Part shown: piece after piece, positions 1 through 64,000 of the stretch
Numbering within the stretch: position 1 is the stretch's first letter
Layout of the letters: each line of letters begins with the position of its first letter
Assembly: GCA_001804315.1 (NCBI GenBank)
Contig: MHFT01000024.1
Span: 13,610-77,609, forward strand
Direction of reading: 5' to 3'
From: Omnitrophica bacterium RIFCSPLOWO2_12_FULL_50_11
GTDB taxonomy: Bacteria > Omnitrophota > Omnitrophia > Omnitrophales > Danuiimicrobiaceae
Length of the DNA stretch: 64,000 nucleotides
Made by a program: the position numbers and the translations under genes
The notes under the pieces: model-generated
Database searches by the model: none
The model's input: only the letters and a program-made list of their open reading frames with translations
What the model was told of the DNA's origin: nothing

Positions 1-402
1 ATTGTCCCGAAGTGTGTTGTTTAAAACCGAGGCCAAGAGGATGAGCCGGATCTTCCTTTGTTCCATTTGTTCCTGAGCCTGGAGGCGTCCGGACTTTAAG
101 GTTTCAATCTCACGTGCTTGCACTCTGAGCTGTTCCTCAAGGGCTTTCTTTTCAGCTTGAAGGGCTTGAATCTGATCCTTGAAGTACTGATGATTGCCAC
201 AGAGCGAGTCAAGCGCCCCGTCGATTCGGCGCATCAGTGTCGAGCGGGGAATGTGGTAGCGCTCCGTGATTTCTTGAAGGATGCCATGTTGATCGGGGAA
301 ATGGAAGTAGGTGGCAATCGCAGCCGCGTCGTTTTTTAAACGATCAAGGTCATTTCGATTTAACAGTTGACATCGTTCGGTCGATAAGTAAGTTGGAAAC
401 AA
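1..402 (-). CDS. Partial CDS running off the window start: HTH followed by a leucine-zipper/coiled-coil (IS3-family OrfA-like transposase N-terminus, or an HTH regulator)
   Basis: Reverse-strand frame is open from a TTG at about 402 to position 1, with GGAGGTG 5 nt upstream. Translation LFPTYLSTERCQLLNRNDLDRLKNDAAAIATYFHFPDQHGILQEITERYHIPRSTLMRRIDGAL... then QIQALQAEKKALEEQLRVQAREIETLK shows an HTH plus heptad coiled coil, typical of IS3 OrfA. It is not in the ORF track because it is truncated by the window edge. Confidence 0.3.
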   Translation of the reverse strand, partial: MFPTYLSTERCQLLNRNDLDRLKNDAAAIATYFHFPDQHGILQEITERYHIPRSTLMRRIDGALDSLCGNHQYFKDQIQALQAEKKALEEQLRVQAREIETLKSGRLQAQEQMEQRKIRLILLASVLNNTLRDN

Positions 403-607
403 GGGAGCACCTCCTTGGTTTTTTACTTTCCAAGGTCATTATCGACCTGAACCGGGAGGTGCTTTCCTTCCTTCTCAAATTACCCACGAGCGACGCCCTT
501 TTAAAACCTACTTTTGTTACGATGCCTCTTTATCGACAAGGAATATGATATAACTTATTTATTTACAATATCTTACGTCATTATTCCCCCCATCTTGCTA
601 AACAGAC

Positions 608-636
608 TTGAAAAGAGCCTTTGATTGTGCTAGAAT
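608..636 (+). promoter_or_regulatory. Sigma-70-type promoter TTGAAA-17-TAGAAT upstream of the 752..3859 gene
   Basis: TTGAAA at 608-613, a 17-nt spacer, TAGAAT at 631-636, in an AT-rich 5' region. AAAGGAGG lies about 10 nt before the TTG start at 752. Confidence 0.4.
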
Positions 637-751
637 TTGTTTGTCCTCGAAAGAGGTATTTTTTTTACTCTCTCGACTTTAAATTTTTAAAAAAGTTTAT
701 AAACCTTCGATGAGTTTTTGTCCCAATGATTGAAAAGGAGGTTACCATAGA

Positions 752-3700
752 TTGACATCAGTATTAATTCAGCGAGCAGCCCTTATCACGGTTTCCTTTT
801 TCTTTACGAGCGGGCTAAATGTTTATCCGCAGCGGACTTCTCCGGCTGCTGAGACTGTAGCAGGCGTCAGCGGAGAGTCAAATCTCGCGCAGATCCAAAA
901 AGAGCTCGTACGACCCGGAACCCCTCTTGTTCGTCCGGATTTCAATCCCTATTTGATTACCGTCCCCGCGGAATACGGCAATATTGAAGAAGTCTACCAA
1001 GGCGCCCCGGACGCGCCTTTAATCGTTCACATCCAAAATGTCCACGCCAACTACAAAGCGCAGCTGAACATCAAAAATATCCTCGATCATTTAGTTGGGA
1101 AACACCAATTCTCACTCATCCAAATAGAAGGCGCAGTGGCCAAAGTAGATCCGGAAATTCTGAAACCTTCCTATTTGGAGGAAGCGAATTTGAAATTGGC
1201 TGATTTGTTGTTACGTGAGGGAAGGATCACCGGCGCCCACGCGTTTGCCATTGAAACGGACCGGCCTGTAGAGCTTTACGGGATTGAAGACTTCGGTCTT
1301 TACACCGAAAACTTGAAGATTTTTAAGGCGATTTACGCGCACCGTGAAGAGGTCAATGCTTACTTTTCCAATGCGCATCGTATGGTGAATCGGATTGGCC
1401 GGACATTGCTTACACCCGGAGCGCTCGACTTTACGAGGAAAAAAGAGTCGTTTTCGCGTGACGAAATCGGCCTACTCGATTATCTGGTGTATTTAAATCA
1501 AGTGGCCGAGAGAAGCGGACTCACTAAGCTCAGGGATTTAAAAGAAATGATCCGTTATCCAAATCTCGTTCGAATCTTACGGATTCACGAGCTTGAAGAG
1601 AGGCTGGACCGAACGGAACTAGAGAAGGAAGGAAAAAGGCTCAGAAGCGAATTTTCCAAAAAGCTTCCTCAAGCAGAAGCCGCACAGGAACTCCTTGGAC
1701 GCCTTGAGGCGCGGGAAAAAGGAGTGCGGCCGAGAGCATATTTCGTCGAGCTCACCAAACTTGCGGATCAAGCCGGAATCGATTTTGTCGGCTATCCTCA
1801 AATTCGACTCTTTGCCGAGTCTCTCATTTATCAGGATGAAATTGATCACCGCGGTGTTTTCCCCGAGCTCAAACGTTACGAAGCGGATCTCGAGAAAGCG
1901 CTTTTCAAAACCGAGGACGAGCAGGCGATTCTTGAAATCATTTCCTTTGTCAGTCTTCTCGAACAATTTTTCCGTCTCGAAATGAGCCGCGAGAAACTTG
2001 CGATCTATGTGCAGGATCGTGACAAGATGAAACCTTCTTGGATCCAAACGCGTTTGGCCGGGCTTGCGGAAGAGCAAAGCACTGCTTATACGCCGCTCGG
2101 AGCCGTTGAGCAATTGGATGCCTATATGAGTGAGCTCGAGGACTTTTATCGGCTTGTCTTGAAACGAGACGAATTTTTTATCGAAAAGATTCTCGCGAAA
2201 ATGAATGCGCTTGGCGAGAATAAGACCGTTGTCATTACCGGCGGGTTTCATAAGGATCCGCTCGTGGATGAATTTCGAAGGCAGGAAGTTTCCTATGTGG
2301 TGGTGAGTCCGGGCGTAGATATTACAGAGGGAAGCGAAAATTATGTGAAAGTGATGCTGGATGAAGACAGCGTCGCCGGTACTGTGTTTGCCGGCACCTT
2401 TGCGGTGGAAGTAGCAGATCTTGGCATCCCTGGACGAGAAGATGTGCTTTCAAACATCTTTGGTGCAGCGGATTTGCTTCAAGCTCACTTAGCTCCTACC
2501 GGCGTTCCCGAAGTTGAAATAACGAATAGGAGCAGAGAAAGATTTCGATCGCTGGTACAACGGTCGCGTGTTTGGTACGAACCTAGAAAAGTTGAGAGAA
2601 ACGATTATGCAGTCCGGGTGAGAGCCGAAGCGCGTTTCTTTAATGCAAAGGGCGAACCGATCCTACACGAAGTTGAAAGCAGGTTTGACAGAAGCGATCT
2701 TCGGTTTACGGTGCGGACCGTTCGCGAGAGAAAGATCTCGCCCGCAGAGCTGAGAAACATTGGAATTACTGAACCGCCAATGCCCGAGCCCATCCGCCGC
2801 GACGCCTTAACCGCCCTGAGCCGTGAAACTTTACGTGTTGATCGAGGAGTCCCTACAGCACAACGGAGTCAACTTACACCAGCGGAGCTTTCCACTTCTG
2901 AAAACTTCCCGGTCGGTACATTTGTATCTCCTAATGTGCCCGTTGTGCCGGAGGTGGAAGCGAGGTTGTTGGAACGCCTTTTTTCGCTAACGGCACTGGC
3001 AACGAAAGGGGTTGTTGACCAACTCCGAAGCGGCGGCGTATTGACGCTCGAAGGTGTGGAGCGTGCCAGTAGAGAAACCGGATTGGCTGGACCAATTACC
3101 CCAACCGATATTCAAAATATTGCTCAATTGAGCGAAGGAGAAAAGCGGCTTTTTATGGCTCTTGATGGTACCGCACCACAAGCGCCGCTCTTTTTGGTCC
3201 TCCCTGTGGATACGGTGAATCAATCGCACGCAAGCCGCGCGGCACTGCTGTCGCTTGTTGGAAGGATCCGGGCGAATGATCGCACGGCAGCGGCCGTTTA
3301 TGGAGTTAATGTTAAGAACTTTGCCTTGAGTTTGGGAATAAGTGCGGATGAGTTCGATAGAATTTTCTTTGTCGATCAAGACAAAGGTATTGAGCTTTCA
3401 ACTTTTGAAGGCGCTGTTGATCTCGTTGCGGCGCACGTCCAATCCAAACATGGCCTTTGGCTCAATCACTGGCTCGAGTCGGTGCCTGGAGCAACTCGGA
3501 TGTCAATCGATCAATTTATGAATCATCTGGCGATCTTGGTTCCAGCAGGCGAAATAGGAAATCGCTTGAGTGAAACAACTGCTCAAAGATGGCAAGAGGC
3601 TCTTCAGGTGATCGAGCTTGATCTTTCGGAGCCAGGGATTGTTCGCGATCAGGAACTCCAGCGAGCAGTCGGTGATTTTCTGGTTAAGGTGTTGGTGAAT

Positions 3701-3859
3701 CTTAGGAACGCGGAAGCCGTGGCCTTGCTTTATGAATTGAGCGAAGGCGCGATTAAGCAAGTAGCGCGCAACCTATGGCAGATTTCCGGCACTCCTACTG
3801 TGCTCAATCTCATCCTCAATCTTTACCGGGCTGAAGTCCAAATTCAAGCTGCGGCCTAA
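752..3859 (+). CDS. Large secreted/membrane-anchored protein whose N-terminal domain is paralogous to the giant ORF N-terminus (ChaN/TIKI/TraB-superfamily-like GxxH motifs); C-terminal 500 aa unknown
   Basis: 1035-aa ORF with a hydrophobic N-terminus (ALITVSFFFTSGLNVYP). IVHIQNVHANYKAQ...IEGA and VVITGGFHKDPLVDEFRRQEVSYVVVSPGV align with VVYLQDAHSNLGAQ...VEGG and ILVTGGFHAPGITTEFRKHKIPYVLISPKF of the giant ORF. The two-motif N-terminal xAH plus C-terminal GGFH pattern is reminiscent of the ChaN/TraB/TIKI family (family assignment is inference). Confidence 0.6.
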   Translation: MTSVLIQRAALITVSFFFTSGLNVYPQRTSPAAETVAGVSGESNLAQIQKELVRPGTPLVRPDFNPYLITVPAEYGNIEEVYQGAPDAPLIVHIQNVHANYKAQLNIKNILDHLVGKHQFSLIQIEGAVAKVDPEILKPSYLEEANLKLADLLLREGRITGAHAFAIETDRPVELYGIEDFGLYTENLKIFKAIYAHREEVNAYFSNAHRMVNRIGRTLLTPGALDFTRKKESFSRDEIGLLDYLVYLNQVAERSGLTKLRDLKEMIRYPNLVRILRIHELEERLDRTELEKEGKRLRSEFSKKLPQAEAAQELLGRLEAREKGVRPRAYFVELTKLADQAGIDFVGYPQIRLFAESLIYQDEIDHRGVFPELKRYEADLEKALFKTEDEQAILEIISFVSLLEQFFRLEMSREKLAIYVQDRDKMKPSWIQTRLAGLAEEQSTAYTPLGAVEQLDAYMSELEDFYRLVLKRDEFFIEKILAKMNALGENKTVVITGGFHKDPLVDEFRRQEVSYVVVSPGVDITEGSENYVKVMLDEDSVAGTVFAGTFAVEVADLGIPGREDVLSNIFGAADLLQAHLAPTGVPEVEITNRSRERFRSLVQRSRVWYEPRKVERNDYAVRVRAEARFFNAKGEPILHEVESRFDRSDLRFTVRTVRERKISPAELRNIGITEPPMPEPIRRDALTALSRETLRVDRGVPTAQRSQLTPAELSTSENFPVGTFVSPNVPVVPEVEARLLERLFSLTALATKGVVDQLRSGGVLTLEGVERASRETGLAGPITPTDIQNIAQLSEGEKRLFMALDGTAPQAPLFLVLPVDTVNQSHASRAALLSLVGRIRANDRTAAAVYGVNVKNFALSLGISADEFDRIFFVDQDKGIELSTFEGAVDLVAAHVQSKHGLWLNHWLESVPGATRMSIDQFMNHLAILVPAGEIGNRLSETTAQRWQEALQVIELDLSEPGIVRDQELQRAVGDFLVKVLVNLRNAEAVALLYELSEGAIKQVARNLWQISGTPTVLNLILNLYRAEVQIQAAA

Positions 3860-4878
3860 GATTTGCGGCTTGCAAAAGGTAGGGATTCCACTTTGGCGGC
3901 GACGGTTTTCTCCTGCGTCTGGATTGCAACTTCACAACCGACATCCCAAAACCCTTTTTTGACGTAACCAAGCGCGATCACTTTTTGAAGCGCCGGCGAA
4001 AATGCGCCGCTTGTAACGGTGCCTGCCTCTTGGCCTTCCGTTAAAATTCGGTCGTTTTTTTGCGGGATCGTTTCACCGTCGATCACCAAACCGACCAATT
4101 TCTTACTTACCCCTCCCCTGGAATCGAGCCGCGCCAGGATTTCTTGCCCAGGAAAGCAGCCCTTTGTGAAACTCACGGTTTGGTTGAGCCGTGCTTCCAG
4201 CGGAATATGGGACTCATCAAAGTCAATTCCGTAGCGCGGGATTCCCGCTTCAATGCGAAGGGTTTCCAACGCTTCTGCTTGAATCGTGGCTAATCCGAAG
4301 GGCACTCCTTTTGACTCAATTTCCTCCCGGACTTTCCCCGCCTGATTTTTTGGAATTAAAAATGCGTATCCAATTTCAGCAATTATATTGATTCGGATCA
4401 CGACCGCCGTAACAGGGCCAATCGCGATGCTCTTGTGATCCAATAATTCTGCCGTCACATCTTGCGCGGCCTGTGCCGCGAACAGATCTCCCAACAAATC
4501 TTTTGCTCTCGGTCCGTGGACCGAAATTAACTTTAATGTATCCGAACGGTCCGTTAATATAACTTCTTCGGTAAAAATCAGTTGGGCCAAGTGTTCGAGG
4601 ACTTTGTCCTTGAGGACATAATCCATTGCAAGCCACAGGTGTTCGTCGAAACAGAGTACATTCATACTGGCAATGATTTTGGCTTGGGCAGTCAGGAAGC
4701 AAGATGGATTTCCTTTGCCGGGCTGAAGGCTTTTCACGTCGCTTGAGAGGATATTGTGCAGGAACTGAACGCGATCCCGACCCGAAACTTCAATCACGCC
4801 GCGGTTCGGATGGTCGAACAACACACAATTCTTCCTCGCCGCGAGGCATTGTTCGGAAATTTGGCGGGTTACTCGCAT
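3856..4878 (-). CDS. Folate-binding aminomethyltransferase-family protein (YgfZ/GcvT-like)
   Basis: 340 aa. CVLFDHPNRGVIEVSGRDRVQFLHNILSSDVKSL matches the N-terminal signature of GcvT/YgfZ; the length fits YgfZ-type proteins. Confidence 0.7.
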   Translation of the reverse strand: MRVTRQISEQCLAARKNCVLFDHPNRGVIEVSGRDRVQFLHNILSSDVKSLQPGKGNPSCFLTAQAKIIASMNVLCFDEHLWLAMDYVLKDKVLEHLAQLIFTEEVILTDRSDTLKLISVHGPRAKDLLGDLFAAQAAQDVTAELLDHKSIAIGPVTAVVIRINIIAEIGYAFLIPKNQAGKVREEIESKGVPFGLATIQAEALETLRIEAGIPRYGIDFDESHIPLEARLNQTVSFTKGCFPGQEILARLDSRGGVSKKLVGLVIDGETIPQKNDRILTEGQEAGTVTSGAFSPALQKVIALGYVKKGFWDVGCEVAIQTQEKTVAAKVESLPFASRKS

Positions 4879-5948
4879 TGTTGGTGCAATATCCTGCGAT
4901 GTGGCACAGGAAAAGAAAATTTGCGTATTTCGTCTCTGTCGGCCCAGCGGATGGACCGCGTTTTAAATTTGTGTAGCCCGCTCCCCTTTAGTTCGACTTG
5001 GAAAGGGTAAATTTGAGCGAGGCGGTGCGTGAAACGATGTTCGATCGCCGGCAATTTCTTTTTAATCCGCACAGTGATTCCGAGTGCTTCCTGGAATTCC
5101 TGGGCAAGTGCTCGCTCGACCGTTTGGCCATTCGCGCAAACGCTGCCGGGAATTTCCCAAAGGCCGCCCCAGATGCCGCGGTCAGGCCGTTTGCGGATGA
5201 GAAGTTGACCGTTTTGATCAAGAAGGCCGACGACCATACGGATCTTCTTGACCTTCGCAGCTTTTGATTTGAGAGGTAACCGCGAAGGATTTCCTTCTTT
5301 GTATCCTCTACAGAGCTTGCGCACAGGACAGATCGTACATTTTGGCATTTCCGGCAGGCAGACAAGCGAACCCAATTCCATAAGTGCCTGGTTAAATGTG
5401 CCCGGGTCTTTTTGGGGCACAAGTGCTTTGGCGAGTTCATAGAGCGTCTTCTGCGTTTGGGGCTTTGCGATATCCCTTCGGAGGTAAAAAATGCGTGAGA
5501 GGACGCGAGCAACGTTGCCGTCTACGAGGGGAACCGGTTTCTGGAACGCGATACTTGCAACCGCACCTGCCGTGTATTTGCCGATGCCCGGAAGACGCTC
5601 GAGGAGCTCCGGCGTATTTGGGATTTTTCCGCCAAAGCTGCGGACGATTATTTTCGCCGCGTGATGCAAATTCCGAGCGCGTGCGTAATAGCCCAAGCCT
5701 TCCCAAAGTTTGAGAACACGGTCAATCGGTGCACGTGCGAGCGCTTTGATATTTGGGAACGCTTTAATCCAACGCTGGTAATAGGGAATAACGGTTTTAA
5801 TTTGGGTTTGCTGGAGCATGACTTCCACGACGAGGATACGGTAAGGATTTCCGTCAACTCGCCACGGGAGGAGGCGCTTATGCTTCGAGAACCACGAAAG
5901 GAGGCGCTTGCGGAACCGGCCGACGTTGACCTTCGTCATACAGCCCAT
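4869..5948 (-). CDS. mutY: A/G-specific adenine DNA glycosylase MutY
   Basis: HhH-GPD region (LPGIGKYTAGAVASIAF), 4Fe-4S cysteine cluster CLPEMPKCTICPVRKLC and a C-terminal NUDIX-like MutY domain; 359 aa. Confidence 0.9.
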   Translation of the reverse strand: MGCMTKVNVGRFRKRLLSWFSKHKRLLPWRVDGNPYRILVVEVMLQQTQIKTVIPYYQRWIKAFPNIKALARAPIDRVLKLWEGLGYYARARNLHHAAKIIVRSFGGKIPNTPELLERLPGIGKYTAGAVASIAFQKPVPLVDGNVARVLSRIFYLRRDIAKPQTQKTLYELAKALVPQKDPGTFNQALMELGSLVCLPEMPKCTICPVRKLCRGYKEGNPSRLPLKSKAAKVKKIRMVVGLLDQNGQLLIRKRPDRGIWGGLWEIPGSVCANGQTVERALAQEFQEALGITVRIKKKLPAIEHRFTHRLAQIYPFQVELKGSGLHKFKTRSIRWADRDEIRKFSFPVPHRRILHQQCE

Positions 5949-5976
5949 TATAATTCAAAGACTTGGGTTATTTCCA

Positions 5977-6534
5977 ATGCCAAAATTAGAAGACCTGAAA
6001 GCCGAGCTGCTCCCGTTAATCAAAAAGCACGCGCACATCAAACTTCCGGAGCCGATCAAACTTTCTTCTGGGAAGATGAGCGACCAATATTTTGACGGGC
6101 GCAAGATCACGCTTCATCCTCAAGGAATCACACTCTTTGCGCGCGCGATTTTAGAAATGATCAAGCCGGCCGATTTTGACGCGGTGGGCGGGCCGAGTCT
6201 CGGCGCGGATCCGATTGCGACAGCAGTTTCTATTTTTGCCTTCCTCGACCGGAAAATCAAACTTCCGGCGTTTCTCATCCGCAGCGTACAAAAACCATAC
6301 GGCCTGCAAAAACAAGTCGAGGGCGCGGAACTAAAGCCGGGCATGACGGTGCTCATCGTTGAGGACGTGATGACAACAGGCAAATCGATTCGAAGCGCGA
6401 TTGAAGTGGTGGAACAAACAGGTGCCAAAGTCGGTCAGATTATTTGTTTGATTGACCGCAATGAAGGCGGCAGGGAAGCGCTTGCATCGTACCAGTTAAG
6501 CCCATTATTTACAAAAGATGAGATTGGAGCGTGA
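5977..6534 (+). CDS. pyrE: Orotate phosphoribosyltransferase
   Basis: PRTase motif VLIVEDVMTTGKSIRSAIEVVEQTGAKV; LSSGKMSDQYFDGRKI is OPRTase-like. The start is set at the ATG at 5977 (MPKLEDLK); the ORF-track start at 5908 overlaps mutY. Confidence 0.75.
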   Translation: MPKLEDLKAELLPLIKKHAHIKLPEPIKLSSGKMSDQYFDGRKITLHPQGITLFARAILEMIKPADFDAVGGPSLGADPIATAVSIFAFLDRKIKLPAFLIRSVQKPYGLQKQVEGAELKPGMTVLIVEDVMTTGKSIRSAIEVVEQTGAKVGQIICLIDRNEGGREALASYQLSPLFTKDEIGA

Positions 6535-6656
6535 TGCAAGCAAGAACCGTCATTGCGAGGCAGCAATCCAAGCGATGCCGAAGCAATCTCGAAGTTGTGA
6601 GATTGCTTCGTCGGCGCTGCGCGCCTCCTCGCAATGACGGCGGCTTTTGTAAAGGC

Positions 6657-7025
6657 GTGTTGCTATGTTTCGTGTGCATGTTCGTTTTTCTGCCGAGCAA
6701 TTTCAGCGCTGCGGAGATGATTTACAAGCTGGACGGCCGTGTGACGAAAGTGGAAGAAGCGGAGCGAATACTCTATGTGGAGTTCAAGCACCCTGCTACG
6801 GAAGAAGTCACGGAGAAAAAGTTTAAGGTATCAGAGACGGCCGGTTTTAAACACATCAAAAAATTAAGCGATCTTAAGAAAGGTGATCTCGTCAGCGTTG
6901 ACTATTTGGATCACGGCGAAGAACTGGTCGCAATTTACATCGCTCACATCCCCCTGAAAGAAATTGCTGTCACGACGCCTGCGGAGGTTACGAAAACCTT
7001 ACTGAAATTGAGGGAATCAGAATAA
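6657..7025 (+). CDS. Small hypothetical protein with a hydrophobic (signal-like) N-terminus
   Basis: The ORF-track frame 6531..7025 begins inside a GTCATTGCGAGG palindromic repeat. The likely true start is the GTG/ATG at 6657-6678 (VLLCFVCMFVFLPSNFSAAEM...). No recognised domain. Confidence 0.35.
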   Translation: MLLCFVCMFVFLPSNFSAAEMIYKLDGRVTKVEEAERILYVEFKHPATEEVTEKKFKVSETAGFKHIKKLSDLKKGDLVSVDYLDHGEELVAIYIAHIPLKEIAVTTPAEVTKTLLKLRESE

Positions 7026-7046
7026 GCAAGGGGCAGTTTCTTTTTT

Positions 7047-7868
7047 TTACTCGACGATATTCTCGCCGCCGTCTACGCGGATCGTATTCCCGGTCATCCA
7101 AGCCGTGCGGCCATTTGAGAGTGCCGCAATCGCTTGGGCGACATCTTGAGGTGTTGTGGTACGACCGCTTGGGTTTTTCTTACTCGCGGCCTCAATCATA
7201 TATTCATTTCCGGGAATTTTCCGGAGGGCAGGTGTATCCGTCACGCCTGCCATAATGGCATTGGCCGTAATGCCAATCGGGGCGAGTTCTAAGGCAAGCT
7301 GGCGGATGTGAGATTCTAGCGAAGCCTTGGCAGCGGAGACAGCTCCATAGGTTTTCCAGACTCGGCTGCTGCCAGCGCTCGTCATCGCGTAAATTCTACT
7401 TCCAGCGGTCAACATTTTTTTCCGTACAAGACGTTGGACCCAATAAACAAGGCTGTGGGCCATGACGTCGACCGTCATATCCATCTGGGCCTTTGTAATC
7501 GCTTGGGTCGGCTCATCAGCGATGAACGGTTTGAGCGTCCCGAATGCCAGCGAATGAAGCAAGACAGCAATTTGCCCGGGCTGTTCCTCGAATTTCTTCT
7601 CGACCGCGCTTACCACCTCGTCTATTTTGGCTTCGTCTGAGGCGTTGACATTAAAAAAGATCGCTTCACGGCCTGCGTTCTTGATCTCGTTTACGATCTG
7701 CTCCACATTTGGGAGGGTAGCTCTTCGGTCGAGGTGGACGCCAAAAATGTTAAATCCTGTGCGCGCTAGCTCTATCGACGTAGCCCGCCCAAAGCCGCTC
7801 GAAGCTCCTAAAATGAGTGCCCATTTCTTGGATTCCGTCATGATGCCCCTCCTGTGTGTAGGTGCCAT
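7047..7868 (-). CDS. SDR-family NAD(P)-dependent oxidoreductase (possibly enoyl-ACP reductase-like)
   Basis: N-terminal Rossmann ALILGASSGFGRATSIELA, catalytic Ser (AMTSAGS) and YxxxK (YGAVSAAK); 273 aa. Confidence 0.7.
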   Translation of the reverse strand: MAPTHRRGIMTESKKWALILGASSGFGRATSIELARTGFNIFGVHLDRRATLPNVEQIVNEIKNAGREAIFFNVNASDEAKIDEVVSAVEKKFEEQPGQIAVLLHSLAFGTLKPFIADEPTQAITKAQMDMTVDVMAHSLVYWVQRLVRKKMLTAGSRIYAMTSAGSSRVWKTYGAVSAAKASLESHIRQLALELAPIGITANAIMAGVTDTPALRKIPGNEYMIEAASKKNPSGRTTTPQDVAQAIAALSNGRTAWMTGNTIRVDGGENIVE

Positions 7869-8031
7869 TATAATTGTGATGCGAAAAACCGCAATAGGAA
7901 AGAGATCTGGTACATACCACTTGACACGTTACGCCTTATCTTCTACTGTCTTGCGCGATGCCTAAGAATTATCTGAGGGGTCGGGGTGTTTTCCCGACCC
8001 CTCATCCCGAGCGAAGCGAGGGATCTCATCA

Positions 8032-8679
8032 ATGAGATCCTTTCGGCCCTTCGGGCCTCAGGATGAGCCGTCTTTATCTGAAAAAACTCCCCGACGGCTC
8101 AATTATCTGGTCCTGGATTTAGAGACGAAAAGAACGTTCGAAGAAGTTGGCCGGAACAACCTCCATAAGCTAGGGGTTTCCGTCGTCGGGGTTTATGACG
8201 ATTTAACCGGTGAATACAGGGCTTATGAGGAGGCCGAGATACCAGATCTTGAAGGCCGGTTGAAATCGGCGGAACTGGTCGTTGGTTTTAATATTCGGCG
8301 CTTTGACTTTCCGGTTTTAGCACCTTATCTTTTCTTATCTGTTGATGGCCTTCCCGTTTTGGATTTGATGCTCGAAATCGAAAAAGTGAGAGGCCATCGT
8401 GTCAGCCTTCATAGTGTTGCCCAGGCGACGCTGGGCGCTCCGAAAACAGGGCACGGAATAGAGGCGATTGAACTTTTTCGTGGGGGGCGCATGGAGGAGC
8501 TAAAGCGGTACTGCTTAAACGACGTGAAACTGACGAGAGAAATTTACGATTTCGGTTGCTCTGAAAACCGCGTGTTCTTCATTTCGAATCGTGATTGGAA
8601 GAAATATGAAATTCCAGTAAACTGGAAGGAACCAGAAACTGTAAAAAAAGGCGTTTCCTTTCCAACCAGTTTGTTCTAG
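8032..8679 (+). CDS. DEDDy-type 3'-5' exonuclease-fold protein (PolB-exo-like/RNase H-like)
   Basis: Exo I LVLDLET, Exo II GFNIRRFDFPVL, Exo III YCLNDVKLT. The N-terminal roughly 25 codons read through a GTCATCC...GGATGAG palindromic repeat, so the true start is uncertain. Confidence 0.55.
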   Translation: MRSFRPFGPQDEPSLSEKTPRRLNYLVLDLETKRTFEEVGRNNLHKLGVSVVGVYDDLTGEYRAYEEAEIPDLEGRLKSAELVVGFNIRRFDFPVLAPYLFLSVDGLPVLDLMLEIEKVRGHRVSLHSVAQATLGAPKTGHGIEAIELFRGGRMEELKRYCLNDVKLTREIYDFGCSENRVFFISNRDWKKYEIPVNWKEPETVKKGVSFPTSLF

Positions 8680-8757
8680 TCCCCCACCACTTTAAGGTTT
8701 GTCCCAAGGGACATTCCTTAAAGTGGTGGGGGACTAGGTTTTGTTGGCTCAAACGCT

Positions 8758-9132
8758 ATGAATAGGCCTTGGTTATTGGTATTTGTAGAAGATCCCGACC
8801 TGCGCACTTTGATCGAAGAGATCGCGCAGGAAAAACAGCTCGACTTTCACTTTGCGGCACAGGGCGAGCAGCTGCTGCAGTCTGTGAAAACGCTCCGGCC
8901 GATGATGATGATCGCCGATCTTTCAGGCCTGAATACGGAATGGCTGTTTAAGCACATCGCCGAGATTGCGAACCTTCAACCCGACTTTCCAATAGTCGCT
9001 TTTCTTGCCTCAAGGGAAGAAGGGGCGAGATATCGCTTGGAGCATGCTGGGTGCAAAATGGTTCTTCACAAGTCGGAGGTTGAAAAAAAACTCCCAGAAG
9101 CCATTGAAAATGTCTTGAAGGGGCGCTTTTGA
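8758..9132 (+). CDS. Single-domain CheY-like receiver protein (possibly degenerate)
   Basis: 124 aa. LLVFVEDPDLRTLIEEI ... MMMIADLSG ... PIVAFLAS ... HKSE matches the acidic pocket, phospho-Asp, Thr/Ser and Lys positions of REC domains. Confidence 0.5.
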   Translation: MNRPWLLVFVEDPDLRTLIEEIAQEKQLDFHFAAQGEQLLQSVKTLRPMMMIADLSGLNTEWLFKHIAEIANLQPDFPIVAFLASREEGARYRLEHAGCKMVLHKSEVEKKLPEAIENVLKGRF

Positions 9133-9324
9133 GAAAAAACAGAGTACGGAGAACAGAGTACAGAGAACAGAAAAAACATGTCAGCGACATGGCAGTTCGT
9201 AGAAAAAAGGGTCTTATTTTTTCCTCCCCCTATTCTTCCCCTCTACGCTCTTTCTCTGTCCTCTGACTTCTGTTCTCTGTTTTCCGTACTCTCTGCCGAC
9301 AGATTTTCGGCAAGGCTCGCAGCC

Positions 9325-10554
9325 ATGAAACTTCCCATTTACATGGACCATCAATCGACAACGCCGGTAGATCCCGCGGTTCTTGAGGCAATGCTGCCTT
9401 ACTTAAAAAATGAGTTTGGCAATGCGGCGAGCAGGCACCACTCCTTTGGCTGGCGAGCACAGGAAGCCGTTGAAGACGCGCGTCGGAAAATTGCCCGCCT
9501 GATCGGCGCAGAAGATCCGGCCGAGATCATTTTTACAAGCGGGGCGACTGAGTCGAACAATCTTGCGATCCTCGGCATTTCCAAAATGTATCGTGAAAGG
9601 GGCAGTCACATCATTACGACCGCGATCGAGCATCGAGCGGTACTCGACACGTGCAAATATCTTGAAACGCAGGGATTTCAAGTCACCTATTTGCCGGTGG
9701 ACAAAAATGGCCTGATTCGTTTGCGGGATCTTGAAGGGGCGCTGACGAAGAAAACGATCCTCATTACGGTGATGTATGCGAATAATGAAATTGGTGTCCT
9801 CCAGCCTGTCAGTGAAATCGGGAGAATCGCCAAGGAACGGGGCGCCTTCTTTCATTGTGATGCTGTGCAAGCAGTCGGAAAAATTCCAGTCGATGTAGGC
9901 ATGATGAATATGCATCTCGTGAGCATTTCAGCGCACAAGATGTACGGACCGAAAGGGATCGGCGCTTTGTATGTCAGGAGCCGAAAGCCCAGAGTGAGGA
10001 TTTCTCCGCTGATCCACGGCGGAGGCCACGAGCACGGGCTGAGATCTGGCACGCTCAATGTTCCGGCGATCGTCGGTTTCGGAAAAGCAGCTGAGGTTTC
10101 AGCGCAAGTGATGGAGGAAGAATCAAAGCGGCTCCTCAGACTGCGCGGGCGGCTTCGGAAAGGAATCTCGGAGAAACTCGACGAAGTTTATGTCAACGGC
10201 AGCCTGGAGGAGCGGCTTCCGGGCAATTTGAACATAAGCTTTGCCTTTGTCGAAGGCGAGTCACTTCTGAAGGGCATCACCGAGGAAATTGCGGTTTCGA
10301 GCGGCTCCGCTTGCACTTCGGCCGCGGCTGAGCCGTCCTACGTCTTAAAAGCGCTAGGTGTTAGTGAGGCTTTTGTACATACCTCTGTACGTTTCGGATT
10401 GGGGCGGTTCAATACCGAAGAAGAGGTGGATTACACGATTCAAAAGGTGGTCGAGGTGGTGAAGCACCTTCGCGCGCAATCGTCATTGTATGAAATGCAT
10501 CGGCAAGGAAGTGATCCTCCTCTTCGCCTCCCCTCTGAAAGAGGGGTAGCTTAA
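9325..10554 (+). CDS. iscS: Cysteine desulfurase (class V aminotransferase, IscS/NifS)
   Basis: [23 protein letters not shown]..., PLP-lysine region [19 protein letters not shown], active-site SSGSACTS. The start is set at the ATG at 9325; the ORF-track start at 9178 lies in an inverted-repeat leader. Confidence 0.9.
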
Positions 10555-10555
10555 G

Positions 10556-10993
10556 GTGCGGGGGCTGAAACGCAGGATCTTCCTTTATTCTTTTCTCATT
10601 TTGCTCGCGTGGGGGAGCTATCAGTATTTTTGGGGCCGGCATTTGTATCTCGTGACGGCCTATTGCAATTGCCCAATATGTATTAACGTCGAAAAGCATC
10701 GGGACGGCAAATTCGCCAGCGGGAGGCCGGTTTATTGGGGCGGCGCCGCTAGCGATCCAGGAGTATCTTTTGGATCCAAGTTAGAACTGATGCCTCATCT
10801 GCCTCAAGACTGGCTTGCTGTTTTCACGGCGCTTCGCGGGCGGCGCGATTTTCGTGTGGAAGACCGCGGCGGGAAAATTACGGGGCGACACATCGATCTT
10901 TTTATCCCGGACGACCTGGGTGGTCACAAAACAGCCATAGCGTGGGGTGTCAGGCGGATGAGAATCAAGCTGAATGGGATTTTGGCAGAATGA
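10556..10993 (+). CDS. 3D-domain (MltA/YocH-like) protein with an N-terminal transmembrane/signal segment
   Basis: LVTAYCNCPICINVEKHRDGKFASGRP...AASDP is the 3D-domain signature; hydrophobic N-terminus IFLYSFLILLAWG. Confidence 0.6.
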   Translation: MRGLKRRIFLYSFLILLAWGSYQYFWGRHLYLVTAYCNCPICINVEKHRDGKFASGRPVYWGGAASDPGVSFGSKLELMPHLPQDWLAVFTALRGRRDFRVEDRGGKITGRHIDLFIPDDLGGHKTAIAWGVRRMRIKLNGILAE

Positions 10994-11825
10994 TTTGCAT
11001 CAATTCAGCCGGCGCCGAACAAACAAAATCGGCACCTGCTTTCTTTAACCTCCGCTTCATTTCACATGGCGAAGCCGATGCGGCCAAAAATCCGCAGGAA
11101 AAGATTTTGACTTTTTTCTTTGCCCCTCTTGTTGCAAGCATGTCATCAGGCAAGTCTCCTACGTACAGGTAACGCAGACTTCTGCCGAGCCGCGCGGCAA
11201 TTTTTAAAAGCCCGTAGGGATTTGGTTTCTTTTTCGTTTTCGGTGTGTCATCTTGTGTGGTGAGCGCATCGATGAGCGAATCGATCCGAAATCTGCGGAG
11301 CGCAAAGTGCGCCTCTTCGCCGTTGCGCCCTGTCAAAACTCCTACTTTCAGGCCTTCGCGCTTCAGCCTCTTTAAGGATGAAATCGGGATCAGCATCTTT
11401 TCGTTCCATACGAAATCGCCGAGATAAAATCTTTGAAACATGTCCGCAATTTTTTCCATCGATACGACCGTATGCTTCCCTGACTTTTTTTCGATTCCTG
11501 CCACACCGAGCGGCCCTGACCGCGCGATTCGCACAAGCTCAGGAATGTTTTTCTGCTTCCGAAGTTCATTCAGCCTGCGGCGCTTGGGTTTCAAAGAAAG
11601 GAAGTAAAGCAAGAAGCCGTAGCAAGTGTCCCAGTCGTCGTTAAAGCCGCCGAGCGATTTGAATTGTTCAACATCTTGGCGCGTCAGGAGTGGAGTACGA
11701 GAGGGCTGGAAACCCAGTACCGCCGCGAGATAAGTTTCTACCGTTTTCCGAATGCAGTCGGTGTACGAGGCGCGCGTGTCGACAAGAACGTTATCGATAT
11801 CAAAAATGACCGCATCAAAGTTCAT
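10965..11825 (-). CDS. HAD-superfamily hydrolase
   Basis: Motif I DAVIFDIDNVLVDT; C-terminal KKKPNPYGLL and YVGDLPDDM motifs. Confidence 0.75.
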   Translation of the reverse strand: MNFDAVIFDIDNVLVDTRASYTDCIRKTVETYLAAVLGFQPSRTPLLTRQDVEQFKSLGGFNDDWDTCYGFLLYFLSLKPKRRRLNELRKQKNIPELVRIARSGPLGVAGIEKKSGKHTVVSMEKIADMFQRFYLGDFVWNEKMLIPISSLKRLKREGLKVGVLTGRNGEEAHFALRRFRIDSLIDALTTQDDTPKTKKKPNPYGLLKIAARLGRSLRYLYVGDLPDDMLATRGAKKKVKIFSCGFLAASASPCEMKRRLKKAGADFVCSAPAELMQIILPKSHSA

Positions 11826-12012
11826 AAATTAAAATAACCAAATCTCAATGACGACGTTGTTGCAATTGCTTGACGCCCTACGGACGCTCGCAATGTCATA
11901 TTAAGATTACTGCATGAACTGGGGCGTAATCAATTCTCTCATCAAGGTCGTATTTGTTCTTTCGTTTATTGTTCGTTGAAATTTCATTCGTCATTGGGAT
12001 TTGGTTATTTCT

Positions 12013-13722
12013 TTATGACGTTATCGCTCCTTTCGATGCGGACGACACCAGCCGGGCGTATTTTGCCATCACGCCGCTTGTGTAGCGCGGTTTGGGAGGC
12101 TTCCAAGTTTTGAAACGATCCGCGATTTCTTTTCGCGAGAGCGCTGCATCGAGCTTACGATTCGGGAGATCAAATGTGATTTGGTCTCCGTCTCGGAGAA
12201 TAGCAATCGGTCCGCGATCTACGGCTTCTGGCGCCACGTGGCCGGCCATTAAACCGTGCGTAGCGCCGGAAAAACGACCGTCGGTCACGAGCGCAACGGA
12301 GTCGCCAAGGCCCTCACCGACGATTGCTGCGGTGACACCGAGCATCTCTCGCATTCCAGGACCCCCTTTTGGTCCTTCGTATCTGATGACGACCACATCG
12401 CCCGGTTTAATTTTCTGATTTTTGACGGCATTAAATGCATCCTCTTCGCAATCAAAAACGCGTGCGGCTCCTGTATGAGTCAGGCGCTTCTCGCCGGCAA
12501 TTTTTAAAACACATCCTTCCGGTGCCAAATTTCCTTTCAGGATGACGAGGCCGCCCGATAGGTTGAGCGGATTCTTAAGCGGCCGAACTACCTCTTGGTT
12601 CGGTGTTTCTTTCGCTCGCACGATTTCGTCGCCAATTTTTCTTGTCGTTACGGTAAGTGGATCAAGATGAAGCAGCTTCGCATCCGCGAGGCGTTTCAGT
12701 AGAAGACAAATTCCGCCGGCTCGGTAAAGATCGTTTGCAACGAATCGGCCGCCCGGTTTTAAATCACCAATCAGGGGGGTTTTACGGCTGATGCGGTCAA
12801 AATCATCGATGGAGATGTCGACGCCTCGTTCGTGCGCGACCGCAAGGAGATGCAAAACCGCATTGGTGGAACCGCCGGTTGCACAAACCGCAGCAATCGC
12901 GTTTTCAATCGATTTTCGATTAATGATTGCACTTGGCCGGATGTCTTTCTTAAGTAGTTCGATCACAAGTTTGCCCGCTGCGTAGCACGCTTCGTCTTTT
13001 TTGGGGTCCATCGCGGGAATGTCATTGACGCCCATCGGTGAGATTCCCATCGCAGCAAATGCTGTGGACATCGTATTCGCCGTAAATTGACCGCCACATG
13101 CCCCCGCAGCAGGACAAGCGCGATCCTCGAGATTTTTTAATTGCTCCGCACTCATCTTCCCCGCAGCAAATTTGCCAACACCTTCGAATACATCTTGTAT
13201 CGTGACGTCGTGTCCCTCGAAAGTTCCTGGTGCGATCGAACCGCCGTAAATCATGAGACTCGGGGCGTCAACACGGCAAAGCGCCATCACGGTTCCGGGA
13301 ATCGTTTTGTCGCATCCTGAGATGGCAACGAGCGCGTCGAAATAGTGGCCGCGCGCGACGAGTTCGATTGAATCGGCAACCACTTCTCGGCTGACAAGAG
13401 AAGTTTTCATGCCCTCTGTGCCCATTGTGATGCCGTCGGAGATCGCAATCGTATTGAATTCCTGCGGCGTGCCGCCTGCGTCGCGCACACCCTGTTTTAC
13501 TTTTTCTGAGAGCCGGCGGAGATGGAAATTACAGGGCATGGTTTCGATCCAAGTGTTCGCAATGCCAACAATTGGACGACGAATCTCTTCATCACGAAGC
13601 CCCATCGACTTCATCATCGCCCGTGCCGGAGCGCGAGAAGGGCCTTCCGTAATGACTGAACTACGTTTATTTAACCGGTGTTTCATTTTGCGGCCTCGAG
13701 GAAAGGGGTAGTCCCCCACCAC
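12013..13722 (-). CDS. ilvD: Dihydroxy-acid dehydratase
   Basis: ALVAISGCDKTIPGTVMAL (Fe-S cluster Cys region), SLMIYGGSIAPG and full-length IlvD/EDD-family similarity. The probable start is MKHRLNK at 13686. Confidence 0.9.
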   Translation of the reverse strand: MVGDYPFPRGRKMKHRLNKRSSVITEGPSRAPARAMMKSMGLRDEEIRRPIVGIANTWIETMPCNFHLRRLSEKVKQGVRDAGGTPQEFNTIAISDGITMGTEGMKTSLVSREVVADSIELVARGHYFDALVAISGCDKTIPGTVMALCRVDAPSLMIYGGSIAPGTFEGHDVTIQDVFEGVGKFAAGKMSAEQLKNLEDRACPAAGACGGQFTANTMSTAFAAMGISPMGVNDIPAMDPKKDEACYAAGKLVIELLKKDIRPSAIINRKSIENAIAAVCATGGSTNAVLHLLAVAHERGVDISIDDFDRISRKTPLIGDLKPGGRFVANDLYRAGGICLLLKRLADAKLLHLDPLTVTTRKIGDEIVRAKETPNQEVVRPLKNPLNLSGGLVILKGNLAPEGCVLKIAGEKRLTHTGAARVFDCEEDAFNAVKNQKIKPGDVVVIRYEGPKGGPGMREMLGVTAAIVGEGLGDSVALVTDGRFSGATHGLMAGHVAPEAVDRGPIAILRDGDQITFDLPNRKLDAALSRKEIADRFKTWKPPKPRYTSGVMAKYARLVSSASKGAITS

Positions 13723-13907
13723 TTTTGATTTTGGCGGTTTGAACAGCTTATATGACGCATCATTTCAAAAGTGGTGGGGGAGTAGTGTAATAGAAAAGAA
13801 ATGCATTGTCATTACAGGGTTGGCGCGAAGCGAACCCACGGCAACTCCTTCAAGACGTTCCTTCACTAGTTCAGCAAAGCCTCTGAAATTACGCAAGTCT
13901 TGGAGTT

Positions 13908-14321
13908 TTAAACCAAACGAACATGCGGAATGACATTTTTAGCCACTCGATGCAATCGGCGGTCCGAAGTCACAAAAATTTCAGAGCCCGAGAGAATCCC
14001 AGAAGCGAGCTGGACGGCATCCAAGGTTTTCAAGGCGTGTTGGCGGATGAGCTGAACGGCCTCATGTTCGAGATTTTCATTCCATACGGTCAGGAGAAAA
14101 TAGGCAAAATCCTTTTTAACCTCCACGCGAAGCCACTCAGCCTTTTCACGTGTCAACGTGTCCTCTCGCACGCACCGTTCAATGGTGGCATTCATTTCAA
14201 GCCACGTCACGGGAGAAACTACAATTTCCGCCGTTTTGGAGAGAAGCTTTTCAAAAGCCTCGCTTCCCGGTTCATCCGCATACTTTTTGAAAAGGGACGA
14301 TGTGTCAACAAATAGTCTCAC
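13908..14321 (-). CDS. vapC: PIN-domain toxin (VapC-like)
   Basis: MRLFVDTSSL..., acidic PIN residues and DAVQLASG...FVTSDRRL; 137 aa; 4-nt overlap with the upstream antitoxin gene. Confidence 0.75.
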   Translation of the reverse strand: MRLFVDTSSLFKKYADEPGSEAFEKLLSKTAEIVVSPVTWLEMNATIERCVREDTLTREKAEWLRVEVKKDFAYFLLTVWNENLEHEAVQLIRQHALKTLDAVQLASGILSGSEIFVTSDRRLHRVAKNVIPHVRLV

Positions 14322-14563
14322 CGTTCTTCGTTCCGCATCTGAGACACCGTTTGAGACAGCCCGGCACCTCTGACTTTAATCTTGGAAATTGGCCGCTTCC
14401 AGCCTGGGTGGGCTAGGTTCTCATTATGGGGAATCAAATCTGCAACTGGCGTACGCCGTTCCAGGATCACGATCCTCTCGCCCCGTTTGACCGCCTTAAT
14501 ATAACTGGAAAAACCGCGGGTCAACTGTCTAATCGTCACTTGAGTCATGTTCAAATCCTCCAA
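14318..14563 (-). CDS. Phd/YefM-family antitoxin paired with the PIN toxin
   Basis: MTQVTIRQLTRGFSSYIKAVKRGERIVILERRTPVADLIP is a typical Phd/YefM N-terminus, with tight translational coupling to vapC. Confidence 0.65.
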   Translation of the reverse strand: MEDLNMTQVTIRQLTRGFSSYIKAVKRGERIVILERRTPVADLIPHNENLAHPGWKRPISKIKVRGAGLSQTVSQMRNEER

Positions 14564-14729
14564 TGAGGATCATACATAATGTCATACATTTTGTCAAACA
14601 TAGCTCATTCTATGCACCCTGCCAGAGTCATGTCCTGCGGAATGAAGGCGCCGTTCTGAAACATCGGGAAACTCCCAAGCCTATGGATTTAAATAGCTTA
14701 TGTCTTTTAAATTGTGCACACTCGACCTG

Positions 14730-14758
14730 TTGAAAATGAACTTTTTTTAATGTATAAT
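14730..14758 (+). promoter_or_regulatory. Near-consensus sigma-70 promoter TTGAAA-17-TATAAT driving the giant ORF
   Basis: TTGAAA at 14730-14735, a 17-nt spacer, TATAAT at 14753-14758, and GGGAGG at 14784-14789 eight nt before the GTG start at 14798. Confidence 0.5.
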
Positions 14759-14797
14759 TAAGTCAGTATAAAATTAGGCTTTCTGGGAGGAAGCAAG

Positions 14798-17700
14798 GTG
14801 GAAGCCAGCTTAAAAGGCCAGGTTTTACCACATAACGCTCGGTGCTTTAGAAAGTCATTTTGGAGAGCGACGGCTTGCGTCGTCTTATTTTCTTTCGCGA
14901 CTACAACTGTCGCTTGGTCCGATCCTGGCTTTGGTTCACTCGACCCCTCTTCCTCTTATTCATCTTTTGCACAACACTCCCTCATTAACCCATTGAGAAA
15001 TATTGATCTCCCAGAGCGTCTTGGGAAGATCGACGAACTGTTCCTCCCAGAGAGAGTCTCTCCCGATTCTCCGTTCGTCGTCTACCTCCAAGACGCTCAC
15101 TCTAACCTCGGGGCTCAGCGCCGCATTGCGGAGGTGGCGCGCGAGCTGAGCGACAAGCTCCAAATCGAGGCCATCCTTGTTGAAGGCGGCACAGGCGAAG
15201 CCGATCTTGCGGATCTAAGATCGTTTCCGGATCAAGAAGTTAAAGAGCGCGCAACCGAATTTTGGCTCAAAGAGGCGATGCTCAGTGGAATTGAACGGGA
15301 AGCGATTGTCGGTCCAAAAGTCTACCGCTTCTTTGGCGTGGAGGACGAAGCACTTTACGAAGCAGGGGGGCGTAATTTTATTGAGGCACAAACCCGCTCG
15401 CAGCCCTTTTTGACTTCGCTCAAACCGCTGGTTCAAGAAAACGGCGAAAATAGGAGGCAATACCTTAACAAGAAGCTCTACGAGTTCGAAGAACGGGTCT
15501 CTCAGTTTGAGGAAAAGAACGAACTGATTGCCCTTGTCAGTTTTCTTGCGAGTAAAGCGCGTAACCTTCACATCAACCGCTGGAAATATCTCGAAATCGA
15601 AAAGTTAATCGACCTCATTCTGCTTGAAATGGAGGGGGGAAATAGTGAGCGCTTTTTCGAAATTCAAGAAATGCTCGATTCAAGAAAACTTTTCCGCGAG
15701 TTGGATTCCTTGAAGTCGGAAGTTAAGGAACGGTTGTTTCAAACGGACGCCGAGCGCGCCATTGACGAAGAGCACCAAGCGCTAAAAGCGTTGCAAGCGA
15801 TCGTATCACTTAAAGCAACCCCCGACGATTTTGATTATTTCCGCAAGCGCCGCGAATTGATCAAGAAGTATGCGCAGAGGGCAAAATTAGATTCCGAAGC
15901 GCTTGCGTCTGCCGAGGCCTTTTACCGATCTGCGCAGGAACGCGATCGGAAAATATTCGAAAATATCCAGGCGATTCTCGGCGAAAACGGAATCAAACGC
16001 GCGATTTTAGTGACCGGTGGCTTCCACGCTCCCGGAATCACAACCGAATTCCGTAAGCACAAAATTCCATACGTTCTGATCTCGCCCAAATTTTCTGACG
16101 AGGACAATTACTCGAACTATCTCGCACGCGTTTCCGGCAAACGTGCGAGTCTCGACGAATTCAAATCGAAGCATTCTAACCGTCATCTGGAAGGAAGCCT
16201 TAACGGAGTCGTCATCCTGAGGCAACGATCCAAAGAGGTGCCGAAGGATCCCGGTCGGGATTCGTCTTCCAAGGAGCCTGCCCTGAGGACGGGATCCTTC
16301 GGGCCTTCGGCCCTCAGGATGACGTCCGAAAGAGGGCTTCCCAATGACGGCGCATCTCATTCCCACGCCGCGGCGCACGCTGTTTTCAACCGCGCCGAAC
16401 TCCGCGTCATTCGTGAGTCATTTGAGTGGTTAAGAGAGGGTGTAAGTTCGGCCGAGAGTGCCACTTCTCCTCAGACAGGTTTACGACGCGCCGAAACGCG
16501 AACAGAAAAACCAAAACTTCGATTTACTTTGCGAAGTTTAATCTTTTGGGTGATTTGCTATGCCTTAATGTTAGCGTTTATCAAAGCGGTTTTTGGCGAG
16601 GTAGAGTGGGGAGAAGCGCTAGGAGTAATGTTAGGTGTAGGTGTATTGGCTAGGCTTTTTCACTTAGAGTATGTGGATCTATTCGACCTGACTGAAGGGG
16701 CTGGCATTGAAAAGTCAATTGACCGCAGATTCGGATTGAAAAGGGAATCACGCGATCTCGATCCGAAAAAGGACGGAGCGGAAAGCGGTCGTGACCCAGA
16801 GGAACCACCGTCCGAAAACGCGGATCCGGACCGCCGCGCAGAGATGCGTAGAGAAATTCAGGTGGAGGCTACAACGGCGGAAGATGGACGGAAAAGCGGC
16901 GACATCGCAGGCGCGGTCGATTCTCTTCCACCTTCCACCCTCCAGCTTCCAGTTTCTTATCGCCAAGCGGAAGTGCGGGCAGAAAGGAACGCCGAAGACG
17001 GAAACAAGGAGCGGAATCAGATTCCGATTTTGGATTCGAGACAGGCCACTCGTTTGGAAAGACCGGGAAGAGCGACGCGAACGGCACTTTCAACTCCCGA
17101 TAGACGGTTTTCGACAAAGAAGAGGCGATCTTCTACCGCAGAGAGACGTTCTTCTACTGCTGAGAAACGGTTGGGAAGGGGCCCAACGCCCTCCACAACA
17201 GCACGAAACTGGCCTCGAAGATCTTCGATCAATGTCCCTACTTCTGTGACGGTATATGAATCAGCCCTTTTTTTTGGCTTGGTAGGATTACCTTTGCTCA
17301 TTTCAAATCTCCTTGAGGATCATTTTGTGGGAACGGAAGGAATGGAAAGCACTGTATCAAGGCTGCCACAAGATGTCAAGGCGCCTTTTCAAAAATCGCA
17401 CCGCGCTGAAATCCGAAGTCGATCCGGCAGGGAGGACGGTTCGGAAATCAAAGCGACAAGCTCAGAGGAAGGACAAAACATCCGATCCGTCCGTTCGGAT
17501 AAAATGCAATGGCTTACAGTTAGCATTTTGCTTCCAGCCGTCACATTGGGCTTAGGGATCGGGGCAACTTTTCTGACCAAACGTTTCGAATCGCTTCCCG
17601 TTTCGATTTTATTCGTGAGGGGGATGCAATATATTTTGGGCACATTCGCAGACATAGGAATGAGTGCTGCTGCGAATTATGTTGGTCAGTGGCGTAAATT

Positions 17701-20700
17701 TAGGAGTAAGGCCAGCTGGGCGAGGGCAGTCCGTTTTGGCTTAATTATCCAAGTCGGTTTCTCGATCTGGTTTTTCGTCAAGCCGCGGCTTAGGATTCGA
17801 CTGGACCACTACGGGTCTGTCATGATGGTTGCTGCCGATACGGTGATTAGTTTGTTTACCCATCGTTTGTTGCTTCATTTGCTATATAGATCCGAGAGGT
17901 TATCTAAAGACGAGATTCGCGAAAAGATGAAAAACACATTTTGGCCTTCTTATGGGATGTTGGCGGGCGTGTGGGGCATTTTCAATTTAGGCATTTATGC
18001 TATTCCAAAAGATTGGGCCTTCGTTATTCCTATTATTTCATCGGTCGTGGCTTTTGTGAACAAAGTTATTTTGTCAGCTTATCTATATCGATCATCTTCC
18101 CGGACACTGATGATGAAGTTTGGGGGGACTTTCGGCTTGGTAGCTCCGATCATAAGCTTTGTTGCGATGGGTTCAGTCATCGGGCTTGACTTTTCATTTC
18201 GGCACGTGATTTTTGGGGGATTGAGTGGATGGTTAGTCGGAAGTGCGTTCGTTTACTTTGCAAAAAAATACTGGGGCTCAATCCAAACTGAAGGTGACGC
18301 GCTTCAAACGGGACCGGCATCTACAGGCAATGTCAATGATTTCCGGCCTGAGGTGCGGGGCAATGAGAAATTGAGTCGCACGCGGTGGGTCCGGCCATCT
18401 TGGATTGATTCGACCAGCTTGTTTTCACCGGCGGAAAGAAAACTCATTCGGGAACGCGGTCAATTGCTCAAGTTCGTGTACCCGCGCTTGAGCGAGAATG
18501 CGAAAAAAGTATTACTTTACCCTTCCTTCTTGCCCGTCTTTATGGGCGTCAAGCCGGCGTACCTGCGTATTACAGACCTTATTACTGGCCGCAAAGAACC
18601 GGATCCTATGATCCTTGCGAGAGAATTGAAAGATATTCCCAAGGCTTGGGATCAACTTGGGATAACGTTCAACGACATCAGAGCGATGTTAGTATTCGAT
18701 GTTTTTGATCAACTCAAGGCGCACATGAAACTTTTAAAAGACTTTGGTGTCCTGCCGCGCTATCCAAACGTCGACCTGATGAGCGAAGAGTGGAAAAGCT
18801 ATCAACCGAGCAAGTGGCAGGCGTTATCGGAAGAATTGGAATTGTTCATTGACGACTTAGACGACAATGTTGAGGTTAGTCAGAGTGCTGGGCATGTTCT
18901 TAACGGCATTGTCTTAGGTTATCCGGTGGCGGAAGTTCAGGCTCTAGGCGAATACATAACGGGCTTTTCGGTGAGTGTAACGCGGCTGTCGACAGAGTTT
19001 GAAGGCATTGAGCTCTTCGTTCGACTAGGAGAAAAGGGAGAAATTGCAGACGAAACGCATCGCTATCTCGCGCGGATGACCGATGCGCTTTATTATGCCT
19101 ATTCACTCCTACAGGAAAATGAGGACTTCGCGAGCATAGCTCAGGAACTCAACCTTCCCCCTAGAGTTCTTTCAGCCGAAGCTCCTGAGTCGATTGTCAG
19201 CCGTGGCGAACTTAGGCAAAGCGATTTTTTCAGGTCTGAGGTGCGGGGAAAAGAAAACGCTCAAGATTTACAATTGTATATTCGGCGTGCTCGCCATCCA
19301 GAGGTTCAAAGCGGAGAAACGAGTGATCAGGCGCCGGATTCTGCCGCCGTCAGCCTGTTGCCAATACCGCGAATTTCTTCTTTGAGCTCAGACCGCGTTT
19401 CTCCAAGTTCAGTCCGAGTATCACGGAGGTCCTTGGAGAGTTTTGACACGGCGTCTTCAAGGCGAGATGCTTTACCGTTGAGGACGTTGATTCGGAGTTC
19501 GATCGTATCTAGCCTTCGGCTGTTGCCGTGGACAGTTACCTCGAGCCGTTCCATCCTCGTATCGAGACCTGACTGGCCCTCAGCGAGGGTATCAAATTTC
19601 TTGTCCAATGCTTCCAGAAGTGTGCCCACTTCCGTGACTGAATATGAATCAGCCATTTTCTTTGGCTTGGTAGGATTACCTTTGCTCATTTCAAATCTCC
19701 TTGAGGATCAATTTGTGGGAACGGCAGGAATGGAAAGCAAGGTATCAGAGCGGCCACAAGATGTCAAGGTGCCTTTTGATGCCGGGCGCAAGACCGGAAT
19801 TGCGAACCCCAAAATCTTCTCCTCTCCCCTGTCGGGGGAGAGGATTTCCGCCAAAGGACGCGGCGGATCCGCCGCGCTGTATGGCGGAAAGGTGAGGGGG
19901 ACGAGTGAAAATAACTTGAACATCCACCCTCACCCAACCCTCTCCCTCCAATGGAGAGAGAGGGGAAAAGACTACAGCTACGGTCTTGTGACTTTTGATG
20001 CCGCCCGGCGTGCGGAGACCCGCGATCGAGTGCGGAATCCGGAGTTCAGGGTGCGGAGTGGACTTAAGTTCGGGAGTTCGCCCGTTCCGCACTCCGCACT
20101 CCGCATTTCCAACTCAAATCGGCGGGCCGAAGCGCGGGCAGAGAGCGATGGAGATCAACTTGTCAAACGATTCACAAGGTTAAGGGGGATGAATCTTTTG
20201 AGAGCTTTACCTGAATTAAACGGCGCGGTTCGACGGAAAGATTTGCCGGCTCGCACTTTGGAGAAGCTGAAAGAACAGCGCCGGATTAGGTATGTTCCTT
20301 ATGTACGCGGAGCGCTCAAAAGGCTCGCACGGAATTTAAGGAGCGAATTTCCAAAGGGGCGTGAGCTCATGAAAGCAGTTGCGGATGCATCAGGTGATCC
20401 TGAACTCTATGACCGTTCGGATGCCCTTCCGTTGCGAATTCTCCAGCAAATCGATCAACGAAAAGCGTGGGAGAGGGTGGCCTCTAACGACAACGTCGCA
20501 GAGCTTCTCCTCCGCGCGAAAGAAGCATTTGATCGGTATATGAGCACTGATGACGCATGGCTTTCAGAACATCTGCCTGAACTCAAGGATAAAAGGGCCG
20601 CCTACTTTTCGGCTGAATTTGCGGTTCCGCCGCTCCCGATATACACCGGCGGAATGGGGGTGCTGGCGGCTGATATCGTGGCGAGCGCGAGTGATCTGAG

Positions 20701-23700
20701 GATTCCGCTCACAGCGGTTGGACTTTTTTATCAGCTTGGCTACTTTCGGCAGCTCATCAGACCGTCTGGCGAGCAAGAGGAAGATAGAAGTTATGCCGGT
20801 ATCCGGAGAGATAAACGGACAGGACGGCCGCTTGATTTGCCGGTCGAAGATCCAAGAACAGGACATCCACTCATCCTGCAAATGAGAATGCCGACTGGAG
20901 GCCGTGTCGTCAAGGCAAAAGTCTGGAAGGCGCGGTTAGGAAAGGTCGATTTATTGCTTCTCGATACCAACTTGAAGGAGGAATGGGCAAACTGGAACAA
21001 CGCGTGGAATGAAGGTACAGACCTCTCTATCACAGAACAAGCTTATCGGGAACATTCGGGAACGCAGGAGCGCATGGAACAATATTTCGTGCTCGGCGTC
21101 GGCGGAATAAAGGCGCTAAAAGCATTAGGTCAAGAACCAGATGTCATCCATCTCAATGACGGCCATCCAGTATTTGCGGCCATTTCTGCTCTTGCCCAAG
21201 CGTTGGCGCGTGTGCCTCGCGCGATAGAAGATCCCAAGCTCCGGTTTGACGCAGCGCTTGAAGTAGTTCGAGCAAAGACGATCTTTACGACCCACACGCC
21301 GGTTCCTGCCGGAAATGAAGCGGTGCCGGAACATGTGATCCGCCCCTTCTTGGAGATACTTTTTCCTGGGGGAAAAGAAGTCGATCAATATGCGGTGGAT
21401 CGAATCCTCGAAATGGGACGGGCAGACGGCAACTTTAACATCACCAAATTTTCATTGCTGGTTTCAGGATTTCACAATGCCGTGAGCAAACTTCACGGCG
21501 AGGTAGCACGCAAGATGTGGCAAGGTCTTTACCCTGCTGTCCCGACAGAAGATGTTCCCATCAAAGCGATTGTCAATTCAGTTCACACGGGCGACGGCGA
21601 GCGGGAAGGAAAGTGGCAAGCTCCCCAAATTGCGGAACTGCTTCAAGAAACCTACCAGACTGCTGAAGTCCAGCGAGTAATGCACCTCGAACGAGACGAG
21701 ATGATGCGGTATCTTACGGATAACAAATGGCTGGACCAAAACGTTCCTGTTTCAACGCGAGAAAAGTTGTGGGCCGTCCATGTCGGTGTTACGAAGCTGC
21801 TCTTTAATGAGGCCGAGAAGCGGTTTACAAGGCAGGCCGCGCGGGGCGACGCGTCGCGGGAAGATTTGGCTTATCTGAAAAGTCTTGACCCACAGGCGCT
21901 CACGCTTGGTTATGCGAGGCGGTTTGCTGGGTATAAAAGGCCTGATCTCATTTTTCTAGATTTGGAGCGCTTAAGATCTATCGCCGCGAAGTCACAAGGG
22001 CTAGTACAAATCATATTTGCAGGAAAAGCTCATCCCAGAGATGACGTGGGCAAACGGTTAGTTGCTCGTGTAAATCAAATAGCGCGTGAGTTACGCAAGG
22101 AAAAGAAAATCAAAGTCATTTTCATCGAGGACTATGACGTAGCGCTGGCTCGATTGCTCGTTGCCGGAGTGCACGTTTGGCTTAACAATCCGATCCTGAA
22201 ACAAGAGGCGTCTGGAACAAGCGGACAGAAAGCACTTCTAAATGGGGTGCTGAATCTCACGATCCCCGATGGGTGGGCAGAGGGCATTGTAGACGGCGTC
22301 AACAGTTGGAAGTTTGGCGGAACGGACGTCGGGGACATCGATGCCAAGGATGCAGCTGCGCTTTACGACAAGTTGGAGAAGGAAGTGATTCCCACTTTTG
22401 ATAACAATCGGGAGGAATGGATCCGCATGATGATCCGGGGCATTCTTTCTATCGCGCATCATCACGGAGGCGAGCGGCTGCTTTTAGACTACGGCCGGGA
22501 ACTGTATGTGCCTGCTGTCAATTCAAGCGCGATGATCACGTCAGGCAACAATATTCTGACAAAGTTGCTTGCATACCGCGCGAAATCTAGCGTGGAAGAA
22601 GGAATGCTTTTTTATCTCCGGCTTCCACCCGAAGCCGAGGCAGAAAGGGTGTATTGGGCAAATAGAATTACGAACTGGGACTCTCAAGAAGATTTCGCGC
22701 TTGAGAAAATATCAGACGGCGTGTGGGCCATCGTGATTCCCGCAGAGAAAGTAGCTGGCGGTGATGTGGACTTTAAATTTATGGTATTTCCGGATCGAAA
22801 AGTCCACGGCGCGAGTAGGCCCATTTGGCTGCGGGGCGGATATCCTAACAGTTTGCGCAGCGGCATTTATCAGAATGGAAGCGTCAAAGTTGACATGGAC
22901 CACCCTTTGTTTCGTCGGGACGCAGCTCGAAAGCTGCTTGCTGCCATTCGCTCCGAAGCGCGGGATGATTGGACTGAGAGACTCGAAAACGTCATGAAGG
23001 AAATGTCCTACGTGCCGAAGTGGTTGAATGATCCAAAGTATTCGACACGTCCCGCTGTATCTCCCAAAGAGATCATTCTTCAGAGCGAAAAATTCGCCCG
23101 TTTCGCCGAAAGCCTCGCACCGGTTTTGACGCAAAAGCGTAGAGAAAAGTACGTCATGCGGCACGGGGTGAATGCATTGTCGCCTCTGAGATCTTTTGAT
23201 TTTCCTCCTCCCCTCCGGGAAGATTCCTACGGCGGCGCCGAAATCATCCTCAAAGAGGGATTTGACTGGAGCCGATTGACAGCCGGCGGGGTCATGGCCA
23301 ACATCGGGCCGTGGGAAGGCACCAAGATAACGGAAGCTGCCATCCTGGAATTTGATTTTGAAGGGGATGTCTTCACGAGCCTCGGCGCCGGCACTGACGT
23401 TAAGGATCAGCTGAGAAAATTTTTCGACACGAGCCTAGACGAAATCCATCTGCCCGAAGAACCACCTTTCTATCGGGGGCGGGGCGATCTTTTTAATTAT
23501 CTCCTCATCCTTTTATTACGTTTGTACGGAATCGACGGCGTGAATTTCGCTTATCCGGCCAAGGAATCCAACGAACCCAGATCTTTCGAATTTCTCGTGA
23601 CCCACCCCAAAGCCATCAGCCACATCCGGCTTGTTACCAGAAAACCCGGGCCAACGATTTCCAAGGAAAGAGAATCCGGCCCCCCCTCCGAAGTGCGTAC

Positions 23701-26700
23701 GGAGATTGTGCCGGAAGAGCTTGTCAAGGTTCGCTCACAGCTTGAGTATGAGCGAAGTGGCACTGGAGAAGTGTTGAATGTAAAGCCGGGAGGAATTCCT
23801 TCAGAATCGCGGAAACGAGGCCGGGAGTTTGCTTTTGACCTACGGCTGAATGCGGAGTCTCAAAACAGGAAAGCGGTCCAAAGAATCGCAGGCTTTCAGA
23901 AGAGGTTAGAAAAAATTGTCACTGCCGCCGAGCTTTTTATTCTTCCGAAAGATGCCTTCCACATTGCGTTAGGTGGCTTCTATCCTGGCGAAAGCTGGGA
24001 TTTGGATTCAAATGGGCCGATAGATTTACCAGAGGATGCGGTTGAGAACGCCCTAACCCTCTTCCAGCAAAAGCTCAATACCGCCTTCAAAGATTCGCCT
24101 GAACTCATCATTGCCATCATCGGCGCAAGGATGACAAATAATGGAACCGTGGTTCTTGATTTGAAAGAACATCATGGTGGAAAACTTGCCGGACTCCGTG
24201 GGCTGGCCTATTCCGCAATGGAGGAAGCGAACTGGCCGCCAGGAAAGTTTCGAATCAACCGCTCGAAGGATGGACAGGTAAGCGACAGCGGAATTGTGAC
24301 CTTGGCCCGGGTCATTCCTCACCCCGACAAAGATGAACCCTTGTCAAGCTCAGAGACGCTAATGCGAGTAGAAGGCAAAATTACCAAAATGGATCGTGAG
24401 CTGAAAAACAGTCCAATCACTCTCCGGTTCACTCAAGAAGATCAAGAAATAGCTCGGCTTGGAACGCGTGTTTTAATCGAAGAGATTGAGGGTTGGGCAT
24501 CCACAAATGATTTTTTGAAAGAGCGTGCGGATGAAATCGTCAAGCTTACTGCGAATGGTTTTGCCCACGAGACCTACGAAGCGGTCCGCCAAATAGAAGC
24601 AATGGATTGGGGAAGAAGAAAAGGGATTTATTCTCCTCAACAAGTTCAAAAAGATCTTCAAGGCGAACCTCCAGGAAGTCTATTGATGCTAAAGAGGCAA
24701 AGGCACAATCAAATACTTGCCACGCACGGAGAAAGGGTTGCACTTCTTGAGCTCGAATTGCGTCATTTGAGCGTCTTGACACTTTCACTCGCGTTAAAAG
24801 GAATCCCCATGGATGTGGCAAGGAGCAGCCATTATTACTATCTTTTACTTGAGATTGAGCGGTTCAAAAATTCCAACGGTATCGAGGGCCTTAACCCTGA
24901 GTTCATTTCTCCGGCGCAACAGATACTTGTCTTGAACGAGATAGCGAAATCTCAACTTCGTGGTGCACGGGAGCAACTTGGCAGACAAATCGCAGAGCAC
25001 TTAGACACCATTAGTTTTCGCTCGTCTGCCGAACGACTGTTACCCGAAATAGAAAAAATCATCGCGAGCTGGGAGGAACGTTATGTGAGAACAAAGCTTG
25101 AGCATGCTGTGTTGCAGGTAATTGGTCCCCTGAGACTAACTCGGGCGGCAGGAAAAAAGGTAAAAGATGAGATATCCCGTAGAAAAGTCGAGATCGTCGC
25201 ACACGTGGTGCGACAACTCACCCCAGACGTATTAAGTGGCCGTCGCATAACGACAAATAAGATTCGCGACGCCCTTAGAAGTAGCGGTCTCAGTTTTGAC
25301 CGTGTGAACCGGCTCAATCGTCCGGTGCGGTCCGGTATCACGAAGAAAGTCGACGAAATAGTGTTCAACATTGAAGAAAGCACGCACCGCTTGAAATTTC
25401 GTTCTGCGTTCCAAAACCCCCGCTCGGAAGCAAGGTGGCTCATAATGGCTGCGAAGATCGTTCTTATGGTCGCGGTTTTCGGTGCTCTGGGCTATTGGGC
25501 GCTCCGCGACACCAAAGATGATTGGGCCAAGGAGTTTAGTCAAATGACGGAACTTATTAAGGAGACCACCTCGACAGATGTTTTAATTGACATCGTGCGA
25601 GATACTCAAAATAACAGCATCCACCGCTGGTATGCGGTAAGACGATTAGTCGAAGCAGCCACAGTTAATGAATCTCTGAGAAAGGAAGTGGTGCCGGTGC
25701 TCATGGAAGAAATTACCCGCTATCTCAAAAAGGAGCTGGATCCACAGACGATGGTTGCGTCATGGGGGGTCGAGGTTGAGGCGATAGACGGTCTTGCCAA
25801 GTTCAAGGCGACGCGAGCAATCAACTTATTGAGACAAGTTTACACGGACGGCTCGGTCGATCAAACGGTGCGTGAAGCGGCGAGGGGAGCGGTAGAACAA
25901 TTGGAAGAGACACGATCCGGCCGCTCCAGAGTACAAGAAGGTCAATTGGACAGAGAAGAAAAATTGAAAACGTCTGGCCCGAGGAGCTCAAGATCCGAAA
26001 TTCGTAGTGAAATCGTCACTCCAAAGACGAAACTTGAAGAGAGGGGTACCCTTATTTTCCGCCGTATTCGGTATGAAATAGAGCAGATCATCCACGTGGC
26101 TGGAGATGATTTCATCCTGTTAAGAGCGAAAAAGAAGTACGCAGGGCAAAAGAGACAAAGGAGGGTTGACCGTCCCATTCATATTTCCAGAAGTAAGAGC
26201 GAGGTTACGAGCGGCCCTCTTTTACGAGTTTCCCTCAATGATGGAAACTGGAGTTACATTTCACCCAAGCGTGCTGAGGTGCGATCGCCGCAACAGAAGA
26301 AAAAAATAAAATACCCTGCCATTCATATACCCCTTGGAACGTATTTAAGGGTTTATTCTGGAATTTTTCTTCCGGCGATCTTTTTCATACTTAATGTATT
26401 AACCGTCGTAAAACTCGGGGCCCAGCTGGCAGGGGCGAAGATTTTGAATGGCCTCCCATTGGACGCTGTGATCACCGCATACGGGATTATTTTAGTCCCA
26501 GCCATCATCCATTTCGCAATGGAAAAATCTGTTTGGCTTCGGAAACGACAGCGTGCGCGAGAAGATCGGAGAAAAGCCGCTGGTATGCGCGGTGAGTCAC
26601 GCTCCCAGTCTGTTGAAGGCCGTGAACGTGCGAATGGAGATATTGGAGAACCAAAACAATCTGCAGTTCGAGACTCGGCGGACCGTGCGGAACTGCGAGC

Positions 26701-29700
26701 AGAATGGAAAGGTAAGAGTATTTTCGAAATTGGATTCGAAGCCAGTCTAATTCCTCGGGAGTTTAATTTGTTAGTGGATGCCGCGGTTAAGGGATTTAGC
26801 AATCTCAACGAGGCCGAACGAAATCAAGTGAAAAAGGTTCTTCGGAAGATTTTCGAAAAATTGGGCTTGCTCGAAACGGAAAAGCAAGAGGAGCGGCGCC
26901 GATTCCTGAGTCAAATCAGCGCGCTCATGATAAAGCTCAAAGCGCGGGGAAAGTTAGACAAATTAAAGTCAACGTTTCAAAAGAAATACTTGGACGAGAC
27001 ATCGTTCAAATTGGAGCGTGAGGTCAAAGTGTCAGGGCTTCAAACCGGTGATCAGGTACAGGAAGCAGCGGCGGAAATATCCGATGAAGAGCCTCTGGGC
27101 GCTTTGAGAAAATTGCTTGCTAAAAAACCCCGTGGGATTGAGGAAGCATATGCCTTGTCTATTTCACGAGGCGCATCTTTAGAAGAGGTTCGGAGGACAC
27201 TCAAAGAAGCTGGCTATGAGATGACGCAATGGAGACGCGACGGGTTGCTCGGCCTCTTTCGATTTAAACGAAATGTGTGGTTGAAAGTGCAAGAGCCCCG
27301 CCGGGCCGAGGTGCGGCACGAGCTGGTGCAGAGTGTGGAATTCGGAGTGCGAAGCAGACGCGAACGAGACGACTCGATCATTCCGTATTCCGCACTCTCC
27401 ATTCCGCACTCGGAAACACGGGCTGAGATGCGGGGACAATTGGAAGAAGATTGGAAAATAGCACGTTCTGCTGTGTGGTTTTTTTTGAGGAGAGGGGTTT
27501 ATTTTAAGCAGGACATCGAAGATGCTTTTCAGGATATCCATCTTGCGTTTGCGGAGGAGAGGCAGAAGGGAAAACCCTTATCAGAACTGGAGCTGAGAAA
27601 GATTGCTCTGGCCGCCCTTTCAAAACATGTGAGGGATTATCATAAGTACAAGCGTGTGGTTAGAGGGTTTCAAGCTGCATATAGATCGCTCGTCACAAAG
27701 CGCCGCGGCCCACGTCCTATGCTTGATGATGTCGATCTCTTGATACCTGAGGTAGGGGAAGAGACATTTGGGGACAGGCTTAGATCTCATTTCAGAAGGC
27801 GAGGGTGGTCCCAGCGACGAGGAGCGCGTGAATTAGGATTTTCGTACGGCTCCATTAAACCGTGGATATCAGGTAAGATTCCAAGCCCATTCTTTGTGAA
27901 ACGGCTTGCGACCGCACTGGACACGACGGTAAGTGAGTTGATGATAGGAATACCTAGGGAAGAGTTGCTCGCCATCAGGATTGAAGATGAAGAAAGTGGC
28001 GAATACAGAAAAATCTTGGGGTTGAAGGTCAAAGTTTTGAGATATGAAAAAGGATGGACAAAAAGCAGGCTTGCTCGCGAGGTGGGTATCAAGGATAACA
28101 CCATTATCAGACTGGAGGCAGGCGAACCTACGTTTCCCTATCGGTACATTGGAAAACTTGCCGAAACGCTGGGTACGACGATAGGCGATCTTATTGCAGG
28201 AATGCCTGACGAAAAAATAATGGCTATTCGTGTTTTTGACGAGAAAAGCGAGGAGCATCGTGAACTCTTTGGGCTCAAATTAAGAGTCCTCAGATATAGG
28301 CGAAGATTATCTCAGACCGGTTTCCAGGGCCAGAGTAGCACCTCCGCATGGGAAAGTGGGAAATGGTTCCCCTATCCCAGAAGCATGAAAATCATTGCGC
28401 GCAACTTAAAAACAACTGTGAGCGAACTTTTAGCCGGCATACCTGAAGAGAAGTTAATGAGCATGCGGGTCCGAGACGAGAAAAGCCGGGAAGCAAAACA
28501 AATTCTTGGATTAAAGATCAAAATTTTTAGATACAAACGGGGTTGGACCTTAACCGAACTTGCTCAAGAAATGCACGTGCATGTTGATACGGCTTCAGAT
28601 TGGGAAGCCGGACTGCACTTCCCTGCGATACGGCATTTCAAACAGCTAGCAGAACGACTGAATTCTACGGTGAGCCATCTTCTGGTGGGTTTGCCCGCAG
28701 AGGAGATAAAAACAAGATTAAAAAATGGCAATGACCCGGACTATGCCGACCTATTCAATCTCATGATCCGGGTTGTAAGATACGAGAACGGTTGGTCATC
28801 GGGCAAGCTCGGCGCTGAAGTTGGGATTCCTCGGGTAACCATCGATGGATGGTCATGGAGTCGAGCAGTTCCCGCCCCTAACAATTGGAAAAAATTGACT
28901 ACTGGAAAAGGGCACGTTCTTTTCGGTGACTACCTTCCTCCGTCACGGCCGAAACCCACAGAGCTTGATGAGACAGAACGTAAAGTTCATGAACTGTATC
29001 AACAACTAGGTCGATACAGTTCTGTCGCCAGAGCAATGGGATGGCAAGGAGCAGCAGGCGGCGTGAGGGCCCGGCACATATACCTGCGGTCTCTTCGGAA
29101 ATTGGGGGCTCAGAGCCGCGCTGAGGTGCGGAACGAACTGGTGCGGAATGCGGAATTCGGAGTGCGGAGTGGACGTCAACTCGAAGACTTGATCATTCCG
29201 CATTCCGCCCTCCCCATTCTGTACTCGGAACCACGGCCTGAACTGCGGATGGGGCTGGAAGAGATCGCGATCTATGAGGAAGACGTGGATCTCGAAGCGT
29301 ATCAGCGCGTGATGCGTTCTGCCGAGGTCCGTTTCTTAACGCGTGAGGAGGAAAAGATCCTTTTTCGTGCCCTTCATGCTCGAAATCTAAAAGGAGAAGA
29401 GCGCAGGACTCTCTTTGACTTTCTAGTCTTGAAATATCTTCCTAGGATTAAACGCGTGATCCGTAAACTCGTACGCGGTGAGGGGCGAGACAAGGACAAT
29501 ATGTATCAGGACGGTTCTTTGGGGTTAATGGAAGCAGTCTGTCGTTTTGATTACCGTCTCGGGACGAGGTTTGGTACATTTGCCGACTGGTGGATATGGG
29601 GCAAAATTCTAATCGGTTTGAATGACTTAGCCACTGGAAAGTTACCGTCTCAGGAGCGGGAACTCGTCCCCGCAATCTTGAGCTCTCAACAGGAATTAAC

Positions 29701-32700
29701 ACAGCTTTTCAAGCGTGAACCCACCATGGAGGAATTGGCCAAAGCGCTAGGGGAAGAGGAAAAAACGGTGATCCGCATCCTTTCCTTCTTCTCACGGGCA
29801 AAGTCCTTAGATGCCCCAGCAGGGAACGGTGAATTAAACCGCTATCAATTCCGCTCGGATCCAAAAGCGGAAACTCCGGAGGCGATCGCGGTTCGTGAGG
29901 AAGAACACCGCGAGATAGTCCCAGAGATTTCAAGAAGGCTAGCCCTTCTTTCCTCTTACCAGCAGCTCGTCATCAAACTGCGGTTTGGAATTGGCACGCA
30001 AAAAGAGGGCGGTTATACACTCGACGAGATTGGAACAATGCTGGGGGTCACAAGAGAGAACATCCGTCAGATCGAAGATCGTGCAATCAAAAATATGCGC
30101 AGCAACACTATTTCAGACGCCAAGACTCGTCCCGTATCCACTGAACATGGTGATGTTTACCTTGTGGAAGTCGTCGGCATAAAGCCGGATCATCCTGTTT
30201 TTGAGGACATGCGGCTCAAGCCACTTATCGAGATAAAAGAGCTTTACGAAAGGGGCTTTTTTGCCAATTTCATTCCGGCACAAAACTTGACGATGGGCAG
30301 GGTCAGAAATGTTAAGCCTCGTGTCGGCTACCGGAGACGCGTAGCGGCAACGGCCCGAGCAGCCGCTCACCGTGCTGAGGCGCGCAGTGGAAGCGTGAGG
30401 GAGTATGCGACGTGGGATCACTTCCATAGCTTGATTCATGTCCTCGCGATAGATAGCGAGGAAAAGAATCGGCTGGAAGCGTATAAGCGATTGAGAGAGC
30501 TAGCATTGTTTCAACCGTTCCACTTTGGCCTTGCTTTGGTGCGGCATGTCGGAGGTGAAATAGCTTCTTATGCTAAATCCATTTTGCTGGAGGTTGCGTG
30601 GGAAAACCCAGAGATCATGACTGGACCCATTGTGAGCTCACTTGAAGATCCGAGTCGGAATCCGCATGCTGAAGAACTTCTCGGCCAGTGGATTGACCTC
30701 ATCATCAAAAAGAAAGATCGAAACAAACTCAGTATTGTTGCCCGGCCTCTGATCGGCATCTTAGCTCTTGAGATAGCCCGCCCTGCTGCCGAAAGATTGA
30801 TTCAAAAAATTGCTCTTTTTGATCTCGGTGTAATTGTGAATCGATTCATGGGGGCACTCAAAGATCCCGCGAGGCGGGCGATCGTCGGGCACCTCCTTGT
30901 AGTCATTAGCCGTTATTCTGCTGGCGCAGCAAAGTTCGTCACCGAAACTGTCATTGAAAATCTTTATGACAATGAAATCGCCGAATACCTTATAGAAGTA
31001 CTTCTTGAGATTTCCAAGGATGCGGGCGAAAAGACGGTAAAACATATTTTGTGGTTATTAATGGATGTTTTGCATTTTGAGGATTACCTGAAGCGGGTTC
31101 GTTTTGTTCCGTTCAAGGAACGGCTAAGAGAAAATAAGGGAGATTTCCGTCGAAACGCAGCCGCGGTTTTATCGAGAATGCTGGTGACATATCCGGTCGA
31201 AACAGTGCACATTGTAGTCGGCCATGCTTTGAATCATGACGTCCGGCAGTACGCCGACGAAATCCTCGCTGAAATCGAGGATAAACAACCCCAGATTCTT
31301 ACTGATTCCTATGTGGCAGCTCAGGGCCGAATGAGTCCAAATGAATTTGTGGAAAGCGAGTTGATTCGTCTCGCTGCATCACATCGAGGGCCTATCCTCA
31401 ACTCGCTCATCAAATCGCTTAAGAGACAATCAAAAGCTCCGGCCTTAGTTTCGCTTCTGATAAAGATGGCGCGGTCTAACTCTGAGCTTTCAGGTTTCAT
31501 TCAAGAGCGCCTCAAGTCTGCGATGTCTGAGGTGCCGACGCATCGGAACCTCGATCGCTTCGGTCAACAAATTCTTGCCCAAATCCAGTCCCGCAATGAA
31601 GTGCGATTGGGATTAAATTTGGCCAAGGAGAGAAAAGTACTGCTCTCGGGAAATGCCAGCCGTGCGGAGGTTATTCAAAATGATGAAAACGGGCACAGCC
31701 CGATATTGAGGAATGACGATCGGACGGCTGACGCCAGGCTTGATGTAAACAAGGTGGTCGCCAGTTTGACGCACACGCCGAAAACCGGCCAATTCGAAGA
31801 CTCGACAAAGGTTTTGATACGGAATCGGAGTGATGCGGCTCATGGAGCAGGAGACGATTTAGAAAGTGACTTCGCTATGCTCGGTAGCAATAAGAGGAGG
31901 AGAAGTCCATTCGGTTCCAGCCGGATCTCGGGCAATGAAACCTTCTTCTTGAAGAATGTCCTTGAGCGTTCCCATTCTGGAACTTTCCTCAAGGAACAGC
32001 CGAACCGCTTCCATAAGCCTGCGCCGCGCATCGTCCACCGTATCTCCGCAGCTGGCAACGGACAATTCTGGGCAGACACTGACAAACGTCGGCCCCTCTC
32101 TAAAAATCAAGGAAGTGAATTCAATCTTTCTCATGGCATTCAAACTATAACACAGAACCGGGATGCCGTAAAGCAGCCCTCTTACCGCTCTGCAGTGCGT
32201 GAAAAATTCAGGGGAGAGGCGAGAGAGGAGAGGGAAGAGAAAAAGCGCTTACCTCTTACCGCTTCTCTCTCGCCTCTCACCACTCACCTCTCCCCTGATT
32301 CTTCCCGCCCCGCGGCACGCAAACGAGTGCGAAGCGGACATGAACTCGAAGACTCGATCATTCCGCATTCCAGACTTCCCAATCCGCACTCGGAAACACC
32401 GGCTGACGCGCGGGATCTCGTAGTTGCGCATGACGAATTGCCAGTGACGAAAGGTAGAAGACCTTGGCAGTACGAACGCGCGGATCTAAGGCACCGAGCG
32501 CGCTCTAGAGGTGTGAGTGCTTTTCGCGGCGGCGGCCCTGCCAATCGAGAAAGACAATTCCGAGAATTATTACAAGCAGGATCACAGCAAGAAACACAAC
32601 ATTCGCTGTTGCTCCATCCATTTTTGTTTCCTCTCGTCAGGATTGATCCAGAGAATGAAGGCAAAAGCAACAAGATAAATTATAACCCCGGCCACCAGAA

Positions 32701-35700
32701 GAAACAAGACAGGTCCGACTTGTTGGGCGCATCCGACTTCATACAGTTGTCATCGCGAGGCCAGCATCCCAAGAATGGGCTGAAGCAATACGATGCCTCC
32801 GTCATTACGAGGAAGCGTAGGGGCAATGACGAAGTAATCTCGGATGCGAGATTACTTCGTCATCCCTTGGGGTTGCTTCCTCGCAATGACGGTCAGGATG
32901 CAATTGCTTCGTCAACGCCTGGTCCGCTGCCTCGCGATAACGTTGGCATTGCTGCATCGAGCGGGATACGCGCCGCGGTGCAGAGTGGACAGGAACTGGA
33001 AGACTTGATCATTCCGCATTCCGCACTCCCCATTCCGCACTTGGAAACACGGCCTGAGGTGCGGAGCGGGGACAAATCACGAGGGGATGCGAGCGCTCCT
33101 CCTGACCGTGTCAAACAATGGGAAGAGAATATCGGTGCCGTGAAAAGGATGTTGAGCAAGTTTTTTCAGGAAGGCAATGACCTAAATTATGCCTTGCTTT
33201 TGTTTGGAAACATCCTCGTGAACGATCCCGTTAGAATCGATTACATGGAGAAATTGATGAATGCTTTGAAGAAACAAAAGGGGCCTCGTAGAGACAAAAA
33301 CGCAAGACACGGCGTAGAGCTTACGCCTGACGATCTTAGAGATTTGCTCGATTGGGTAATCGGAGACGTCGCCTATTTAAGCTCTCCGCCTAATAGGAAG
33401 GACGACGGACCTGTTATGTGGATGTGGGTTCCATACAGAGACCTACCCGAAGAACTCATAACCGAAATTGTGAAATATCGAACGCCTAAAAAGAATTTTG
33501 ATGATGCGGCTGACGCATGGAGAGCATATCAGGCGCAGGGTGATAAGAAGCTAATCGGATTTAAGTCATTCTATGATAAGCACTTTAAAAAAAGAGGGGC
33601 GATGGCGTCTGGCGATCAGGCTTTTGATTCGTATTCGTTTCATTTTTTACCTACGAGAAAGCATGATGATTTGAAACTAGGGATTGACACTGACTGGGCC
33701 GGCAGAGGATTGGGCAGAGGATTGGTTGCGTTCAGGGACGTACCTCGAGGTCGAAAACTTGTTGTAAATCGGCTCCGGCAATCTGAACAGGTTTATGGAA
33801 TGTCTCAACATTTGTTTTACATTGAATTAGAGCACGTCAAAAATCGGCTTATTGTTCACACCCACCAACACGGCGGTAGTCGGACGAGTCAATTGAGGAC
33901 TTCCGATCGTGAGTTGTATGATTACTTGAAACATGTACCGGATAAAGCCTTCGCTTTGTTAATAGACCGACTGGATGAGGTACTTGCAGCTTTAGGATGG
34001 TCGGCAGCCGATCAAATCCAGGATTTTGAGATTGTCTCAGCCAGCAAGGTCGCTTATGAATGGTCCACGGTCTCGGCCTCAACGGTTATGACAGCTTATA
34101 TGGATTTTCCACAGCGCCTTGGATTTCATATGGTAGAACGTAAGCCCAATGAGATCCGGAATGCGCCAGGCGACCAAGCCATGTGGAGAGAAAGCGTGTG
34201 GTACTGGAGCCGGCCGCTTGCGGATATGAAGAAACCTCCGAAAGTTCAGATCGAGACGCCGTCTTCTTTCCGTCCGGAAGTGAGAATCCTGGAGACGCGG
34301 GCTGAGGTGCGGGAAACAAAAGTAAGAAGCACGAAGCTGGAAGCAGGAGCGCAAAAGTCTCTCGCTTCAGGCCTCGCGTTTCACGCCGGCGGCAAAGCCG
34401 CCTCCCGCTCTGAAATGCGGATAAATCCGAGGAGCACTGAGGAATTGCGCGAACAGTTGATGACTCTTGTAAGGGAGATCGTCATTCTGCTTGATCTTCT
34501 CACGGTAGATCCCCGTCGGGAGAACCGGAAGGAACTTGAAACCGAGATTACGGAGCTGAGAAGGCAGCTCAGTGAACAAAAAGAGTTTGTGAACGAAGAT
34601 CAACATCAAATCTTTGACAAGCTTGTGGGAGAAGTTAAATCGCTCATTGATTTAGTATCGGCTTCCAAGCTGCCTCTTTCTACTCAATTGATACGAGAAC
34701 ATACTCAGCGTATTTACAGTAACATCCAAGAGCTGGAATTTAAGCCTACGGGGGAACAAAAAGATGCAATAAGTGCGGAAACAGAACGCTTCGAGCTCGC
34801 GAAGTTGATTAGAGCTAAGGATGTCGAGGGTATTGCTGACATGCTTTCGAGAAGCGACGAGGTGCCAATAAAGGTAGATGCGATCAGGGCACTGGGTCTA
34901 TTGAAGGCCAGTCAATATGCAGATTTGATCGTTCCATACTTAACCTTTTTCACACCACCCTTCGGCGAGGGTGTGCGGCTGACTGCAATTACTGCATTAA
35001 GAAATTTAAATGCAAAACAATATCTAACTGAGATTGCGAAGAAATTCACAGATCCCACACTAAGCGTTCGCAGTAGGGCAGCCGGAGTGATTGGGGCATT
35101 CGGGGATCCAACATACATCCCCCAACTGAAGGAACTATTGAATGACAAATCCGCCGCGGTGCGGCTTGCAGCGGCAAAAGCTTTGCAGAAATTCGGAGTG
35201 GACATTCCTGAAGAATACCGCTCCGAAGCGCGGAGCAATGATGATGTCTTTATGAGGATCGCAGCTTCTTTGCCAGAGGAGTGGCGGGAAAAAATTCAAG
35301 CAGTGCAGACAAAACCAGCTAACAGGGATGTTTTCCCCTCGTGGATACAAGCGCTGAATGAAGCGGAAGCGACGCGCCTACACTCCATTCTAACGGATCG
35401 CGTGCCAGTAGATGTAATTGAGTCCTTTTTCCTGAACAGCCCGCACTTTCTTGCAAGCGATCCCGATCAGCGTCATCAAGTGGCAGTTTCGATTGCAGAG
35501 ACGCTAGAGGATGTACGTCGGCTTTTAAGATCTTGGATTGAAGAGCTGGATCGCGACCCGCATGCGCGACGTCCTGCAGCGATCCCTGCGCGCCAGATGA
35601 CCACCCCTGCTGAGACAAGAGGTGTCCGGCCGCAAGAAGAACGAGAAGAGTGGGTATCAGAGGAGGAAGCTGCCAGACGCGCGCGCTTCATTGAGTGGGC

Positions 35701-37675
35701 TCGAGATGAAATGGGCATAGAGGCGACCAATTATGACGAGCTTGTCCGTGCGATGACGGAACGTTTCAGCTATGTTGTTCACGTGAATGCAGCTAGCATT
35801 GCGCGTACGCTTCCTCCACGCACGAGTTGGAACGACTTTGAGGATTTGGAGATCGCGGGCGTTTTGGGTCTGATCGATGCACTTGGCAAATACGATCCTG
35901 CTCGAGGCGTTCAGTTCGACTCGTATGCAAAGCATAGAGTAAGGGGAGCTATCTTGGATGAATTGAGAAAAATAGATCCTGAAAAGAGAGAAGTGAGGGA
36001 GCTTGCAAACGCTCTTCAAGAGGAGGGACGAACTCGTTCCACATCAGAAGAAGTGGTGGGGTCCTATGATGTCACACGCGCTGCCGTGTTAAGGGCTCTG
36101 CAAGTTGCTCGCGGCGGAGACATATCACTAGATAAAAAATTGTTTGAGACGGATACTGGAAAGAGCGTCACGATAAAGGATAGGCTTCTAAGCAACAGTC
36201 CGACTGGAGATTTTGTAGCAGAGCAGCGCGACTTAATCGAATATGTGATGCGGCCGTTGAGCCCCCGGGAGAAAGCGATATTGATTTTATATTACCACGG
36301 GAATTTGCCGATGAAGCAGGTCGGAGAAATTTTGGGTGTTAGCGAATCACGAATCTCTCAGATATTGAAAGATCTTCCTAAGCGGATAAAAGAACGAATG
36401 CATGAGTTTTTTGAGAGAGGAACTCTTATGCGGCTAGACACATTCGCGGCAAGAAGTCGATATGCGAGGCTAGCTACCGGCCTTCGTCGCAGGGACGTTA
36501 CGCAACAGCTCTACAGGAACGTCGAGAAAGGCTTGATGAGGCCGAGAGAGGAAACGTTCGTAAAATTAGCAGATGCTTATGGCGTTAGCATACAGTGGCT
36601 GAAGACCGGCCACAACATTCCTCCCTTTTTGAGTCCGGAGCATTTGGAAGTTGGTGCCAAAGCAATTGTGGCGATTGAAGAAGAAAGAATAAGAATGGCG
36701 CTTCCGATCGGCATCTTGGCGCACGAGGCAAAGGTATCTCGTCGCGCCTACCTATTTTACGTAGCGGGTAAAGTGATTCCGACCTCTGACGTCCTAAGCC
36801 GCCTTAGGAGTGCTCTTGAGACAGCAAAACCTGGCGGCAAGTATCCGACTCGAGAATCTGTCTTGGAGGGACTAGCAGCACGTGAGGCAAAGAAGTGGCC
36901 AAGTCATGTTAGGGCGCTCCAGATTGGTGAACATAAAGATGCGGCACTTCTGTATGCGGCCAGAAAATTTGGAATTGAACTACCTCGGCCGCCGAGAACT
37001 GGCGAACATCCGAAGGCAGAAAAAAGCCGCTCCAAAGACTCCAAGAAACCTCGTTCTGAAACGAGGGTCATTCCCACTTTCTCCAGCTTGCCGGAAGCTG
37101 AGCCACAATCGGCAGTCGAAACCGAAAATCGTTTGATCGTGACGCTTGGGGAACTTCGAATAAGCGGCGAGCTGCGGGCGAAATTGAAAGAAGCAATTCA
37201 GGTGAATCAAGCCAACCCAACGTTTATCCTGGTGATTGTCGATACGGAATTTAGACACGAGCTTCTAGCTGAGCGAGAGCTTTTTGGGCTTTTTGGGAGG
37301 GATTTCTTTATTCGTTATCCCGTGGAGCTTCACGGACGGGAGAGTCTTAAAATTTCGACCGAAATGTCGCCGTGGGTGGTACTCAATCGCGCGATTGGTG
37401 CGGCGCGTAAAGAAGTCGGTCTTAATGGTTCTTTCTTTTCACCCCAAGTGATTGCGTCGGGGAGCCACGATGTTCTCTCTCGTCTCGGCCGGCGTGATAC
37501 GCCACTCCTTGTAGCCGAACCGCTCCTATTCGATTTGGCGCGCCGCCTATTCGACCTTAAAGATGCTCAGGCGTGGTTCCGCCAGGCAGCTGGCCCCGAG
37601 GGAATTCTCCATCCGTGGGCGGAACACCTGCGTACGTTAATGCTGACTCGACAAGCGCAGGTCGCCGCTGCATAA
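14798..37675 (+). CDS. Giant mosaic ORF (7625 aa, 22.9 kb, stop-free). Order of parts: signal peptide, ChaN/TIKI-like domain, TM segments, GT35 alpha-glucan phosphorylase, 5x HTH_XRE, sigma-70 module, ARM/HEAT-like helical regions, FliA-like sigma module, HTH_XRE
   Basis: A single frame is open for 22,878 nt with many recognisable domains in that frame (listed as separate features); GTG start with GGAGG and a consensus promoter. It also contains in-frame palindromic repeats and nested antisense genes (see findings). Whether it is translated as one polypeptide is unknown. Confidence 0.75.
   Translation: [7625 protein letters not shown]
14990..16140 (+). other. N-terminal ChaN/TIKI/TraB-like domain of the giant ORF (paralogous to the 752..3859 protein)
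   Basis: [38 protein letters not shown] ... [31 protein letters not shown], preceded by a signal-like [15 protein letters not shown]. Confidence 0.4.
16211..16324. repeat. Palindromic family-A repeat (GTCATCCTGAGG ... GAAGGATC ... CCTCAGGATGAC) inserted in-frame in the giant ORF
   Basis: Same family as intergenic copies at 7975-8110, 43025-43100, 47908-48017, 50560-50935, 62118-62215 and 62922-63012. Confidence 0.7.
17017..17301 (-). CDS. Small coiled-coil protein gene nested antisense in the giant ORF (copy 1 of a duplicated module)
   Basis: On the minus strand, TTGACA-17-TACAGT then AAGGAGATTTGAA-ATG; MSKGNPTKPKKRADSYTVTEVGTLIEDL... followed by heptad repeats (LSAVEERLSAVEDRLFFVENRLSGVES). 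Confidence 0.5.
   Translation of the reverse strand: MSKGNPTKPKKRADSYTVTEVGTLIEDLRGQFRAVVEGVGPLPNRFSAVEERLSAVEDRLFFVENRLSGVESAVRVALPGLSKRVACLESKIGI
17500..18280 (+). other. Polytopic transmembrane region of the giant ORF (about 8 predicted helices); an additional helix pair lies at 16500-16690
   Basis: Hydrophobic runs [111 protein letters not shown]. Confidence 0.5.
19327..19689 (-). CDS. Paralogous small coiled-coil protein gene nested antisense in the giant ORF (copy 2)
   Basis: Same conserved promoter/RBS/N-terminus (MSKGNPTKPKKMADSYSVTEVGTLLEAL...) on a duplicated approximately 168-nt segment (19625..19792 versus 17225..17392); diverged coiled-coil body of 120 aa. Confidence 0.5.
   Translation of the reverse strand: MSKGNPTKPKKMADSYSVTEVGTLLEALDKKFDTLAEGQSGLDTRMERLEVTVHGNSRRLDTIELRINVLNGKASRLEDAVSKLSKDLRDTRTELGETRSELKEEIRGIGNRLTAAESGA
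19815..19970. repeat. Family-D repeat (TTTCCGCCAAA..GGCGGATCCGCC..TATGGCGGAA with flanking G/C-rich palindromes) in-frame in the giant ORF
   Basis: A homologous intergenic copy lies at 39150-39370. Confidence 0.6.
20190..22560 (+). other. glgP: Complete alpha-glucan (glycogen/maltodextrin) phosphorylase module, GT35, embedded in the giant ORF
   Basis: [51 protein letters not shown] (GT35 N-terminal hallmark); [37 protein letters not shown]; PLP-lysine motif [14 protein letters not shown] with the Lys retained. An internal AAGGGGG-ATG sits at about 20195 at the module start. Confidence 0.8.
27775..28890 (+). other. Tandem array of five HTH_XRE (Cro/C1-type) DNA-binding domains inside the giant ORF
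   Basis: Five roughly 80-aa repeats of the pattern (L/M)[20 protein letters not shown]...LGLKxKxxRYxxGWTxxxLAxExGxxxxTxxxWExG...KLAExLxTTVSxLLxG. Confidence 0.65.
29112..29252. repeat. Family-C composite palindromic element (CTGAGGTGCGG direct repeats flanking a tgcggaatgcggaattcgg / ccgcattccgc hairpin) in-frame in the giant ORF
   Basis: Near-identical copies at 20000-20140, 27296-27440, 32336-32425 (half) and 32975-33070, each translated as ...[44 protein letters not shown].... Confidence 0.7.
29330..30110 (+). other. Complete sigma-70 family sigma factor module (regions 1.2, 2, 3 and 4) embedded in the giant ORF
   Basis: [17 protein letters not shown]..., region 2 [33 protein letters not shown] (compare [33 protein letters not shown]), region 3 [21 protein letters not shown], region 4 [30 protein letters not shown]. 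Confidence 0.75.
31613..31843 (-). CDS. hicA: HicA-family mRNA interferase toxin nested antisense inside the giant ORF
   Basis: YQNLCRVFELAGFRRVRQTGDHLVYIKPGVSRPIVIPQYRAVPVFIILNNLRTAGISREQYFSLL is a YcfA/HicA dsRBD-like toxin with the catalytic His in the G(D/S)H motif; 76 aa. Confidence 0.7.
   Translation of the reverse strand: MSRITPIPYQNLCRVFELAGFRRVRQTGDHLVYIKPGVSRPIVIPQYRAVPVFIILNNLRTAGISREQYFSLLGQI
31859..32143 (-). CDS. hicB: HicB-family antitoxin (UPF0150 fold) nested antisense inside the giant ORF
   Basis: FTSLIFREGPTFVSVCPELSVASCGDTVDDARRRLMEAVRLFLEE matches the HicB N-terminal domain signature (partial RNase-H-like fold, GxTxEEA motif region). Lies 15 nt upstream of hicA on the same strand. 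Confidence 0.65.
   Translation of the reverse strand: MNAMRKIEFTSLIFREGPTFVSVCPELSVASCGDTVDDARRRLMEAVRLFLEESSRMGTLKDILQEEGFIARDPAGTEWTSPPLIATEHSEVTF
32747..32892. repeat. Palindromic family-B repeat (GTCAT(T/C)GCGAGG ... GAAGCAATCTCG/CGAGATTGCTTC ... CCTCGCAATGAC) in-frame in the giant ORF
   Basis: Same family at 6545-6640, 61378-61570 and 62625-62772. Translated copies give ...ARQQSKRCRSNLEVVRLLRR... / ...[13 protein letters not shown]... peptides. Confidence 0.7.
34840..35210 (+). other. HEAT/PBS-lyase-type repeats in the giant ORF
   Basis: Repeated approximately 30-aa units [23 protein letters not shown] / [75 protein letters not shown]. Confidence 0.55.
35700..36410 (+). other. Complete FliA/sigma-28-like sigma factor module embedded in the giant ORF, followed at about 36440-36620 by another HTH_XRE domain
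   Basis: [45 protein letters not shown] (compare FliA LLQAGGIGLLNAVERYDALQGTAFTTYAVQRIRGAMLDELRSRD) and region 4 [48 protein letters not shown]; then [44 protein letters not shown]. Confidence 0.75.
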
Positions 37676-37688
37676 TCATAGGCACAGT

Positions 37689-37976
37689 TTGGAGATTCTC
37701 ATCAACGAACTCACTGTGAGTGAGGCAAGGCAAAGGTTCTTTGAACTTGTGAAGAAAGCGGTCAGAGATCATTTGCCGATTCAAATTACTTCAAAATCTG
37801 GCGAAGCGGTTCTCATATCAAAAGAGGATTACGATAGTTTGCTCGAGACGCTCGAACTGTTTTCGACGCGGGGTATGTTGAGGAGTATTAGTCCGGTTTT
37901 CTCATCAATTTGGCGGATTGATGAGAAAACCGCTTTGGACGCACGAAGTTGCGTCCAAAGTTTTGCGCCCCTGTAA
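37689..37976 (+). CDS. Phd/YefM-family antitoxin (orphan; no toxin gene recognisable downstream)
   Basis: TTG start; LTVSEARQRFFELVKKAVRDHLPIQITSKSGEAVLISKEDYDSLLETLEL is a canonical YefM/Phd N-terminal domain. The C-terminal tail of the ORF runs into a palindromic repeat, so the true stop may be functionally earlier. Confidence 0.6.
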   Translation: MEILINELTVSEARQRFFELVKKAVRDHLPIQITSKSGEAVLISKEDYDSLLETLELFSTRGMLRSISPVFSSIWRIDEKTALDARSCVQSFAPL

Positions 37977-38260
37977 AAACGGGGCGCAAAAGACAACCCC
38001 TGTGGTACAAATGGACAAGCCCATTTGCACCACAGCCTCTTCGAGGGCATTTCTCATTGGCGATGAGAAATGCGGGTTAGAGAAGCACGTGAAGATATTA
38101 AGTCCGGGATGACGAAGTCTCTCAAAGAAGTTTTCGGGCGATGAAGCGCCAATCTTACACCATCCTTGTCTTAGATTCCTGGTAGTTCATGGCAATGAGG
38201 AACCGAGGGCGAATTTTCGGTACGTACCGAAAATCGAGTTGTCGGACGTAAGGACTAATT

Positions 38261-39097
38261 ATGACGGAAGTACTGACTAAGATTAGATTTGGGCACAGTC
38301 CGGATCCGGATGATGCGTTCATGTTTTATGCGATTGCGCGCGGGAAAATCGACCTTGCGGGATTTGAAATTGAGCACGTGGTCGAGGACATTGAATCGCT
38401 GAATCGTCGTGCGTTACGCGGGGAGCTCGAAGCAACTGCAGTTTCGGTTCATGCGTACGCGCACATTGCGGATGAGTACGCGATCATGCGCGCCGGTGCG
38501 AGTGTGGGCGAAAAATACGGGCCGGTTGTGGTTGCGAAAATGGGCGGGACGGAGAAGATTTGTGGAAAAACGATTGCGATTCCTGGAAGATTGACCACGG
38601 CGTATTTGGCTCTGAGGCTATTTGAGAAAAATTTTAACGAAGTTGTTGTCCCGTTTGACAAAATCATCGATTTCGTAGATGCAGGAAAAGCAGACGCCGG
38701 ACTTCTCATTCATGAAGGACAAGTCACGTACCAAAATCACGGGCTTAAAAAAATCATGGATCTGGGTGCGTGGTGGTGGGAGGAAACAAAGTTACCACTG
38801 CCGCTTGGCGTAGATGTGATTCGGAAGAATTTAGGCAGTGAGCCCATGAAGGCATTCGCGCGTGTCTTTAAAGAAAGCATTGAATACGCGCTCGCACACC
38901 GCGAGGCAGCGCTCGATTACGCGCTTCCGTACGGCCGGGGTCTGACGCGCGAAGCGGGCGATCGGTTTGTCGGCATGTACGTGAATGACTACACGCGTGA
39001 CCTTGGAACAGCGGGCGAGGAAGGCATCTGTCAATTGTTGGCACGCGGTTACGACGCGAGAATTTTGCCGAGGGCGATTACACCAGAATTTGTTTAG
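38261..39097 (+). CDS. mqnD: MqnA/MqnD-family protein (futalosine-pathway menaquinone biosynthesis; 1,4-dihydroxy-6-naphthoate synthase-like)
   Basis: IRFGHSPDPDDAFMFYAIARGKIDL matches the MqnD N-terminal signature (LGxSPCPNDTFxFYAL); 278 aa; periplasmic-binding-protein-like fold family. Confidence 0.65.
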   Translation: MTEVLTKIRFGHSPDPDDAFMFYAIARGKIDLAGFEIEHVVEDIESLNRRALRGELEATAVSVHAYAHIADEYAIMRAGASVGEKYGPVVVAKMGGTEKICGKTIAIPGRLTTAYLALRLFEKNFNEVVVPFDKIIDFVDAGKADAGLLIHEGQVTYQNHGLKKIMDLGAWWWEETKLPLPLGVDVIRKNLGSEPMKAFARVFKESIEYALAHREAALDYALPYGRGLTREAGDRFVGMYVNDYTRDLGTAGEEGICQLLARGYDARILPRAITPEFV

Positions 39098-39104
39098 TCC
39101 CTCA

Positions 39105-39420
39105 GTTTAATTTTGGTAGTTTCAGAGTACGTGTTTAGCGTTAGTCCCTTCCCCCCTTGTGGGGGAAGGTTTCCGCCAAAATACGGGGCGGATCCGCCAA
39201 GACTTATGGCGGAAGGATGGGGGGGTAATCAAACAAACACCCCCCCCACCTTCTCACTTGGGATACATCCTCCCCCATCCGCCACAAAACGCGGCGGGAT
39301 TCGTCCACAAAGCGTTTTGGGACGGATTCCGCCGACCCTTTGTGGCGAACAAGGGGGGGAGGAATAAATAAGGAAAGCAATTTGCAAAGCTTCACTTATA
39401 TCTCCCTCTGTAGTTCACAT
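39105..39420. repeat. Intergenic block of G/C-rich palindromes (family D plus ggggg/ccccc hairpins and a perfect 30-nt palindrome at 39392-39425)
   Basis: ccccccttgtggggg, tttccgccaaaatacggggcggatccgccaagacttatggcggaagg, ctgtagttcacatttaaatgtgaactacag. Confidence 0.6.
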
Positions 39421-39849
39421 TTAAATGTGAACTACAGGGGGAGGGCAGGAACTAGGGGACAACTCTCTTGGTAGCGCGGCCGCGGCAAGTTCGATCTCGA
39501 CACGAAATTCGTCGCGCCGTGAGGCCTCGATAAATTTGAGACCGGCTTCGTAGAGGCCGGTCTCAAGATTAAGCTTCCGCCAAACCACCTCCGCCAAAAT
39601 CCGGTTTGATGAAACCGCAAGGAGCTCGTCTTCCTTCACGTAATCGTCCATCGAGCTTAAGTCTACCTCGACGAGGGCGAACGTGCTCGGTTCGGGCGGC
39701 GACATGGCGGTAATTTTCATTCCGCCTTGACTTACATTCTTGGATTTGGCAATGTGGAGCGGCTTGTGCGGTGTTCGGTCAAGTCGTGTGAACCGAACCG
39801 GCAGGAGGCAAGACTCACGGGCGTGTCTGCGTCGTTCGGGGTTCATCAT
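39421..39849 (-). CDS. PilZ-domain c-di-GMP-binding protein
   Basis: ERRRHARESCLLPVRF (RxxxR motif) and KSKNVSQGGMKI (DxSxGG-type motif); 142 aa. The C-terminal tail overlaps the repeat block. Confidence 0.6.
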   Translation of the reverse strand: MMNPERRRHARESCLLPVRFTRLDRTPHKPLHIAKSKNVSQGGMKITAMSPPEPSTFALVEVDLSSMDDYVKEDELLAVSSNRILAEVVWRKLNLETGLYEAGLKFIEASRRDEFRVEIELAAAALPRELSPSSCPPPVVHI

Positions 39850-39902
39850 TCATTTGATCGGCTGAGACCGCAGAAAGTTAACAAGCGAAGGAGGGTATTT
39901 TT

Positions 39903-40295
39903 ATGAGAGCGGTTCAGGCGTTTGTTTTATTGACCATTTTGATTTTCTTGTGCCCTCGGACGAGCTTTGCCCAACAGGAAGAAAAGGATATTGAATACGC
40001 GCATTGCGGCCTGTGTGAATTCGCAGAAGCAGATCACTGGCTGAGGAGTGCGCCGGGGAAAATCTTCCGAGGTCTTACGAATGTAACGTTAGGTTGGACG
40101 AATTTATTCAGTCGCCCTGCAAAAGCTGTCACTGAAGGCGACAACATTCTAATTGGTATCGCCGATGGAATTGGTCACACCCTTGCCCGGACGGCTCAAG
40201 GGGCGGTAGAAGTTGTTGTCTTCTGGTTTCCGCCGGTAGAGGATGAGCCGCTTCGCAACTGCGCCCTTGGCGATTTAGGCTGGACGGGTCGGTAG
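39903..40295 (+). CDS. Small secreted protein (signal peptide; resembles the TIGR04073 exosortase-associated small-protein family, low confidence)
   Basis: Signal peptide MRAVQAFVLLTILIFLCPRTSFAQQ; conserved-looking KIFRGLTNVTLGWTNLF ... GIADGIGHTLARTAQGAVEVVVF. Confidence 0.45.
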   Translation: MRAVQAFVLLTILIFLCPRTSFAQQEEKDIEYAHCGLCEFAEADHWLRSAPGKIFRGLTNVTLGWTNLFSRPAKAVTEGDNILIGIADGIGHTLARTAQGAVEVVVFWFPPVEDEPLRNCALGDLGWTGR

Positions 40296-40407
40296 ATCGT
40301 TGGGCCATCAAGCGTGAAACATGCGCGGGTCAGCGTTTAAGTTCATCGAATGAAATATTTCCTAACCCTAAAGTGGTCAAATGGTTGCGTCAATTTAAAA
40401 AACCTTC

Positions 40408-40501
40408 TTGAAAACGAATGATTTTTGCCGTATTATTTGAGTGGAATCACGATAAGAGGCTAGCCAAAGGGTTTCGTCCCGCGGCAATGCCTCTCTTTTT
40501 T
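40408..40501 (+). ncRNA. Candidate very short transcript/sRNA: TTGAAA-17-TATTAT promoter followed by a hairpin plus U-tract terminator
   Basis: TTGAAA at 40408-40413, a 17-nt spacer, TATTAT at 40431-40436; hairpin AGAGGC...GCCTCT at 40455-40495 followed by TTTTTTG; no ORF. Confidence 0.3.
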
Positions 40502-40503
40502 GC

Positions 40504-41004
40504 CTATTTTCGTTCGTGAAATTCTAGCTTACCCCGTAGGTCGCTGAGGAATCCCATATCGGCCGCAAACCTTCTGAGCAACGCGGAATATTTATGTTTA
40601 TTCGGTATTAACAGCCGGCGTAACTTTCCTTGCTTTTTTAAGTATTCAACCAGACAGTGAAAATCTCCGTCGCCTGTCACAATAACGGCTTGATCGTAAT
40701 GGGGCTGCTCGATCATGGCGTGCAGGACGAGCTCTGCGTCAACGTTTCCTTTCACGCGTCCTTCCGATAAAGCAAGAGTAGGTTTGAAGATGACGACGTA
40801 GCCGTACTGTTGGAGCGAGGCGTACAAACTCTGCTGCTCGGCCACAAAACCAATGAATAAAAACGCCTTGACGACGCTGTATTTGTCCTCGAGGTATTTG
40901 CGAAACCGTTTAAAATCTAACTTCCACCCTTGTTCTCGGACTGACAAATTAAGATTCCGACTGTCTATAAACGCGTAATTTTTTTGATGTAGTTTCATCG
41001 TCAC
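40504..41004 (-). CDS. NYN-domain (LabA-like) protein, putative RNase
   Basis: YAFIDSRNL ... KGNVDAELVLHAM ... AVIVTGDGDFHCLV match the NYN/PIN-like acidic motifs. Confidence 0.7.
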   Translation of the reverse strand: MTMKLHQKNYAFIDSRNLNLSVREQGWKLDFKRFRKYLEDKYSVVKAFLFIGFVAEQQSLYASLQQYGYVVIFKPTLALSEGRVKGNVDAELVLHAMIEQPHYDQAVIVTGDGDFHCLVEYLKKQGKLRRLLIPNKHKYSALLRRFAADMGFLSDLRGKLEFHERK

Positions 41005-41083
41005 AAGAGATAATTCAATGGATGCAAGCTGCCGATTGCCTTGTGCTTAGCGGTAAGCACCGCCTCGTTGCCTTTCTTGTTTC

Positions 41084-42304
41084 TTAGATCTCGAGCACTT
41101 TGGGAAACCGACTCAGGTTTTTACAGCCATTTTTGGTCACGAGGACCATATCCTCGAGACGGACACCGCCCGCATCTAAGTAGTAAAGACCGGGTTCGAC
41201 CGTCACGACTTGACCGGCGCGCAGGATGTGGCAGACACTTGAGATTCGGGGTGGCTCGTGAATGTCAAGGCCGACGCCGTGGCCGGTTCCGTGGAAAAAA
41301 CCCTGCATGCGGCCGTCGATTTGGCCTGTCGGAAAGCCAAGCTTTTCGAATTGGTGCAAAATAGCATCGTGAATCTTTTTTCCATCTGCGCCATCTCGAA
41401 TCTGCCTGAATGCGATTTCTTGCCCTTCTTTGACCGCGCGGTACATCTTTTTTAATTTCTCTCCCGCTTTCCCGCGCACCACCGTTCGCGTCATGTCTGC
41501 GAAATAGCGGGAGGCGGTGGCGCGGGGGAACACGTCCATGACGATCGACTCGTGTGCGGGCAAAGGACCGGAACCTTGGTGATGCGGATCGACGCACTGC
41601 CTGCCTGAAGAGACGATCGTGTGTGCTGCGATGCAGCCCGATTCCATCAAGGAAACGTTTATGATTTGCTTAAGCGTTTCTGCCGTGAGGCGCTTTCCTT
41701 TGTACATTAAGTAACGGCCTTTGATCCTTGCTTTTGTCAAAACGTGTACCGCTTCACGAACCGCACGTTCTGTGTGCCGAAGGGTTTGGGTAATGGCGGC
41801 GACTTCTTTTTTGTTTTTGATCGTGCGCTCGCTGTAAAAAGGATCTGGCTTGAAACGAATTTTGTAACCTTTCTTGCGTAGGGCATCCGCGTGTTCGATG
41901 GGGAAATCGGAGGGAACGAGAACACATTTCACACGCCGCTCTCGAAAGAGTGCATGAACCATTTCTGCCGCGGTGATGGGTGTGACGCCGGCACGTTTTA
42001 ATTTCGCCGTGATTTTGCCCGTGGGGATGACTTCGTCCGCCTCGGCTTCCCGACGGGCGCGATCCAGCTCGAGTTCGCTCATGAGGACAATTTTCCGGCC
42101 TCTGATTTCGGCAAAAATAAAGGGGTCGGGGGCGAGAAAGCCTGTGGCGTAATAGAGGTTGGAGTCCCGCTCGCTCGCAGCGATGATGAGCGTTGCTTCC
42201 TCGTTTCGCACCATCTCTTTTATCTCTGATATACCTTGCGGCATTTCGGGTTCCCTTAAGGTATCCAAAATGGTATCATACCGGTTCTTCTTCGCAAAGT
42301 TCAA
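41084..42304 (-). CDS. M24-family metallopeptidase (Xaa-Pro aminopeptidase/prolidase)
   Basis: HGTGHGVGLDIHEPP, VVTVEPGLY, and metal ligands in DMTRT/VMDVF regions; N-terminal creatinase-like domain. Confidence 0.8.
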   Translation of the reverse strand: MNFAKKNRYDTILDTLREPEMPQGISEIKEMVRNEEATLIIAASERDSNLYYATGFLAPDPFIFAEIRGRKIVLMSELELDRARREAEADEVIPTGKITAKLKRAGVTPITAAEMVHALFRERRVKCVLVPSDFPIEHADALRKKGYKIRFKPDPFYSERTIKNKKEVAAITQTLRHTERAVREAVHVLTKARIKGRYLMYKGKRLTAETLKQIINVSLMESGCIAAHTIVSSGRQCVDPHHQGSGPLPAHESIVMDVFPRATASRYFADMTRTVVRGKAGEKLKKMYRAVKEGQEIAFRQIRDGADGKKIHDAILHQFEKLGFPTGQIDGRMQGFFHGTGHGVGLDIHEPPRISSVCHILRAGQVVTVEPGLYYLDAGGVRLEDMVLVTKNGCKNLSRFPKVLEI

Positions 42305-42339
42305 AGGAATTGTTCGTGGCTGAGACCAAGTGGATTCCC

Positions 42340-43014
42340 ATGACCGTGACCGAAGTCCATCAGGAGACTGAACAGATGGTGAGCCTCCGAATGCAGCCTT
42401 CGGTCGATCACGTTCAGTTCGACTTCAGAACCGGTCAGTATGTGAAAATCTTGTGTCCAGGCGGGCGAGAGGCGTATTTTGCCATTGCAAGCAACCCCGA
42501 GGAGAAAAAATTTATCGAGTTTTTGGTTAAAGACGTAGAAGGATCCCCTGCACACGATTTGAGTCAGGTCAAGCCGGACGATGAACTTCGGGTCAGTACC
42601 CCTATGGGAAAGGGATTCCCCCTAGAGCGTCTCAAAGGGAAAAATGTATTGCTCGTAGGGATGGGAAGCGGGCTTTCGCCGCTTCGGTCGGTAATGAAAT
42701 CGATTCACCGTCGGAAACAAGATTTTGGCAAGGTCGTGCTCGTTTACGGTGTCCGGCGTCCGGAAGACGTTCCGTTTATTGACGATTTCAATCTTTGGGG
42801 CATGAAGATTCGCGTCGAAATTGCGGCAAGCCAGCCCGGAAAATCCTACTGGAGCGGTTTTGAAGGCCGCGTCACAGAACTTTTGCCGAAACTTGCTCTT
42901 TCTTACGAAAAGATGGTGGCGTGCGTGTGCGGAAGCAAGGAAATGGAAGAAGAAGTGGCAAAATTTCTCGAAAGCGTAGGCATGCCGAAGGAAAATATTT
43001 TATTTAATTATTAA
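42340..43014 (+). CDS. FNR-like FAD/NAD(P)-binding oxidoreductase (PyrK/sulfhydrogenase gamma-like)
   Basis: FAD-binding RxYS-like GQYVKILCPGGREAYFAIAS, NAD-binding LLVGMGSGLSPLRSVM, C-terminal CGSKEM. The start is set at the ATG at 42340 to avoid overlap with the peptidase gene. Confidence 0.6.
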   Translation: MTVTEVHQETEQMVSLRMQPSVDHVQFDFRTGQYVKILCPGGREAYFAIASNPEEKKFIEFLVKDVEGSPAHDLSQVKPDDELRVSTPMGKGFPLERLKGKNVLLVGMGSGLSPLRSVMKSIHRRKQDFGKVVLVYGVRRPEDVPFIDDFNLWGMKIRVEIAASQPGKSYWSGFEGRVTELLPKLALSYEKMVACVCGSKEMEEEVAKFLESVGMPKENILFNY

Positions 43015-43133
43015 TAAAAGCTACGTCATCCTGAGTCCCGCCTTTGGCGGGACGAAGGATCTAGGTCGGGATTCTTCGGGCTTCGCCCTCAGAATGACGG
43101 TGTTGTGAGTGGCACTCAGAACGGAGGTACCTC

Positions 43134-43448
43134 ATGGGCAAGTTTGTTAAAGTAGCAGCGAGATCAGAGATTGCTCCCGGCACCGCGAAAAAAGTCGAAG
43201 TGAACGGCAAGGAAGTCGCCGTGTTTCATATCGACGGGCGCTTCTACGCGATTGGCGAAACGTGTCCGCATCGCGGTGGGCCTTTGTCGGAGGGAACCGT
43301 TGAAGAGAAGGTGGTGACGTGTCCGTGGCATGGTTGGCAGTTTGATGTGACCGACGGCGTCTCGCCGGTGAATCCAGCTGCGAAGGTTGACTGTTACCCG
43401 GTCAAGTTAGAAGGGGATGACGTTACGGTGTCAGACACCAGTGTCTGA
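43134..43448 (+). CDS. Rieske [2Fe-2S] ferredoxin (NirD-like)
   Basis: CPHRGGPLSEG...CPWHGWQF Rieske motifs; 104 aa. Confidence 0.8.
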   Translation: MGKFVKVAARSEIAPGTAKKVEVNGKEVAVFHIDGRFYAIGETCPHRGGPLSEGTVEEKVVTCPWHGWQFDVTDGVSPVNPAAKVDCYPVKLEGDDVTVSDTSV

Positions 43449-43469
43449 CACCAGTGTCTGACACCCTCT

Positions 43470-44288
43470 ATGGAAATAACCGAACTGCGTCATCGTGCGA
43501 ACGAGATTCGAAAAGATGTGATCCGCATGCTCGCTGAAGCCGGTTCCGGTCATCCGGGCGGGTCGCTTTCTGCCACAGACATTCTTACAGCGCTGTATTT
43601 CAAGGTGTTAATCCACGACCCGAAAAAACCTAGGGATCCCGATCGAGACCGAGTCGTTCTCAGCAAAGGGCATGGCGTTCCTGCCCTGTATGCAGCGCTT
43701 GCCCATGCCGGATATTTTCCACGGGAGCAACTGATGACACTCAGGAAGTTGGACAGCCCCTTGCAGGGTCATCCGGACATGCGCAGACTCCCGGGGCTGG
43801 ATGCGTCAACAGGTTCTCTAGGGCAGGGCCTTTCTATTGCTACGGGTATGGCTCTTGCGAGAAGGCTCGATCGAAAGGCCTATTGGACGTACGTGATCTT
43901 AAGTGACGGTGAGACGAATGAGGGGCAAACGTGGGAAGCCGCTAGTTTTGCAGGGCACCACAAGCTCGGCCATTTGATTGCAATTTTAGATTACAACAAG
44001 TTTCAACTGGATGATGCAGTGAAAAAGATTATTGACATGGAACCGGTCGTTGACAAATGGAGAGCCTTTCGATGGGAAGTGTTTGAGATTGACGGTCACA
44101 ATATGGAAACCATTGTCCGGACGCTCCAGCGCGCAAAACAGGTTCGTGAAAAACCGGTGATGATCATCGCCCACACGATTAAAGGCAAGGGCGTCTCCTT
44201 CATGGAGAACAACAACCATTACCACGGCGTCGCGCCCACAAAGGAGGAAGCCGAGCGCGCATTGAAGGAATTGGAGGCAAAATCGTAG
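43470..44288 (+). CDS. tktA: Transketolase, N-terminal subunit (split tkt)
   Basis: GHPGGSLSATDILTALYF ... SKGHGVPALYAALA ... ILSDGETNEGQTWEA (TPP-binding). Confidence 0.9.
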   Translation: MEITELRHRANEIRKDVIRMLAEAGSGHPGGSLSATDILTALYFKVLIHDPKKPRDPDRDRVVLSKGHGVPALYAALAHAGYFPREQLMTLRKLDSPLQGHPDMRRLPGLDASTGSLGQGLSIATGMALARRLDRKAYWTYVILSDGETNEGQTWEAASFAGHHKLGHLIAILDYNKFQLDDAVKKIIDMEPVVDKWRAFRWEVFEIDGHNMETIVRTLQRAKQVREKPVMIIAHTIKGKGVSFMENNNHYHGVAPTKEEAERALKELEAKS

Positions 44289-44299
44289 GGGAATGTCAA

Positions 44300-45250
44300 A
44301 TGCATCTTGAAAAAAGATTAGGCGCCGCGACGCGCGACGCTTACGGAAAAGCGCTCGCGGAACTCGGGAAAGAAAATCCAAACATCGTGGTTTTGGACGG
44401 CGATCTTGCCAAGTCGACGAAAACGGACCTCTTCCGCCAATCGTTTCCGGAGCGCTTTTTTAATGTCGGAATTGCGGAAGCAAACATGGTGGGTATTGCT
44501 TCTGGACTTGCTGCGAGCGGAAAACTGCCATTCATTTCAAGCTTTGCTTGTTTCATGATGTGCAAAGGTTACGACCAGCTCCGCATGTCGGTGGCTTTCC
44601 CTATTTTAAATGTGAAGGTCGTCGTTTCGCACGGCGGGATCAGCGTCGGTGAGGACGGGACGAGTCAACAATCGATCGAGGATTTGGCGCTTGCGACTTC
44701 GCTGCCAAACTTTACGGTGATCGTTCCGGCAGACGAAGTGTCAACAAAAGTTTTGGTGAGAAAAATGGCGGCGCGCGAAGGACCTATGTTCATGAGAACC
44801 TGCCGTCCTAAGACGCCACTGATTTACAAGGAGGGCACGGATTTTGAAATCGGCAAGGGTGTCGTGTTGCGTCGCGGCGAAGATGTGTCCATCTTTGCGA
44901 TTGGACTTCTCGTTTTTGAGGCGCTCGTGGCAGCTGAGGAATTGGCTGACAAAGGCATCCAGGCTGCGGTGATTGATCTTCACACCGTGAAACCGCTGGA
45001 TCGAGACTTGATTCAAGAACAGGCAGCCGAAACCGGTGCCATTGTTTGTTGTGAAGAGCACCAAATTTTCGGTGGGCTCGGAAGTGCAGTGAGCCGGGTG
45101 GTTGGAGAAGTCCATCCCGTACCTATGGAGTTTATTGCCATTCACGACACTTACGCTGAATCTGGCGCACCAGACCAATTACTTGACCGATACGGTTTAT
45201 CCGCGCGGCATATCGTGAGCGCCGCAGAGCGCGCCGTGAAACGGAAATGA
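44300..45250 (+). CDS. tktB: Transketolase, C-terminal subunit (split tkt)
   Basis: RDAYGKALAELGKENPNIVVLDGDLAKST ... FNVGIAEANMVGIASGLA; pyrimidine-binding and C-terminal domains. Confidence 0.9.
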   Translation: MHLEKRLGAATRDAYGKALAELGKENPNIVVLDGDLAKSTKTDLFRQSFPERFFNVGIAEANMVGIASGLAASGKLPFISSFACFMMCKGYDQLRMSVAFPILNVKVVVSHGGISVGEDGTSQQSIEDLALATSLPNFTVIVPADEVSTKVLVRKMAAREGPMFMRTCRPKTPLIYKEGTDFEIGKGVVLRRGEDVSIFAIGLLVFEALVAAEELADKGIQAAVIDLHTVKPLDRDLIQEQAAETGAIVCCEEHQIFGGLGSAVSRVVGEVHPVPMEFIAIHDTYAESGAPDQLLDRYGLSARHIVSAAERAVKRK

Positions 45251-45251
45251 G

Positions 45252-45728
45252 CTAGCGGGTTCGTCCGTAAAATGTTGCTTCAATTTTTGGACTTTCCTCC
45301 TGCAAGGTTTTCTTCCACTTTTCCTTGAAGCCTTTCGGAATTTCTGGGTAATATACGTCTCCTTCATACGCACGTGCGATTTTGGTAAGGTAGATTCCGT
45401 CTACTTGGCCCATCGTTTGCCGGAATAAATCTGCCCCGCCGATCACGAATGCTGTTTCTGTGGCGACGTGCTTGAGTGCTTCTTCGAGCGAGCAGAAGTA
45501 CTTCACGTTTGGGATCGTTTCCTGTTGCGCCCGGCTTAAGACAAAATTTTCCCGCCCGGGAAGCGGTTTTTTCCCTATGCTTTCAAAAGTTCTTCGTCCC
45601 ATGATGATGGTGCTGCCCATGGTCGTCTCTTTGAAATGCTTAAGGTCAACGGAAAAGTGCCAGGGGAGTTGGCCATTCTTTCCGATCATGCGATTCTCGG
45701 CACAGGCAACAATGTGGTAGAGTTTCAC
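45252..45728 (-). CDS. folA: Dihydrofolate reductase
   Basis: VKLYHIVACAENRMIGKNGQLPWHFSVDLKHFKETTMGSTIIMGRRTFESIG. The start is set at the GTG at 45728 preceded by GGGGGG; the ORF-track N-terminus reads into a G/C palindrome. Confidence 0.85.
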   Translation of the reverse strand: MKLYHIVACAENRMIGKNGQLPWHFSVDLKHFKETTMGSTIIMGRRTFESIGKKPLPGRENFVLSRAQQETIPNVKYFCSLEEALKHVATETAFVIGGADLFRQTMGQVDGIYLTKIARAYEGDVYYPEIPKGFKEKWKKTLQEESPKIEATFYGRTR

Positions 45729-45800
45729 ACCCCCCGCCTTGATCCTCCCCCCTTTTAGGGGGGAGGAAATAGGAGGGGGGTCATGTTTCATGGATATTGC

Positions 45801-46595
45801 TTAAACGGCAATGGGAGCTTTGATCGGTGGGTATGGATCGTAGTTTTCAATCTTAAAATCTTCGTATTTAAAGTCAAAGATATTCTTGACTTTCGGATTG
45901 ACACTCATTGTGGGCAGGGGTCGGATCTCGCGTCCCAGCTGTAACTTCACTTGCTCTAAGTGGTTCGTGTAGATATGAACGTCACCAAAGGTGTGGATGA
46001 GTTCAGCAGGTTCGAGACCGGTTACTTGTGCAATCATCATCGTAAGCAGTGCGTAGGACGCGATGTTAAACGGGACGCCCAAAAACACGTCCGCGCTCCG
46101 CTGGTACAGCTGGCATGAAAGCTTTCCGTTGTGGACATAAAATTGGAAGAGACAGTGACAGGGCGGAAGTGCCATTTCATCTAGGTCTCCCACGTTCCAG
46201 GCGCTCACGATCAAGCGGCGGCTGTTTGGATTTGACTTGACCGCTTCAATGACATCTGCGATCTGGTCGACCGTCCCGCCGTCAGGTTTTCTCCACGATC
46301 GCCATTGCTTGGAATAGATTGGACCCAGTTCTCCACGCTCGTCTGCCCACCCATCCCAAATCGTAACGCCATGTTCATTTAAGTACTTGACGTTTGTGTC
46401 GCCGCTCAGAAACCAGAGAAGTTCATAGAGGACAGATTTCAGGTGAATTTTCTTGGTGGTAAGGAGTGGAAAGCCTTCCGTTAGGTTTAGGCGCATTTGG
46501 TAGCCGAATGAACTGATGGTTCCAACTCCGGTCCTGTCTTTTTTTTTAACACCGGCGCAAAGTATGTGTTTTAAGAGATCGTGGTATTGTCTCAT
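45801..46595 (-). CDS. thyA: Thymidylate synthase
   Basis: [12 protein letters not shown]...[19 protein letters not shown]...[12 protein letters not shown]; near full-length identity pattern to ThyA. Confidence 0.95.
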
Positions 46596-46723
46596 GGGAG
46601 GCCATTGTACCAAAACCAGCTCGTGAATGCGATCCCCCACCACTTTAAGGAATATCGCCGGGAACAAACCTTAAAGTGGTGGGGGATTGACGCCGATTTC
46701 GACGGCAGGTATTATCCTTTCAT

Positions 46724-47369
46724 GGCGCGATCAGTACTTTATCTCAGGCAGATGGAACTCGGCCCCATGCAGAACTTTGTTTATCTCGTAGGGGATCGGG
46801 AGAAGAAGGAAGCTCTTCTCGTAGATCCGGCGTGGGATGTCAAAGCAGCCTTGGATCAAGCGGCGAAAGATGGTTTTTTAGTGAAAGGGGCGTTGATCAC
46901 GCATACGCATTTCGATCATGTCAATGGTTTGGAAGATTTGCTTCGTGCGACGGACGGTATCGTTTACGTCCACAAAGAGGAAGCGGAATTTTTGAGAGGC
47001 ATGAAGAAAAACATCAAGAGAATAGAAGGGGGAGAAAAAATTCAGGTTGGGTCCGTCGAAGTTACGTTTCTTCACACGCCCGGCCACACGCGCGGATCTC
47101 AATGTTTTTTGGTGAATGAGAAGAATTTGATTTCTGGAGATACCTTGTTTATTAACGCGTGTGGGCGTTGTGATCTTCCAGGCGGAGACGCGGAGGAAAT
47201 GTACCGGAGCTTGAACCGATTGGCGAGTTTGGATGAATCCACCGTGTTGTATCCCGGCCACAATTACGCGGACGATGCCACCTCCACCGTTGGAGATGAA
47301 AAGAAGTTTAATCCGTATCTGAAGATATCTAATTTGAACGATTTCTTGAAGTTTCGGATGGGGCAGTGA
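46724..47369 (+). CDS. MBL-fold metallo-hydrolase (glyoxalase II-like)
   Basis: ITHTHFDHVNG, HTPGHTRGS, GDTLFINACGRCD, YPGHNY. Confidence 0.75.
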
Positions 47370-47376
47370 GGAAGAC

Positions 47377-47862
47377 ATGACCGAAGGAGAAGCCAAAAAA
47401 ATAGCGCAGGAGCACTTTAAAAAGGCGTATGAGCTTCAAATGAGCGGTGAACTCCAGGACGCGATCGAAGAATATAAGAGGTCGATTGAAATTTTTCCTA
47501 CCGCTGAGGCCTATACCTTTTTAGGGTGGACGTACAGTTTTGAGGGGAGATACGATGACGCCATTCGCGAGTGCGAGGAGGCAATCAAGGTGGATCCGGA
47601 TTTCGGAAATCCGTACAATGACATAGGTGCTTACCTCATTGAAAAAGGGCGCCTTGACGAGGCCGTCGATTGGCTCAAGAAAGCTACGGTCGCGAAACGC
47701 TACGACAGTTATTGTTACCCCCATTACAATCTAGGCCGCGTTTATGAATACAGAGGCAACTGGCGCGAAGCAATGAAGTGTTATCAAGATTCAGTCGAGG
47801 CCAATCCAAAATACACATTAGCGCTCAAAGCCGTCAATCGCTTGAAAGCACTGTTTAATTGA
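47377..47862 (+). CDS. TPR-repeat protein
   Basis: Repeated 34-aa units with AYxxLGxxY / A...A patterns; 161 aa. Confidence 0.65.
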   Translation: MTEGEAKKIAQEHFKKAYELQMSGELQDAIEEYKRSIEIFPTAEAYTFLGWTYSFEGRYDDAIRECEEAIKVDPDFGNPYNDIGAYLIEKGRLDEAVDWLKKATVAKRYDSYCYPHYNLGRVYEYRGNWREAMKCYQDSVEANPKYTLALKAVNRLKALFN

Positions 47863-48023
47863 ACCATCGCAGAGTTGTTTAATCTAGGCTTTAACAACTC
47901 TGCGATGGTTCATCCTGAAGGAGGCCGTAGGCCGACTGAAGGATCCAGGTTGGGATTCTTCGCCCCGCACCTTCTCAGACACTGCTGAACCAAAACGTGC
48001 GGGGCTCAGAATGACGTGACTAA

Positions 48024-49349
48024 ATGCCAATTCAGATCCTTGGTTATTTCATTCTCTTCATCGGGGTGGCGCTTGCCTTTGGCGCTTATCGCGCCGTTAC
48101 GACGGGTGAGATTGAAACGATCACCGCTGTCTTAATTCCCGCCATCCACTTTTCAGCGGGCCTTGGACTCACGTACCGCCGAGATGACAGCCGCTATCTT
48201 GCCTTTGTCCTCGCGTGTTTTTACATCCTTCTGGGGATTCTTAGTTTTCGGGGGGCGGTAAGCGCAATTCATTTTATTCCGATCGTTCCTTTAGTTGAGT
48301 TTATCCCGGATACATTTCTTAGGTGGAACGTTTCTGTCATGGCGGCGGTTTCTTTTTTTGTGTTGCCAGCGTTGGGCGCCGTCTTTCTCAACTTGAAGGT
48401 AGTTGCGGCGAACTTTGACGAGGAGCTCGAAGGACTTTTTTCTTGGAGCGCTCCCTTGCTCGTGGTGTTCGTGAGCGCTTTTCCGGTCATTTACAGTTTG
48501 CTTCTTTATGGTCGGCTCGATTTTTTTGTGGATCCGGAAGCGCGCGTTATTTTCGGGTACTCAATTTTAGGATGGGCAAGCGGCGTTTTCAGCGCTTTAG
48601 TGTTTTTGCTGCCCATTGCTTTGGCTTTTGGCTTGCGCGGCGGAGAGCGGTGGGCGTGGGTCGTTACTCTCGTGTATGGAGGTGCGTGGTGGTTTCCTTT
48701 TTTTAGGGATGGAATGCCGGCTTCGAGACTTCGTCATTTTGAGTTTCTTTTTTATGGAGCTGGGTGGACAGCTGTCGCGTTCGTCCTTCTCATCCATTGG
48801 CAGTATTTTTGGCAATACGATGCGTGGCGGGAGAAAAGGGTAGCCAAAGCGCACCGTTTGGGCAAGGTCATTTCTCAGCAAACGGAGGTTGAAACAACTT
48901 CCACATTGGTTGGAACATATGGCCCTGCGTCAGAACCTCCTCGTGACCAACCGGCGTGCGTTGGGCGCCGAAAGGTCAATAAGAAAATGATTTTCTTGGT
49001 CTTGACTTTAATTGTCATCGTGAGCGGAATTACTTTTGTCGCCGTGCGGCGCGCTGCGCCGTCACTTGTCCTGTGGTTCCGAGCGGCTTTTCAGAAGTCG
49101 ATGGAACTCACTGTGCCGAGGAACGTGCCGCCAACGGATGCGGAAACGGTCGAGAGCACCGGTCTTCAAATTCGTCTCGAAGGGACTTCGATTGATTCCA
49201 AGGGTGCTTATGCCTTGATCAACGGAGAAGTGGTTCAAATTGGCGCACGCGTTGGGGACTATCGCGTGGAAGCAATCGAACGGCACCGAGTTCTTCTCTC
49301 CAAAAATGGTAATTCCCAGTGGCTCGATAAGGAGGGCAATTTCTCATGA
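48024..49349 (+). CDS. Polytopic membrane protein of unknown function
   Basis: 441 aa, about 9 hydrophobic helices in the N-terminal 300 aa, hydrophilic C-terminal domain. Confidence 0.5.
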   Translation: MPIQILGYFILFIGVALAFGAYRAVTTGEIETITAVLIPAIHFSAGLGLTYRRDDSRYLAFVLACFYILLGILSFRGAVSAIHFIPIVPLVEFIPDTFLRWNVSVMAAVSFFVLPALGAVFLNLKVVAANFDEELEGLFSWSAPLLVVFVSAFPVIYSLLLYGRLDFFVDPEARVIFGYSILGWASGVFSALVFLLPIALAFGLRGGERWAWVVTLVYGGAWWFPFFRDGMPASRLRHFEFLFYGAGWTAVAFVLLIHWQYFWQYDAWREKRVAKAHRLGKVISQQTEVETTSTLVGTYGPASEPPRDQPACVGRRKVNKKMIFLVLTLIVIVSGITFVAVRRAAPSLVLWFRAAFQKSMELTVPRNVPPTDAETVESTGLQIRLEGTSIDSKGAYALINGEVVQIGARVGDYRVEAIERHRVLLSKNGNSQWLDKEGNFS

Positions 49350-49401
49350 GCCATTGTAGCTGCCGGTCGTAGCGGTTTTGGATTTTTCGATTTGCGCGAT
49401 T

Positions 49402-50490
49402 TCATTCAACATAAATTGGATTAGAAGCAATCCAAAGTTGATTTTTCCGGTAAACTTCTACTCTCCAGACTCCCTTTTCTGGTGACGAATAATTCAGTGC
49501 TACACCGCGCGTTTGCTTGATGACCGCGCCGTCTCGCATCAGCCGAATGTCCGCATCTAATGGAACGGCGACCGTGAAAACAATCGCGGCTTGCGACGAC
49601 ACGGTTGATCCGGGCCCGTATGATTTGCCTTCTCTTTGAGCTAGGAACGAAAAGGATTGCGCCACACCGCGACTTTCATGGGCGATGAAACTTTGTCCGC
49701 GGGCAAGCGAGTCGATCACGCTGTCTTCGTTTAAATGTTCTGCACGAACGTACATGGTGACTGCTTGGAAGTAGAGCAAATAATTTTCGAGCGCAAAGCC
49801 AGCCCATTCCCATCGAAGATGCGCGTCTGGTGATGCAAAGGCGCTCAAGCGTTTGGAACGAAGCTCGCCGTCCCAAAGCCGGAGCGCTGATCGAGGCGTT
49901 TCAATCACCGAGTTGAGAAATTGTTTCGGAGGGAAAAACGCAGCCTTTACGGTTAACTCTTTAATATCCTCCGTGTAGTAAACATCAGGGAAGCTAAAAA
50001 TTTCGATCCCCTCGATTTTTTCCACATCCCATCGCGCCCAAGGTTTTCTGACGGATAAAGGATGTGCGACAATCGGATAGCCGTGCTTCTTCCGAATCCA
50101 GTCGGTCGTTTCGTGAGCGTCCCACAGGTTAGGCGGCTCCTCTTTTACTCCTAATGCAATGACGTGTCCAGCGTCGGTTGAAATTTCACTTGCGAAGATG
50201 AGTAGTGGCAGCTTCGGCGGATTCATTTTCCGGTATGCTTCTCGGCCCTTCATCGTGTTGTGATCGGTGACGACGACAAAGTCAAGGCCTGCTTTTTGGG
50301 CCGTGCGAATAATTCGATGAAGGGAAGCTTTGGAATCGTGTGAGAATTCACTGTGGACGTGGAAGACACCTCGAAAGAGATTTGGATCGGACGAACGCGG
50401 CACCGAAAAAGCGGGCAGGCGCACCACAAAAGCACAACCGGAACAAACCAAAAGACCAACCGCTGCGAACCAGTAGAACCTGTTTTTCAT
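49402..50490 (-). CDS. PHP-domain / CehA-McbA-family metallohydrolase, secreted
   Basis: Signal peptide; FRGVFHVHSEFSHDSKASLHRIIRTAQKAGLDFVVVTDHNT is the PHP His/Asp metal motif set. Confidence 0.65.
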   Translation of the reverse strand: MKNRFYWFAAVGLLVCSGCAFVVRLPAFSVPRSSDPNLFRGVFHVHSEFSHDSKASLHRIIRTAQKAGLDFVVVTDHNTMKGREAYRKMNPPKLPLLIFASEISTDAGHVIALGVKEEPPNLWDAHETTDWIRKKHGYPIVAHPLSVRKPWARWDVEKIEGIEIFSFPDVYYTEDIKELTVKAAFFPPKQFLNSVIETPRSALRLWDGELRSKRLSAFASPDAHLRWEWAGFALENYLLYFQAVTMYVRAEHLNEDSVIDSLARGQSFIAHESRGVAQSFSFLAQREGKSYGPGSTVSSQAAIVFTVAVPLDADIRLMRDGAVIKQTRGVALNYSSPEKGVWRVEVYRKNQLWIASNPIYVE

Positions 50491-50544
50491 TCTTTTGCTG
50501 ACAAAGTTGTCCCTATTCTATTGGTTCGTTCTAGAAGTGCAAGG

Positions 50545-50935
50545 TTACTTTGGGGGTTGGGAAACTCCCCGAAGGATCAGATCCTTCAGTCGCCCTACGG
50601 GCTCCTTCAGGATGAGCAGCCGGGTGTACCTCGCAACTCCCCGACGGCTCAGTTATTTTGATCATGTTGGTCGGACTTCCTCTAAGCCTTGCTAAAGTTG
50701 ATATTTACGGGCCCGCCTTGAACTCCCTCTTATTGGCAGGTACACTTAGTTGAGTGGTCGGGGTCTTTCCCCCCGACCACTCATCCTGAGCGAAGGCCCG
50801 CATTTGGGGCCGGAGCGAAGGATCTCATTGATGAGGTGAATGAGATCCTTCAGTCGCCCTACGGGCTCCTTCAGGATGAGCCGTCGGGTGTGCTCGAAAC
50901 TCCCCGACGGCTCACTTAGTTCACAGAGGAGCGTG
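50545..50935. repeat. Cluster of family-A palindromic repeats (two to three copies) in the intergenic region
   Basis: gatccttcagtcgccctacgggctccttcaggatgagc occurs twice, with CCCCGACGGCTCA ends. Confidence 0.6.
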
Positions 50936-51042
50936 GCCAGTGTTAGCTCCGTGCCTTCCGCACCTCAAATGAAAACAGACTGGAGGTGAAATACTCACTT
51001 CCGAGAAGAAGGATCTCCTCCAACTTCTCTCAGGTTGTGGCT

Positions 51043-53310
51043 ATGTGTCCAAACACTAGGAATGGGGCGAATGATGGTTCCCCGATTCAAGTATTGCTGA
51101 TCGAAGATAATCCCCAACATGCCTGCCTCGTTGAAGCCATGCTCGCCCCAAATGGGAGAGATTCCGCGTTTGCGCTCAAATGCGAACGACGTCTTCGCGA
51201 AAGCCTCGAACATCTTGCCAAAGGAAACACAGACCTGATTCTCCTCGATCTCACTCTTCCTGACAGCAACGGCCTCGATACTTTTCTTAAACTGCAGTCT
51301 GAGGTTCCGGAGATACCGATTGTCGTTCTCACCGGTCATGATGATGAAGAAATGGCACTCGAAGCGGTTCGACAAGGGGCACAAGATTATCTCGTAAAGG
51401 GGCAAGTCGATGGAAAAGTTTTGTCGCACGTGATGCGTTATGCGATTGAGCGGAAGCGAGCAGAAGAACAGCTGCGTCAGAGCGAGCAGCGGCTGCAAAA
51501 GCACAACAAGGTATTGGTGGAACTTGCAAAGAGCAGGAATTTGGCTACCGGTAGTTTGAATCTGGCGCTTCGAGAAATCACGAAAGCAGCAGCCCAAACG
51601 CTTGACGTAGAGCGCGTTGTGGTTTGGCTTTACGATCAGGATCACAAGTCGCTTCGTTGTGCCAATCTGTATGAAAAAAGCGCTGATGCTCATTCGGAAG
51701 GAAGGCGGCTCGAAGTAACAAAATATCCGAACTATTTTCAAGCGCTAGAACAGGGTCGTTTCATCGCTGTAGATGATATTCAGACAGATGAACGGACAAA
51801 AGAATTTGTAGAAAGCGAAGCTTCTGAAAACGGCGTGCGCGCTCTGCTCGATGCCCCCATTCGCTTGGGGGGGCAGACGGTCGGGATCATCGGTCATCGG
51901 CATGTGGATGGCCCTCGAGCGTGGACGTCTGAGGAACAAAACTTCGCTGCTTCCATGGCGGACTTGGTTTCCCTTGCTATGGAGGCAAGTGAGCGCAAAC
52001 GGGCGGAGGAACGTTTGAGCCGTTTGGCTTATTATGATTCGCTGACCGGTTTACCCAACCGGACGCTCTTCATGGATCGTTTGAACCGCGCGATGATGAC
52101 AGCCCGTCAGAAACAATTGCTCCTCGCGGTCCTGTTTCTTGGCTTGGATCATTTCAAGCGCATCAATGACACCTTGGGGCATTCTGGAGGCGACGATTTG
52201 TTGAAAGCCGTAGGAGACCGGTTAACGAGTGCGCTTCGGTACACGACGGATACAGTGAGTCGGATCGGCGGAGACTTGTTTGTCGTTTTGTTAAGCGGTA
52301 TTTTGAAAACGGAAAATGCGATCAAAGTGACGGAGCGAATTACGCACGCGTTCAAAAAACCTTTTTTGGTCGGCTCGAACGAATTTTTCTTAAGCTTTAG
52401 TATCGGTATCAGTTTTTATCCGACCGATGGCCGGGATGCAACAACGCTGCTCAAGAATGCAGATACGTCCATGTTTCGGGCCAAGCAGCAGGGAAGAAAT
52501 AATTACCAGCTGTATTCGCCGTCCATGAACGCCACGGCGCTGGAACGCCTGGTTCTCGAAAACAGTTTGCGTCATGCCATAGAGCGCGATGAGTTTCGTA
52601 TCCATTATCAACCGATCGTACATCTTGCGAGCGGCGCGATTACAGCTGTAGAAGCGCTGCTCCGGTGGGAGCATCCGAACCTAGGTTTAATTGCGCCTGC
52701 GGAATTTATTCCATTGGCGGAGGAAACCGGTTTGATCGTGCCCATTGGCGAGTGGGTGTTAGATACCGCTTGCGTCCAGAACAAAGCATGGCAATCTGCC
52801 GGGTATGAGCCAATCAAGGTTTCGGTCAATTTGTCCGCCCGGCAGTTTCAACAGCCGGGTCTTGTGGAGACGGTCCAAAACGCACTCCAGAAAGCACGAT
52901 TGGATCCTAAATATTTGGAGCTCGAATTAACGGAGAGCTTGATTATGCAAAATGCAGAAACGACGGTTGAAATCCTGCGCCAGTTGAGCGATATGGGGGT
53001 GACGCTTTCCATCGATGATTTCGGGACTGGATACTCTTCGCTCAATTACCTGAAACGTTTTCCGATTCACAGGCTCAAGATCGATCGGTCTTTCGTTCAT
53101 GATTTGGTTACGGATCCCGATGACGCAGCCATTGTGAAAGCCATTATCTCGATGGCTCACAGCTTAAAACTTGATGTGGTAGCTGAGAGCGTGGAAACGC
53201 AGGAACAACTTGAGTTTTTACGCCAAAACGGCTGCGACAAAATGCAGGGTTTTATCTTCAGCCGGCCGGTTCCCTCCGAAGTGCTTACTCAATTACTTTC
53301 CCGAAAGTAA
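51043..53310 (+). CDS. REC-GAF-GGDEF-EAL signalling protein (likely c-di-GMP phosphodiesterase; GGDEF motif altered to GGDLF)
   Basis: REC: VLLIEDNPQ...ILLDLTLPDSNG. GGDEF region: YYDSLTGLPNR ... SRIGGDLFVVLL. EAL: EALLRWEHP, QPIV, SIDDFGTGYSSL, KIDRSFV. Confidence 0.8.
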   Translation: MCPNTRNGANDGSPIQVLLIEDNPQHACLVEAMLAPNGRDSAFALKCERRLRESLEHLAKGNTDLILLDLTLPDSNGLDTFLKLQSEVPEIPIVVLTGHDDEEMALEAVRQGAQDYLVKGQVDGKVLSHVMRYAIERKRAEEQLRQSEQRLQKHNKVLVELAKSRNLATGSLNLALREITKAAAQTLDVERVVVWLYDQDHKSLRCANLYEKSADAHSEGRRLEVTKYPNYFQALEQGRFIAVDDIQTDERTKEFVESEASENGVRALLDAPIRLGGQTVGIIGHRHVDGPRAWTSEEQNFAASMADLVSLAMEASERKRAEERLSRLAYYDSLTGLPNRTLFMDRLNRAMMTARQKQLLLAVLFLGLDHFKRINDTLGHSGGDDLLKAVGDRLTSALRYTTDTVSRIGGDLFVVLLSGILKTENAIKVTERITHAFKKPFLVGSNEFFLSFSIGISFYPTDGRDATTLLKNADTSMFRAKQQGRNNYQLYSPSMNATALERLVLENSLRHAIERDEFRIHYQPIVHLASGAITAVEALLRWEHPNLGLIAPAEFIPLAEETGLIVPIGEWVLDTACVQNKAWQSAGYEPIKVSVNLSARQFQQPGLVETVQNALQKARLDPKYLELELTESLIMQNAETTVEILRQLSDMGVTLSIDDFGTGYSSLNYLKRFPIHRLKIDRSFVHDLVTDPDDAAIVKAIISMAHSLKLDVVAESVETQEQLEFLRQNGCDKMQGFIFSRPVPSEVLTQLLSRK

Positions 53311-53338
53311 ATAAAAGGGGACAGTCCCCTTTTATCTT

Positions 53339-53863
53339 TTATGCTGCGATGGCGATCGTTCCACAACCGGTTCGAGCTCCCGCATTGCCTGTTGGCTGGC
53401 CAAAATCATCTTCCTTTTCGTGAACAATGACGGTTCTGCCCGCCACCGAGTACTGTCCTTTGGAAACGGACAGTCCGGGAATGAGTGTTTCAAGTTTTCC
53501 AGTGCCGTCGCTTTTAATATCGATGTTGCCGAGGTCGCCCGCATGCGCGTTTTCGAAGCCATCCGTCGCGAGGTGTCCATGTGGAACGCTATGTGGATTA
53601 TAATGCCCGCCAGCCGCTTTTGCTTCGTTTTCACAGGAACCGTATTCGTGGATGTGGAAACCGTGTTTGCCGGGAGGAACATTTGTCAAGTCGGCCGTAA
53701 TTTTGAGCGCATCTTCAGTTTCTTCGAATGTCACTTCTCCAGATACGAGCGAGCCGTCTGCAGTTCCTCGAATGGCTGCTACCGCGCGCTCAGCCCTGAC
53801 TTGAGAATTGGCGAGAAAAATACCAAATGTGATGAGAAGACCCACGCGAATTATTTTCCTCAT
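53339..53863 (-). CDS. sodC: Cu/Zn superoxide dismutase, periplasmic
   Basis: GFHIHEYGSC, GGHYNPH, HAGDLGNI, GARTGCGTI; signal peptide. Confidence 0.9.
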   Translation of the reverse strand: MRKIIRVGLLITFGIFLANSQVRAERAVAAIRGTADGSLVSGEVTFEETEDALKITADLTNVPPGKHGFHIHEYGSCENEAKAAGGHYNPHSVPHGHLATDGFENAHAGDLGNIDIKSDGTGKLETLIPGLSVSKGQYSVAGRTVIVHEKEDDFGQPTGNAGARTGCGTIAIAA

Positions 53864-54090
53864 TTTGGACCTCCGTTTGTGGCAAGAAGCATTGTACTCA
53901 ACTTGACCGCTTTCGACCTAAAGCGTCATCCCCTCTCCCTTTATTAAAGGGAGAGGGAAAGGGTGAGGGTTTGAAAACAAGGGAACGATCGAACCCCCTC
54001 ATCCTTTCCTTCTCCCCCTTAAAAAAGAAAGGGGGAGAAGGGATCGTGCGGTAGTTCAAAAAACGGTCGGGTTGTGCATTGTACTACATT

Positions 54091-55497
54091 TTATGCGGTG
54101 AGTCTTGTCCCTTTCCGGGTGAGCCAACGAAAGTCTTCGTCTTCCTTCAAAGCCTCGTCGTAATGAATCGACCCATTTCCGGTGATGTCGATCTCCCGGC
54201 CTACCACGAATCCATAAAGATCGCTGTTTCCGGTGTAGTCAACGTCAGCATTGGGAGCGAAAACAGCTGCGTATAGAACAGCGTTTCCACTGAGCCTGCA
54301 ATTGTCGTTGCTCGCTAAGGCGCCCGTCATAAAGATCTTCAAATTGTTAGGGGTCATGGATTGGTTGACGATGCCGTTGCCGGATAAGTCAAAGTCGTCA
54401 TCGATGTAGATCTCGGTAGCGCTGGTTAAAAGTAAAGTGGCATTTCCTGTAACGCTGAAGTCCCTGTTGATGTGAAAAGAAGCGGGACCAGACACGGTGA
54501 CGTGAGCATTACCTGAAATTCCGAAATCTTTGAAGTGATATGTGCCGGAGGGGACCGTAATGGTGTTGTTTCCGGACAGCGCAAACGAATCGCCCTGGTA
54601 AGCTACATTTCCTTGATCTGAAAGGGGGATCAGATGGTTATCGTTGGGCACGGGTGGAGCATAAACCGCCGCCTGGTAGTCATCTAAGTCGACTCCGTTG
54701 CCATCGGGGCCGGACGATCCGCTCACGGAGGCATTGCCAGTCGTTTTGAGAGAAAATCCATCCCCGTAAAGGGCATTGCCGTTAACCCGGGCATTCCCAG
54801 TCAATCTAATCCCGTAAGAACTACCACTTGGACCTAACGTATTGGAGGTATCGAGATTCCCATTGACCGTTGCGTTACCAGACATTTCGATTTGTCCGTT
54901 GCTGCAGATACCGCCGCTCGCACCGGCCGTGGCCGCGTCATAGGGACCATCGTCAGAATTGAAACTGTCGGTGTGTCCGTTGCCGCTCATCTCAACCTCT
55001 TTAATCCCAATGAGGGGTCCACAAGGGCCGGGCAGTTTGACCAGAGCAGTAGCCATAGCGGTTATGTTCGCCGTATCAACGCCGATGAACGGGGCAAAAA
55101 AGAGTTCTAACGGGTTGTCATTTTCTTCGCTTCTATGTACGGTGACTCTTACCGCGTTGGCAGTTAGCGGAGTCCCGGTTGGCGTAAAAGTTTTGTTCAG
55201 ATCGTCCCAAACTCCGATCTCTATATTCGCGTCTTGGAGAATTGTTCCGCCATCGGGATAATTGAGTTGAGCAAATTCTTGTGCTGCTGTGATCACCTCA
55301 TCTTGCGACGGGAGTTCAAGCACAGCGGCTGACGCAGAAGCGTCTGCTGTAGCTTGCAATTTGGATCTAACTAAGAAGATGTAACCCATGTCAACGGCGA
55401 GAGCCGTCAAGCCAAGAAGCGGAATCAAAAGCAGACCTGCCAGGACAGTTACTGTCCCGCGGCAATGTTTCTTCGTTCTCGTAATGTGCTTTTTCAT
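54091..55497 (-). CDS. TadE/TadG-like Flp-pilus-associated protein with [ST]GN[AG]xV beta-helix-like repeats
   Basis: The N-terminus VTVLAGLLLIPLLGLTALAVDMGYIFLVRSKLQATADASASAAV is the TadE/G-like motif; at least 11 SGNA/TGNA repeats follow. Confidence 0.65.
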   Translation of the reverse strand: MKKHITRTKKHCRGTVTVLAGLLLIPLLGLTALAVDMGYIFLVRSKLQATADASASAAVLELPSQDEVITAAQEFAQLNYPDGGTILQDANIEIGVWDDLNKTFTPTGTPLTANAVRVTVHRSEENDNPLELFFAPFIGVDTANITAMATALVKLPGPCGPLIGIKEVEMSGNGHTDSFNSDDGPYDAATAGASGGICSNGQIEMSGNATVNGNLDTSNTLGPSGSSYGIRLTGNARVNGNALYGDGFSLKTTGNASVSGSSGPDGNGVDLDDYQAAVYAPPVPNDNHLIPLSDQGNVAYQGDSFALSGNNTITVPSGTYHFKDFGISGNAHVTVSGPASFHINRDFSVTGNATLLLTSATEIYIDDDFDLSGNGIVNQSMTPNNLKIFMTGALASNDNCRLSGNAVLYAAVFAPNADVDYTGNSDLYGFVVGREIDITGNGSIHYDEALKEDEDFRWLTRKGTRLTA

Positions 55498-55797
55498 ATC
55501 AGCTACCTAAGGGGGGACAGGTCGTTGACCTGTCCCCCTGCTCAACGTCATGCGTTACAGCCAATTTTCGGAGCGCTCGGAAAATTGTGTTATTTCGATA
55601 CACACTCAAAACATCGTAAGAGTAAGTCTTATCACAACTTAAGTTGTGTACGTGTTTAGCGTCCTAACCCGCATTTCTCATCGCCAATGAGAAATGCCCT
55701 CGCAATGACGGCTGCATGAAGTGGTATGTACCCGACAGGTCGTTGACCTGTCCCCCTCCACATCAGCACGACAGCCTTAAAATGAAATCGGGTCCTC

Positions 55798-56208
55798 TCA
55801 AACGAACAAGTACGCACGCAAGTACTTCAAGAGAGAGTTCTCGTCACCGTTTGAAGATTCCGAGGCGCCCTGAATGAACAGGGCGTCTCCGATCCTGGTA
55901 CTGCTCCATCTGATCGCGCCGACCGGAAGCTCAAGGACCGAGTTGCTCGTCAAGACAATGTGCCCAATAGAATTGGGAGGAAGTGGTTCTATGAGCTTCA
56001 GCACTTTTCCATCTCGGTCCAAATAAATCACATCAAGCGGATAGCGCATTCCGATCGTATGGATTCCCTTGCAGTAAGGGATGAGCAGTCCCTCACGTTC
56101 TCCAAGCGGCGGCGATCCAATGAGGCCGCGCAGCCGTTCGGAGAGGTTTCGCGCGATCTTCAGTCGCTCGACGACGATCGAATTTCTTGTTGTATTCAGT
56201 ACCGTCAT
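55798..56208 (-). CDS. DUF192-family protein within the tad locus
   Basis: LRGLIGSPPLGEREGLLIPYCKGIHTIGMRYPLDVIYLDRDGKV fits the DUF192 (COG1430) core. Confidence 0.5.
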   Translation of the reverse strand: MTVLNTTRNSIVVERLKIARNLSERLRGLIGSPPLGEREGLLIPYCKGIHTIGMRYPLDVIYLDRDGKVLKLIEPLPPNSIGHIVLTSNSVLELPVGAIRWSSTRIGDALFIQGASESSNGDENSLLKYLRAYLFV

Positions 56209-56224
56209 AGCCAGCCCTAGTCGT

Positions 56225-57118
56225 TTATATTGGCATCGCCAAGAGTCTCCATATATGAACGAGGCTTGGCGCTAAAATGAGAATTAAGAGCACTGGAAAA
56301 ATAAAAAAGAGCAATGGAAAGATTAACTTCACAGGTGCTTTTGAAATTCGTGACTGAATCTCCTGCTTTCTCTTTTTGCGGAGTGTTGTCGCATAACCAC
56401 GGAGTGTTTTAACAAGACTGCTCCCGAGACGGTTTGATTGAAGGACCGCTCGCACGAAACTTTCCACCTCTTGGATACCACAGCGCTTTGCGAGTCCCCG
56501 AAGCGCCTCCTCTCTTGGTTTTCCCACGAGAATTTCATGGTTTGTGTACAAGAACTCGCGGCTGATGTGTGTCGACAACCGGCGCTGCTCCTCACCGATT
56601 CGAAGAAGAGCACTGTCGAAAGAAAGTCCTGCTTCAAGCGCAATGACAAACAAGTCCAGCGTATCAGGCAGATACCGCTTAATTTCCTTTCGGTGTTTGG
56701 AAATAGCCCGCATTAACCAGATTTGGGGAATAATAACAAAACCAATGCCGATAACAGTAGAAGCGATCATTGCCGTTTGAAACGTTACATGGAGAAAAAG
56801 ATACATGACGACCAAGGCGACCAAAGGGGTGACGTAACAGATTCTCCGAAGCAAAAGTGATTTTTCAAGGTCTGATCGCCTTTTGTAGCCTGCCAGGAGA
56901 AGGTTTGCTCTGAGCCGCTTGACGGAGGGAGCTTCGTCGGAGCGCTCAGAAACCAAAAGCGTTTGCGCGTCCGTTTTTTTAACCCCCTCGACGGGTATCA
57001 GTTTGCTGAGGCGTTTGGAAACAGGGCTTTCTTCCTTGAAGAAAAACTCTCTGACCGAAAGGGCTGTAAAAAATGCAGTCCAGAATGTATAGACGAACAC
57101 CAGCGCAGCACTGCCCAT
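56225..57118 (-). CDS. tadC: Flp pilus assembly inner-membrane protein TadC (T2SS F-like)
   Basis: LPDTLDLFVIALEAGLSFDSALLRIGEE is the T2SSF motif; TM helices. Confidence 0.8.
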   Translation of the reverse strand: MGSAALVFVYTFWTAFFTALSVREFFFKEESPVSKRLSKLIPVEGVKKTDAQTLLVSERSDEAPSVKRLRANLLLAGYKRRSDLEKSLLLRRICYVTPLVALVVMYLFLHVTFQTAMIASTVIGIGFVIIPQIWLMRAISKHRKEIKRYLPDTLDLFVIALEAGLSFDSALLRIGEEQRRLSTHISREFLYTNHEILVGKPREEALRGLAKRCGIQEVESFVRAVLQSNRLGSSLVKTLRGYATTLRKKRKQEIQSRISKAPVKLIFPLLFFIFPVLLILILAPSLVHIWRLLAMPI

Positions 57119-57195
57119 GAAGCATCCTCCTTACTTACCCCACACCTTTTTCCTCCCCCCGCTCTGCGGGGGGAGGTTAGGAGGGGGGGGGTTCC

Positions 57196-58152
57196 TCATA
57201 ACTCAATGTGGACGATTTTTTGGATCGTCAAGATTCCTAAAACATAACCGATGACAGAAGCCTCTAAAAGTTTCCTGCCAAGGTTATCTTTGAAAAAGAA
57301 AAGGACGTAGTCAGGTTGAATCATAAACACAAGTGCGGCTACGAAAATCGGCAAAAGGCCTAGAATAAGACCAGAAAACCTCGCCTGCGCTGTAGCAGCG
57401 CTGAGCTCCCGTCTCATTTCCTGCCGGTCTCGTATCATGCCCTCAAGATTGTCCAAAAGTTCTGCGAGGTTACCGCCCGTCTCACGTTGAAGGACCACTG
57501 CCGAGATGAACAACCTCAGTTCCGGCGTATCCACATGACTCAAAATTCCTTTTAGCGCACCTTCGAAGTTTTGCCCAACTTCAATGGAGGATAAGACCTT
57601 TTCAAACTCAACGGAAAGGATGTCGCGACCTTCACCTATGACGGTTTGGATCGCCATTTGCAGACTATGTCCTGCTCTTAAGGAGCTGGCCATGAGATCG
57701 ATTGCGTCAGGAAATCGATCCGAAAACTTTTTCCTTCTCCGATTCCGCTTCCAGATGACGACCAAGGAGGGCAAGACGCCGGCGGCCAGAGCGGAGGGAG
57801 CGGCGAACCCAACGTGGACACCTAGAGCCACGATAAAGAGAAAAGTAAGGAGACCGAGGAGCGTTGAGAAGAGAATAAAACTTCCGATGAAAATTGAAAG
57901 GCCCGCCTGGCTCAGGCAATCTTGAAGTCTCTTTAGCGGAGCAATTCGTTTCAGAAATTGGTCGAGGAAAGGGAGGTCGATCAGCCGCCTTTTCCTCTCA
58001 ATTTGAAGGGGCGTCAGGGTGACGTCGCCGGCTTTCACCCGGTCGATCAGCTTTGCTCGTACCTCCTTTTCCTCAGCGCGGATCAGCTTTGAAACGCTTA
58101 GGGCGAGAAAGAAAATAAATAGGAAGGAAAAAATGCTTGCGGCAAGAATCAT
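57196..58152 (-). CDS. tadB: Flp pilus assembly inner-membrane protein TadB (T2SS F-like)
   Basis: FPDAIDLMASSLRAGHSLQMAIQTVIGE; three TM helices. Confidence 0.8.
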   Translation of the reverse strand: MILAASIFSFLFIFFLALSVSKLIRAEEKEVRAKLIDRVKAGDVTLTPLQIERKRRLIDLPFLDQFLKRIAPLKRLQDCLSQAGLSIFIGSFILFSTLLGLLTFLFIVALGVHVGFAAPSALAAGVLPSLVVIWKRNRRRKKFSDRFPDAIDLMASSLRAGHSLQMAIQTVIGEGRDILSVEFEKVLSSIEVGQNFEGALKGILSHVDTPELRLFISAVVLQRETGGNLAELLDNLEGMIRDRQEMRRELSAATAQARFSGLILGLLPIFVAALVFMIQPDYVLFFFKDNLGRKLLEASVIGYVLGILTIQKIVHIEL

Positions 58153-59504
58153 ATTCTGGCCACCCCCTGAAAGAGGTTGTAATCTTCCTTTTGGAGAAGT
58201 CCTGCGGTGATCAGCCGGTCGAGGAAGCGGGGCCTCACCCCCGTAAAGCGAAAGTCGCCGACCACCTTGCCTTCTCGTGAAACCCCTTTTTGTTCGAAAA
58301 CGACGATGTCATGCATTGCGACTACCTCTTCTTCCATTCCGGTCACTTCTGATAATGACACCATACGACGGACCCCATCACTCATCCGGCTCACCTGAAT
58401 GACGACATCAATGGCGGAAGCCATCTGCCGATTGATTGCCCATTCGACCAGGTTGCTCTCTGCCATCAAGATCATCGTCTCCAGCCGGTAGAGCGCGTCG
58501 CGGGGGGAGTTGGCATGAACCGTGGTGAGGGAACCTTCATGGCCCGTGTTCATCGCTTGAAGCATATCGAGCGCTTCTGCTCCCCGTACCTCGCCTACAA
58601 TGATTCGGTCCGGTCTCATACGAAGCGCATTACGTACAAGGTCTCGCTGATGAATAGATCCACGACCTTCTAAGTTTGCAGGCCGCGTTTCAAGACGGAC
58701 CACATGACGCTGCTGGAGCTGGAGTTCAGCAGCATCTTCGATCGTAATGATTCGCTCCGAGTTCGGGATGTAACCGGAAAGGATGTTGAGCATGGTCGTT
58801 TTACCGGAACCGGTGCCGCCTGAAATCATGATGTTCAATTTGGCTTTCACGATGAGTCCAAGTAGTTTTGCGATCGGTTCGTTGATCGTTCCGAAACTAA
58901 TCAAGTGCCCGGTTTTCAGCGGATCGGTTTTAAACTTCCGAATCGAAAGAGAAGGACCGTTCAGTGCCAAAGGCGGAATAATCGCGTTCATGCGCGAACC
59001 GTCCGATAGCCGGGCGTCGACCATCGGCTGCGACTCGTCAATCCGGCGGCCGACGTGTGAAACGATGCGGTCGATGATTTGCCTCAGATGCGCTTCGTTT
59101 CGGAACACAACATCTGTCAGCTCCAGCTTCCCGAAGCGCTCCACAAATACCTGCTTGGGATGGTTGACCAAGATATCGCTCACGGTCGGATCCGAAAGAA
59201 GCGGTTCGAGCGGGCCTAAACCGAACGTTTCGTCCTCGACTTCTCTGAGCAGTCTTTTTTCTTCGCCCCGGTTGAGTGGAATCCGTTCCTGGAGGAGCAG
59301 CTTTTCTAAGATCGCGCGGATTTCATGCTGAGCCTTTTCACGATCCAGTCGTACGAGATTGCTGACGTCGATCCGGTTGATGAGTTCGCTGTGAATCTTA
59401 GCCTTAAGCTCTTGAAATAGTTTTTCGCCCTTTGCGGATACGGCATCTCTCAGATTTCCGTTCTGAGGTACTTGCTCTGCTCTAAGGCGTTCGCGGAGTG
59501 ACAT
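58149..59504 (-). CDS. cpaF: CpaF/TadA secretion ATPase
   Basis: Walker A GGTGSGKTT, RIITIEDAAEL, Asp/His boxes; 451 aa. Confidence 0.9.
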   Translation of the reverse strand: MSLRERLRAEQVPQNGNLRDAVSAKGEKLFQELKAKIHSELINRIDVSNLVRLDREKAQHEIRAILEKLLLQERIPLNRGEEKRLLREVEDETFGLGPLEPLLSDPTVSDILVNHPKQVFVERFGKLELTDVVFRNEAHLRQIIDRIVSHVGRRIDESQPMVDARLSDGSRMNAIIPPLALNGPSLSIRKFKTDPLKTGHLISFGTINEPIAKLLGLIVKAKLNIMISGGTGSGKTTMLNILSGYIPNSERIITIEDAAELQLQQRHVVRLETRPANLEGRGSIHQRDLVRNALRMRPDRIIVGEVRGAEALDMLQAMNTGHEGSLTTVHANSPRDALYRLETMILMAESNLVEWAINRQMASAIDVVIQVSRMSDGVRRMVSLSEVTGMEEEVVAMHDIVVFEQKGVSREGKVVGDFRFTGVRPRFLDRLITAGLLQKEDYNLFQGVARI

Positions 59505-60651
59505 GGGCGGTCCCTTTCTTCGTTGTTTCCACGACGAGGGCAGCCAATTTTTGTAATTCTTTCGTCAAATTGGCATTTTTTGCAACCTCGTAAAACGACT
59601 TTCCGTGATTGAGGGCGGAAAAACATGTTGAGAGATCGTCTGGGAGGCGGAAAAATACGTCCGCCGAAAGACTTTTCTGAACGACCGATGGTTCCAGTCC
59701 TCCTTTCATTCCCGAACGATTGAGCACGACCTTGACTTTTTCCGGGCTGTAGCCCAAACGCCGGAACGTATCCAAAGCGTTGCGGGCATTACAGAGGCTT
59801 AAGACATCGGGCGTCGTGAGAAGGAGAATGAGATCAGCAGAATCTAGGTACGTAATGGCAGGTTTCGAAAATTCGTGACCAACATCTGCAATGACGAATC
59901 CAAAGACACCTTTAAGGAACTGGAAAATATCGGAGGTTTGACTCGAAACAATCAATTCACCGTCCTCAGGCTGCTTGGTACAGGGAAGCACGTAGCAGCC
60001 TGAAGGATGAGTGGCAAGCGACTTTTCAAGAAGATTGGTGTCTAGGCGCGCAAAGTTTTCGATCACGTCGATCAGGATGTAATGCGGAGGGAGGTCGAGC
60101 GCGTCAGCCACATTGCCGTGCTGCAGCACCAAATCAAGCAGTAATGTCTTTCCCCATTTGTTCCGTGCAATCTCAACGGCTAAATTGACCGCTGTCAACG
60201 TCGTTCCGGTACCGCCTTTGGTAGAGAAGACCGCAATGGAACGGTGCGTTTCTTCCTCTGTAGACGACGAGTCGCAGGCGCGTTCCAAGTCTACAATTTT
60301 TTGAATGAGTTGTCTGACGTCTTCCGGCCGGATCGGTTCTGTCAGAAAATCGACCGCTCCCATCCTGAAAAATTGAAGAACGCTGTCGACGTCCTTTTCT
60401 TTTGATACCACGGCCCAATGGATGCCTGGAAACTCCTCCGCGATCGCGGCAGCCGTTTGCTGCACCGAATCCGATTTCCCGTCGGTATTGTATATGACAA
60501 GTTGGGGGCGAGCTCGGTCGAGCACCTCCTTAAGGTGGGCAAACGAGATGAGCTCGAGATGAATCGGTACAAATTTCACCTTCCGAATTTCATCCAAGAC
60601 TTTTCCTACCTCTCGATCTTCTCCTACCAATACGACCGAAAGCTCTTTCAT
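59482..60651 (-). CDS. cpaE: CpaE/TadZ (receiver-like N-domain plus MinD/ParA-type ATPase)
   Basis: N-terminal REC-like LSVVLVGEDRE...; deviant Walker A AVFSTKGGTGTTLTAVNLAVEIA. Confidence 0.8.
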   Translation of the reverse strand: MKELSVVLVGEDREVGKVLDEIRKVKFVPIHLELISFAHLKEVLDRARPQLVIYNTDGKSDSVQQTAAAIAEEFPGIHWAVVSKEKDVDSVLQFFRMGAVDFLTEPIRPEDVRQLIQKIVDLERACDSSSTEEETHRSIAVFSTKGGTGTTLTAVNLAVEIARNKWGKTLLLDLVLQHGNVADALDLPPHYILIDVIENFARLDTNLLEKSLATHPSGCYVLPCTKQPEDGELIVSSQTSDIFQFLKGVFGFVIADVGHEFSKPAITYLDSADLILLLTTPDVLSLCNARNALDTFRRLGYSPEKVKVVLNRSGMKGGLEPSVVQKSLSADVFFRLPDDLSTCFSALNHGKSFYEVAKNANLTKELQKLAALVVETTKKGTAHVTPRTP

Positions 60652-60690
60652 GAACTTTTTTCTCCTTTCCGCTTCGCCGTCACGCCTGCT

Positions 60691-61347
60691 TCAACCGTTC
60701 CGAACGACCAGCTGAATCATCCCTTGCATCATTGCGGTAACAATCCACTTCGCTTCCGCGGGGCTCACAACGAGCATGACGTCCATCATTTGTTTCCGCT
60801 CGTCTCCTCTCAGCCCAGTGACAGCGGGCTTTTTGTGAACCGCGAGAACCCTGGCATTCTCAACAATCGTTTCTGCCGTCGTGACTCCAGTCGTCTTGAA
60901 GGTAAACAAGGTCACGACATCTACACGGGCTCCCAGCTCGAGCATCTGCAGCAGTCCCTCTGCATGCTCGACAGAAACCGTGACTGCTCTCATGCCGGAC
61001 GGAATCAAGCTCGATAAATTTTCCTCGTTGCGCAGCAGTTTTGATTCCAAGATCGGTTCCTGAGCCGTAATGCTGGTTCTCGCAGTCTTCCCGGAAACGG
61101 AGCGTGTTGACCGGTAGCTTGCCTCAGGCACATTTCCTGCCGGCCACGAAGCAACATCTAATTTATCTTCTGTCAGCTTCTCGCCGATGCCGATCGCATT
61201 TTTTGCTACCACTACCGGGATCGTTGTGACAGGCGCGGCGTGGGAGACAGCCGTACGATCCTTGAGAAGTTGGTACACACTGACGCTCGCAAGCATCGCG
61301 AAAATAACCGCAAAGGTAAGCGGAACGTAGCGCCTTAAACTTTCCAT
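60691..61347 (-). CDS. cpaB: CpaB/RcpC Flp pilus assembly protein (SAF domain)
   Basis: N-terminal TM; IPVVVAKNAIGIGEKLTEDKLDVASWPAGNVPEAS (SAF domain). Confidence 0.7.
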   Translation of the reverse strand: MESLRRYVPLTFAVIFAMLASVSVYQLLKDRTAVSHAAPVTTIPVVVAKNAIGIGEKLTEDKLDVASWPAGNVPEASYRSTRSVSGKTARTSITAQEPILESKLLRNEENLSSLIPSGMRAVTVSVEHAEGLLQMLELGARVDVVTLFTFKTTGVTTAETIVENARVLAVHKKPAVTGLRGDERKQMMDVMLVVSPAEAKWIVTAMMQGMIQLVVRNG

Positions 61348-61374
61348 GTTTTCTCCTTTCTTTGTCTTTGCGTC

Positions 61375-61570
61375 ATCACGAATCCGTCGTCATTGCGAGG
61401 CCAGCGATCCTAGCAATGGCCGAAGCAATCCGCACGATCCGTCATTACGAGGAAGTATGCCAAGCAATGACGAAGTAATCTCGGATGCGAGATTGCTTCG
61501 GCAACTCCTGGGATACTGCCTCGCAATGACGGGCGAGGGATCAGCCTGGATTGCATCCTCGCAATGACGT
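61375..61570. repeat. Two adjacent family-B palindromic repeats
   Basis: cgtcattgcgagg...cgagattgcttcgg...cctcgcaatgacg. Confidence 0.65.
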
Positions 61571-62088
61571 CAGAGCACAAACAAGACAAAAAGCGTTCCA
61601 CAGCCGATCGCGCAGGCATATGGAATTTTGAGGCGCTTATCGTTTTGCGCGCCTTCAACTTCAGGAAGCACTTTCCTCGTTAAAAAGAAAAATAAAGCCT
61701 TGTCCTTGATATTCCGAAGCGTTTTCCTGAATGCTTTTCCTTTGATCATCGCCGCGACTGAAAAAATCCCGCCAAACACAGCGCTCGCAAGGAAAATCTG
61801 GAATACGAGTGCGGGACCGAGAAGGCTTCCGACCGCTCCCACTAGCTTCACATCGCCTCCACCGACACCGCCCCACGCAAATGGGAAGTAAAGAAATAGA
61901 ATTCCCACAATGAGACCAAAAAAACTTTGCTTCAGTCCTGGAAGGCCTTCACTCCAATAACCTAGAATAAGACCGAGCACAATCATCGAGAGAGTAAGCG
62001 CGTTTGGAATTTTTCTCGTTTTCCAATCGCACAAAGCAGCAGCAGCTGCGCCCGTTACTGCAATGTAAATCTGAATCATTGTATTCAC
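61570..62088 (-). CDS. tadV: Prepilin peptidase CpaA/TadV (A24 family)
   Basis: AAAAALCDWKTRKIPNALTL and the second catalytic Asp region WGGVGGGDVKL. Confidence 0.8.
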   Translation of the reverse strand: MNTMIQIYIAVTGAAAAALCDWKTRKIPNALTLSMIVLGLILGYWSEGLPGLKQSFFGLIVGILFLYFPFAWGGVGGGDVKLVGAVGSLLGPALVFQIFLASAVFGGIFSVAAMIKGKAFRKTLRNIKDKALFFFLTRKVLPEVEGAQNDKRLKIPYACAIGCGTLFVLFVL

Positions 62089-62283
62089 CTCCTTTTGTCA
62101 CTCTCTTTTTCTGCTCCCTCTAAGCTGCCGTCATCCTGAGGCCCGAAGGGCCGAAGGATCTCGTCGTGGATCCTTCGGCAGCGCTTTGGTGAGCTGCCTC
62201 AGGATGACAGCGCCAAGTTGTGCCGCGCCGGATGGTTCGCGGACAAGCACGCGAACCATCCGGCATGTGACACATCTTCGCCC

Positions 62284-62478
62284 TTATGGTGCAGGTGGCG
62301 TCGGCGGCGTTGCGTCTTCGAGTGCAGAGTCTACTGCCGTGAAGAACCCCGCAATGCGCGGTCCGAGTACCACCAGAACGGCGATTACTGCGATCGAAAT
62401 GAGCGCGATCAAAAGACCATATTCCACCATGGTCTGACCGTTTTCATCTCTTAAAAGTCGCGTCAACATGTTTTTCAC
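62284..62478 (-). CDS. flp: Flp/Fap pilin
   Basis: LLRDENGQTMVEYGLLIALISIAVIAVLVVL is the Flp motif (G/XXXXEY) plus hydrophobic stem; 64 aa. Confidence 0.85.
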   Translation of the reverse strand: MKNMLTRLLRDENGQTMVEYGLLIALISIAVIAVLVVLGPRIAGFFTAVDSALEDATPPTPPAP

Positions 62479-62619
62479 CCCCTTTCAAGGGGCGAAAAAC
62501 AAAGAGCCGAACCAACCCCGAATTACTGCGGTTAGTTCGGCTCTGTTGTACGCGACTTAGAAGCGATTCACGGTCCGACCTAACACCGCACCTAACATTC
62601 GGCAACCTGCCTACCTTAT

Positions 62620-63012
62620 CCCCCAACCGTCATTGCGAGGATGCAAGCCCAAGCATGGGCCGAAGCATTACATCGCACCGTCATTGCGAGGCAGCAAACC
62701 GAAGCATTGCCGAAGCAATCTCGCGTTCTGAGATTGCTTCGTCATCGCCTGGATTGCATCCTCGCAATGACGGTTGGGGGACTTAGGCGCACGGCTTTGC
62801 GTCCCTGCCTTTCGGCGACCGCCCAAACCACTGGCGGAGGTTTGCTATTATCGTGGTTAGTTGCTGTGCTCTCTGCTCTTCGCCTTAAATTTTGCTACAG
62901 CTTTCAAAGAACATCTCTTTAGGTCATCCTGAGGCCGCGATCCGTAGGGCGGCCGAAGGATCCAGTCAGGATTCTTCGGCAATGCCTGGGTTACAGCCTC
63001 AGAATGACGGAC
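62620..63012. repeat. Repeat block containing family-B and family-A palindromes upstream of flp
   Basis: ccgtcattgcgagg... x2 (62625-62772) and gtcatcctgagg...cctcagaatgacgg (62922-63012). Confidence 0.65.
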
Positions 63013-63048
63013 GGCCTTTTTTGTGATCCACCCGACATCTGCTTTACA

Positions 63049-64000
63049 CTACAAAACAAGACGTGTTTTCTGTAAACTGTTGTTTTCCGGCGCATCCGGA
63101 TGTGTGATCAAAGCGGAGGAATTCACTGAAATTAATTCCGCCCTGACATAGCGCTCTGATTGTGAGCCTGTGAAATTCACATCCACTATTCTTACAGCCA
63201 AGATGGCGATGACGTTGTACAGGGCATTGGCACCTTGCCCGCTCACGCCGTTGTGCACCGGCAGAAAGACTTCTTTATCCAAGATGGCCTGAAAGGCTTC
63301 GGCAACCGATTCGCCCCTGATGCCGGTCGTTCCCTCTACCTCGACTGAGCCCCATACACCCACGCCGTCTCCGGCCGGAATCGCAAAGTCTTGATCGTAT
63401 CCGTTTTCAATCCAGTCTTGAAGCTCGTCGTTACTGTTTGAGCCGCCGTTGAAATCGAGATACCAAAAATTTCCAGGGGCCTCGTTTCTCGGAAGGATAT
63501 CGACAGTGAGTCCGAGATCAAATTCTCCGTCGCCGTCTTGATCCACGATCAAATCCCGCGCCGCGAGCGGAATTAAACCCCCTCTTGCACGCACACCGAC
63601 GACGCCGGATTCTGTGACGGCAATAGACACGGCCTGTACGTTTGAGGTGTCCTTTCCGAACAACCTTGCAAAAAAAAGTGTAAGCGGACCAGAAAGGGAG
63701 CCTTCCGTTCTTTTCGCATTCACCGTGATTGCGTTTGTAGGGGTTTCGCCCGGCAGAAATTGTTCTGCATTCAAGTCGTAATAGCCGAATGCGATATCGC
63801 CGGAATCAATGAGAATCGGGGAACCGGCTACTCGATGAGTTTCTCCAAAACTGACCGCTGTTTGGCGGGCTTGAGCCAGCCCGTTTTGGATGTCCACGAC
63901 CGCCGCAAGAGCAGCAGAATCTGCGACATTTTGAAGTTCGGCTTTCGTGACAAAAATATGTCCGAAATCCGCTACGAGTGCAAAGAACGTAATGAAGGCA
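63049..64000 (-). CDS. TadE/TadG-like protein (partial, runs off window end)
   Basis: The reverse-strand frame is open to the window edge; translation of 63898-64000 gives AFITFFALVADFGHIFVTKAELQNVADSAALAAV, the TadE/G N-terminal motif. Confidence 0.6.
   Translation of the reverse strand, partial: AFITFFALVADFGHIFVTKAELQNVADSAALAAVVDIQNGLAQARQTAVSFGETHRVAGSPILIDSGDIAFGYYDLNAEQFLPGETPTNAITVNAKRTEGSLSGPLTLFFARLFGKDTSNVQAVSIAVTESGVVGVRARGGLIPLAARDLIVDQDGDGEFDLGLTVDILPRNEAPGNFWYLDFNGGSNSNDELQDWIENGYDQDFAIPAGDGVGVWGSVEVEGTTGIRGESVAEAFQAILDKEVFLPVHNGVSGQGANALYNVIAILAVRIVDVNFTGSQSERYVRAELISVNSSALITHPDAPENNSLQKTRLVL

Follow-up and report, generated by a model that had tools for sequence, protein, structure and literature searches.

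Polyprotein strategies, in which many proteins are made as one chain that is cut later, are known from RNA viruses and MARTX toxins. The cutting proposed here for a chain of Omnitrophota is derived from the sequence and is likened to both. Two preprints on giant proteins of Omnitrophota did not report cleavage points. The large Omnitrophota family considered here has a common layout with a signal peptide and an EreA/ChaN/Tiki-like N-terminus, hypervariable middle modules and a C-terminus ending Ala-Ala. Its member in the window (the whole stretch of 64,000 nucleotides that was analysed) is encoded by a giant ORF of an uncultured bacterium. Across this ORF, the ORFs of other frames do not exceed 152 aa. 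Promoter-like or terminator-like sites were not in excess in this ORF. Four assemblies carry its 5' part with 99.9-100% identity, and apart from the window one ENA contig (k141_2237235, sharing the first 5.7 kb) has a gene call of the full 7,625 aa.

The 11-mer and the peptide motif

The first-pass annotation described an 11-mer recurring in a single reading phase of the giant ORF, and both statements were verified. CTGAGGTGCGG was found in five exact copies in the whole window (0.04 expected), all on the + strand (starts 18348, 19236, 29121, 33054 and 34302). With at most one mismatch ten matches were detected, compared to 1.07 expected. Nine of them are located on the + strand within the ORF and have the same codon phase, (start-14798) mod 3 = 1. 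The tenth, at 50958-50968 on the - strand, is consistent with chance. The coordinates given before were correct to within 0-8 nt. Three copies listed near 20118, 29240 and 34408 deviate by at least two bases and were not accepted as 11-mer, but they encode the peptides RAEAR, RPELR and RSEMR. The one-mismatch copy at 31527 is in frame, yet it encodes SEVP and is not a motif site. The 11-mer is simply the least-diverged DNA version of the peptide motif R-[A/S/P]-E-[V/L/M/I/A/T]-R.

In the ORF, 24 matches to the strict motif R[ASP]E[VMILAT]R were counted, whereas composition-preserving shuffles gave a mean of 0.44 and a maximum of 4. When K/H was admitted at position 1 and F at position 4, the count rose to 25 in-frame copies (0.87 expected); the other five frames are almost free of it. 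Restriction to the giant ORF, as claimed earlier, applies to the 11-mer save the one-mismatch copy on the - strand, but not to the peptide, as RAEAR was found in frame in the small paralogue, the only other real ORF of the window with the motif. The range 16840-34420 was also too narrow, with peptide sites spanning 16391 to 37066. At the 25 sites all six arginine codons (CGC, CGG, CGT, CGA, AGG, AGA), all four alanine codons and both glutamate codons (GAA 14, GAG 11) are used. Thus, conservation at the DNA level is absent, and selection acts on the peptide, not on the DNA. The codons at the motif vary freely also in L005-L007.

Table 1 Positions of ORFs, modules, motif sites and hairpin elements in the window (all on the + strand)
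Feature	Position (nt)	Residues (aa)	Remarks
Small paralogue	752-3859	1,035 aa	Same head domain; RAEAR at 2621-2635 (aa 624); ends ...IQAAA-COOH
Giant ORF	14798-37675	7,625 aa	GTG start; ~25-30 modules separated by R-x-E-x-R
Head module	14798-16393	1-532	N-terminal hydrophobic signal/anchor, then conserved domain (aa ~70-460)
RAELR	16391-16405	532-536	
RAETR	16487-16501	564	Basic stretch next, then hydrophobic helix, signal-anchor-like
RAEMR	16835-16849	680	
RAEIR	17402-17416	869	Multi-pass membrane module downstream
RPEVR	18344-18358	1183	Exact 11-mer; P0011 homology starts exactly here (site 3290, RAEMR)
RSEVR	19232-19246	1479	Exact 11-mer; surrounding 30 nt paralogous to 18344 junction (family D5)
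RAETR	20009-20023	1738	Left flank of family-C-like hairpin unit
Family-C-like hairpin	20024-20122		33-aa in-frame mini-module; motif-to-motif 114 nt; -61.9 kcal/mol, z -2.7
RAEAR	20123-20137	1776	Upstream of phosphorylase module
Alpha-glucan phosphorylase module, full-length	20138-22948	1781-2717	937 aa; Pfam DUF3417, Phosphorylase
RSEAR	22949-22963	2718	
RSEAR	25421-25435	3542	Hydrophobic helix directly after (WLIMAAKIVLMVAVFGALGYWAL)
RSEIR	25991-26005	3732	
RAEVR	26270-26284	3825	One-mismatch 11-mer; orthologous to P0011 site 2701 (RSEAR)
RAELR	26684-26698	3963	Orthologous to P0011 site 2840 (RSEAR)
RAEVR	27302-27316	4169	One-mismatch 11-mer; orthologous to P0011 site 3038; left flank, family-C copy 1
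Family-C copy 1	27317-27418		Motif-to-motif 117 nt; -60.8 kcal/mol, z -2.9; families D1/D2
RAEMR	27419-27433	4208	One-mismatch 11-mer; right flank, family-C copy 1
XRE-type helix-turn-helix array	27434-29116	4213-4773	Pfam HTH_31 and HTH_3, three stretches each
RAEVR	29117-29131	4774	Exact 11-mer; left flank, family-C copy 2
Family-C copy 2	29132-29233		Motif-to-motif 117 nt; -64.6 kcal/mol, z -4.2
RPELR	29234-29248	4813	Right flank, family-C copy 2; Met directly after
Sigma-70 family factor	29249-30370	4818-5191	Regions 1.2 to 4.2 and ~85-aa tail; Pfam Sigma70_r2, r3, r4
RAEAR	30371-30385	5192	
Partial family-C, right arm	32325-32414		Degenerate end, PADAR
Partial family-C, right arm intact	32931-33049		Directly upstream of junction
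RPEVR	33050-33064	6085	Exact 11-mer; orthologous to P0011 site 3890 (RAEAR)
RPEVR	34271-34285	6492	Orthologous to P0011 site 4290 (RAEVR); homology stops exactly here
RAEVR	34298-34312	6501	Exact 11-mer
RSEMR	34406-34420	6537	
HEAT-repeat protein module	34421-35218	6542-6807	Pfam HEAT_2, HEAT_PBS, HEAT
RSEAR	35219-35233	6808	
PAETR, degenerate site	35606		Upstream of second sigma-70 module
Second sigma-70 factor fused to XRE HTH	35621-37051	6942-7418	Pfam Sigma70_r2, Sigma70_r4, HTH_3
RSETR, last junction	37052-37066	7419	Before tail module
Conserved tail module	37067-37672	7424-7625	Ends ...QVAAA-COOH

Modules and hairpin elements between the motif sites

The motif sites separate recognisable full-length proteins, namely the alpha-glucan phosphorylase, two sigma-70 factors, the HTH array, HEAT proteins and membrane modules, and no strict site is located inside a recognised domain. 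PDB 9l6i, an 852-aa chain, was matched by the phosphorylase over residues 43-738 with E 5e-92, and this module has the size of a full-length protein. For the first sigma module the match to RpoD/SigA in the PDB (E 1e-27) reaches the C-terminal end of the chains. Several sequences after junctions begin like signal anchors. Most modules are orphans, for which a known stand-alone homologue was not found.

The head domain probably has an EreA/ChaN/Tiki-like fold, according to its AF2 model (pLDDT 75.6). The best Foldseek matches, EreC (6xcs/6xcq), 2qgm, ChaN (2g5g) and HopBA1, were all weak (E 0.02 or worse), and Erythro_esteras and Cofac_haem_bdg of Pfam matched below threshold. Invariant in the alignment are Q98, H101, Q107, E129-G130, E182, R382 and GGFH407-410. 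The tail module was modelled with pLDDT 81.6 and is predicted to be a Rossmann-like alpha/beta fold; a significant match of the model to the PDB was not found.

At several junctions a hairpin DNA element of ~115 nt, family-C, is present in frame, without stop codons and bracketed by the motif, which confirms the flanking of these elements noted previously. Copy 1 reads HELVQSVEFGVRS...IPYSALSIPHSET in frame and contains a weak HSETR at 27407. Because the motif-bracketed element has colonised several junctions, some motif copies are identical in DNA. An interpretation of the motif as element footprints therefore holds for this subset (family-C ends or paralogous junctions), but not for the 25 codon-divergent sites and the 434 sites in relatives. 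The 34298 junction was regarded as a solo footprint, since the 23 nt around it are similar to the family-C right end (family D4). The partial copy at 32931-33049 is missing at the orthologous junction of P0011. No Rfam match was found.

The motif in relatives

Homologues of the head domain numbered 7,052 at E<=1e-3, and most of the best 150 have 2-8 kaa. In 47 relatives (R-class), with head domains mostly 26-34% identical to the query, the R-x-E-x-R pentapeptide occurs 434 times, where 14.7 copies would be expected, and the sites are 298 aa apart in the median. Just two of these sites are located in the first 450 aa. The logo across all sites is R95 / S64 A32 / E100 / L35 V32 / R100. The codons TCN-GAA-YTN were seen in relatives. 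On either side of the pentapeptide the sequence is uninformative; S, P, A and T are enriched there, aromatic and hydrophobic residues depleted. Module clusters of the 47 proteins are mostly singletons (257 of 303), and a module other than the head common to all of them was not found. The tail module was identified at the extreme C-terminus of nine close relatives, in eight of them preceded by an equivalent motif. In 71 of 99 long family members the chain ends with [AS]A.

The sister protein P0011 has a head domain 75% identical to that of the window protein, but a different module order. Homology between both begins and ends exactly at the pentapeptide. At its variable positions the two proteins differ, while R-E-R is kept. 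For all R-class pairs, 25-28% of HSP ends are at most 10 aa from a site (6% at random). Other members have chemically unrelated pentapeptides in the same role: P0048 contains 27 copies of G.SLG (0.3 expected), and GFG[A..] is recurrent in five family members. This pattern is expected of a site co-evolving with a recognising enzyme. Head-domain residues co-varying with the motif class were not found, and in about a third of the long members no obvious motif was detected.

Function of the motif

The motif is positioned at module borders, is conserved across species and coincides with breakpoints of homology, and alternative motifs take its place in other clades. We infer that the pentapeptide is a punctuation mark between modules. 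Its most likely function, which we hold to be rather probable, is that of a recognition and cleavage site splitting the chain into separate proteins; West-Roberts et al. is cited in support. Among the three readings offered by the first-pass annotation, the cleavage site of a polyprotein is the best supported, by conservation of the peptide, location between modules, orthologous junctions and breakpoints of reordering. The head (signal peptide or anchor with the EreA/ChaN/Tiki-like domain) and the tail ending Ala-Ala-COOH form a fixed frame around hypervariable, independently evolving modules, many of them complete proteins such as the phosphorylase, sigma factors, HTH regulators, HEAT and membrane proteins. 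Cutting at R-x-E-x-R, probably after the second arginine, would release these proteins. Counted against cleavage were the predominance of orphan modules, the motif-less third of long members, the lack of head residues co-varying with the motif class and the signal peptide of the head, which contrasts with the cytoplasmic appearance of many modules. Neighbouring sites are in places just 4-40 aa apart, so cutting there would release tiny peptides. The protease motifs HExxH, GDSG and GTSxA are missing in the giant ORF, and no protease was identified.

The missing protease would suit an uncleaved protein, in which the motif serves for docking or modification in flexible linkers of an intact giant multi-enzyme chain. 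Module-border position, linker-like flanks and clade variation fit such a linker as well as punctuation, and a 2026 preprint treats the 'multi-enzyme' giants of Omnitrophota as single membrane-anchored proteins. However, it is difficult to see how sigma, HPr-like and signal-anchor-starting membrane modules could function while attached to an 850-kDa chain, mini-modules of 5-35 aa between two sites make poor docking spacers, and the preference for S/A/T just after the second arginine is typical of a scissile bond. We regard the linker as unlikely, though worth considering, together with a common partner that would bind or modify the motif, for instance a chaperone, a scaffold, a modifying enzyme or a factor for secretion or insertion. 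Rather doubtful is a joint of cassette acquisition, a seam which the insertion and shuffling of modules or family-C would produce or require and which would persist solely to preserve the reading frame, comparable to a target-site duplication or the demarcation motifs of polymorphic toxins. The breakpoints shared with P0011, the motif brackets of 114 or 117 nt around family-C units, junctions paralogous over 23-30 nt (families D4, D5) and the under-use of AGR at motif arginines in this window (5 of 49, compared to 32% in the whole ORF) argue for it. A neutral seam would decay, yet R-E-R is kept over 434 sites with free synonymous change, also at orthologous junctions that have other residues in the variable positions; a recombinase or integrase adjoining the ORF was not found. 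This joint is compatible with cleavage and may describe the origin of the motif rather than its function.

A signal in DNA or RNA (uptake, Chi-like recombination, internal initiation at a Shine-Dalgarno-like GAGGTG or RNA processing) is very improbable. The exact 11-mer includes GAGGTG and is strand-specific, and hairpins adjoin some copies, but it is present at just five of 25 sites. The codons of relatives do not resemble Shine-Dalgarno sequences, the G.SLG and GFGA classes share no common nucleotide signal, an Rfam match is missing, and start codons within 20 aa past the junction occur at 6 of 25 sites compared to about 6.5 expected (counted on the ORF translation). Uptake and recombination signals, also proposed by the first-pass annotation, were rejected, as the codons vary freely and the motif is found in frame only, on one strand and in one gene family. 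The 2A-type signals known so far depend on a eukaryotic ribosome and on a stretch of about 18 conserved residues with NPGP at its end. A similar protease-free skipping or stop-restart of the ribosome at the nascent pentapeptide would agree with the ORF lacking internal stop codons, with clade-specific motifs and with the failure to find a protease. In contrast to 2A, only five residues are conserved here between uninformative flanks, and three chemically unrelated motifs would need one ribosomal effect, so we give this mechanism hardly any credence. An artefact of composition (R 9.5%, E 8.3%), chance or assembly was refuted by the shuffles, the agreement of four assemblies in the 5' part, the full-length call on the ENA contig and the recurrence in 47 other proteins.

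With cleavage at the pentapeptide as the preferred reading, the results suggest that Omnitrophota make many proteins as one chain which is later cut, as viruses do.

Recurrence and codon usage of the motif

The first-pass annotation had described an 11-mer which recurs on one strand and in one reading frame of the giant ORF (window 14798-37675, + strand). This was borne out. The exact 11-mer CTGAGGTGCGG was found in five copies (18348, 19236, 29121, 33054 and 34302), all on the + strand, whereas 0.04 copies were expected from dinucleotide-preserving shuffles. With up to one mismatch, the window contains ten matches (1.07 expected). Nine of them are located on the + strand within the giant ORF in a single codon phase; the tenth (50958-50968, - strand) is at chance level. 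At the peptide level, the strict pattern R-[A/S/P]-E-[V/L/M/I/A/T]-R occurs 24 times in the giant ORF. In 2,000 composition-preserving shuffles it appeared 0.44 times on average and at most 4 times, and two strict-pattern copies in total are present in the remaining five frames of this DNA. If K or H at position 1 and F at position 4 are permitted, the number of sites is 25 (0.87 expected).

The giant ORF encodes 7,625 aa, and the longest ORF in the other five frames of the region does not exceed 152 aa. Thus, the region is not merely poor in stop codons. A gene call of 7,625 aa with the same 5' part is present on an ENA contig (L002), and the first 5.7 kb of the ORF are 99.9-100% identical across four assemblies.

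Codon usage was examined for the 25 sites. Both Arg positions use all six Arg codons, position 2 is encoded by all four Ala codons and also by TCN and CCN, the central Glu by GAA (n=14) and GAG (n=11), and position 4 by eleven distinct codons. As the codons vary freely, the 11-mer represents those sites which are written GCT/CCT/TCT-GAG-GTG-CGG. The pentapeptide is under purifying selection at the peptide level. A recombination or uptake signal had also been proposed for the 11-mer. This explanation was rejected for DNA uptake, Chi-like and REP-type signals alike, since synonymous codons vary freely, the nucleotide sequence itself is not conserved and the motif is found in one frame only. AGA and AGG are scarce at the motif arginines (5 of 49 codons, compared to 32% of all Arg codons of the giant ORF); at two related loci (L006, L007) they are common at these positions, unlike in the window. 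The under-use may reflect recent shared ancestry of some junctions or a weak constraint at the nucleotide level.

A further proposal, that the 11-mers are footprints of an element, was correct for part of them. Family-C is a hairpin element of about 115 nt with arms of about 31 nt, which consist of ATTCCGC/ACTCCGC heptamers. Its five copies in the window are all inside the giant ORF (see table). The three complete copies are each bracketed by the motif, with motif-to-motif distances of 114, 117 and 117 nt. These distances are multiples of three, the copies are stop-free and in frame, and each adds exactly 38-39 codons including one copy of the motif. Folding energies of -61 to -65 kcal/mol (z -2.7 to -4.2) were predicted for the complete copies. 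Within the window, family-C has the features of MITE/REP-like hairpins: it is short and multicopy, with inverted-repeat arms and flanking 15-nt motif repeats. At the junction at aa 6085 it is positioned immediately 5' of the motif. It is absent from the orthologous junction of the sister protein P0011, which indicates a lineage-specific insertion. The exact 11-mers at 29121 and 33054 are family-C ends, the one at 34302 lies inside a 23-nt stretch similar to the right end of family-C, and the copies at 18348 and 19236 are found at a pair of junctions with paralogy over 30 nt. Thus, family-C ends and paralogous junctions account for the DNA-level identity, and the footprint explanation holds for this subset but not for the remaining, codon-divergent sites. 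Family-C may be a mobile element, tolerated since it supplies a junction site of its own. In another family protein (P0126), the N-terminal extension reads IPHSALRIP; thus, the heptamer repeat may occur in other Omnitrophota.

Modules and their borders

None of the 25 sites is located within a Pfam-defined domain. The modules which could be assigned are listed in the table. For the phosphorylase module, the unaligned ends are about the size of the remaining termini of the matched PDB chain. Several complete proteins, as seen for the phosphorylase and the sigma-70 factor, are encoded by this one ORF. The majority of the remaining modules showed no Pfam or NCBIfam match; with NCBIfam a single sub-threshold match to the tail module (aa 7424-7625) was obtained and treated as noise. 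The giant ORF has a hydrophobic N-terminus and internal transmembrane (TM) stretches. No excess of promoter-like or terminator-like sites was detected inside it, and no Rfam family was matched in the window. Retained start codons after the junctions were considered and rejected: Met within 20 aa after the junction is no more common than expected (6 of 25, about 6.5 expected). Word-indexed searches with the tail module and with the module at aa 6090-6492 revealed no stand-alone homologues.

Features of the giant ORF, its surroundings and its relatives (window positions in nt; aa, residues of the giant ORF)
Feature	Position	Strand	Basis or description
Family-C, complete copy	20024-20122	+	
Family-C, complete copy	27317-27418	+	
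Family-C, complete copy	29132-29233	+	
Family-C, partial copy	32325-32414	+	
Family-C, partial copy	32931-33049	+	
Alpha-glucan phosphorylase module, full-length	aa 1781-2717		residues 43-738 of 852-aa PDB chain 9l6i, E 5e-92
XRE helix-turn-helix array	aa 4213-4773		Pfam
Sigma-70 factor module			Pfam; RpoD match through region 4.2 up to chain end
HEAT-repeat protein modules			Pfam
Second sigma factor fused to HTH domain			Pfam
Membrane modules (several)			signal-anchor-like start after the motif: basic residues, then hydrophobic helix
Direct repeat, 167 nt	17223-17389 and 19611-19777		89-90% identical
Palindrome, 24 nt	19845-19890		TTTCCGCCAAAGGACGCGGCGGAT/ATCCGCCGCGCTGTATGGCGGAAA
Imperfect inverted repeat	32203-32303		41-nt arms, 78% complementary
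Ala-Ala ending	37664-37672		…VAAA-stop
Ala-Ala ending	3845-3856		…QAAA-stop
Small family member, 1,035 aa	752-3859		
PIN-domain protein	13908-14321	-	
76-aa ORF	about 14318-14548	-	
Tad/Flp-type pilus cluster	about 54000-60700	-	Tad, Tad_C, two T2SSF proteins, T2SSE
Family members with alternative motifs			P0048, P0056, P0072, P0031, P0028, P0071, P0101; L056:9965-21685; P0023, P0027, P0055, P0094, P0097; L042:9821-

Further repeats were observed in the giant ORF. The 167-nt direct repeat encodes two copies of a hydrophobic peptide (…TSVTVYESALFFGLVGLPLLISNLLED(H/Q)FVGT…), each in a different module. The imperfect inverted repeat, with one purine-rich and one pyrimidine-rich arm, is translated in frame as REEREEKKRLPLTASLSPLTTHLSP and is located just 5' of a partial family-C copy. 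The palindrome coincides with a 10-N gap of the ANAN16-1 scaffold_928 assembly, where 33 nt are replaced. Strain variation in cassette content was rejected, as the apparent split of the ORF in L003 is a 10-N scaffold gap and the rest of its sequence is 100% identical.

The comparison with P0011 (4,646 aa) revealed a head with 75% identity and eight blocks in common with the window protein, in different order. At six orthologous junctions the homology begins or ends exactly at the pentapeptide. For example, both proteins contain ...RPLADMK(K/N)PPKV(Q/H)IETPSSF-R(P/A)EVR and continue with unrelated sequences; in the converse case, unrelated sequences are followed by R(P/A)E(V/M)R-GN(E/N)...WVRPSWIDS(T/K)SLFS. 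The variable motif positions differ between the two proteins, and R/E/R are retained. These alignments show that the motif is conserved between species while the surrounding modules are swapped.

For a wider survey, the 100 family members with a length of 1,500 aa or more were used (99 database proteins and the ORF of the window). At least four R-x-E-x-R sites were found in 47 of them, the R-class, with 434 sites in total (14.7 expected). Of the 21 sites in P0063 (6,928 aa), 17 read exactly RAEVR; P0062 has 17 sites. The logo of the R-class is R95 / S64 A32 P4 / E100 / L35 V32 A12 T8 M7 / R100. The residues adjoining the motif are weakly biased to small side chains (A/S before, S/A/T after). 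Farther out there is no sequence information; the composition of the flanks is enriched in S, P, A and T and depleted in Y, C, H, M, L and F. Sites of the R-class have a median spacing of 298 aa, which is close to the size of an ordinary bacterial protein, and just two sites are located within the first 450 residues. Pairwise comparison within the R-class gave 159 HSPs outside the head, and 25-28% of HSP ends lie within 10 aa of a site, compared to 6% for random positions. When the 47 proteins were split at the motif, all-against-all comparison grouped the 429 modules into 303 clusters with 257 singletons, and the head alone was universal. Judged by these sequence comparisons, modules are shown to be the units of evolution and the motif their border.

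The modules of relatives include HPr, PEP-utilising, RluA and DnaJ. The ORFs of the loci L005, L006 and L007 are open in code 11 and their motif codons vary freely, too; here an HPr module is bracketed by the motif, and PEP-utilising and pseudouridine-synthase modules are found in the same chains. Among 80 GTDB loci picked by the pattern Q[DE][AV]H[AC]N..., R-x-E-x-R was enriched only in these three closest loci. Thus, the motif is clade-restricted and not family-wide. Other members lack R-x-E-x-R and carry other motifs (see table). G-x-S-L-G occurs 27 times in P0048 (7,979 aa; 0.3 expected) and at least four times in eight further proteins, and G-F-G-[A/S/T/V/N] is recurrent in five proteins. 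The flanks of these G-x-S-L-G and G-F-G sites are unrelated and their spacing is protein-sized. Chemically unrelated pentapeptides thus serve different clades of the family; about one third of the members have no obvious motif. In P0048, repeated mini-modules of 24-57 aa bracketed by its own motif were observed.

Head domain, tail and genomic neighbourhood

The head comprises the first 532 residues, with a hydrophobic N-terminus and a conserved domain; its homologues are named Candidatus Omnitrophica or Omnitrophota. In the alignment Q98, H101, Q107, E129-G130, E182, R382 and GGFH407-410 are invariant. H101, E129, E182, R382 and GGFH407-410 are candidate counterparts of the catalytic His/Glu/Arg/GxxH signature of the superfamily. 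The best PDB matches of the AF2 model (mean pLDDT 75.6) are EreC (erythromycin esterase), the EreA-like 2qgm, HopBA1 and ChaN. The Pfam family Erythro_esteras scored 16.3 bits on the head, below the gathering threshold of 26.4, and Cofac_haem_bdg (the 'Tiki superfamily, ChaN' model) 13.1 bits against 27.7, with matches in three of ten members. Owing to these sub-threshold scores and the PDB matches of the model, the head is labelled as EreA/ChaN/Tiki-like only with reservations.

In a full HMMER scan, 7,052 head-domain homologues at E<=1e-3 were found among 1.84 billion representative proteins. The best 150 of them are mostly 2,000-8,000 aa long, and the head is always N-terminal. In GTDB genomes 206 head-domain loci were found, almost exclusively in MAGs of Omnitrophota; at many of them the ORF stays open beyond the 10-kb flank. 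A viral origin was rejected, as no relative was found on IMG/VR contigs. At L009, L015, L024, L026, L067, L071, L075, L076 and L083 (positions 1 to ~9800) another giant ORF, longer than 3,000 aa, terminates shortly 5' of the head-domain gene. An upstream giant ORF at many Omnitrophota head-domain loci indicates that tandem giant ORFs are frequent.

The tail module of about 200 aa forms the extreme C-terminus in nine close relatives and is preceded by the motif or a variant in eight of them. Of the 99 database members with 1,500 aa or more, 71 have an [A/S]-Ala-COOH ending (1.3% expected from composition; the count drew on the family proteins P0011-P0157). Long members without this ending are probably truncated at contig ends. 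Among stand-alone head-domain proteins of about 500 aa, just three of 27 have it. The ending resembles the C-terminus of the ssrA tag (…LAA); by this analogy the Ala-Ala tail could be a degron or an export signal.

A small family member is located 11 kb 5' of the giant ORF (see table). It consists of the head domain, a single in-frame RAEAR (aa 624) and an orphan C-terminal half with an AAA-COOH end, and could be used as a minimal experimental system. It was also considered as a carrier, sharing both ends with the giant ORF, into which cassettes had been inserted. This was rejected: both have the head, but their C-terminal halves lack homology (BLASTP E 0.067, no HMM match) and have nothing in common except the terminal Ala-Ala.

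The genes around the giant ORF encode GcvT, a MutY-like glycosylase, the dihydroxy-acid dehydratase IlvD, a PIN toxin, transketolase, ThyA, DHFR and Tad-pilus proteins. These neighbours are ordinary chromosomal genes, and no T1SS genes were seen among them. The PIN-domain protein and its small upstream partner, the 76-aa ORF, are probably a toxin-antitoxin pair; they directly precede the giant ORF and are encoded on the other strand. The Tad/Flp-type pilus cluster, 17 kb downstream, may be relevant to a surface-attached or host-dependent lifestyle.

Probable processing at the motif and comparison with known systems

A predicted cleavage site of a polyprotein, as likewise suggested in the first-pass annotation, is the best supported of its explanations, as the motif is found at module borders and at breakpoints; no protease which recognises it was identified. 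We consider it fairly probable that the giant ORF is a polyprotein which is processed proteolytically at the motif. The alternative is a linker which stays uncut. Cleavage is favoured over it by the module types (sigma factors, HPr, membrane proteins with signal-anchor-like starts), by the preference for small residues right after the second Arg, by mini-modules of 5-35 aa between two sites and by the clade-wise switching of the motif, which resembles the co-evolution of protease and site. At a guess, the cut would take place after the second Arg. Against cleavage, the head has a signal peptide, yet many modules look cytoplasmic.

The search for a protease covered chain and neighbourhood. A protease module within the chain was rejected, as the clustering of the modules found only the head in all proteins and as HExxH, GDSG and GTSxA motifs are absent from the giant ORF. 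The tail module was rejected as protease, too; its AF2 model (pLDDT 81.6) is a Rossmann-like alpha/beta fold with no significant PDB match. For the head as specificity-determining protease no support was obtained: no alignment column splits the R-class from the G/F-class, and proteins of different motif classes intermingle when the head domains are clustered. In the neighbourhood (about 0.4-20.5 kb and 38-59 kb were examined), an M24 is the only peptidase among the called genes.

A wider model is put forward tentatively and is possible rather than probable. Omnitrophota would have chromosomal virus-like polyproteins with a lineage-specific five-residue code, a dedicated protease, effector delivery and hairpins with their own sites. 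A giant gene would encode a secreted or membrane-anchored EreA/Tiki-like head, dozens of unrelated, fast-exchanged cargo proteins and an Ala-Ala tail. The cargo would be separated by the lineage-specific 'cleavage code' (R-S/A-E-x-R, G-x-S-L-G or G-F-G-A) and freed by the dedicated protease. Thereby, matched effector sets (sigma factors, regulators, sugar-metabolism enzymes) could be supplied to prey or host cells of these host-dependent nanobacteria, and in-frame hairpin elements would persist by carrying their own cleavage sites. The family behind the polyprotein reading has more than 7,000 detectable members.

In function, viral polyproteins and MARTX toxins come closest to the giant ORF. 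Viral polyproteins are cut, for example, at picornavirus 3C and flavivirus NS2B-NS3 sites. They share with the giant ORF the coding of many proteins in one ORF (the mature products are proven in viruses; here, we infer them) and a short, lineage-varying motif with unstructured flanks at each junction. Unlike them, the giant ORF is located on a cellular chromosome amid housekeeping genes and not on IMG/VR contigs, its modules are mutually unrelated, hypervariable and reshuffled between sister species, and for its predicted cleavage no protease module was identified in the chain. In MARTX toxins, effector domains are freed by cuts at short linker sites, and their content differs between close strains. 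These toxins have about 4-5 sites of the type Leu-(Ala/Ser/Gly), a C-terminal T1SS signal, a Peptidase_C80 cysteine protease and RTX repeats. Sanchez-Pulido and Ponting reportedly counted MARTX domains among the Tiki/EreA superfamily in 2013. MARTX toxins and the giant ORF product are alike as giant bacterial proteins whose ends are conserved and whose interior is a series of mutually unrelated domains that can be exchanged. In contrast to MARTX, the giant ORF has an N-terminal signal peptide and R-x-E-x-R, and family members have up to about 27 sites. Membership was rejected, as Pfam scans of all segments detected neither RTX-type repeats nor Peptidase_C80 in the giant ORF and no T1SS genes were seen next to it.

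Polymorphic toxins have demarcation motifs, VENN in CdiA and PxxxxDPxGL in Rhs, the latter also being a self-cleavage site. There, too, a short conserved peptide is found exactly at the border between conserved and variable modules, and the breakpoints of exchanged modules coincide with it. However, these toxins have one motif before a single C-terminal toxin, whereas up to 27 per protein are found here, between all kinds of modules; immunity genes and toxin domains were not seen. Polyproteins processed at Arg or dibasic sites are known with the gingipains RgpA/Kgp/HagA, fungal Kex2-processed repeat proteins and nematode polyprotein allergens. An Arg-containing site between precursor units is common to both, with cutting proven there and predicted here. 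Those precursors belong to a secretory pathway and their units repeat a single domain or peptide, whereas the giant ORF joins whole proteins without mutual relation and its motif requires a central Glu.

Giant proteins of Omnitrophota were described as Archaeovorin and Dockerin types (West-Roberts et al., bioRxiv 10.1101/2023.11.21.568195) and as 'multi-enzyme metabolic cluster' giants (bioRxiv 10.64898/2026.06.07.730766). Post-translational cleavage of such giants has already been speculated on. They originate from the same phylum and, like the giant ORF, have distinct enzyme families tiling one polypeptide, a signal peptide and TM segments. The published giants are of at least 10-30 kaa, and those studies give no cleavage points, junction motif or polyprotein model. 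The giant ORF shows the class 1 architecture of the 2026 preprint (Pfam families tiling the chain, signal peptide, TM, Omnitrophota), but with 7,625 aa it is below the catalogue threshold of at least 10,000 aa. Assignment to the Archaeovorin/Dockerin type (>30 kaa) was rejected, as the characteristic Pfam domains are absent; dockerin, carbohydrate-binding repeats, C39, S8 and SecA-like domains were not found in the giant ORF with Pfam. The terms 'cleav', 'motif' and 'polyprotein' are absent from the text of the 2026 preprint, and text searches of both preprints revealed no description of the head-domain family, the pentapeptide classes or the Ala-Ala tail. Literature searches for Omnitrophota with polyprotein or cleavage site, and for bacterial polyproteins, gave nothing relevant. 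Polyprotein processing itself is known, but for a bacterial family which is chromosomal, hypervariable and marked by a lineage-specific junction code no precedent is known.

Whether Omnitrophota giants act as single chains or as cut pieces is a question openly stated in the literature. A lineage-specific junction motif with overwhelming statistics is the first concrete candidate for a cleavage code and makes this question directly testable. With it, giant ORFs can also be segmented in silico and the modules submitted to structure prediction. Even if cleavage is refuted, module borders in a very large uncharacterised protein family remain defined by the motif. If it is confirmed, natural orthogonal protease/site pairs would be available for polyprotein engineering. 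Furthermore, the giant ORFs would then be a cellular counterpart of viral polyprotein expression and a new type of hypervariable cargo locus in bacteria predicted to be predatory or parasitic.

Follow-up and report, generated by a model that had tools for sequence, protein, structure and literature searches.

A DUF3417-type alpha-glucan phosphorylase with a divergent CBM48 domain as one cassette of a giant Omnitrophota gene

The phosphorylase encoded on the forward strand of the window, the 64,000-nucleotide stretch of DNA from Omnitrophica bacterium RIFCSPLOWO2_12_FULL_50_11 that was analysed, belongs as a single cassette to a giant Omnitrophota gene that has one promoter, a conserved head and tail and, between these, about 20 cassettes of protein size (Table 1). 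The cassette itself codes for a PLP-dependent alpha-1,4-glucan phosphorylase that is complete and falls in the DUF3417/TIGR02094 branch of GT35, followed by a C-terminal divergent CBM48 domain. Taken as a whole, the observations are best explained if the enzyme is made as a polyprotein cassette and released at short flanking motifs, a reading to which we give about an even chance.

Table 1. Coordinates of the features in and around the phosphorylase cassette (window positions)
Feature	Position	Strand	Remarks
Sigma-70-like promoter	14730..14758	+	TTGAAA-17-TATAAT, 11/12; ~40 nt upstream of giant ORF start
Giant ORF, 7,625 aa	14798..37675	+	No stop codon inside; head, ~20 cassettes, tail
N-terminal head domain	14798..16390	+	Sec-like signal/anchor, then EreA/ChaN/Tiki-like hydrolase-type fold with helical insert
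In-frame hairpin element, ~134 nt	20005..20138	+	ATTCCGC/ACTCCGC heptads; directly upstream of phosphorylase cassette
N-side cassette border, R-A-E-A-R	20123..20137	+	Adjoins phosphorylase cassette
Phosphorylase cassette	20138..22948	+	aa 1781-2717 (937 aa): DUF3417 lead-in, GT35 catalytic domain, CBM48-like domain
SD-like AAGGGGG (20182-20188), in-frame ATG (20189-20191), in-frame TTG (20198-20200)	20182..20200	+	Possible, unproven internal start
DUF3417 (PF11897) N-terminal region	20312..20626	+	Module residues 59-163, 45.9 bits
GT35 catalytic region	20600..22510	+	TIGR02094 match, module residues 155-791
EASGTSGQK motif	22205..22231	+	Includes PLP Schiff-base lysine K2478, nt 22229-22231
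Divergent CBM48-type beta-sandwich, flanking helices	22565..22948	+	aa 2590-2717; profile, AlphaFold2, fold search
C-side cassette border, R-S-E-A-R	22949..22963	+	Adjoins phosphorylase cassette
C-terminal tail module, conserved	37067..37672	+	aa 7424-7625; also C-terminus of P0144, P0145, P0147

The GT35 identity and DUF3417-like lead-in claimed by the original prediction were both recovered by HMM search, with PF00343 at 86.2 bits (GA 27) and PF11897 above its GA of 25. The NCBIfam model TIGR02094 (alpha-glucan family phosphorylase) matched at 516.1 bits (cut-off 191.7), over model positions 2-599 of 600. The nearest database relatives gave E values from 2.7e-165 to 1e-119, and the solved structure PDB 9l6i aligns to module residues 73-818 (E 3.9e-92). 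The PLP lysine, likewise said to be retained, lies within EASGTSGQKALLNG (aa 2470-2483, nt 22205-22246). The natural limits of the module run from RAEAR to RSEAR, slightly wider than the span first given, 20190-22850. By homology, the enzyme would take glucose units off glycogen or maltodextrin with phosphate, yielding glucose-1-phosphate.

Among known phosphorylases, the module resembles the TIGR02094 group (structures 9l6i/20yr; Thermococcales NF041129) over its full length, while falling below the cut-off of the Thermococcales maltodextrin phosphorylase equivalog NF041129 itself (480 versus 1500). It shares with DUF3417-type enzymes the DUF3417 lead-in, the EASGTSGxK PLP motif, RR..YKR, THTP and N(E/D)GH, but is only 35-41% identical to the stand-alone members, which average 52% among themselves. 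Unlike these, it lies inside a giant ORF and has no stop codon of its own, and in place of the C-terminal PF28476 of the ~850-aa forms it carries CBM48. Classical GT35 enzymes (TIGR02093; rabbit muscle GP, E. coli MalP) have the same catalytic motifs at the PLP lysine and the phosphate-binding K/R-R..YKR, which suggests the same reaction chemistry, although only ~160 residues align, the TIGR02093 score of 81 bits stays under the cut-off of 553, and the module bears no sign of the classical allosteric/regulatory regions.

All 84 columns that are invariant in 46 aligned sequences are present in the module (among them E690/G693/T694/S695/G696/K698, R594-R595-Y599-K600-R601, T384-H386-T387-P388, N340/H343 and G171-G172), and A691 and S692 of EASGTSGQK are there as well. 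Alignment to classical GP/MalP motifs agrees with this assignment, with the equivalents of the classical catalytic, PLP and phosphate ligands all kept. Neither a loss of key catalytic residues nor the absence of a GT35 match, the two outcomes named beforehand as counting against the enzyme, was seen. The further claim that the module looks functional rather than decayed fits this core and the gene-like codon usage (0.276 per codon versus a flanking-gene mean of 0.283), but sits less easily with the changes seen here at 47-50, about 24%, of the ~205-210 columns in which stand-alone enzymes show 90% conservation or more; ordinary members change 0-18.

Such divergence could mark a catalytically drifted pseudo-enzyme, retained for glucan binding or as a scaffold, and ~16 changes unique to this module, at positions where other embedded copies stay conserved, point the same way; H180I, R296L, D679H, R687L and P688K are of this kind, R687L/P688K lying beside the PLP motif, so activity is not guaranteed. 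We nonetheless regard a pseudo-enzyme as unlikely, given the intact invariant columns and ligand equivalents, the normal codon usage, and a TIGR02094 score far above the curated cut-off with the whole model covered. Moreover, most departures are common to a clade of giant-ORF-embedded copies, five others of which are 36-48% identical to the window module and to each other and have substitutions in common. The phosphorylase is a member of this strongly diverged clade, and the clade-wide sharing argues for a conserved specialised lineage rather than decay; the enzyme is apparently active.

The small beta-sandwich glycogen-binding module that had been inferred downstream of the catalytic domain was borne out, and the evidence supports a divergent CBM48 domain, although the segment's own sequence gave no PF02922 match in Pfam and only a weak CBM53 match (E 0.09). 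A two-sequence profile of the segment retrieves canonical AMPK-beta/CBM48-like sequences, and with it the domain also turns up adjoining other glycogen enzymes; one homologous domain reaches the Pfam CBM_48 gathering score. Its AlphaFold2 model (pLDDT 89, pTM 0.80) returned only CBM48-bearing proteins among its top 39 matches in a PDB fold search, and the Trp of the 'NxW' strand is conserved; the string WANRITNW...FKFMVF corresponds to aa 2620-2664 (nt 22655-22789). Compared with the CBM48 of AMPK-beta/SNF1 and the N-domain of branching enzymes and pullulanases, the predicted fold and the association with glycogen enzymes are alike, whereas a position C-terminal to GT35 is an unusual CBM48 context and the flanking helices are extra. 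By homology, the domain would hold the phosphorylase on its glucan polymer.

Apart from the phosphorylase, the gene has cassettes for at least two sigma factors, for HEAT proteins and membrane proteins and for an XRE-HTH array, and other cassettes are orphans; ~12 hydrophobic segments occur in the ORF. One public scaffold has two gene calls rather than one, which would fit a giant ORF that arose by misassembly, misannotation or a reassigned genetic code, with the phosphorylase an ordinary separate gene; this split proved to be a 10-N scaffold gap. The same 7,625-aa gene was called on an independent MEGAHIT contig; over the 9.4 kb of it that were compared (window 28261-37675), it differs from the window solely by 12 SNPs, which concentrate in the C-terminal tail module (7 synonymous, 5 non-synonymous). 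Across 22.9 kb there are zero TAA, TAG or TGA codons, despite spacer stretches of near-zero coding score, and the syntenic orthologue and 68 relatives are likewise single giant genes. All six Arg codons occur in the border motif described below, which leaves no single sense codon that could serve as a hidden stop. We therefore hold an artefact to be very improbable.

The head domain is common to the N-termini of at least 68 giant proteins, with Q98, H101, E129, R382 and GGFH407-410 invariant. Its AF2 model (pLDDT 83.6) best matches the erythromycin esterase EreC (E 0.013, prob 0.96, TM-score only 0.24-0.27), and its Pfam matches to Erythro_esteras/ChaN are weak. This conserved head is the sole hydrolase-like domain of the giant ORF and, being preceded by a Sec-type signal, is probably outside the cytoplasm.

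What separates the cassettes is a short motif. R-[S/A/P]-E-x-R occurs at 26 sites in the giant ORF against 1.1 expected, compared with two in 9,095 aa of neighbouring ORFs, with a median spacing of 291 aa; the form R-[S/A/P]-E-[V/L/M/A/I/T]-R stands at every cassette border, that of the phosphorylase included. The relatives P0144, P0206 and P0161 have 19, 16 and 14 copies (at most 0.3 expected in each), and the motif is enriched in many head-family giants. In P0150 and P0199 it brackets whole PAS-HK-REC, PCMT and Maf units. Borders of the window ORF and its syntenic orthologue match end-to-end with a different cassette order, and the orthologue keeps the motif at its borders while lacking the phosphorylase. 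Synonymous codons vary within the motif, where Ser also appears as AGC, Leu as TTG and Arg as AGR, which indicates selection at the amino-acid level; at the same time, its Arg codons are depleted in AGR (13/122 versus 420/1287, p 9e-8), CGY coding for R1 and CGR for R5, hinting at a nucleotide- or translation-level component. No conservation flanking the motif was found in 231 instances. The hairpin elements at 19995-20145, 27295-27440 and 29110-29255 have folding energies of -65 to -72 kcal/mol; the element has five copies, all within the giant ORF, and is missing from the syntenic orthologue. The copy ahead of the phosphorylase is bracketed by RxExR codings, RAETR (20009-20023) and RAEAR (20123-20137).

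On the preferred reading, the phosphorylase would be translated within the long polypeptide, then freed as a ~105 kDa polypeptide at the RAEAR and RSEAR on either side of it, by cleavage or a co-translational separation of some kind, and would work in the cytoplasm. To function, sigma-factor, HTH and GT35 cassettes must be in the cytoplasm and able to diffuse freely. Counting against release, the only hydrolase-like domain is the probably extracytoplasmic head, and the first two motifs, at aa 532 and 564, would then lie outside too, something that one cytoplasmic protease does not account for; moreover, about half of the head-family proteins lack RxExR. The AGR depletion and the clade-unusual substitutions in the phosphorylase also weigh against this best explanation.

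Alternatively, the cassette may stay covalently tethered as a domain of a huge membrane-anchored multi-enzyme scaffold, with RxExR a structural or docking linker motif; we judge this clearly less probable than release, though a real contender. The many hydrophobic segments favour it, and the motif may sit in a helical context, as the C-terminal helix of the CBM48 model continues straight into RSEAR. A permanent membrane tether fits poorly, however, with a polypeptide that also holds sigma-factor and XRE-HTH cassettes, and units are swapped and reordered exactly at the motif. Some motifs of the window ORF are paired at a distance of only 4-5 aa (RGELR-QSDFF-RSEVR and RPEVR-ILET-RAEVR), and relatives have close sites too, which suggests redundant sites rather than structural elements. 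Hydrophobic, N-terminal-anchor-like segments are also asymmetric, following the motif 2.7 times as often as random positions (p 7.5e-6) with no excess before it. A tether is the reading proposed for 'TM-only' multi-enzyme giants in a 2026 Omnitrophota preprint (bioRxiv 10.64898/2026.06.07.730766).

A further route would be separate translation from TTG 20198 or ATG 20189 via AAGGGGG, making the giant ORF akin to an operon without stop codons. The original prediction had placed an AAGGGGG-ATG at 20195; the sequence is present, but the ATG is at 20189 and abuts the SD-like run with 0-nt spacing. The TTG, 9 nt past the run, has the best predicted SD pairing (-11.7 kcal/mol) among 449 in-frame start codons and lies 25 aa past the border, ~18 aa ahead of the start of stand-alone homologues, and several neighbouring genes have GGAGG-like SDs at 5-8 nt. 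Against this, no promoter-like site was found in 18500-23500, leaving 14730-14758 as the only good promoter candidate for the cassette, and strong SD-start pairs are missing from the other cassettes. The chance that the best SD falls within 30 aa of some border is ~10%, and translation would still not end at the cassette terminus. Met is not enriched after 206 borders family-wide, so re-initiation is not a general route. Internal initiation is thus weakly supported, and we consider it rather unlikely.

Giant multi-enzyme ORFs have been described in the same phylum, with unrelated Pfam domains tiling one polypeptide, TM helices interspersed and sugar-metabolism modules as common cargo (West-Roberts et al. 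2023, bioRxiv 10.1101/2023.11.21.568195; Nielsen & Lui 2026, bioRxiv 10.64898/2026.06.07.730766; Seymour et al. 2023, PMC10066038). At 7.6 kaa, the window ORF is smaller than the catalogue thresholds of 10 kaa and 20 kb, and term searches of West-Roberts et al. 2023 and Nielsen & Lui 2026 returned no mention of GT35, the shared head domain or the border motif. Viral polyproteins (picornavirus, potyvirus) offer a likeness by analogy only: one ORF holds many complete proteins with a short recurrent linear motif between them, whereas the window gene is cellular and its motif is unlike known viral sites. The giant-ORF context of the phosphorylase weighs more than the enzyme itself. Cleavage points of giant proteins are called unknown by West-Roberts et al. 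2023, and the RxExR motif is a candidate for these cutting sites.

The phosphorylase region lies inside an uninterrupted ORF at 14798..37675 on the forward strand, which encodes 7,625 aa and begins with a GTG codon preceded by a good Shine-Dalgarno (SD) sequence. Eight proteins encoded nearby have identical counterparts (OGX063xx) in Omnitrophica bacterium RIFCSPLOWO2_12_FULL_50_11, and the 7,625-aa gene call is repeated on an independent MEGAHIT contig, ERZ27254759. Over the 9.4 kb compared (28261-37675), the sole differences between this contig and the window are 12 SNPs, 7 synonymous and 5 non-synonymous; all of them fall within 37267-37645, in the last 400 nt of the gene, a clustering that suggests a recombination tract. 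In scaffold ANAN16-1_928 the gene appears split, but the break is a 10-N run with no frameshift. A 46-nt GC-rich palindrome at 19845-19890 coincides with this gap and is probably the reason that the assembly broke. Three stop-free stretches of the ORF, at 16835-17401 (aa 680-868), 19232-20008 (aa 1479-1737) and 32210-33049 (aa 5805-6084), have a codon-usage score of 0.03-0.09, near that of non-coding DNA, compared with 0.28 for genes. Because open frames of 190-280 codons are very unlikely by chance, selection appears to favour read-through even where it does not act on the peptide sequence.

The original prediction of a GT35 alpha-glucan phosphorylase module within this giant ORF was confirmed, with two caveats: the coordinate of a proposed internal ATG, and the membership of the module in a strongly diverged clade. 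In the NCBIfam search, the module covered positions 2-599 of the 600 of TIGR02094 ('alpha-glucan family phosphorylase') with 516.1 bits against a cut-off of 191.7, and the two Pfam models proposed as a check, PF00343 (86.2 versus 27 bits) and PF11897 (45.9 versus 25 bits), both matched above their gathering scores. The PF11897 match, at module residues 59-163, bears out the DUF3417-like lead-in; this region is divergent, the Trp-rich LAYNLWWSW of the family reading LARNLRSEF in the module, including W70E. Relatives of the module numbered 6,583 among 5.8 billion proteins (best E = 2.7e-165). The solved structure 9l6i, an 'alpha-glucan family phosphorylase', aligned to module residues 73-818 with E = 3.9e-92, and from this end-to-end alignment the catalytic domain is predicted to adopt the two-Rossmann GT-B fold.

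The PLP-binding lysine is retained, as had been proposed, at K698 of the module (K2478 of the ORF, nt 22229-22231). It lies within EASGTSGQK, which matches the EASGT(G/S)NMK of classical enzymes, and is invariant in an alignment of 46 sequences comprising the module and 45 homologues. This alignment contains 84 invariant columns, all of which the module keeps by definition, being one of the aligned sequences. They include the PLP motif residues E690, G693, T694, S695, G696 and K698 (A691 and S692 are also present), the phosphate block R594, R595, Y599, K600 and R601, and the residues T384-H386-T387-P388, N340, H343 and the G171-G172 loop. The blocks align with the classical kR-hEYKR and EASGT-NMK motifs of glycogen and maltodextrin phosphorylases. 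In rabbit muscle GP, the PLP Schiff-base lysine is K680 and the phosphate and sugar ligands are K568/R569/K574, H377, D339/H341 and G134-G135.

That the enzyme looks functional rather than decayed stood only in part. The catalytic core is intact and the codon usage is gene-like (0.276 per codon for the cassette, against a flanking-gene mean of 0.283), but many conserved columns are changed. Of the about 205-210 columns with a conservation of at least 90% among stand-alone enzymes, the module differs at 47-50, compared with 0-18 for ordinary members, and it is 35-41% identical to the stand-alone enzymes, which average 52% among themselves. The bulk of this divergence is common to five other copies, found in the giant proteins P0216 (6,341 aa) and P0218 (5,821 aa), in P0217 (1,504 aa), and in the shorter records P0001 (annotated as partial) and P0215. 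Together with the window copy they form one clade, with pairwise identities of 36-48% and common substitutions such as E316Y, E341D, D394E, T479V and G481S. About 16 more changes are unique to the window copy, for example H180I, R296L, D679H and R687L/P688K, the last pair adjoining the PLP motif. When GTDB genomes and JGI metagenomes were scanned for the module, only stand-alone phosphorylases of 28-39% identity came up, with no second copy or close relative of the locus. Judged from its sequence, the phosphorylase has an intact catalytic core and a conserved lineage, and activity is plausible.

The carbohydrate-binding-like segment suggested downstream of the enzyme (aa 2590-2717) is supported as a divergent CBM48 by profile search, by a Pfam match in a relative and by its predicted fold. 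In the Pfam search the segment did not reach the gathering score of PF02922 or PF16561, and CBM53 alone appeared, weakly (E 0.093). It aligns to the C-terminus of P0001 (pairwise E 7e-6), and a two-sequence profile built from it found 16 proteins among 1.84 billion representatives, with matches that include the textbook 'VYLAGDFNNW...YKF' signature of AMPK-beta/CBM48. The homologous domain sits after GT35 in P0215-P0218 and before the GH77 and GDE_C (debranching-enzyme) regions in two further relatives, P0219 and P0220; the P0220 domain scores 24.1 bits with CBM_48 (PF02922) against a gathering score of 22.4, and that of P0219 falls just short at 20.5. An AlphaFold2 model from a 12-sequence alignment gave an eight-strand sandwich (pLDDT 89, pTM 0.80) for which the best 39 Foldseek matches in the PDB were all CBM48 proteins, led by E. 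coli branching enzyme 4lq1 (E 8e-4, prob 1.0) and SNF1 beta 2qlv_B and including human GBE1, rice BEI and the pullulanase PulA. Within the segment, W37, the tryptophan of the '..NW' strand, does not vary among the 12 sequences.

Internal initiation had been proposed at an AAGGGGG-ATG placed at 20195. The SD-like run (20182-20188) and an in-frame ATG exist, but the ATG lies at 20189-20191, so that the proposed coordinate is 6 nt off, and it abuts the run with 0-nt spacing; neighbouring genes with a recognisable SD have a spacing of about 5-8 nt. In favour of an internal start is the in-frame TTG at 20198, 9 nt downstream of the run, whose SD pairing of -11.7 kcal/mol is the strongest among 449 in-frame starts (the ORF's own start reaches -10.2). 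This TTG could be a genuine additional start or merely the relic of one; judged by position only, such a placement would arise by chance about 10% of the time. No such pattern of SD and start was seen at other cassettes, and promoter-like sites were absent from 18500-23500, where 3.4 are expected. Rfam and tRNA scans of the window gave no matches.

The phosphorylase cassette (aa 1781-2717) is bracketed by a short sequence that recurs throughout the ORF. The pattern R-[A/S/P/G]-E-x-R occurs at 26 sites in the ORF, compared with 1.1 expected from shuffles, and at 2 in the window's remaining ORFs (9,095 aa). Phenylalanine is best excluded at position 4, as a pattern that admits it also matches a homologous RPEFR site within ordinary GT35 enzymes (38 matches). 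The sites, some of them doubled a few residues apart, divide the ORF into protein-sized pieces, and none lies inside any recognised domain. Across 231 instances, no conservation was found outside the five motif residues. At 12.1% of sites, a hydrophobic anchor-like segment begins no more than 40 aa past the motif, versus 4.5% of random positions (p 7.5e-6), and such segments show no enrichment before it. A second positional test found no enrichment of Met after the motif. The coordinates of these and other features are collected in the table below.

Features of the giant ORF and its borders (window coordinates)
Feature	Position	Strand	Remarks
Sigma-70-like promoter	14730-14758	+	11/12 matches; the one good promoter-like site, just 5' of the ORF
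Head	14798-16390 (aa 1-531)	+	Before the first motif
Border motif, example sites	16391, 18344, 20123, 22949, 27302, 29234, 33050, 37052	+	
RAEAR	20123-20137	+	N-side bracket of the phosphorylase cassette
EASGTSGQKALLNG, including the PLP lysine	22205-22246	+	K2478 at nt 22229-22231
RSEAR	22949-22963	+	C-side bracket of the phosphorylase cassette
Orphan cassette, 819 aa	22964-25420 (aa 2723-3541)	+	Directly 3' of the phosphorylase; gene-like codon usage
Two full sigma factors (RpoD-like and FliA/WhiG-like), third region-2-like stretch, array of four to five XRE-type HTH domains	27434-30370, 35234-37051	+	Cassettes
Tail module	37067-37672 (aa 7424-7625)	+	Also terminal in P0144 (78% identity), P0145 and P0147
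Further pieces: membrane pieces, HEAT modules		+	Motif-delimited
Hairpin element, five copies of about 134 nt	20005-20138, 27300-27434, 29115-29249, 32280-32414, 32931-33065		In-frame

The synonymous positions of the motif vary freely, Ser being encoded in relatives by TCN and AGC and Leu by CTN and TTG, so the constraint bears mainly on the amino acids. The arginine codons are nevertheless not used evenly. Counted over the window ORF and two DNA records of relatives (L087, 209-14149, which holds the orthologous gene, and L089, 412-12498), motif arginines are poor in AGR (13 of 122, versus 420 of 1287 elsewhere; p 9e-8), R1 favours CGY (CGT/CGC), R5 favours CGR (CGG/CGA), and GTG encodes 18 of the 23 Val residues found at position 4. 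Such a bias may reflect a constraint at the level of nucleotides or translation in addition to that on the peptide. Two explanations at the nucleic acid level were rejected. Against a small RNA hairpin as the basis of the motif, the pairings that could form have no constant register between sites, and Ser and Leu come from both codon families. A hidden reassignment of stop codons does not agree with the presence of all six Arg codons within the motif, nor with GAA and GAG being common everywhere.

Searches with the non-enzymatic parts of the ORF identified a family of 68 proteins, all of 1.8-5.7 kaa, the named ones mostly from Omnitrophota with a few Elusimicrobia or Chlamydiota labels. In each of the 68, a match to the head (aa about 20-460) lies at the N-terminus or close to it. 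Their cargo is varied, including starch synthase, GT1, phosphoglucomutase, kinases, methyltransferases, histidine kinases and HEAT. The motif is present in 32 of these proteins, in at least four copies in 20, with a median spacing of 291 aa; the highest counts are 19 in P0144 (0.3 expected), 16 in P0206 and 14 in P0161. It flanks an entire PAS-HK-REC unit and a PCMT unit in P0150, and a Maf unit in P0199. P0144 is the syntenic orthologue, with VitK2_biosynth and M24 peptidase genes downstream as in the window. Motif-delimited cassettes of the two proteins match end-to-end (for example, 3968-4168 with 2845-3037 and 6090-6491 with 3895-4289); they are arranged in a different order, and the phosphorylase cassette is missing from P0144. 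The cassettes behave as evolutionary units. Further glycogen cassettes with the same motif borders were observed in giant Omnitrophota proteins, namely P0220 (aa 5040-6995), P0219 and P0218 (aa 2696-4331). They combine CBM48, GH77 and amylo-1,6-glucosidase (debranching enzyme), or GT1-like, GT35 and CBM48 domains. Taking also the starch-synthase and phosphoglucomutase cargo of the family into account, genes of this kind seem to encode much of glycogen metabolism.

The head itself is common to at least 68 giant proteins, and no Pfam or NCBIfam family covers it. In it, a Sec-like signal precedes a domain whose QDAH, EGG, RD and TGGFH motifs are invariant (H101, E129, R382 and H410 being invariant residues); lying after a Sec-type signal, this domain is probably located outside the cytoplasm. 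Its predicted fold is EreA/ChaN/Tiki-like, nearest to the erythromycin esterase EreC (E 0.013, prob 0.96, with a TM-score of only 0.24-0.27) and to ChaN-like proteins; this fold family is not exclusively proteolytic.

Among the other cassettes, the sigma factors and the XRE-type HTH array share the ORF with the phosphorylase, which is unexpected if the giant product stays whole. The orphan cassette (aa 2723-3541) has no detectable homologue among 5.8 billion proteins and no Pfam or NCBIfam match, and a word-indexed search with the CBM-like segment and this cassette (aa 2585-3546) gave no matches; a precomputed DNA_methylase match for a 2,040-aa fragment covering 22964-25420 was not reproduced. 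A 167-nt direct repeat (89% identity) occurs in two different cassettes, at 17223-17389 and 19611-19777, and encodes a single-TM peptide (..YESA.FFGLVGLPLLISNLLED..), with a homologous cassette in P0144. The hairpin elements, confined within the window to the giant ORF, are built of ATTCCGC/ACTCCGC heptads, with folding energies of -65 to -72 kcal/mol for the best three. Three copies carry RxExR at both ends and add 114-117 nt (38-39 codons), and the element is absent from the orthologous gene in L087. The element looks like an in-frame MITE-type insertion that duplicated the motif and was tolerated since the frame stays open. An analogy with integron attC sites was rejected, given that the ends are direct rather than inverted repeats and that the elements are missing from the orthologue.

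A recurrent short motif sits exactly at the borders of complete protein units, as in a processed polyprotein. Indirectly, release of the cassettes is argued for by the nature of the cargo, as the cytoplasm is where sigma factors, HTH repressors and a PLP phosphorylase have to be free, and by the motif itself. The latter is short, has sharp limits, occurs in duplicate at some borders, and precedes features that resemble those of an N-terminus. Re-initiation at cassette starts is not supported as a general route to separate products. Against release, no protease has been assigned to the motif, the hydrolase-like head is probably outside the cell, and about half of the family lacks the motif. The most likely reading is that the phosphorylase forms part of the long chain when it is translated and comes free at the flanking RAEAR and RSEAR. 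The enzyme would then yield glucose-1-phosphate by phosphorolysis of glycogen or maltodextrin, held on the polymer by its CBM48. A broader reading is proposed only tentatively, as possible rather than probable: R-[S/A]-E-x-R would act as the signal for separation in a bacterial polyprotein system, in which giant genes are operon equivalents whose products, such as the phosphorylase and whole sigma factors, are separated at the pentapeptide. Such a gene would carry a conserved head and protein-sized cassettes that are interchangeable, in some cases with a conserved tail as well, and cassettes would be gained, lost and reordered at the motif. Separation might be carried out by a protease or by a translation-coupled mechanism, and the latter option stays open because the arginines are codon-specific (CGY at R1, CGR at R5, AGR-depleted).

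Omnitrophota are already known to have giant ORFs (Seymour et al. 2023, PMC10066038). Nielsen & Lui 2026 (bioRxiv 10.64898/2026.06.07.730766) describe a 'multi-enzyme metabolic' class with sugar-metabolism modules, and West-Roberts et al. 2023 (bioRxiv 10.1101/2023.11.21.568195) propose post-translational cleavage of giants, stating that the cleavage points are unknown. The window ORF resembles the multi-enzyme giants of Omnitrophota in its origin and in its many unrelated domains and TM segments; at 7,625 aa (22.9 kb), it is above the >20 kb of Seymour et al. and below the ≥10 kaa of Nielsen & Lui. Term searches in the two preprints found no mention of GT35, the common head domain or the border motif, and literature searches on DUF3417 and on motif strings found no relevant reports. 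The phosphorylase belongs to a known enzyme family, of which it is a new and diverged variant, and the gene that holds it is also of a known kind; to our knowledge, as far as these searches show, neither the border motif nor the head-cassette-tail organisation has been described before.

Taken alone, the enzyme is of a familiar kind and of modest interest, which the cassette borders raise. The motif is conserved at these borders across orthologues and in many distant relatives, and here it brackets a well-understood, assayable enzyme, providing a testable candidate answer to whether and where giant proteins are cut. The phosphorylase-CBM48 cassette is an ideal reporter, since its expected size, cofactor and activity are known and both release and function are measurable. 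If the motif is not a separation signal, the result would still be a clean description of a diverged GT35-CBM48 clade that is a recurrent cargo of giant genes. If it is one, giant proteins could be divided in silico for annotation and structure prediction, and bacteria would possess a polyprotein-like gene organisation.

Follow-up and report, generated by a model that had tools for sequence, protein, structure and literature searches.

A divergent sigma factor within a giant open reading frame of an uncultured Omnitrophota bacterium, flanked by a recurrent junction motif

Results and discussion

The giant reading frame and its units

The window (the whole 64,000-nucleotide stretch of DNA that was analysed) originates from Omnitrophica bacterium RIFCSPLOWO2_12_FULL_50_11, an uncultured member of the Omnitrophota. 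It contains a giant ORF, opened by a GTG start with a GGAGG Shine-Dalgarno (SD) sequence and flanked by ordinary monocistronic genes on a cellular chromosome. The main features of this ORF are:

14798..37675, + strand: giant ORF, 7,625 aa, with about 20 gene-sized units fused in one frame (ORF analysis)
14798..16390, + strand: N-terminal unit (head module), hydrophobic leader and Tiki/Ere/ChaN-fold domain with conserved 2His/2Glu; many long ORFs of Omnitrophota begin with this module
16391..16405, + strand: first junction, RAELR, directly 3' of the head module
27434..29116, + strand: unit upstream of the sigma unit, aa 4213-4773, weak sigma-r2-like N-terminus and 4-5 XRE-type HTH repeats (Pfam HTH_3, four matches; NCBIfam)
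29249..30370, + strand: sigma unit, aa 4818-5191
35234..37051, + strand: second sigma unit, aa 6813-7418, between the junctions RSEAR and RSETR
35759-36400, + strand: FliA/WhiG-like sigma within this second unit, approximately aa 6988-7201, followed by HTH domains (TIGR02479, TIGR02937)

Not a single in-frame stop was found in the 7,625 codons, versus 237-408 in each of the five other frames, and frame 0 had the highest coding potential almost everywhere along the ORF. The probability of finding no stop over the whole frame is about 1e-171. Stops are missing even from linkers without a coding signal (for the two longest, P is about 1e-7 and 2e-9); taken with the stop-free frame as a whole, this shows that the giant frame is kept open by selection. 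In assembly L001, from another ENA analysis, the identical 7,625-aa gene was called, and in assembly L011, from another sample, the frame is open over at least 5,964 aa. The sigma module is identical in sequence in these two assemblies and the source assembly, representing at least two samples. The preliminary description had placed this module inside a giant ORF, and this was confirmed, the frame being identical and free of stops over the module in all three assemblies.

The units encode a Tiki-fold hydrolase, membrane proteins, an alpha-glucan phosphorylase, an XRE/HTH protein, the sigma factor, HEAT units, the FliA-like sigma and a tail unit. Standalone proteins of about 290 aa (40% identity) are the closest matches to the sigma unit in the databases, and their N-termini align with Met4818; standalone homologues of the head module (about 500 aa) occur in other Omnitrophota, so that the units of the giant ORF are gene-sized. 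The second sigma unit passed the cutoff of TIGR02937 (85 bits), but with 143 bits remained below the TIGR02479 cutoff of 189.6. The TM-like segments are confined to the part before aa 3900 and end more than 900 aa short of the sigma unit; the ORF was therefore correctly described as membrane-anchored only insofar as the chain stays uncut. Units carry their own topogenic signals, for instance a TM helix directly after RSEAR at aa 3547, and the three TM-like segments between the phosphorylase and the sigma unit are awkward for a single uncut chain.

The sigma unit

The module was initially delimited to 29330-30110, corresponding to aa 4845-5104 of the giant frame. The real unit is larger, running from Met4818 to His5191, and is composed of a 37-aa leader, sigma2-sigma3-sigma4 and a tail (junction sites; Pfam/NCBIfam; AF2):

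29333..29383, + strand: region-1.2-like segment FLTREEEKILFRALHAR with the family hallmark LFRALHA (alignment)
29423..29611, + strand: Sigma70 region 2, aa 4876-4938, with altered region 2.4 WWIWGKI (Pfam PF04542, 40 bits, GA 24)
29663..29881, + strand: Sigma70 region 3, aa 4956-5028 (Pfam PF04539, 38 bits, GA 25.3)
29939..30100, + strand: Sigma70 region 4, aa 5048-5101, with conserved 4.2 helix-turn-helix (Pfam PF04545, 55 bits, GA 24.1)
30116..30253, + strand: C-terminal tail, conserved within the embedded-sigma family (..EHGDVYLVEVVGIKPDHPVF..; family consensus Dh.DVYLvE..GI.P....F)

Regions 2, 3 and 4 are collinear and each above the Pfam threshold. Region 1.2, also reported at first, was not matched by Sigma70_r1_2 (PF00140) even at E<=1; a region-1.2-like segment (FLTREEEKILFRALHARNL) is visible by alignment only, and the Pfam scan found no region 1.1. 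The AF2 model of the unit (mean pLDDT 77) matched sigmaS and sigmaA chains of RNAP initiation complexes in Foldseek (E about 1e-11). The family-specific tail comprises 85 aa, with a pLDDT of 80-93 over its conserved part, which is absent from the ordinary sigma factors in the alignment.

A residue-by-residue alignment to RpoD and RpoS of E. coli bore out both the altered region 2.4 and the conserved region 4.2 of the preliminary description. Region 2.4 reads WWIWGKILIG in place of WWIRQAITRS (R436W, Q437G, T440L, R441I and Y430F in E. coli numbering), with W433 and W434 kept. The region 4.2 helix-turn-helix is well conserved and retains the -35-reading residues R584, E585, R588 and Q589. The label housekeeping-type has to be dropped: the superfamily model TIGR02937 (72 bits, cutoff 42.9) was the sole NCBIfam model passed, whereas every subfamily and equivalog cutoff was failed, including those of RpoD_Cterm (122.6 bits, cutoff 354) and RpoS (102 bits, cutoff 379). 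The sigma unit is thus a complete but divergent sigma2-sigma3-sigma4 factor.

The junction motif

The sigma unit is bounded on both sides by a short peptide that recurs throughout the ORF:

29115..29249, + strand: in-frame linker cassette of 134 nt (RAEVR..hairpin..RPELR), which occurs in 5 copies (direct-repeat families D1 and D2)
29234..29248, + strand: upstream junction RPELR, with the Met of the sigma unit directly after it
30371..30385, + strand: downstream junction RAEAR, at the end of the sigma unit

The full motif in the linkers is R-[A/S/P]-E-[V/L/I/M/A/T]-R. Strict R-[ASP]-E-x-R sites numbered 24, against 0.45-0.5 expected from global or local shuffles, and are almost confined to the giant frame; control motifs (permuted, K-for-R or D-for-E) gave 0-2 sites. 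The motif separates essentially all units, enzymes and membrane proteins included. Its codons are varied in the giant ORF and fully scrambled in L013 and L014, which indicates selection on the peptide.

The position of the motif is also retained. Sites orthologous to the first junction were found at aa 512 in L013 and aa 488 in L014 (both RSELR), P0168 has RSELR just past a Tiki-like module (read from the sequence), and L012/P0153 likewise has a site after the head module. In P0163 and P0165 a site is conserved before the XRE unit. The comparison of these predicted proteins shows the motif to be conserved across species, at the peptide level and in position.

The cassette preceding the sigma unit forms a stable hairpin just 5' of the sigma ATG (-64.8 kcal/mol, z = -3.5). 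Its copies are confined to the giant ORF. For the flanks of the module, protease sites or internal starts had been envisaged; RPELR and RAEAR are candidate protease sites, but no SD sequence was found upstream of the ATG at 29249 (duplex -1.7 kcal/mol). Initiation without an SD does occur in this genome, as about half of the ordinary genes here lack one. A Met immediately past the site, as at the sigma unit, was also found in P0170 (RSEVR-M); within the giant ORF there is no consistent Met after the junctions, and most units have none near the site.

Embedded sigma factors in other Omnitrophota

A homology search with the sigma unit among 1.84 billion representatives gave as best matches proteins of 1,056-4,033 aa in which the sigma is internal, several of them Omnitrophota proteins named 'sigma-70 family' at NCBI. 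The relatives divergent enough to be informative all come from MAGs or metagenomes. The family hallmark is the region-1.2-like LFRALHAxNL. In motif-bearing proteins a junction site precedes LFxALHA by 37-56 aa in all seven sigma units, and in four of five the next site follows at 333-377 aa: 337 aa for RAEAR in the giant ORF, and 333, 371 and 377 aa in P0169 (two units) and P0302. Homologous sigma units in relatives thus share their boundaries with that of the giant ORF, and these predicted proteins show that a distinct sigma family lives inside long ORFs.

The motif itself is restricted to a sub-lineage. Seven sigma-bearing long ORFs have no motif (P0164, P0175, P0173, P0177, P0208, P0222 and P0294), meaning that either another signal is used or embedding needs no cleavage. 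Region 2.4, even its WW pair, is variable within the family, and some members may therefore not function as promoter-melting sigmas.

Comparison with known systems

Our literature search found no description of the junction motif or the embedded sigma family. In Bacillus subtilis, proteolysis activates pro-sigmaE (processed by SpoIIGA) and pro-sigmaK (SpoIVFB), which are encoded by dedicated genes and have a pro-peptide of 20-30 aa. The present sigma is likewise made within a larger precursor and presumably freed by proteolysis, but it has thousands of residues on both sides, and its candidate site is common to non-sigma units. The NCBIfam SigE and SigK models gave no match above background in aa 4818-5191, and no SpoIIGA- or SpoIVFB-type context was found for the unit. 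Group 2/3 sigma-70 factors (RpoS-like, SigB/F/G-like) resemble it in the sigma2-sigma3-sigma4 arrangement of about 290 aa and in fold (sigmaS/sigmaA); the embedded family differs by LFRALHAxNL, the variable region 2.4, the conserved extra C-terminal tail and its position as an internal unit of long ORFs.

Viral polyproteins of the picornavirus, flavivirus and potyvirus type also yield many mature proteins from one ORF with a short conserved peptide at the junctions, but the present ORF is on a cellular chromosome and its cleavage is putative. MARTX toxins are giant autoprocessing multi-effector toxins, one effector of which, RRSP, is a Tiki-family endopeptidase (PMC6254334). Both are giant bacterial polypeptides of independent units (with inter-unit cleavage putative here) with a Tiki-superfamily fold in the same chain. 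However, MARTX toxins are secreted, and an internal cysteine protease domain processes them. A Pfam scan did not detect such a domain in the giant ORF, which is almost Cys-free, has a different junction motif and carries housekeeping-like cytoplasmic and membrane proteins, sigma factors included.

Giant genes of Omnitrophota have been described (West-Roberts et al. 2023, bioRxiv 10.1101/2023.11.21.568195), including a 'multi-enzyme' class (Nielsen & Lui 2026, bioRxiv 10.64898/2026.06.07.730766), and cleavage into smaller products has been speculated on. The present ORF shares with them the phylum and the very long frame tiled by unrelated Pfam domains with TM helices. It differs in its length of 7.6 kAA, under their 10-kAA catalogue threshold, in having a cross-species junction pentapeptide and a dedicated embedded sigma family, and in the absence of C39, S8, dockerin and SecA domains (Pfam scan).

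Possible processing and alternative explanations

The recurrence of the motif between units and in related species suggests that many ordinary proteins are cut out of the giant one. We consider the chances about even that the ORF is polyprotein-like and that the sigma unit is released by cleavage at its junctions. From the single SD and GTG start, about 20 units would be translated as one chain, and a putative Arg-directed endopeptidase would cut at R-[A/S/P]-E-[V/L/I/M/A/T]-R, releasing the sigma as a protein of about 43 kDa (aa 4818-5191). For a sigma that is embedded and flanked by apparent processing sites, proteolytic release would be the most economical way to work. The freed protein would bind RNAP core and might serve as an alternative, not a housekeeping, sigma factor, reading a canonical-type -35 element, because region 4.2 is intact, and a non-canonical -10 element, because region 2.4 is changed with the melting tryptophans kept. 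We infer the motif as cleavage site, the acting protease and the core binding alike. The only in-cis protease candidate is the Tiki-fold head. It resembles exported proteins, its standalone homologues having signal peptides, and might therefore be located across the membrane from the sites it would have to cut; it also heads long ORFs without the motif.

The preliminary description likewise envisaged release by proteolysis, which is plausible given the processing-like sites at both ends, as part of a built-in anti-sigma arrangement in which the membrane-anchored giant holds the sigma inactive until a signal-dependent protease frees it. Proteolytically activated pro-sigmas are a precedent, ECF sigmas can carry fused regulatory extensions, and TM-like segments do lie upstream in the same chain. 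However, the last of these is over 900 aa away, the sigma is not of the housekeeping kind, and the motif, being shared by essentially all units and bounding Tiki-like and XRE units in other species too, speaks for processing of a general, polyprotein-like kind rather than for a dedicated anti-sigma device. Pfam/NCBIfam scans found no anti-sigma-like domain, zinc-finger anti-sigma, RIP-substrate feature or RIP protease site, and no regulatory input for the sigma was found. We regard this arrangement as unlikely. The hairpin leaves room for RNA-level explanations, namely RNA processing at linker hairpins or internal initiation at ATG 29249, with the frame kept open for another reason, for example avoiding Rho-dependent polarity. 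The ATG exactly at the unit start, right after the hairpin cassette, the Met in P0170 and the SD-independent initiation in this genome would fit, but the start has no SD and would be buried beside a stable stem, most units have no Met near the site, and only 5 of about 24 junctions have the cassette. RNA processing leaves a strict pentapeptide with scrambled codons unexplained, and an upstream cut would yield non-stop messages; separate expression is thus equally improbable in our estimation.

The giant protein could also work uncut, as a membrane-associated scaffold. The sigma modules would then be tethered domains that bind DNA or RNAP and might, for example, recruit transcription to the complex, and RxExR would be a structural or interaction motif. 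This agrees with the literature, where Omnitrophota giants are treated as single membrane-associated proteins (10.64898/2026.06.07.730766), with the motif-free sigma-bearing ORFs and with the variable region 2.4. Yet the units resemble whole, self-sufficient proteins that bring N-terminal anchors of their own, and in a single chain the TM parity from one cytoplasmic-type unit to another does not work out. Long stretches without coding signal are unlikely to be structural, and a motif this strict, in which K and D do not occur as substitutes, suits recognition by an enzyme more than a role as a spacer. We hold this possibility to be as small as the two preceding ones. Far less probable still, and effectively refuted, is a mis-assembly or a recent non-functional fusion. 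The sequence is MAG-derived and many short contigs of other assemblies break near the 3' end of the ORF, but three assemblies agree over the module, the stop-free frame is far beyond chance, and other species have the architecture, the motif and the sigma family as well.

Organisation of the giant ORF

The giant ORF (14798-37675, + strand, 7,625 aa) starts at a GTG codon with GGAGG 5' of it. Its units, as determined from the translation and domain scans, are in order:

N-terminal unit with a hydrophobic leader
membrane segments
alpha-glucan phosphorylase (DUF3417 and Phosphorylase domains)
several units without Pfam matches
XRE-type unit with 4-5 HTH_3 repeats
29249-30370, + strand, sigma unit (aa 4818-5191)
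HEAT-like units
35234-37051, + strand, FliA/WhiG-type second sigma unit (143 bits; TIGR02937 also passed), lying between RSEAR and RSETR and with XRE-like HTH domains after the sigma part
tail unit

The ORF is thus a single frame composed of gene-sized, independently foldable units that are homologous to standalone proteins, as is expected of a polyprotein. Segments resembling transmembrane (TM) helices, called by simple hydropathy estimates, were confined to the part before aa 3900. The N-terminus of the unit at 27434-29116 weakly resembled sigma region 2 (TIGR02937, E = 4e-4).

Exact matches of ten ordinary genes flanking the ORF assign the window to Omnitrophica bacterium RIFCSPLOWO2_12_FULL_50_11, a MAG from Rifle groundwater; all sequences compared were MAG or metagenome sequences. 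The same 7,625-aa gene was called in another ENA analysis (L001), and in a contig from another sample (L011) the frame was open for at least 5,964 aa, up to the contig end. Over the sigma region neither differs from the window, so that there is no strain variation there for dN/dS. Since two further assemblies carry the same frame and an identical sigma region, the sigma module is real and in frame, and mis-assembly of the contig is unlikely; a stop or frameshift separating the module, which the preliminary description had named as a refutation, was not seen.

A log-likelihood model of codon usage, for which the window's ordinary genes served as the training set, scored frame 0 best nearly everywhere along the ORF, and found no coding signal at aa ~480-560, 660-870, 1440-1800 and 5620-6085. 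These non-coding-like stretches were nevertheless free of stops in frame, whereas the other five frames contained 9-29 stops there. The chance of a stop-free frame is ~1e-7 and 2e-9 for the two longest stretches, which argues that the continuity of the giant frame is under selection. Reassignment of a stop codon is irrelevant here, as the frame contains no standard stops and the neighbouring genes terminate normally.

The sigma unit is a divergent, alternative-type sigma factor

The module first noticed (29330-30110) corresponds to aa 4845-5104 of the giant-ORF frame. Three Pfam sigma domains were found within the sigma unit, collinear and all over their gathering scores:

aa 4876-4938, + strand, Sigma70_r2 (PF04542), 40 bits against a gathering score of 24
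aa 4956-5028, + strand, Sigma70_r3 (PF04539), 38 bits against 25.3
aa 5048-5101, + strand, Sigma70_r4 (PF04545), 55 bits against 24.1

The expectation that regions 1.2 to 4.2 would all be present and pass an HMM check was therefore borne out for r2, r3 and r4 but not for r1_2: PF00140 was not reported at E<=1, and PF03979 (r1_1) was not found by Pfam either. In the alignment, 37 aa precede a divergent segment resembling region 1.2. The AlphaFold2 model of the unit had a mean pLDDT of 77, with sigma2, sigma3 and sigma4 confident, and its best PDB matches in Foldseek were sigmaS (5ipl_F) and sigmaA chains in initiation complexes (E ~1e-11; ~28% identity over 277-305 residues).

The sole NCBIfam model passed was the superfamily model TIGR02937 (72.4 bits, cutoff 42.9). 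The RpoD equivalog cutoffs were not reached (RpoD_Cterm, 122.6 bits against 354; PRK05658, 111.9 against 555; PRK09210, 104.9 against 572), nor was that of RpoS (TIGR02394, 102.1 against 378.7). All remaining NCBIfam equivalogs were far under cutoff, and SigE and SigK models were not among the 25 best of 51 matches. With regions 1.1 and 1.2 undetected as well, the original classification as a housekeeping-type factor had to be abandoned. No rpoD was present elsewhere in the 64-kb window. The closest proteins in a word-indexed search were standalone sigma factors of ~290 aa with 40% identity (at most 42%), whose N-termini line up with Met4818. Taking together the domain and fold tests, the failed equivalogs and the standalone relatives starting at Met4818, the unit is, as judged from its sequence, a complete, divergent, alternative-type sigma factor and not a housekeeping one.

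Alignment with E. coli RpoD, RpoS and the nearest homologues confirmed that region 2.4 is altered (WWIWGKI): R436, Q437, T440 and R441 are replaced by W, G, L and I, respectively, and Y430 by F, while W433 and W434 are retained. The core-binding segment of region 2.2 shows conservative changes (E407D, N409S) and retains Q406. The helix-turn-helix of region 4.2 is well conserved, as had been described, with the -35-reading residues R584, E585, R588 and Q589 all kept.

A conserved pentapeptide separates the units

Between the units a conserved junction PENTAPEPTIDE was found, with the consensus R-[A/S/P]-E-[V/M/L/A/I/T]-R. Strict sites number 24 in the giant ORF, where shuffling of the whole protein predicts 0.45 and shuffling within 40-aa windows 0.48; permuted patterns and versions with K for R or D for E occurred 0-2 times. 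In a six-frame scan of the 64-kb window, 24 of the 30 occurrences of the motif fell in the ORF's own frame. The sites bounding the sigma unit are:

29234-29248, + strand, RPELR, 5' boundary, with Met4818 directly after it
30371-30385, + strand, RAEAR, 3' boundary

Residues flanking the sites are not conserved, and many different codons are used for the Arg, Ser/Ala/Pro and Glu positions. An artefact of composition in R/E-rich linkers was ruled out by the local-window shuffles and the permuted-pattern controls. Origin from a DNA repeat holds in part, five to six sites lying inside a 134-nt cassette, but fails as a general cause, since the codons differ among sites of the giant ORF and are scrambled in two related loci (L013 and L014). 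The junction is thus a short conserved peptide under peptide-level selection, a further property expected of a polyprotein. In the searchable literature the strings RSELR, RAEVR, RSEVR and RPEVR were not found in use as motifs, apart from an unrelated alginate-lyase motif.

At aa ~4714-4720 (~28930-28950, ..LPPSRPKPTELDETER..) a degenerate site, KPTELD, was observed where the related protein P0163 has ..LPSTPP-RSELR-EAEPQ..; the next intact site lies ~55 aa further on. This may represent the loss of a site, fusing two units.

Embedded sigma units in other species

The first homologue search had returned standalone sigma factors only, and embedded relatives surfaced only with a multi-unit query. 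An exhaustive HMMER search of 1.84 billion representatives, with a 1,200-aa query running from the XRE unit through the sigma unit into the following one, ranked long proteins first. The sigma unit is internal in P0164 (3,581 aa), P0168 (4,033 aa), P0169 (2,384 aa, two sigma units), P0175 (3,569 aa), P0302 (2,600 aa), P0222, P0294, P0195 and others, and is N-terminal, or nearly so, in P0173 (2,133 aa), P0177 and P0208 as called. Several of these relatives are Omnitrophota proteins of 2,133-3,581 aa, named 'sigma-70 family RNA polymerase sigma factor' at NCBI. The members named are a partial set, as a family profile search was swamped by primary sigma factors. A search of genome and metagenome contigs with the sigma unit gave pattern matches and no relatives.

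The embedded sigma units are a family of their own: they share the hallmark LFxALHAxNL and, in region 4, a conserved GIGT...RIRQIE, while their region 2.4 is variable. A C-terminal tail (Dh.DVYLvE..GI.P....F), missing from ordinary sigma factors, was modelled confidently by AlphaFold2.

In every motif-bearing relative (P0168, P0169 twice, P0302, P0195 and P0170), as in the giant ORF, a site is located 37-56 aa upstream of the hallmark, and in 4 of 5 cases the next site follows 333-377 aa downstream of it. P0170 (54% identity) has RSEVR-Met where the giant ORF has RPELR-Met. An R[SA]E[LV]R site also follows the head module, the N-terminal Tiki/Ere-fold unit, in L013 (aa 512) and L014 (aa 488), and likewise in L012/P0153 and P0168; in P0163 and P0165 a site precedes the XRE unit, where the giant ORF has RAEMR. 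The synonymous codons of the RSELR sites in L013 and L014 are fully scrambled. Given these scrambled codons and shared positions in proteins that are only 33-57% identical, the motif is conserved as a peptide at orthologous unit boundaries. It is lineage-restricted, being found in none of the sigma-bearing P0164, P0175, P0173, P0177, P0208, P0222 and P0294.

The sigma unit's closest relative, P0170 (HLD87625.1), was deposited as 'Candidatus Nanoarchaeia archaeon'. It is encoded on a 2-kb contig, and the archaeal label is therefore probably a binning error.

Linker cassettes and RNA-level features

Five copies of a ~134-nt cassette, all in the same orientation and frame and each bracketed by RxExR sites, were found at:

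20049-20138
27300-27434
29115-29249
32325-32414
32931-33065

The cassette is read in frame (RAEVR...hairpin...RPELR); five junctions, one of them 5' of the sigma unit, lie in copies of it, and its stable stem has a folding energy of -64.8 kcal/mol (z = -3.5). Within the window, copies occur only inside the giant ORF; one pair encloses the XRE unit and another pair a non-coding-like stretch. A role as a joint for recombination or module shuffling, or as an RNA processing or stability element, is conceivable. The stretch at aa 5620-6085 (~31655-33050) comprises ~466 codons without coding signal or domain matches, and is free of stops (P ~2e-9). A permissive Rfam search of 14-38.5 kb yielded nothing beyond sub-threshold matches to generic hairpins (miRNA models) at 32.2 kb, and the linkers are explained by no known RNA element.

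The stretch at aa 5620-6085 also holds a long purine/pyrimidine-rich hairpin at 32203-32303, the source of the sole Rfam matches, and, at 32746-32892, a REP-like element (..LLRHPLGLLPRNDG..) that recurs with 81% identity outside the ORF, at 61386-61532. Elsewhere in the ORF a linker with a TM-like segment (..VTVYESALFFGLVGLPLLISNLLED..) is present twice, at aa ~809-865 and ~1605-1661, as a direct repeat of 167 nt (17223-17389 and 19611-19777; 89% identity).

Proposed release of the sigma factor

The simplest account of a selected open frame, of units that resemble standalone proteins and have their own N-terminal anchors, and of a conserved pentapeptide at the boundaries is that of a polyprotein. 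The chain would be translated from a single start and cut at the junctions. One of the products would be a sigma protein of ~43 kDa in which the -35 reader is intact and the -10 reader non-canonical. Cleavage, a protease and binding to RNAP are all inferred in this mechanism, and we consider the case for it as a whole to be evenly balanced. Internal initiation is not supported as a general mechanism: SD duplex energies revealed no SD before the sigma ATG, and the distances from the sites to the next Met are inconsistent. For the sigma unit in particular it may nevertheless occur. If the chain stayed uncut, the sigma factor would remain tethered to the membrane, as was envisaged in the preliminary description, with proteolysis as a regulated means of release. 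Hydropathy predicts three TM-like segments between the phosphorylase and the sigma unit, which would make an uncut chain awkward if both are cytoplasmic and slightly favours cutting. Release by proteolysis is plausible, since sites flank the sigma unit; the findings, however, favour a junction signal common to all units over a regulated anti-sigma arrangement dedicated to sigma. Nor is the module a housekeeping factor, and the earlier interpretation is partly supported.

More tentatively, and with rather more doubt than for the polyprotein mechanism itself, it can be proposed that a lineage of Omnitrophota makes whole sets of ordinary proteins as true cellular polyproteins, cut by a dedicated Arg-specific protease at R-[ASP]-E-x-R, as an alternative to the operon for co-expression. 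Such sets, made in one ribosome pass, would comprise enzymes, membrane proteins, transcription regulators and two sigma factors, and a specialised sigma family would have evolved for delivery by cleavage. The conserved Tiki-fold head, the conserved C-terminal -[A/S]-[A/L/V] tail and the near absence of Cys would then be parts of the same maturation machinery.

Head module, C-termini and cysteine content

A paralogue of the head module (aa 1-531) occurs within the window, in the ORF at 752-3859 (E = 4e-16), and homologues are present at some 244 genome loci, nearly all of Omnitrophota. At about half of 80 loci examined it leads a long ORF, many exceeding 3,800 aa and running off the 10-kb flank; the remaining loci encode it as a separate ~500-aa protein that has a signal peptide. 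The module may be exported. Most of the 80 loci lack the motif, and the head module also leads ORFs without it. A sigma-unit profile (hmmsearch) detected no sigma in the 80 head-module ORFs, over their first 3,900 aa or fewer. With its conserved 2His/2Glu, the Tiki/Ere fold of the head is a candidate hydrolase and the sole hydrolase-like candidate in cis for a role at the junctions; S1, S8, C39 and CPD domains were not found in the giant ORF by Pfam.

The ORF at 752-3859 (+ strand, 1,035 aa) resembles a short giant ORF, the N-terminal half being paralogous to the head. It contains no Cys and one internal RAEAR site, and had no Pfam or NCBIfam match. It ends in ...LYRAEVQIQAAA, and the giant ORF in ...TRQAQVAAA. 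C-termini were compared among the giant ORF (37640-37675), the ORF at 752-3859, P0163, P0168, P0169, P0208, P0222, P0302, P0294, P0177 and P0175, and the complete long ORFs in L014, L017, L042, L054, L071 and other loci. Long ORFs with a Tiki-like head end in [K/R/x]-[A/S]-[A/L/V]-COOH in 17 of 19 complete cases, all 10 sigma-bearing long proteins checked have a C-terminal Ala, and the standalone head-module proteins have acidic tails. The shared ending looks like a conserved signal, possibly a degron or a tag for a PDZ protease or for export. By BLAST, no homology of a C-terminal 'cap' was found between the giant ORF and its relatives, and only the last 2-3 residues are common.

Cys makes up 0.05% of the giant ORF (~4 residues in total); for the remaining ORFs of the window the figure is 0.85%. 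Its content was 0-0.15% in all motif-bearing relatives (including P0168, P0169, P0302, P0195, P0170 and L013) and 0.2-0.8% in long ORFs without the motif.

Comparison with known systems

Giant multi-domain ORFs of Omnitrophota have been described by West-Roberts et al. 2023 (10.1101/2023.11.21.568195) and Nielsen & Lui 2026 (10.64898/2026.06.07.730766). In these preprints cleavage is left open or unaddressed, term searches returned no mention of sigma factors, and a junction motif is not mentioned either. The giant ORF agrees with the Nielsen & Lui catalogue in its Omnitrophota origin, many distinct Pfam domains and TM helices, but with 7,625 aa is below its threshold of at least 10,000 aa. 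Functional analogues exist in pro-sigmaE/K, MARTX toxins and viral polyproteins, but their defining features fail in the giant ORF. Pro-sigma factors (sigmaE/sigmaK) carry a short N-terminal pro-peptide of 20-30 residues, whereas the sigma unit lies amid thousands of residues; MARTX toxins have an internal cysteine protease domain, RTX repeats and a secretion context, which were not found in the whole-ORF Pfam scan of the giant ORF, with its ~4 Cys.

Whether Omnitrophota giants act as single proteins or are cut is an explicitly open question (West-Roberts et al. 2023), for which this locus supplies a concrete, testable candidate: the strictly conserved pentapeptide that bounds gene-sized units and keeps its position in different species. 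The cargo of giant ORFs can include sigma factors.

Sigma factors work only when free in the cytoplasm. Cleavage, if true, would mean that bacteria can use cellular polyproteins for stoichiometric co-expression, and the embedded sigma factors would constitute a new family, unusual in how they are produced and probably also in the promoters they recognise. Giant ORFs could then be split by a simple rule for annotation and structure prediction. If cleavage were refuted, an uncut, membrane-tethered sigma factor would be of interest in its own right.

Genomic surroundings

Nine other assemblies of this population (L002-L010) break at most 1 kb upstream of the gene at 38261-39097, at or just past the 3' end of the giant ORF. 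L001 differs from the window by 12 SNPs (7 synonymous, 5 not), clustered solely in aa 7490-7616. These breaks and the SNP cluster suggest that the tail unit is heterogeneous between strains. Just downstream of the giant ORF (~39.4-41.0 kb) are a PilZ-like gene and a gene with an NYN (RNase-like) domain, and ~16 kb downstream lies a Tad/Flp-type pilus cluster (~54000-64000, - strand) with a CpaF-like ATPase at 58149-59504.
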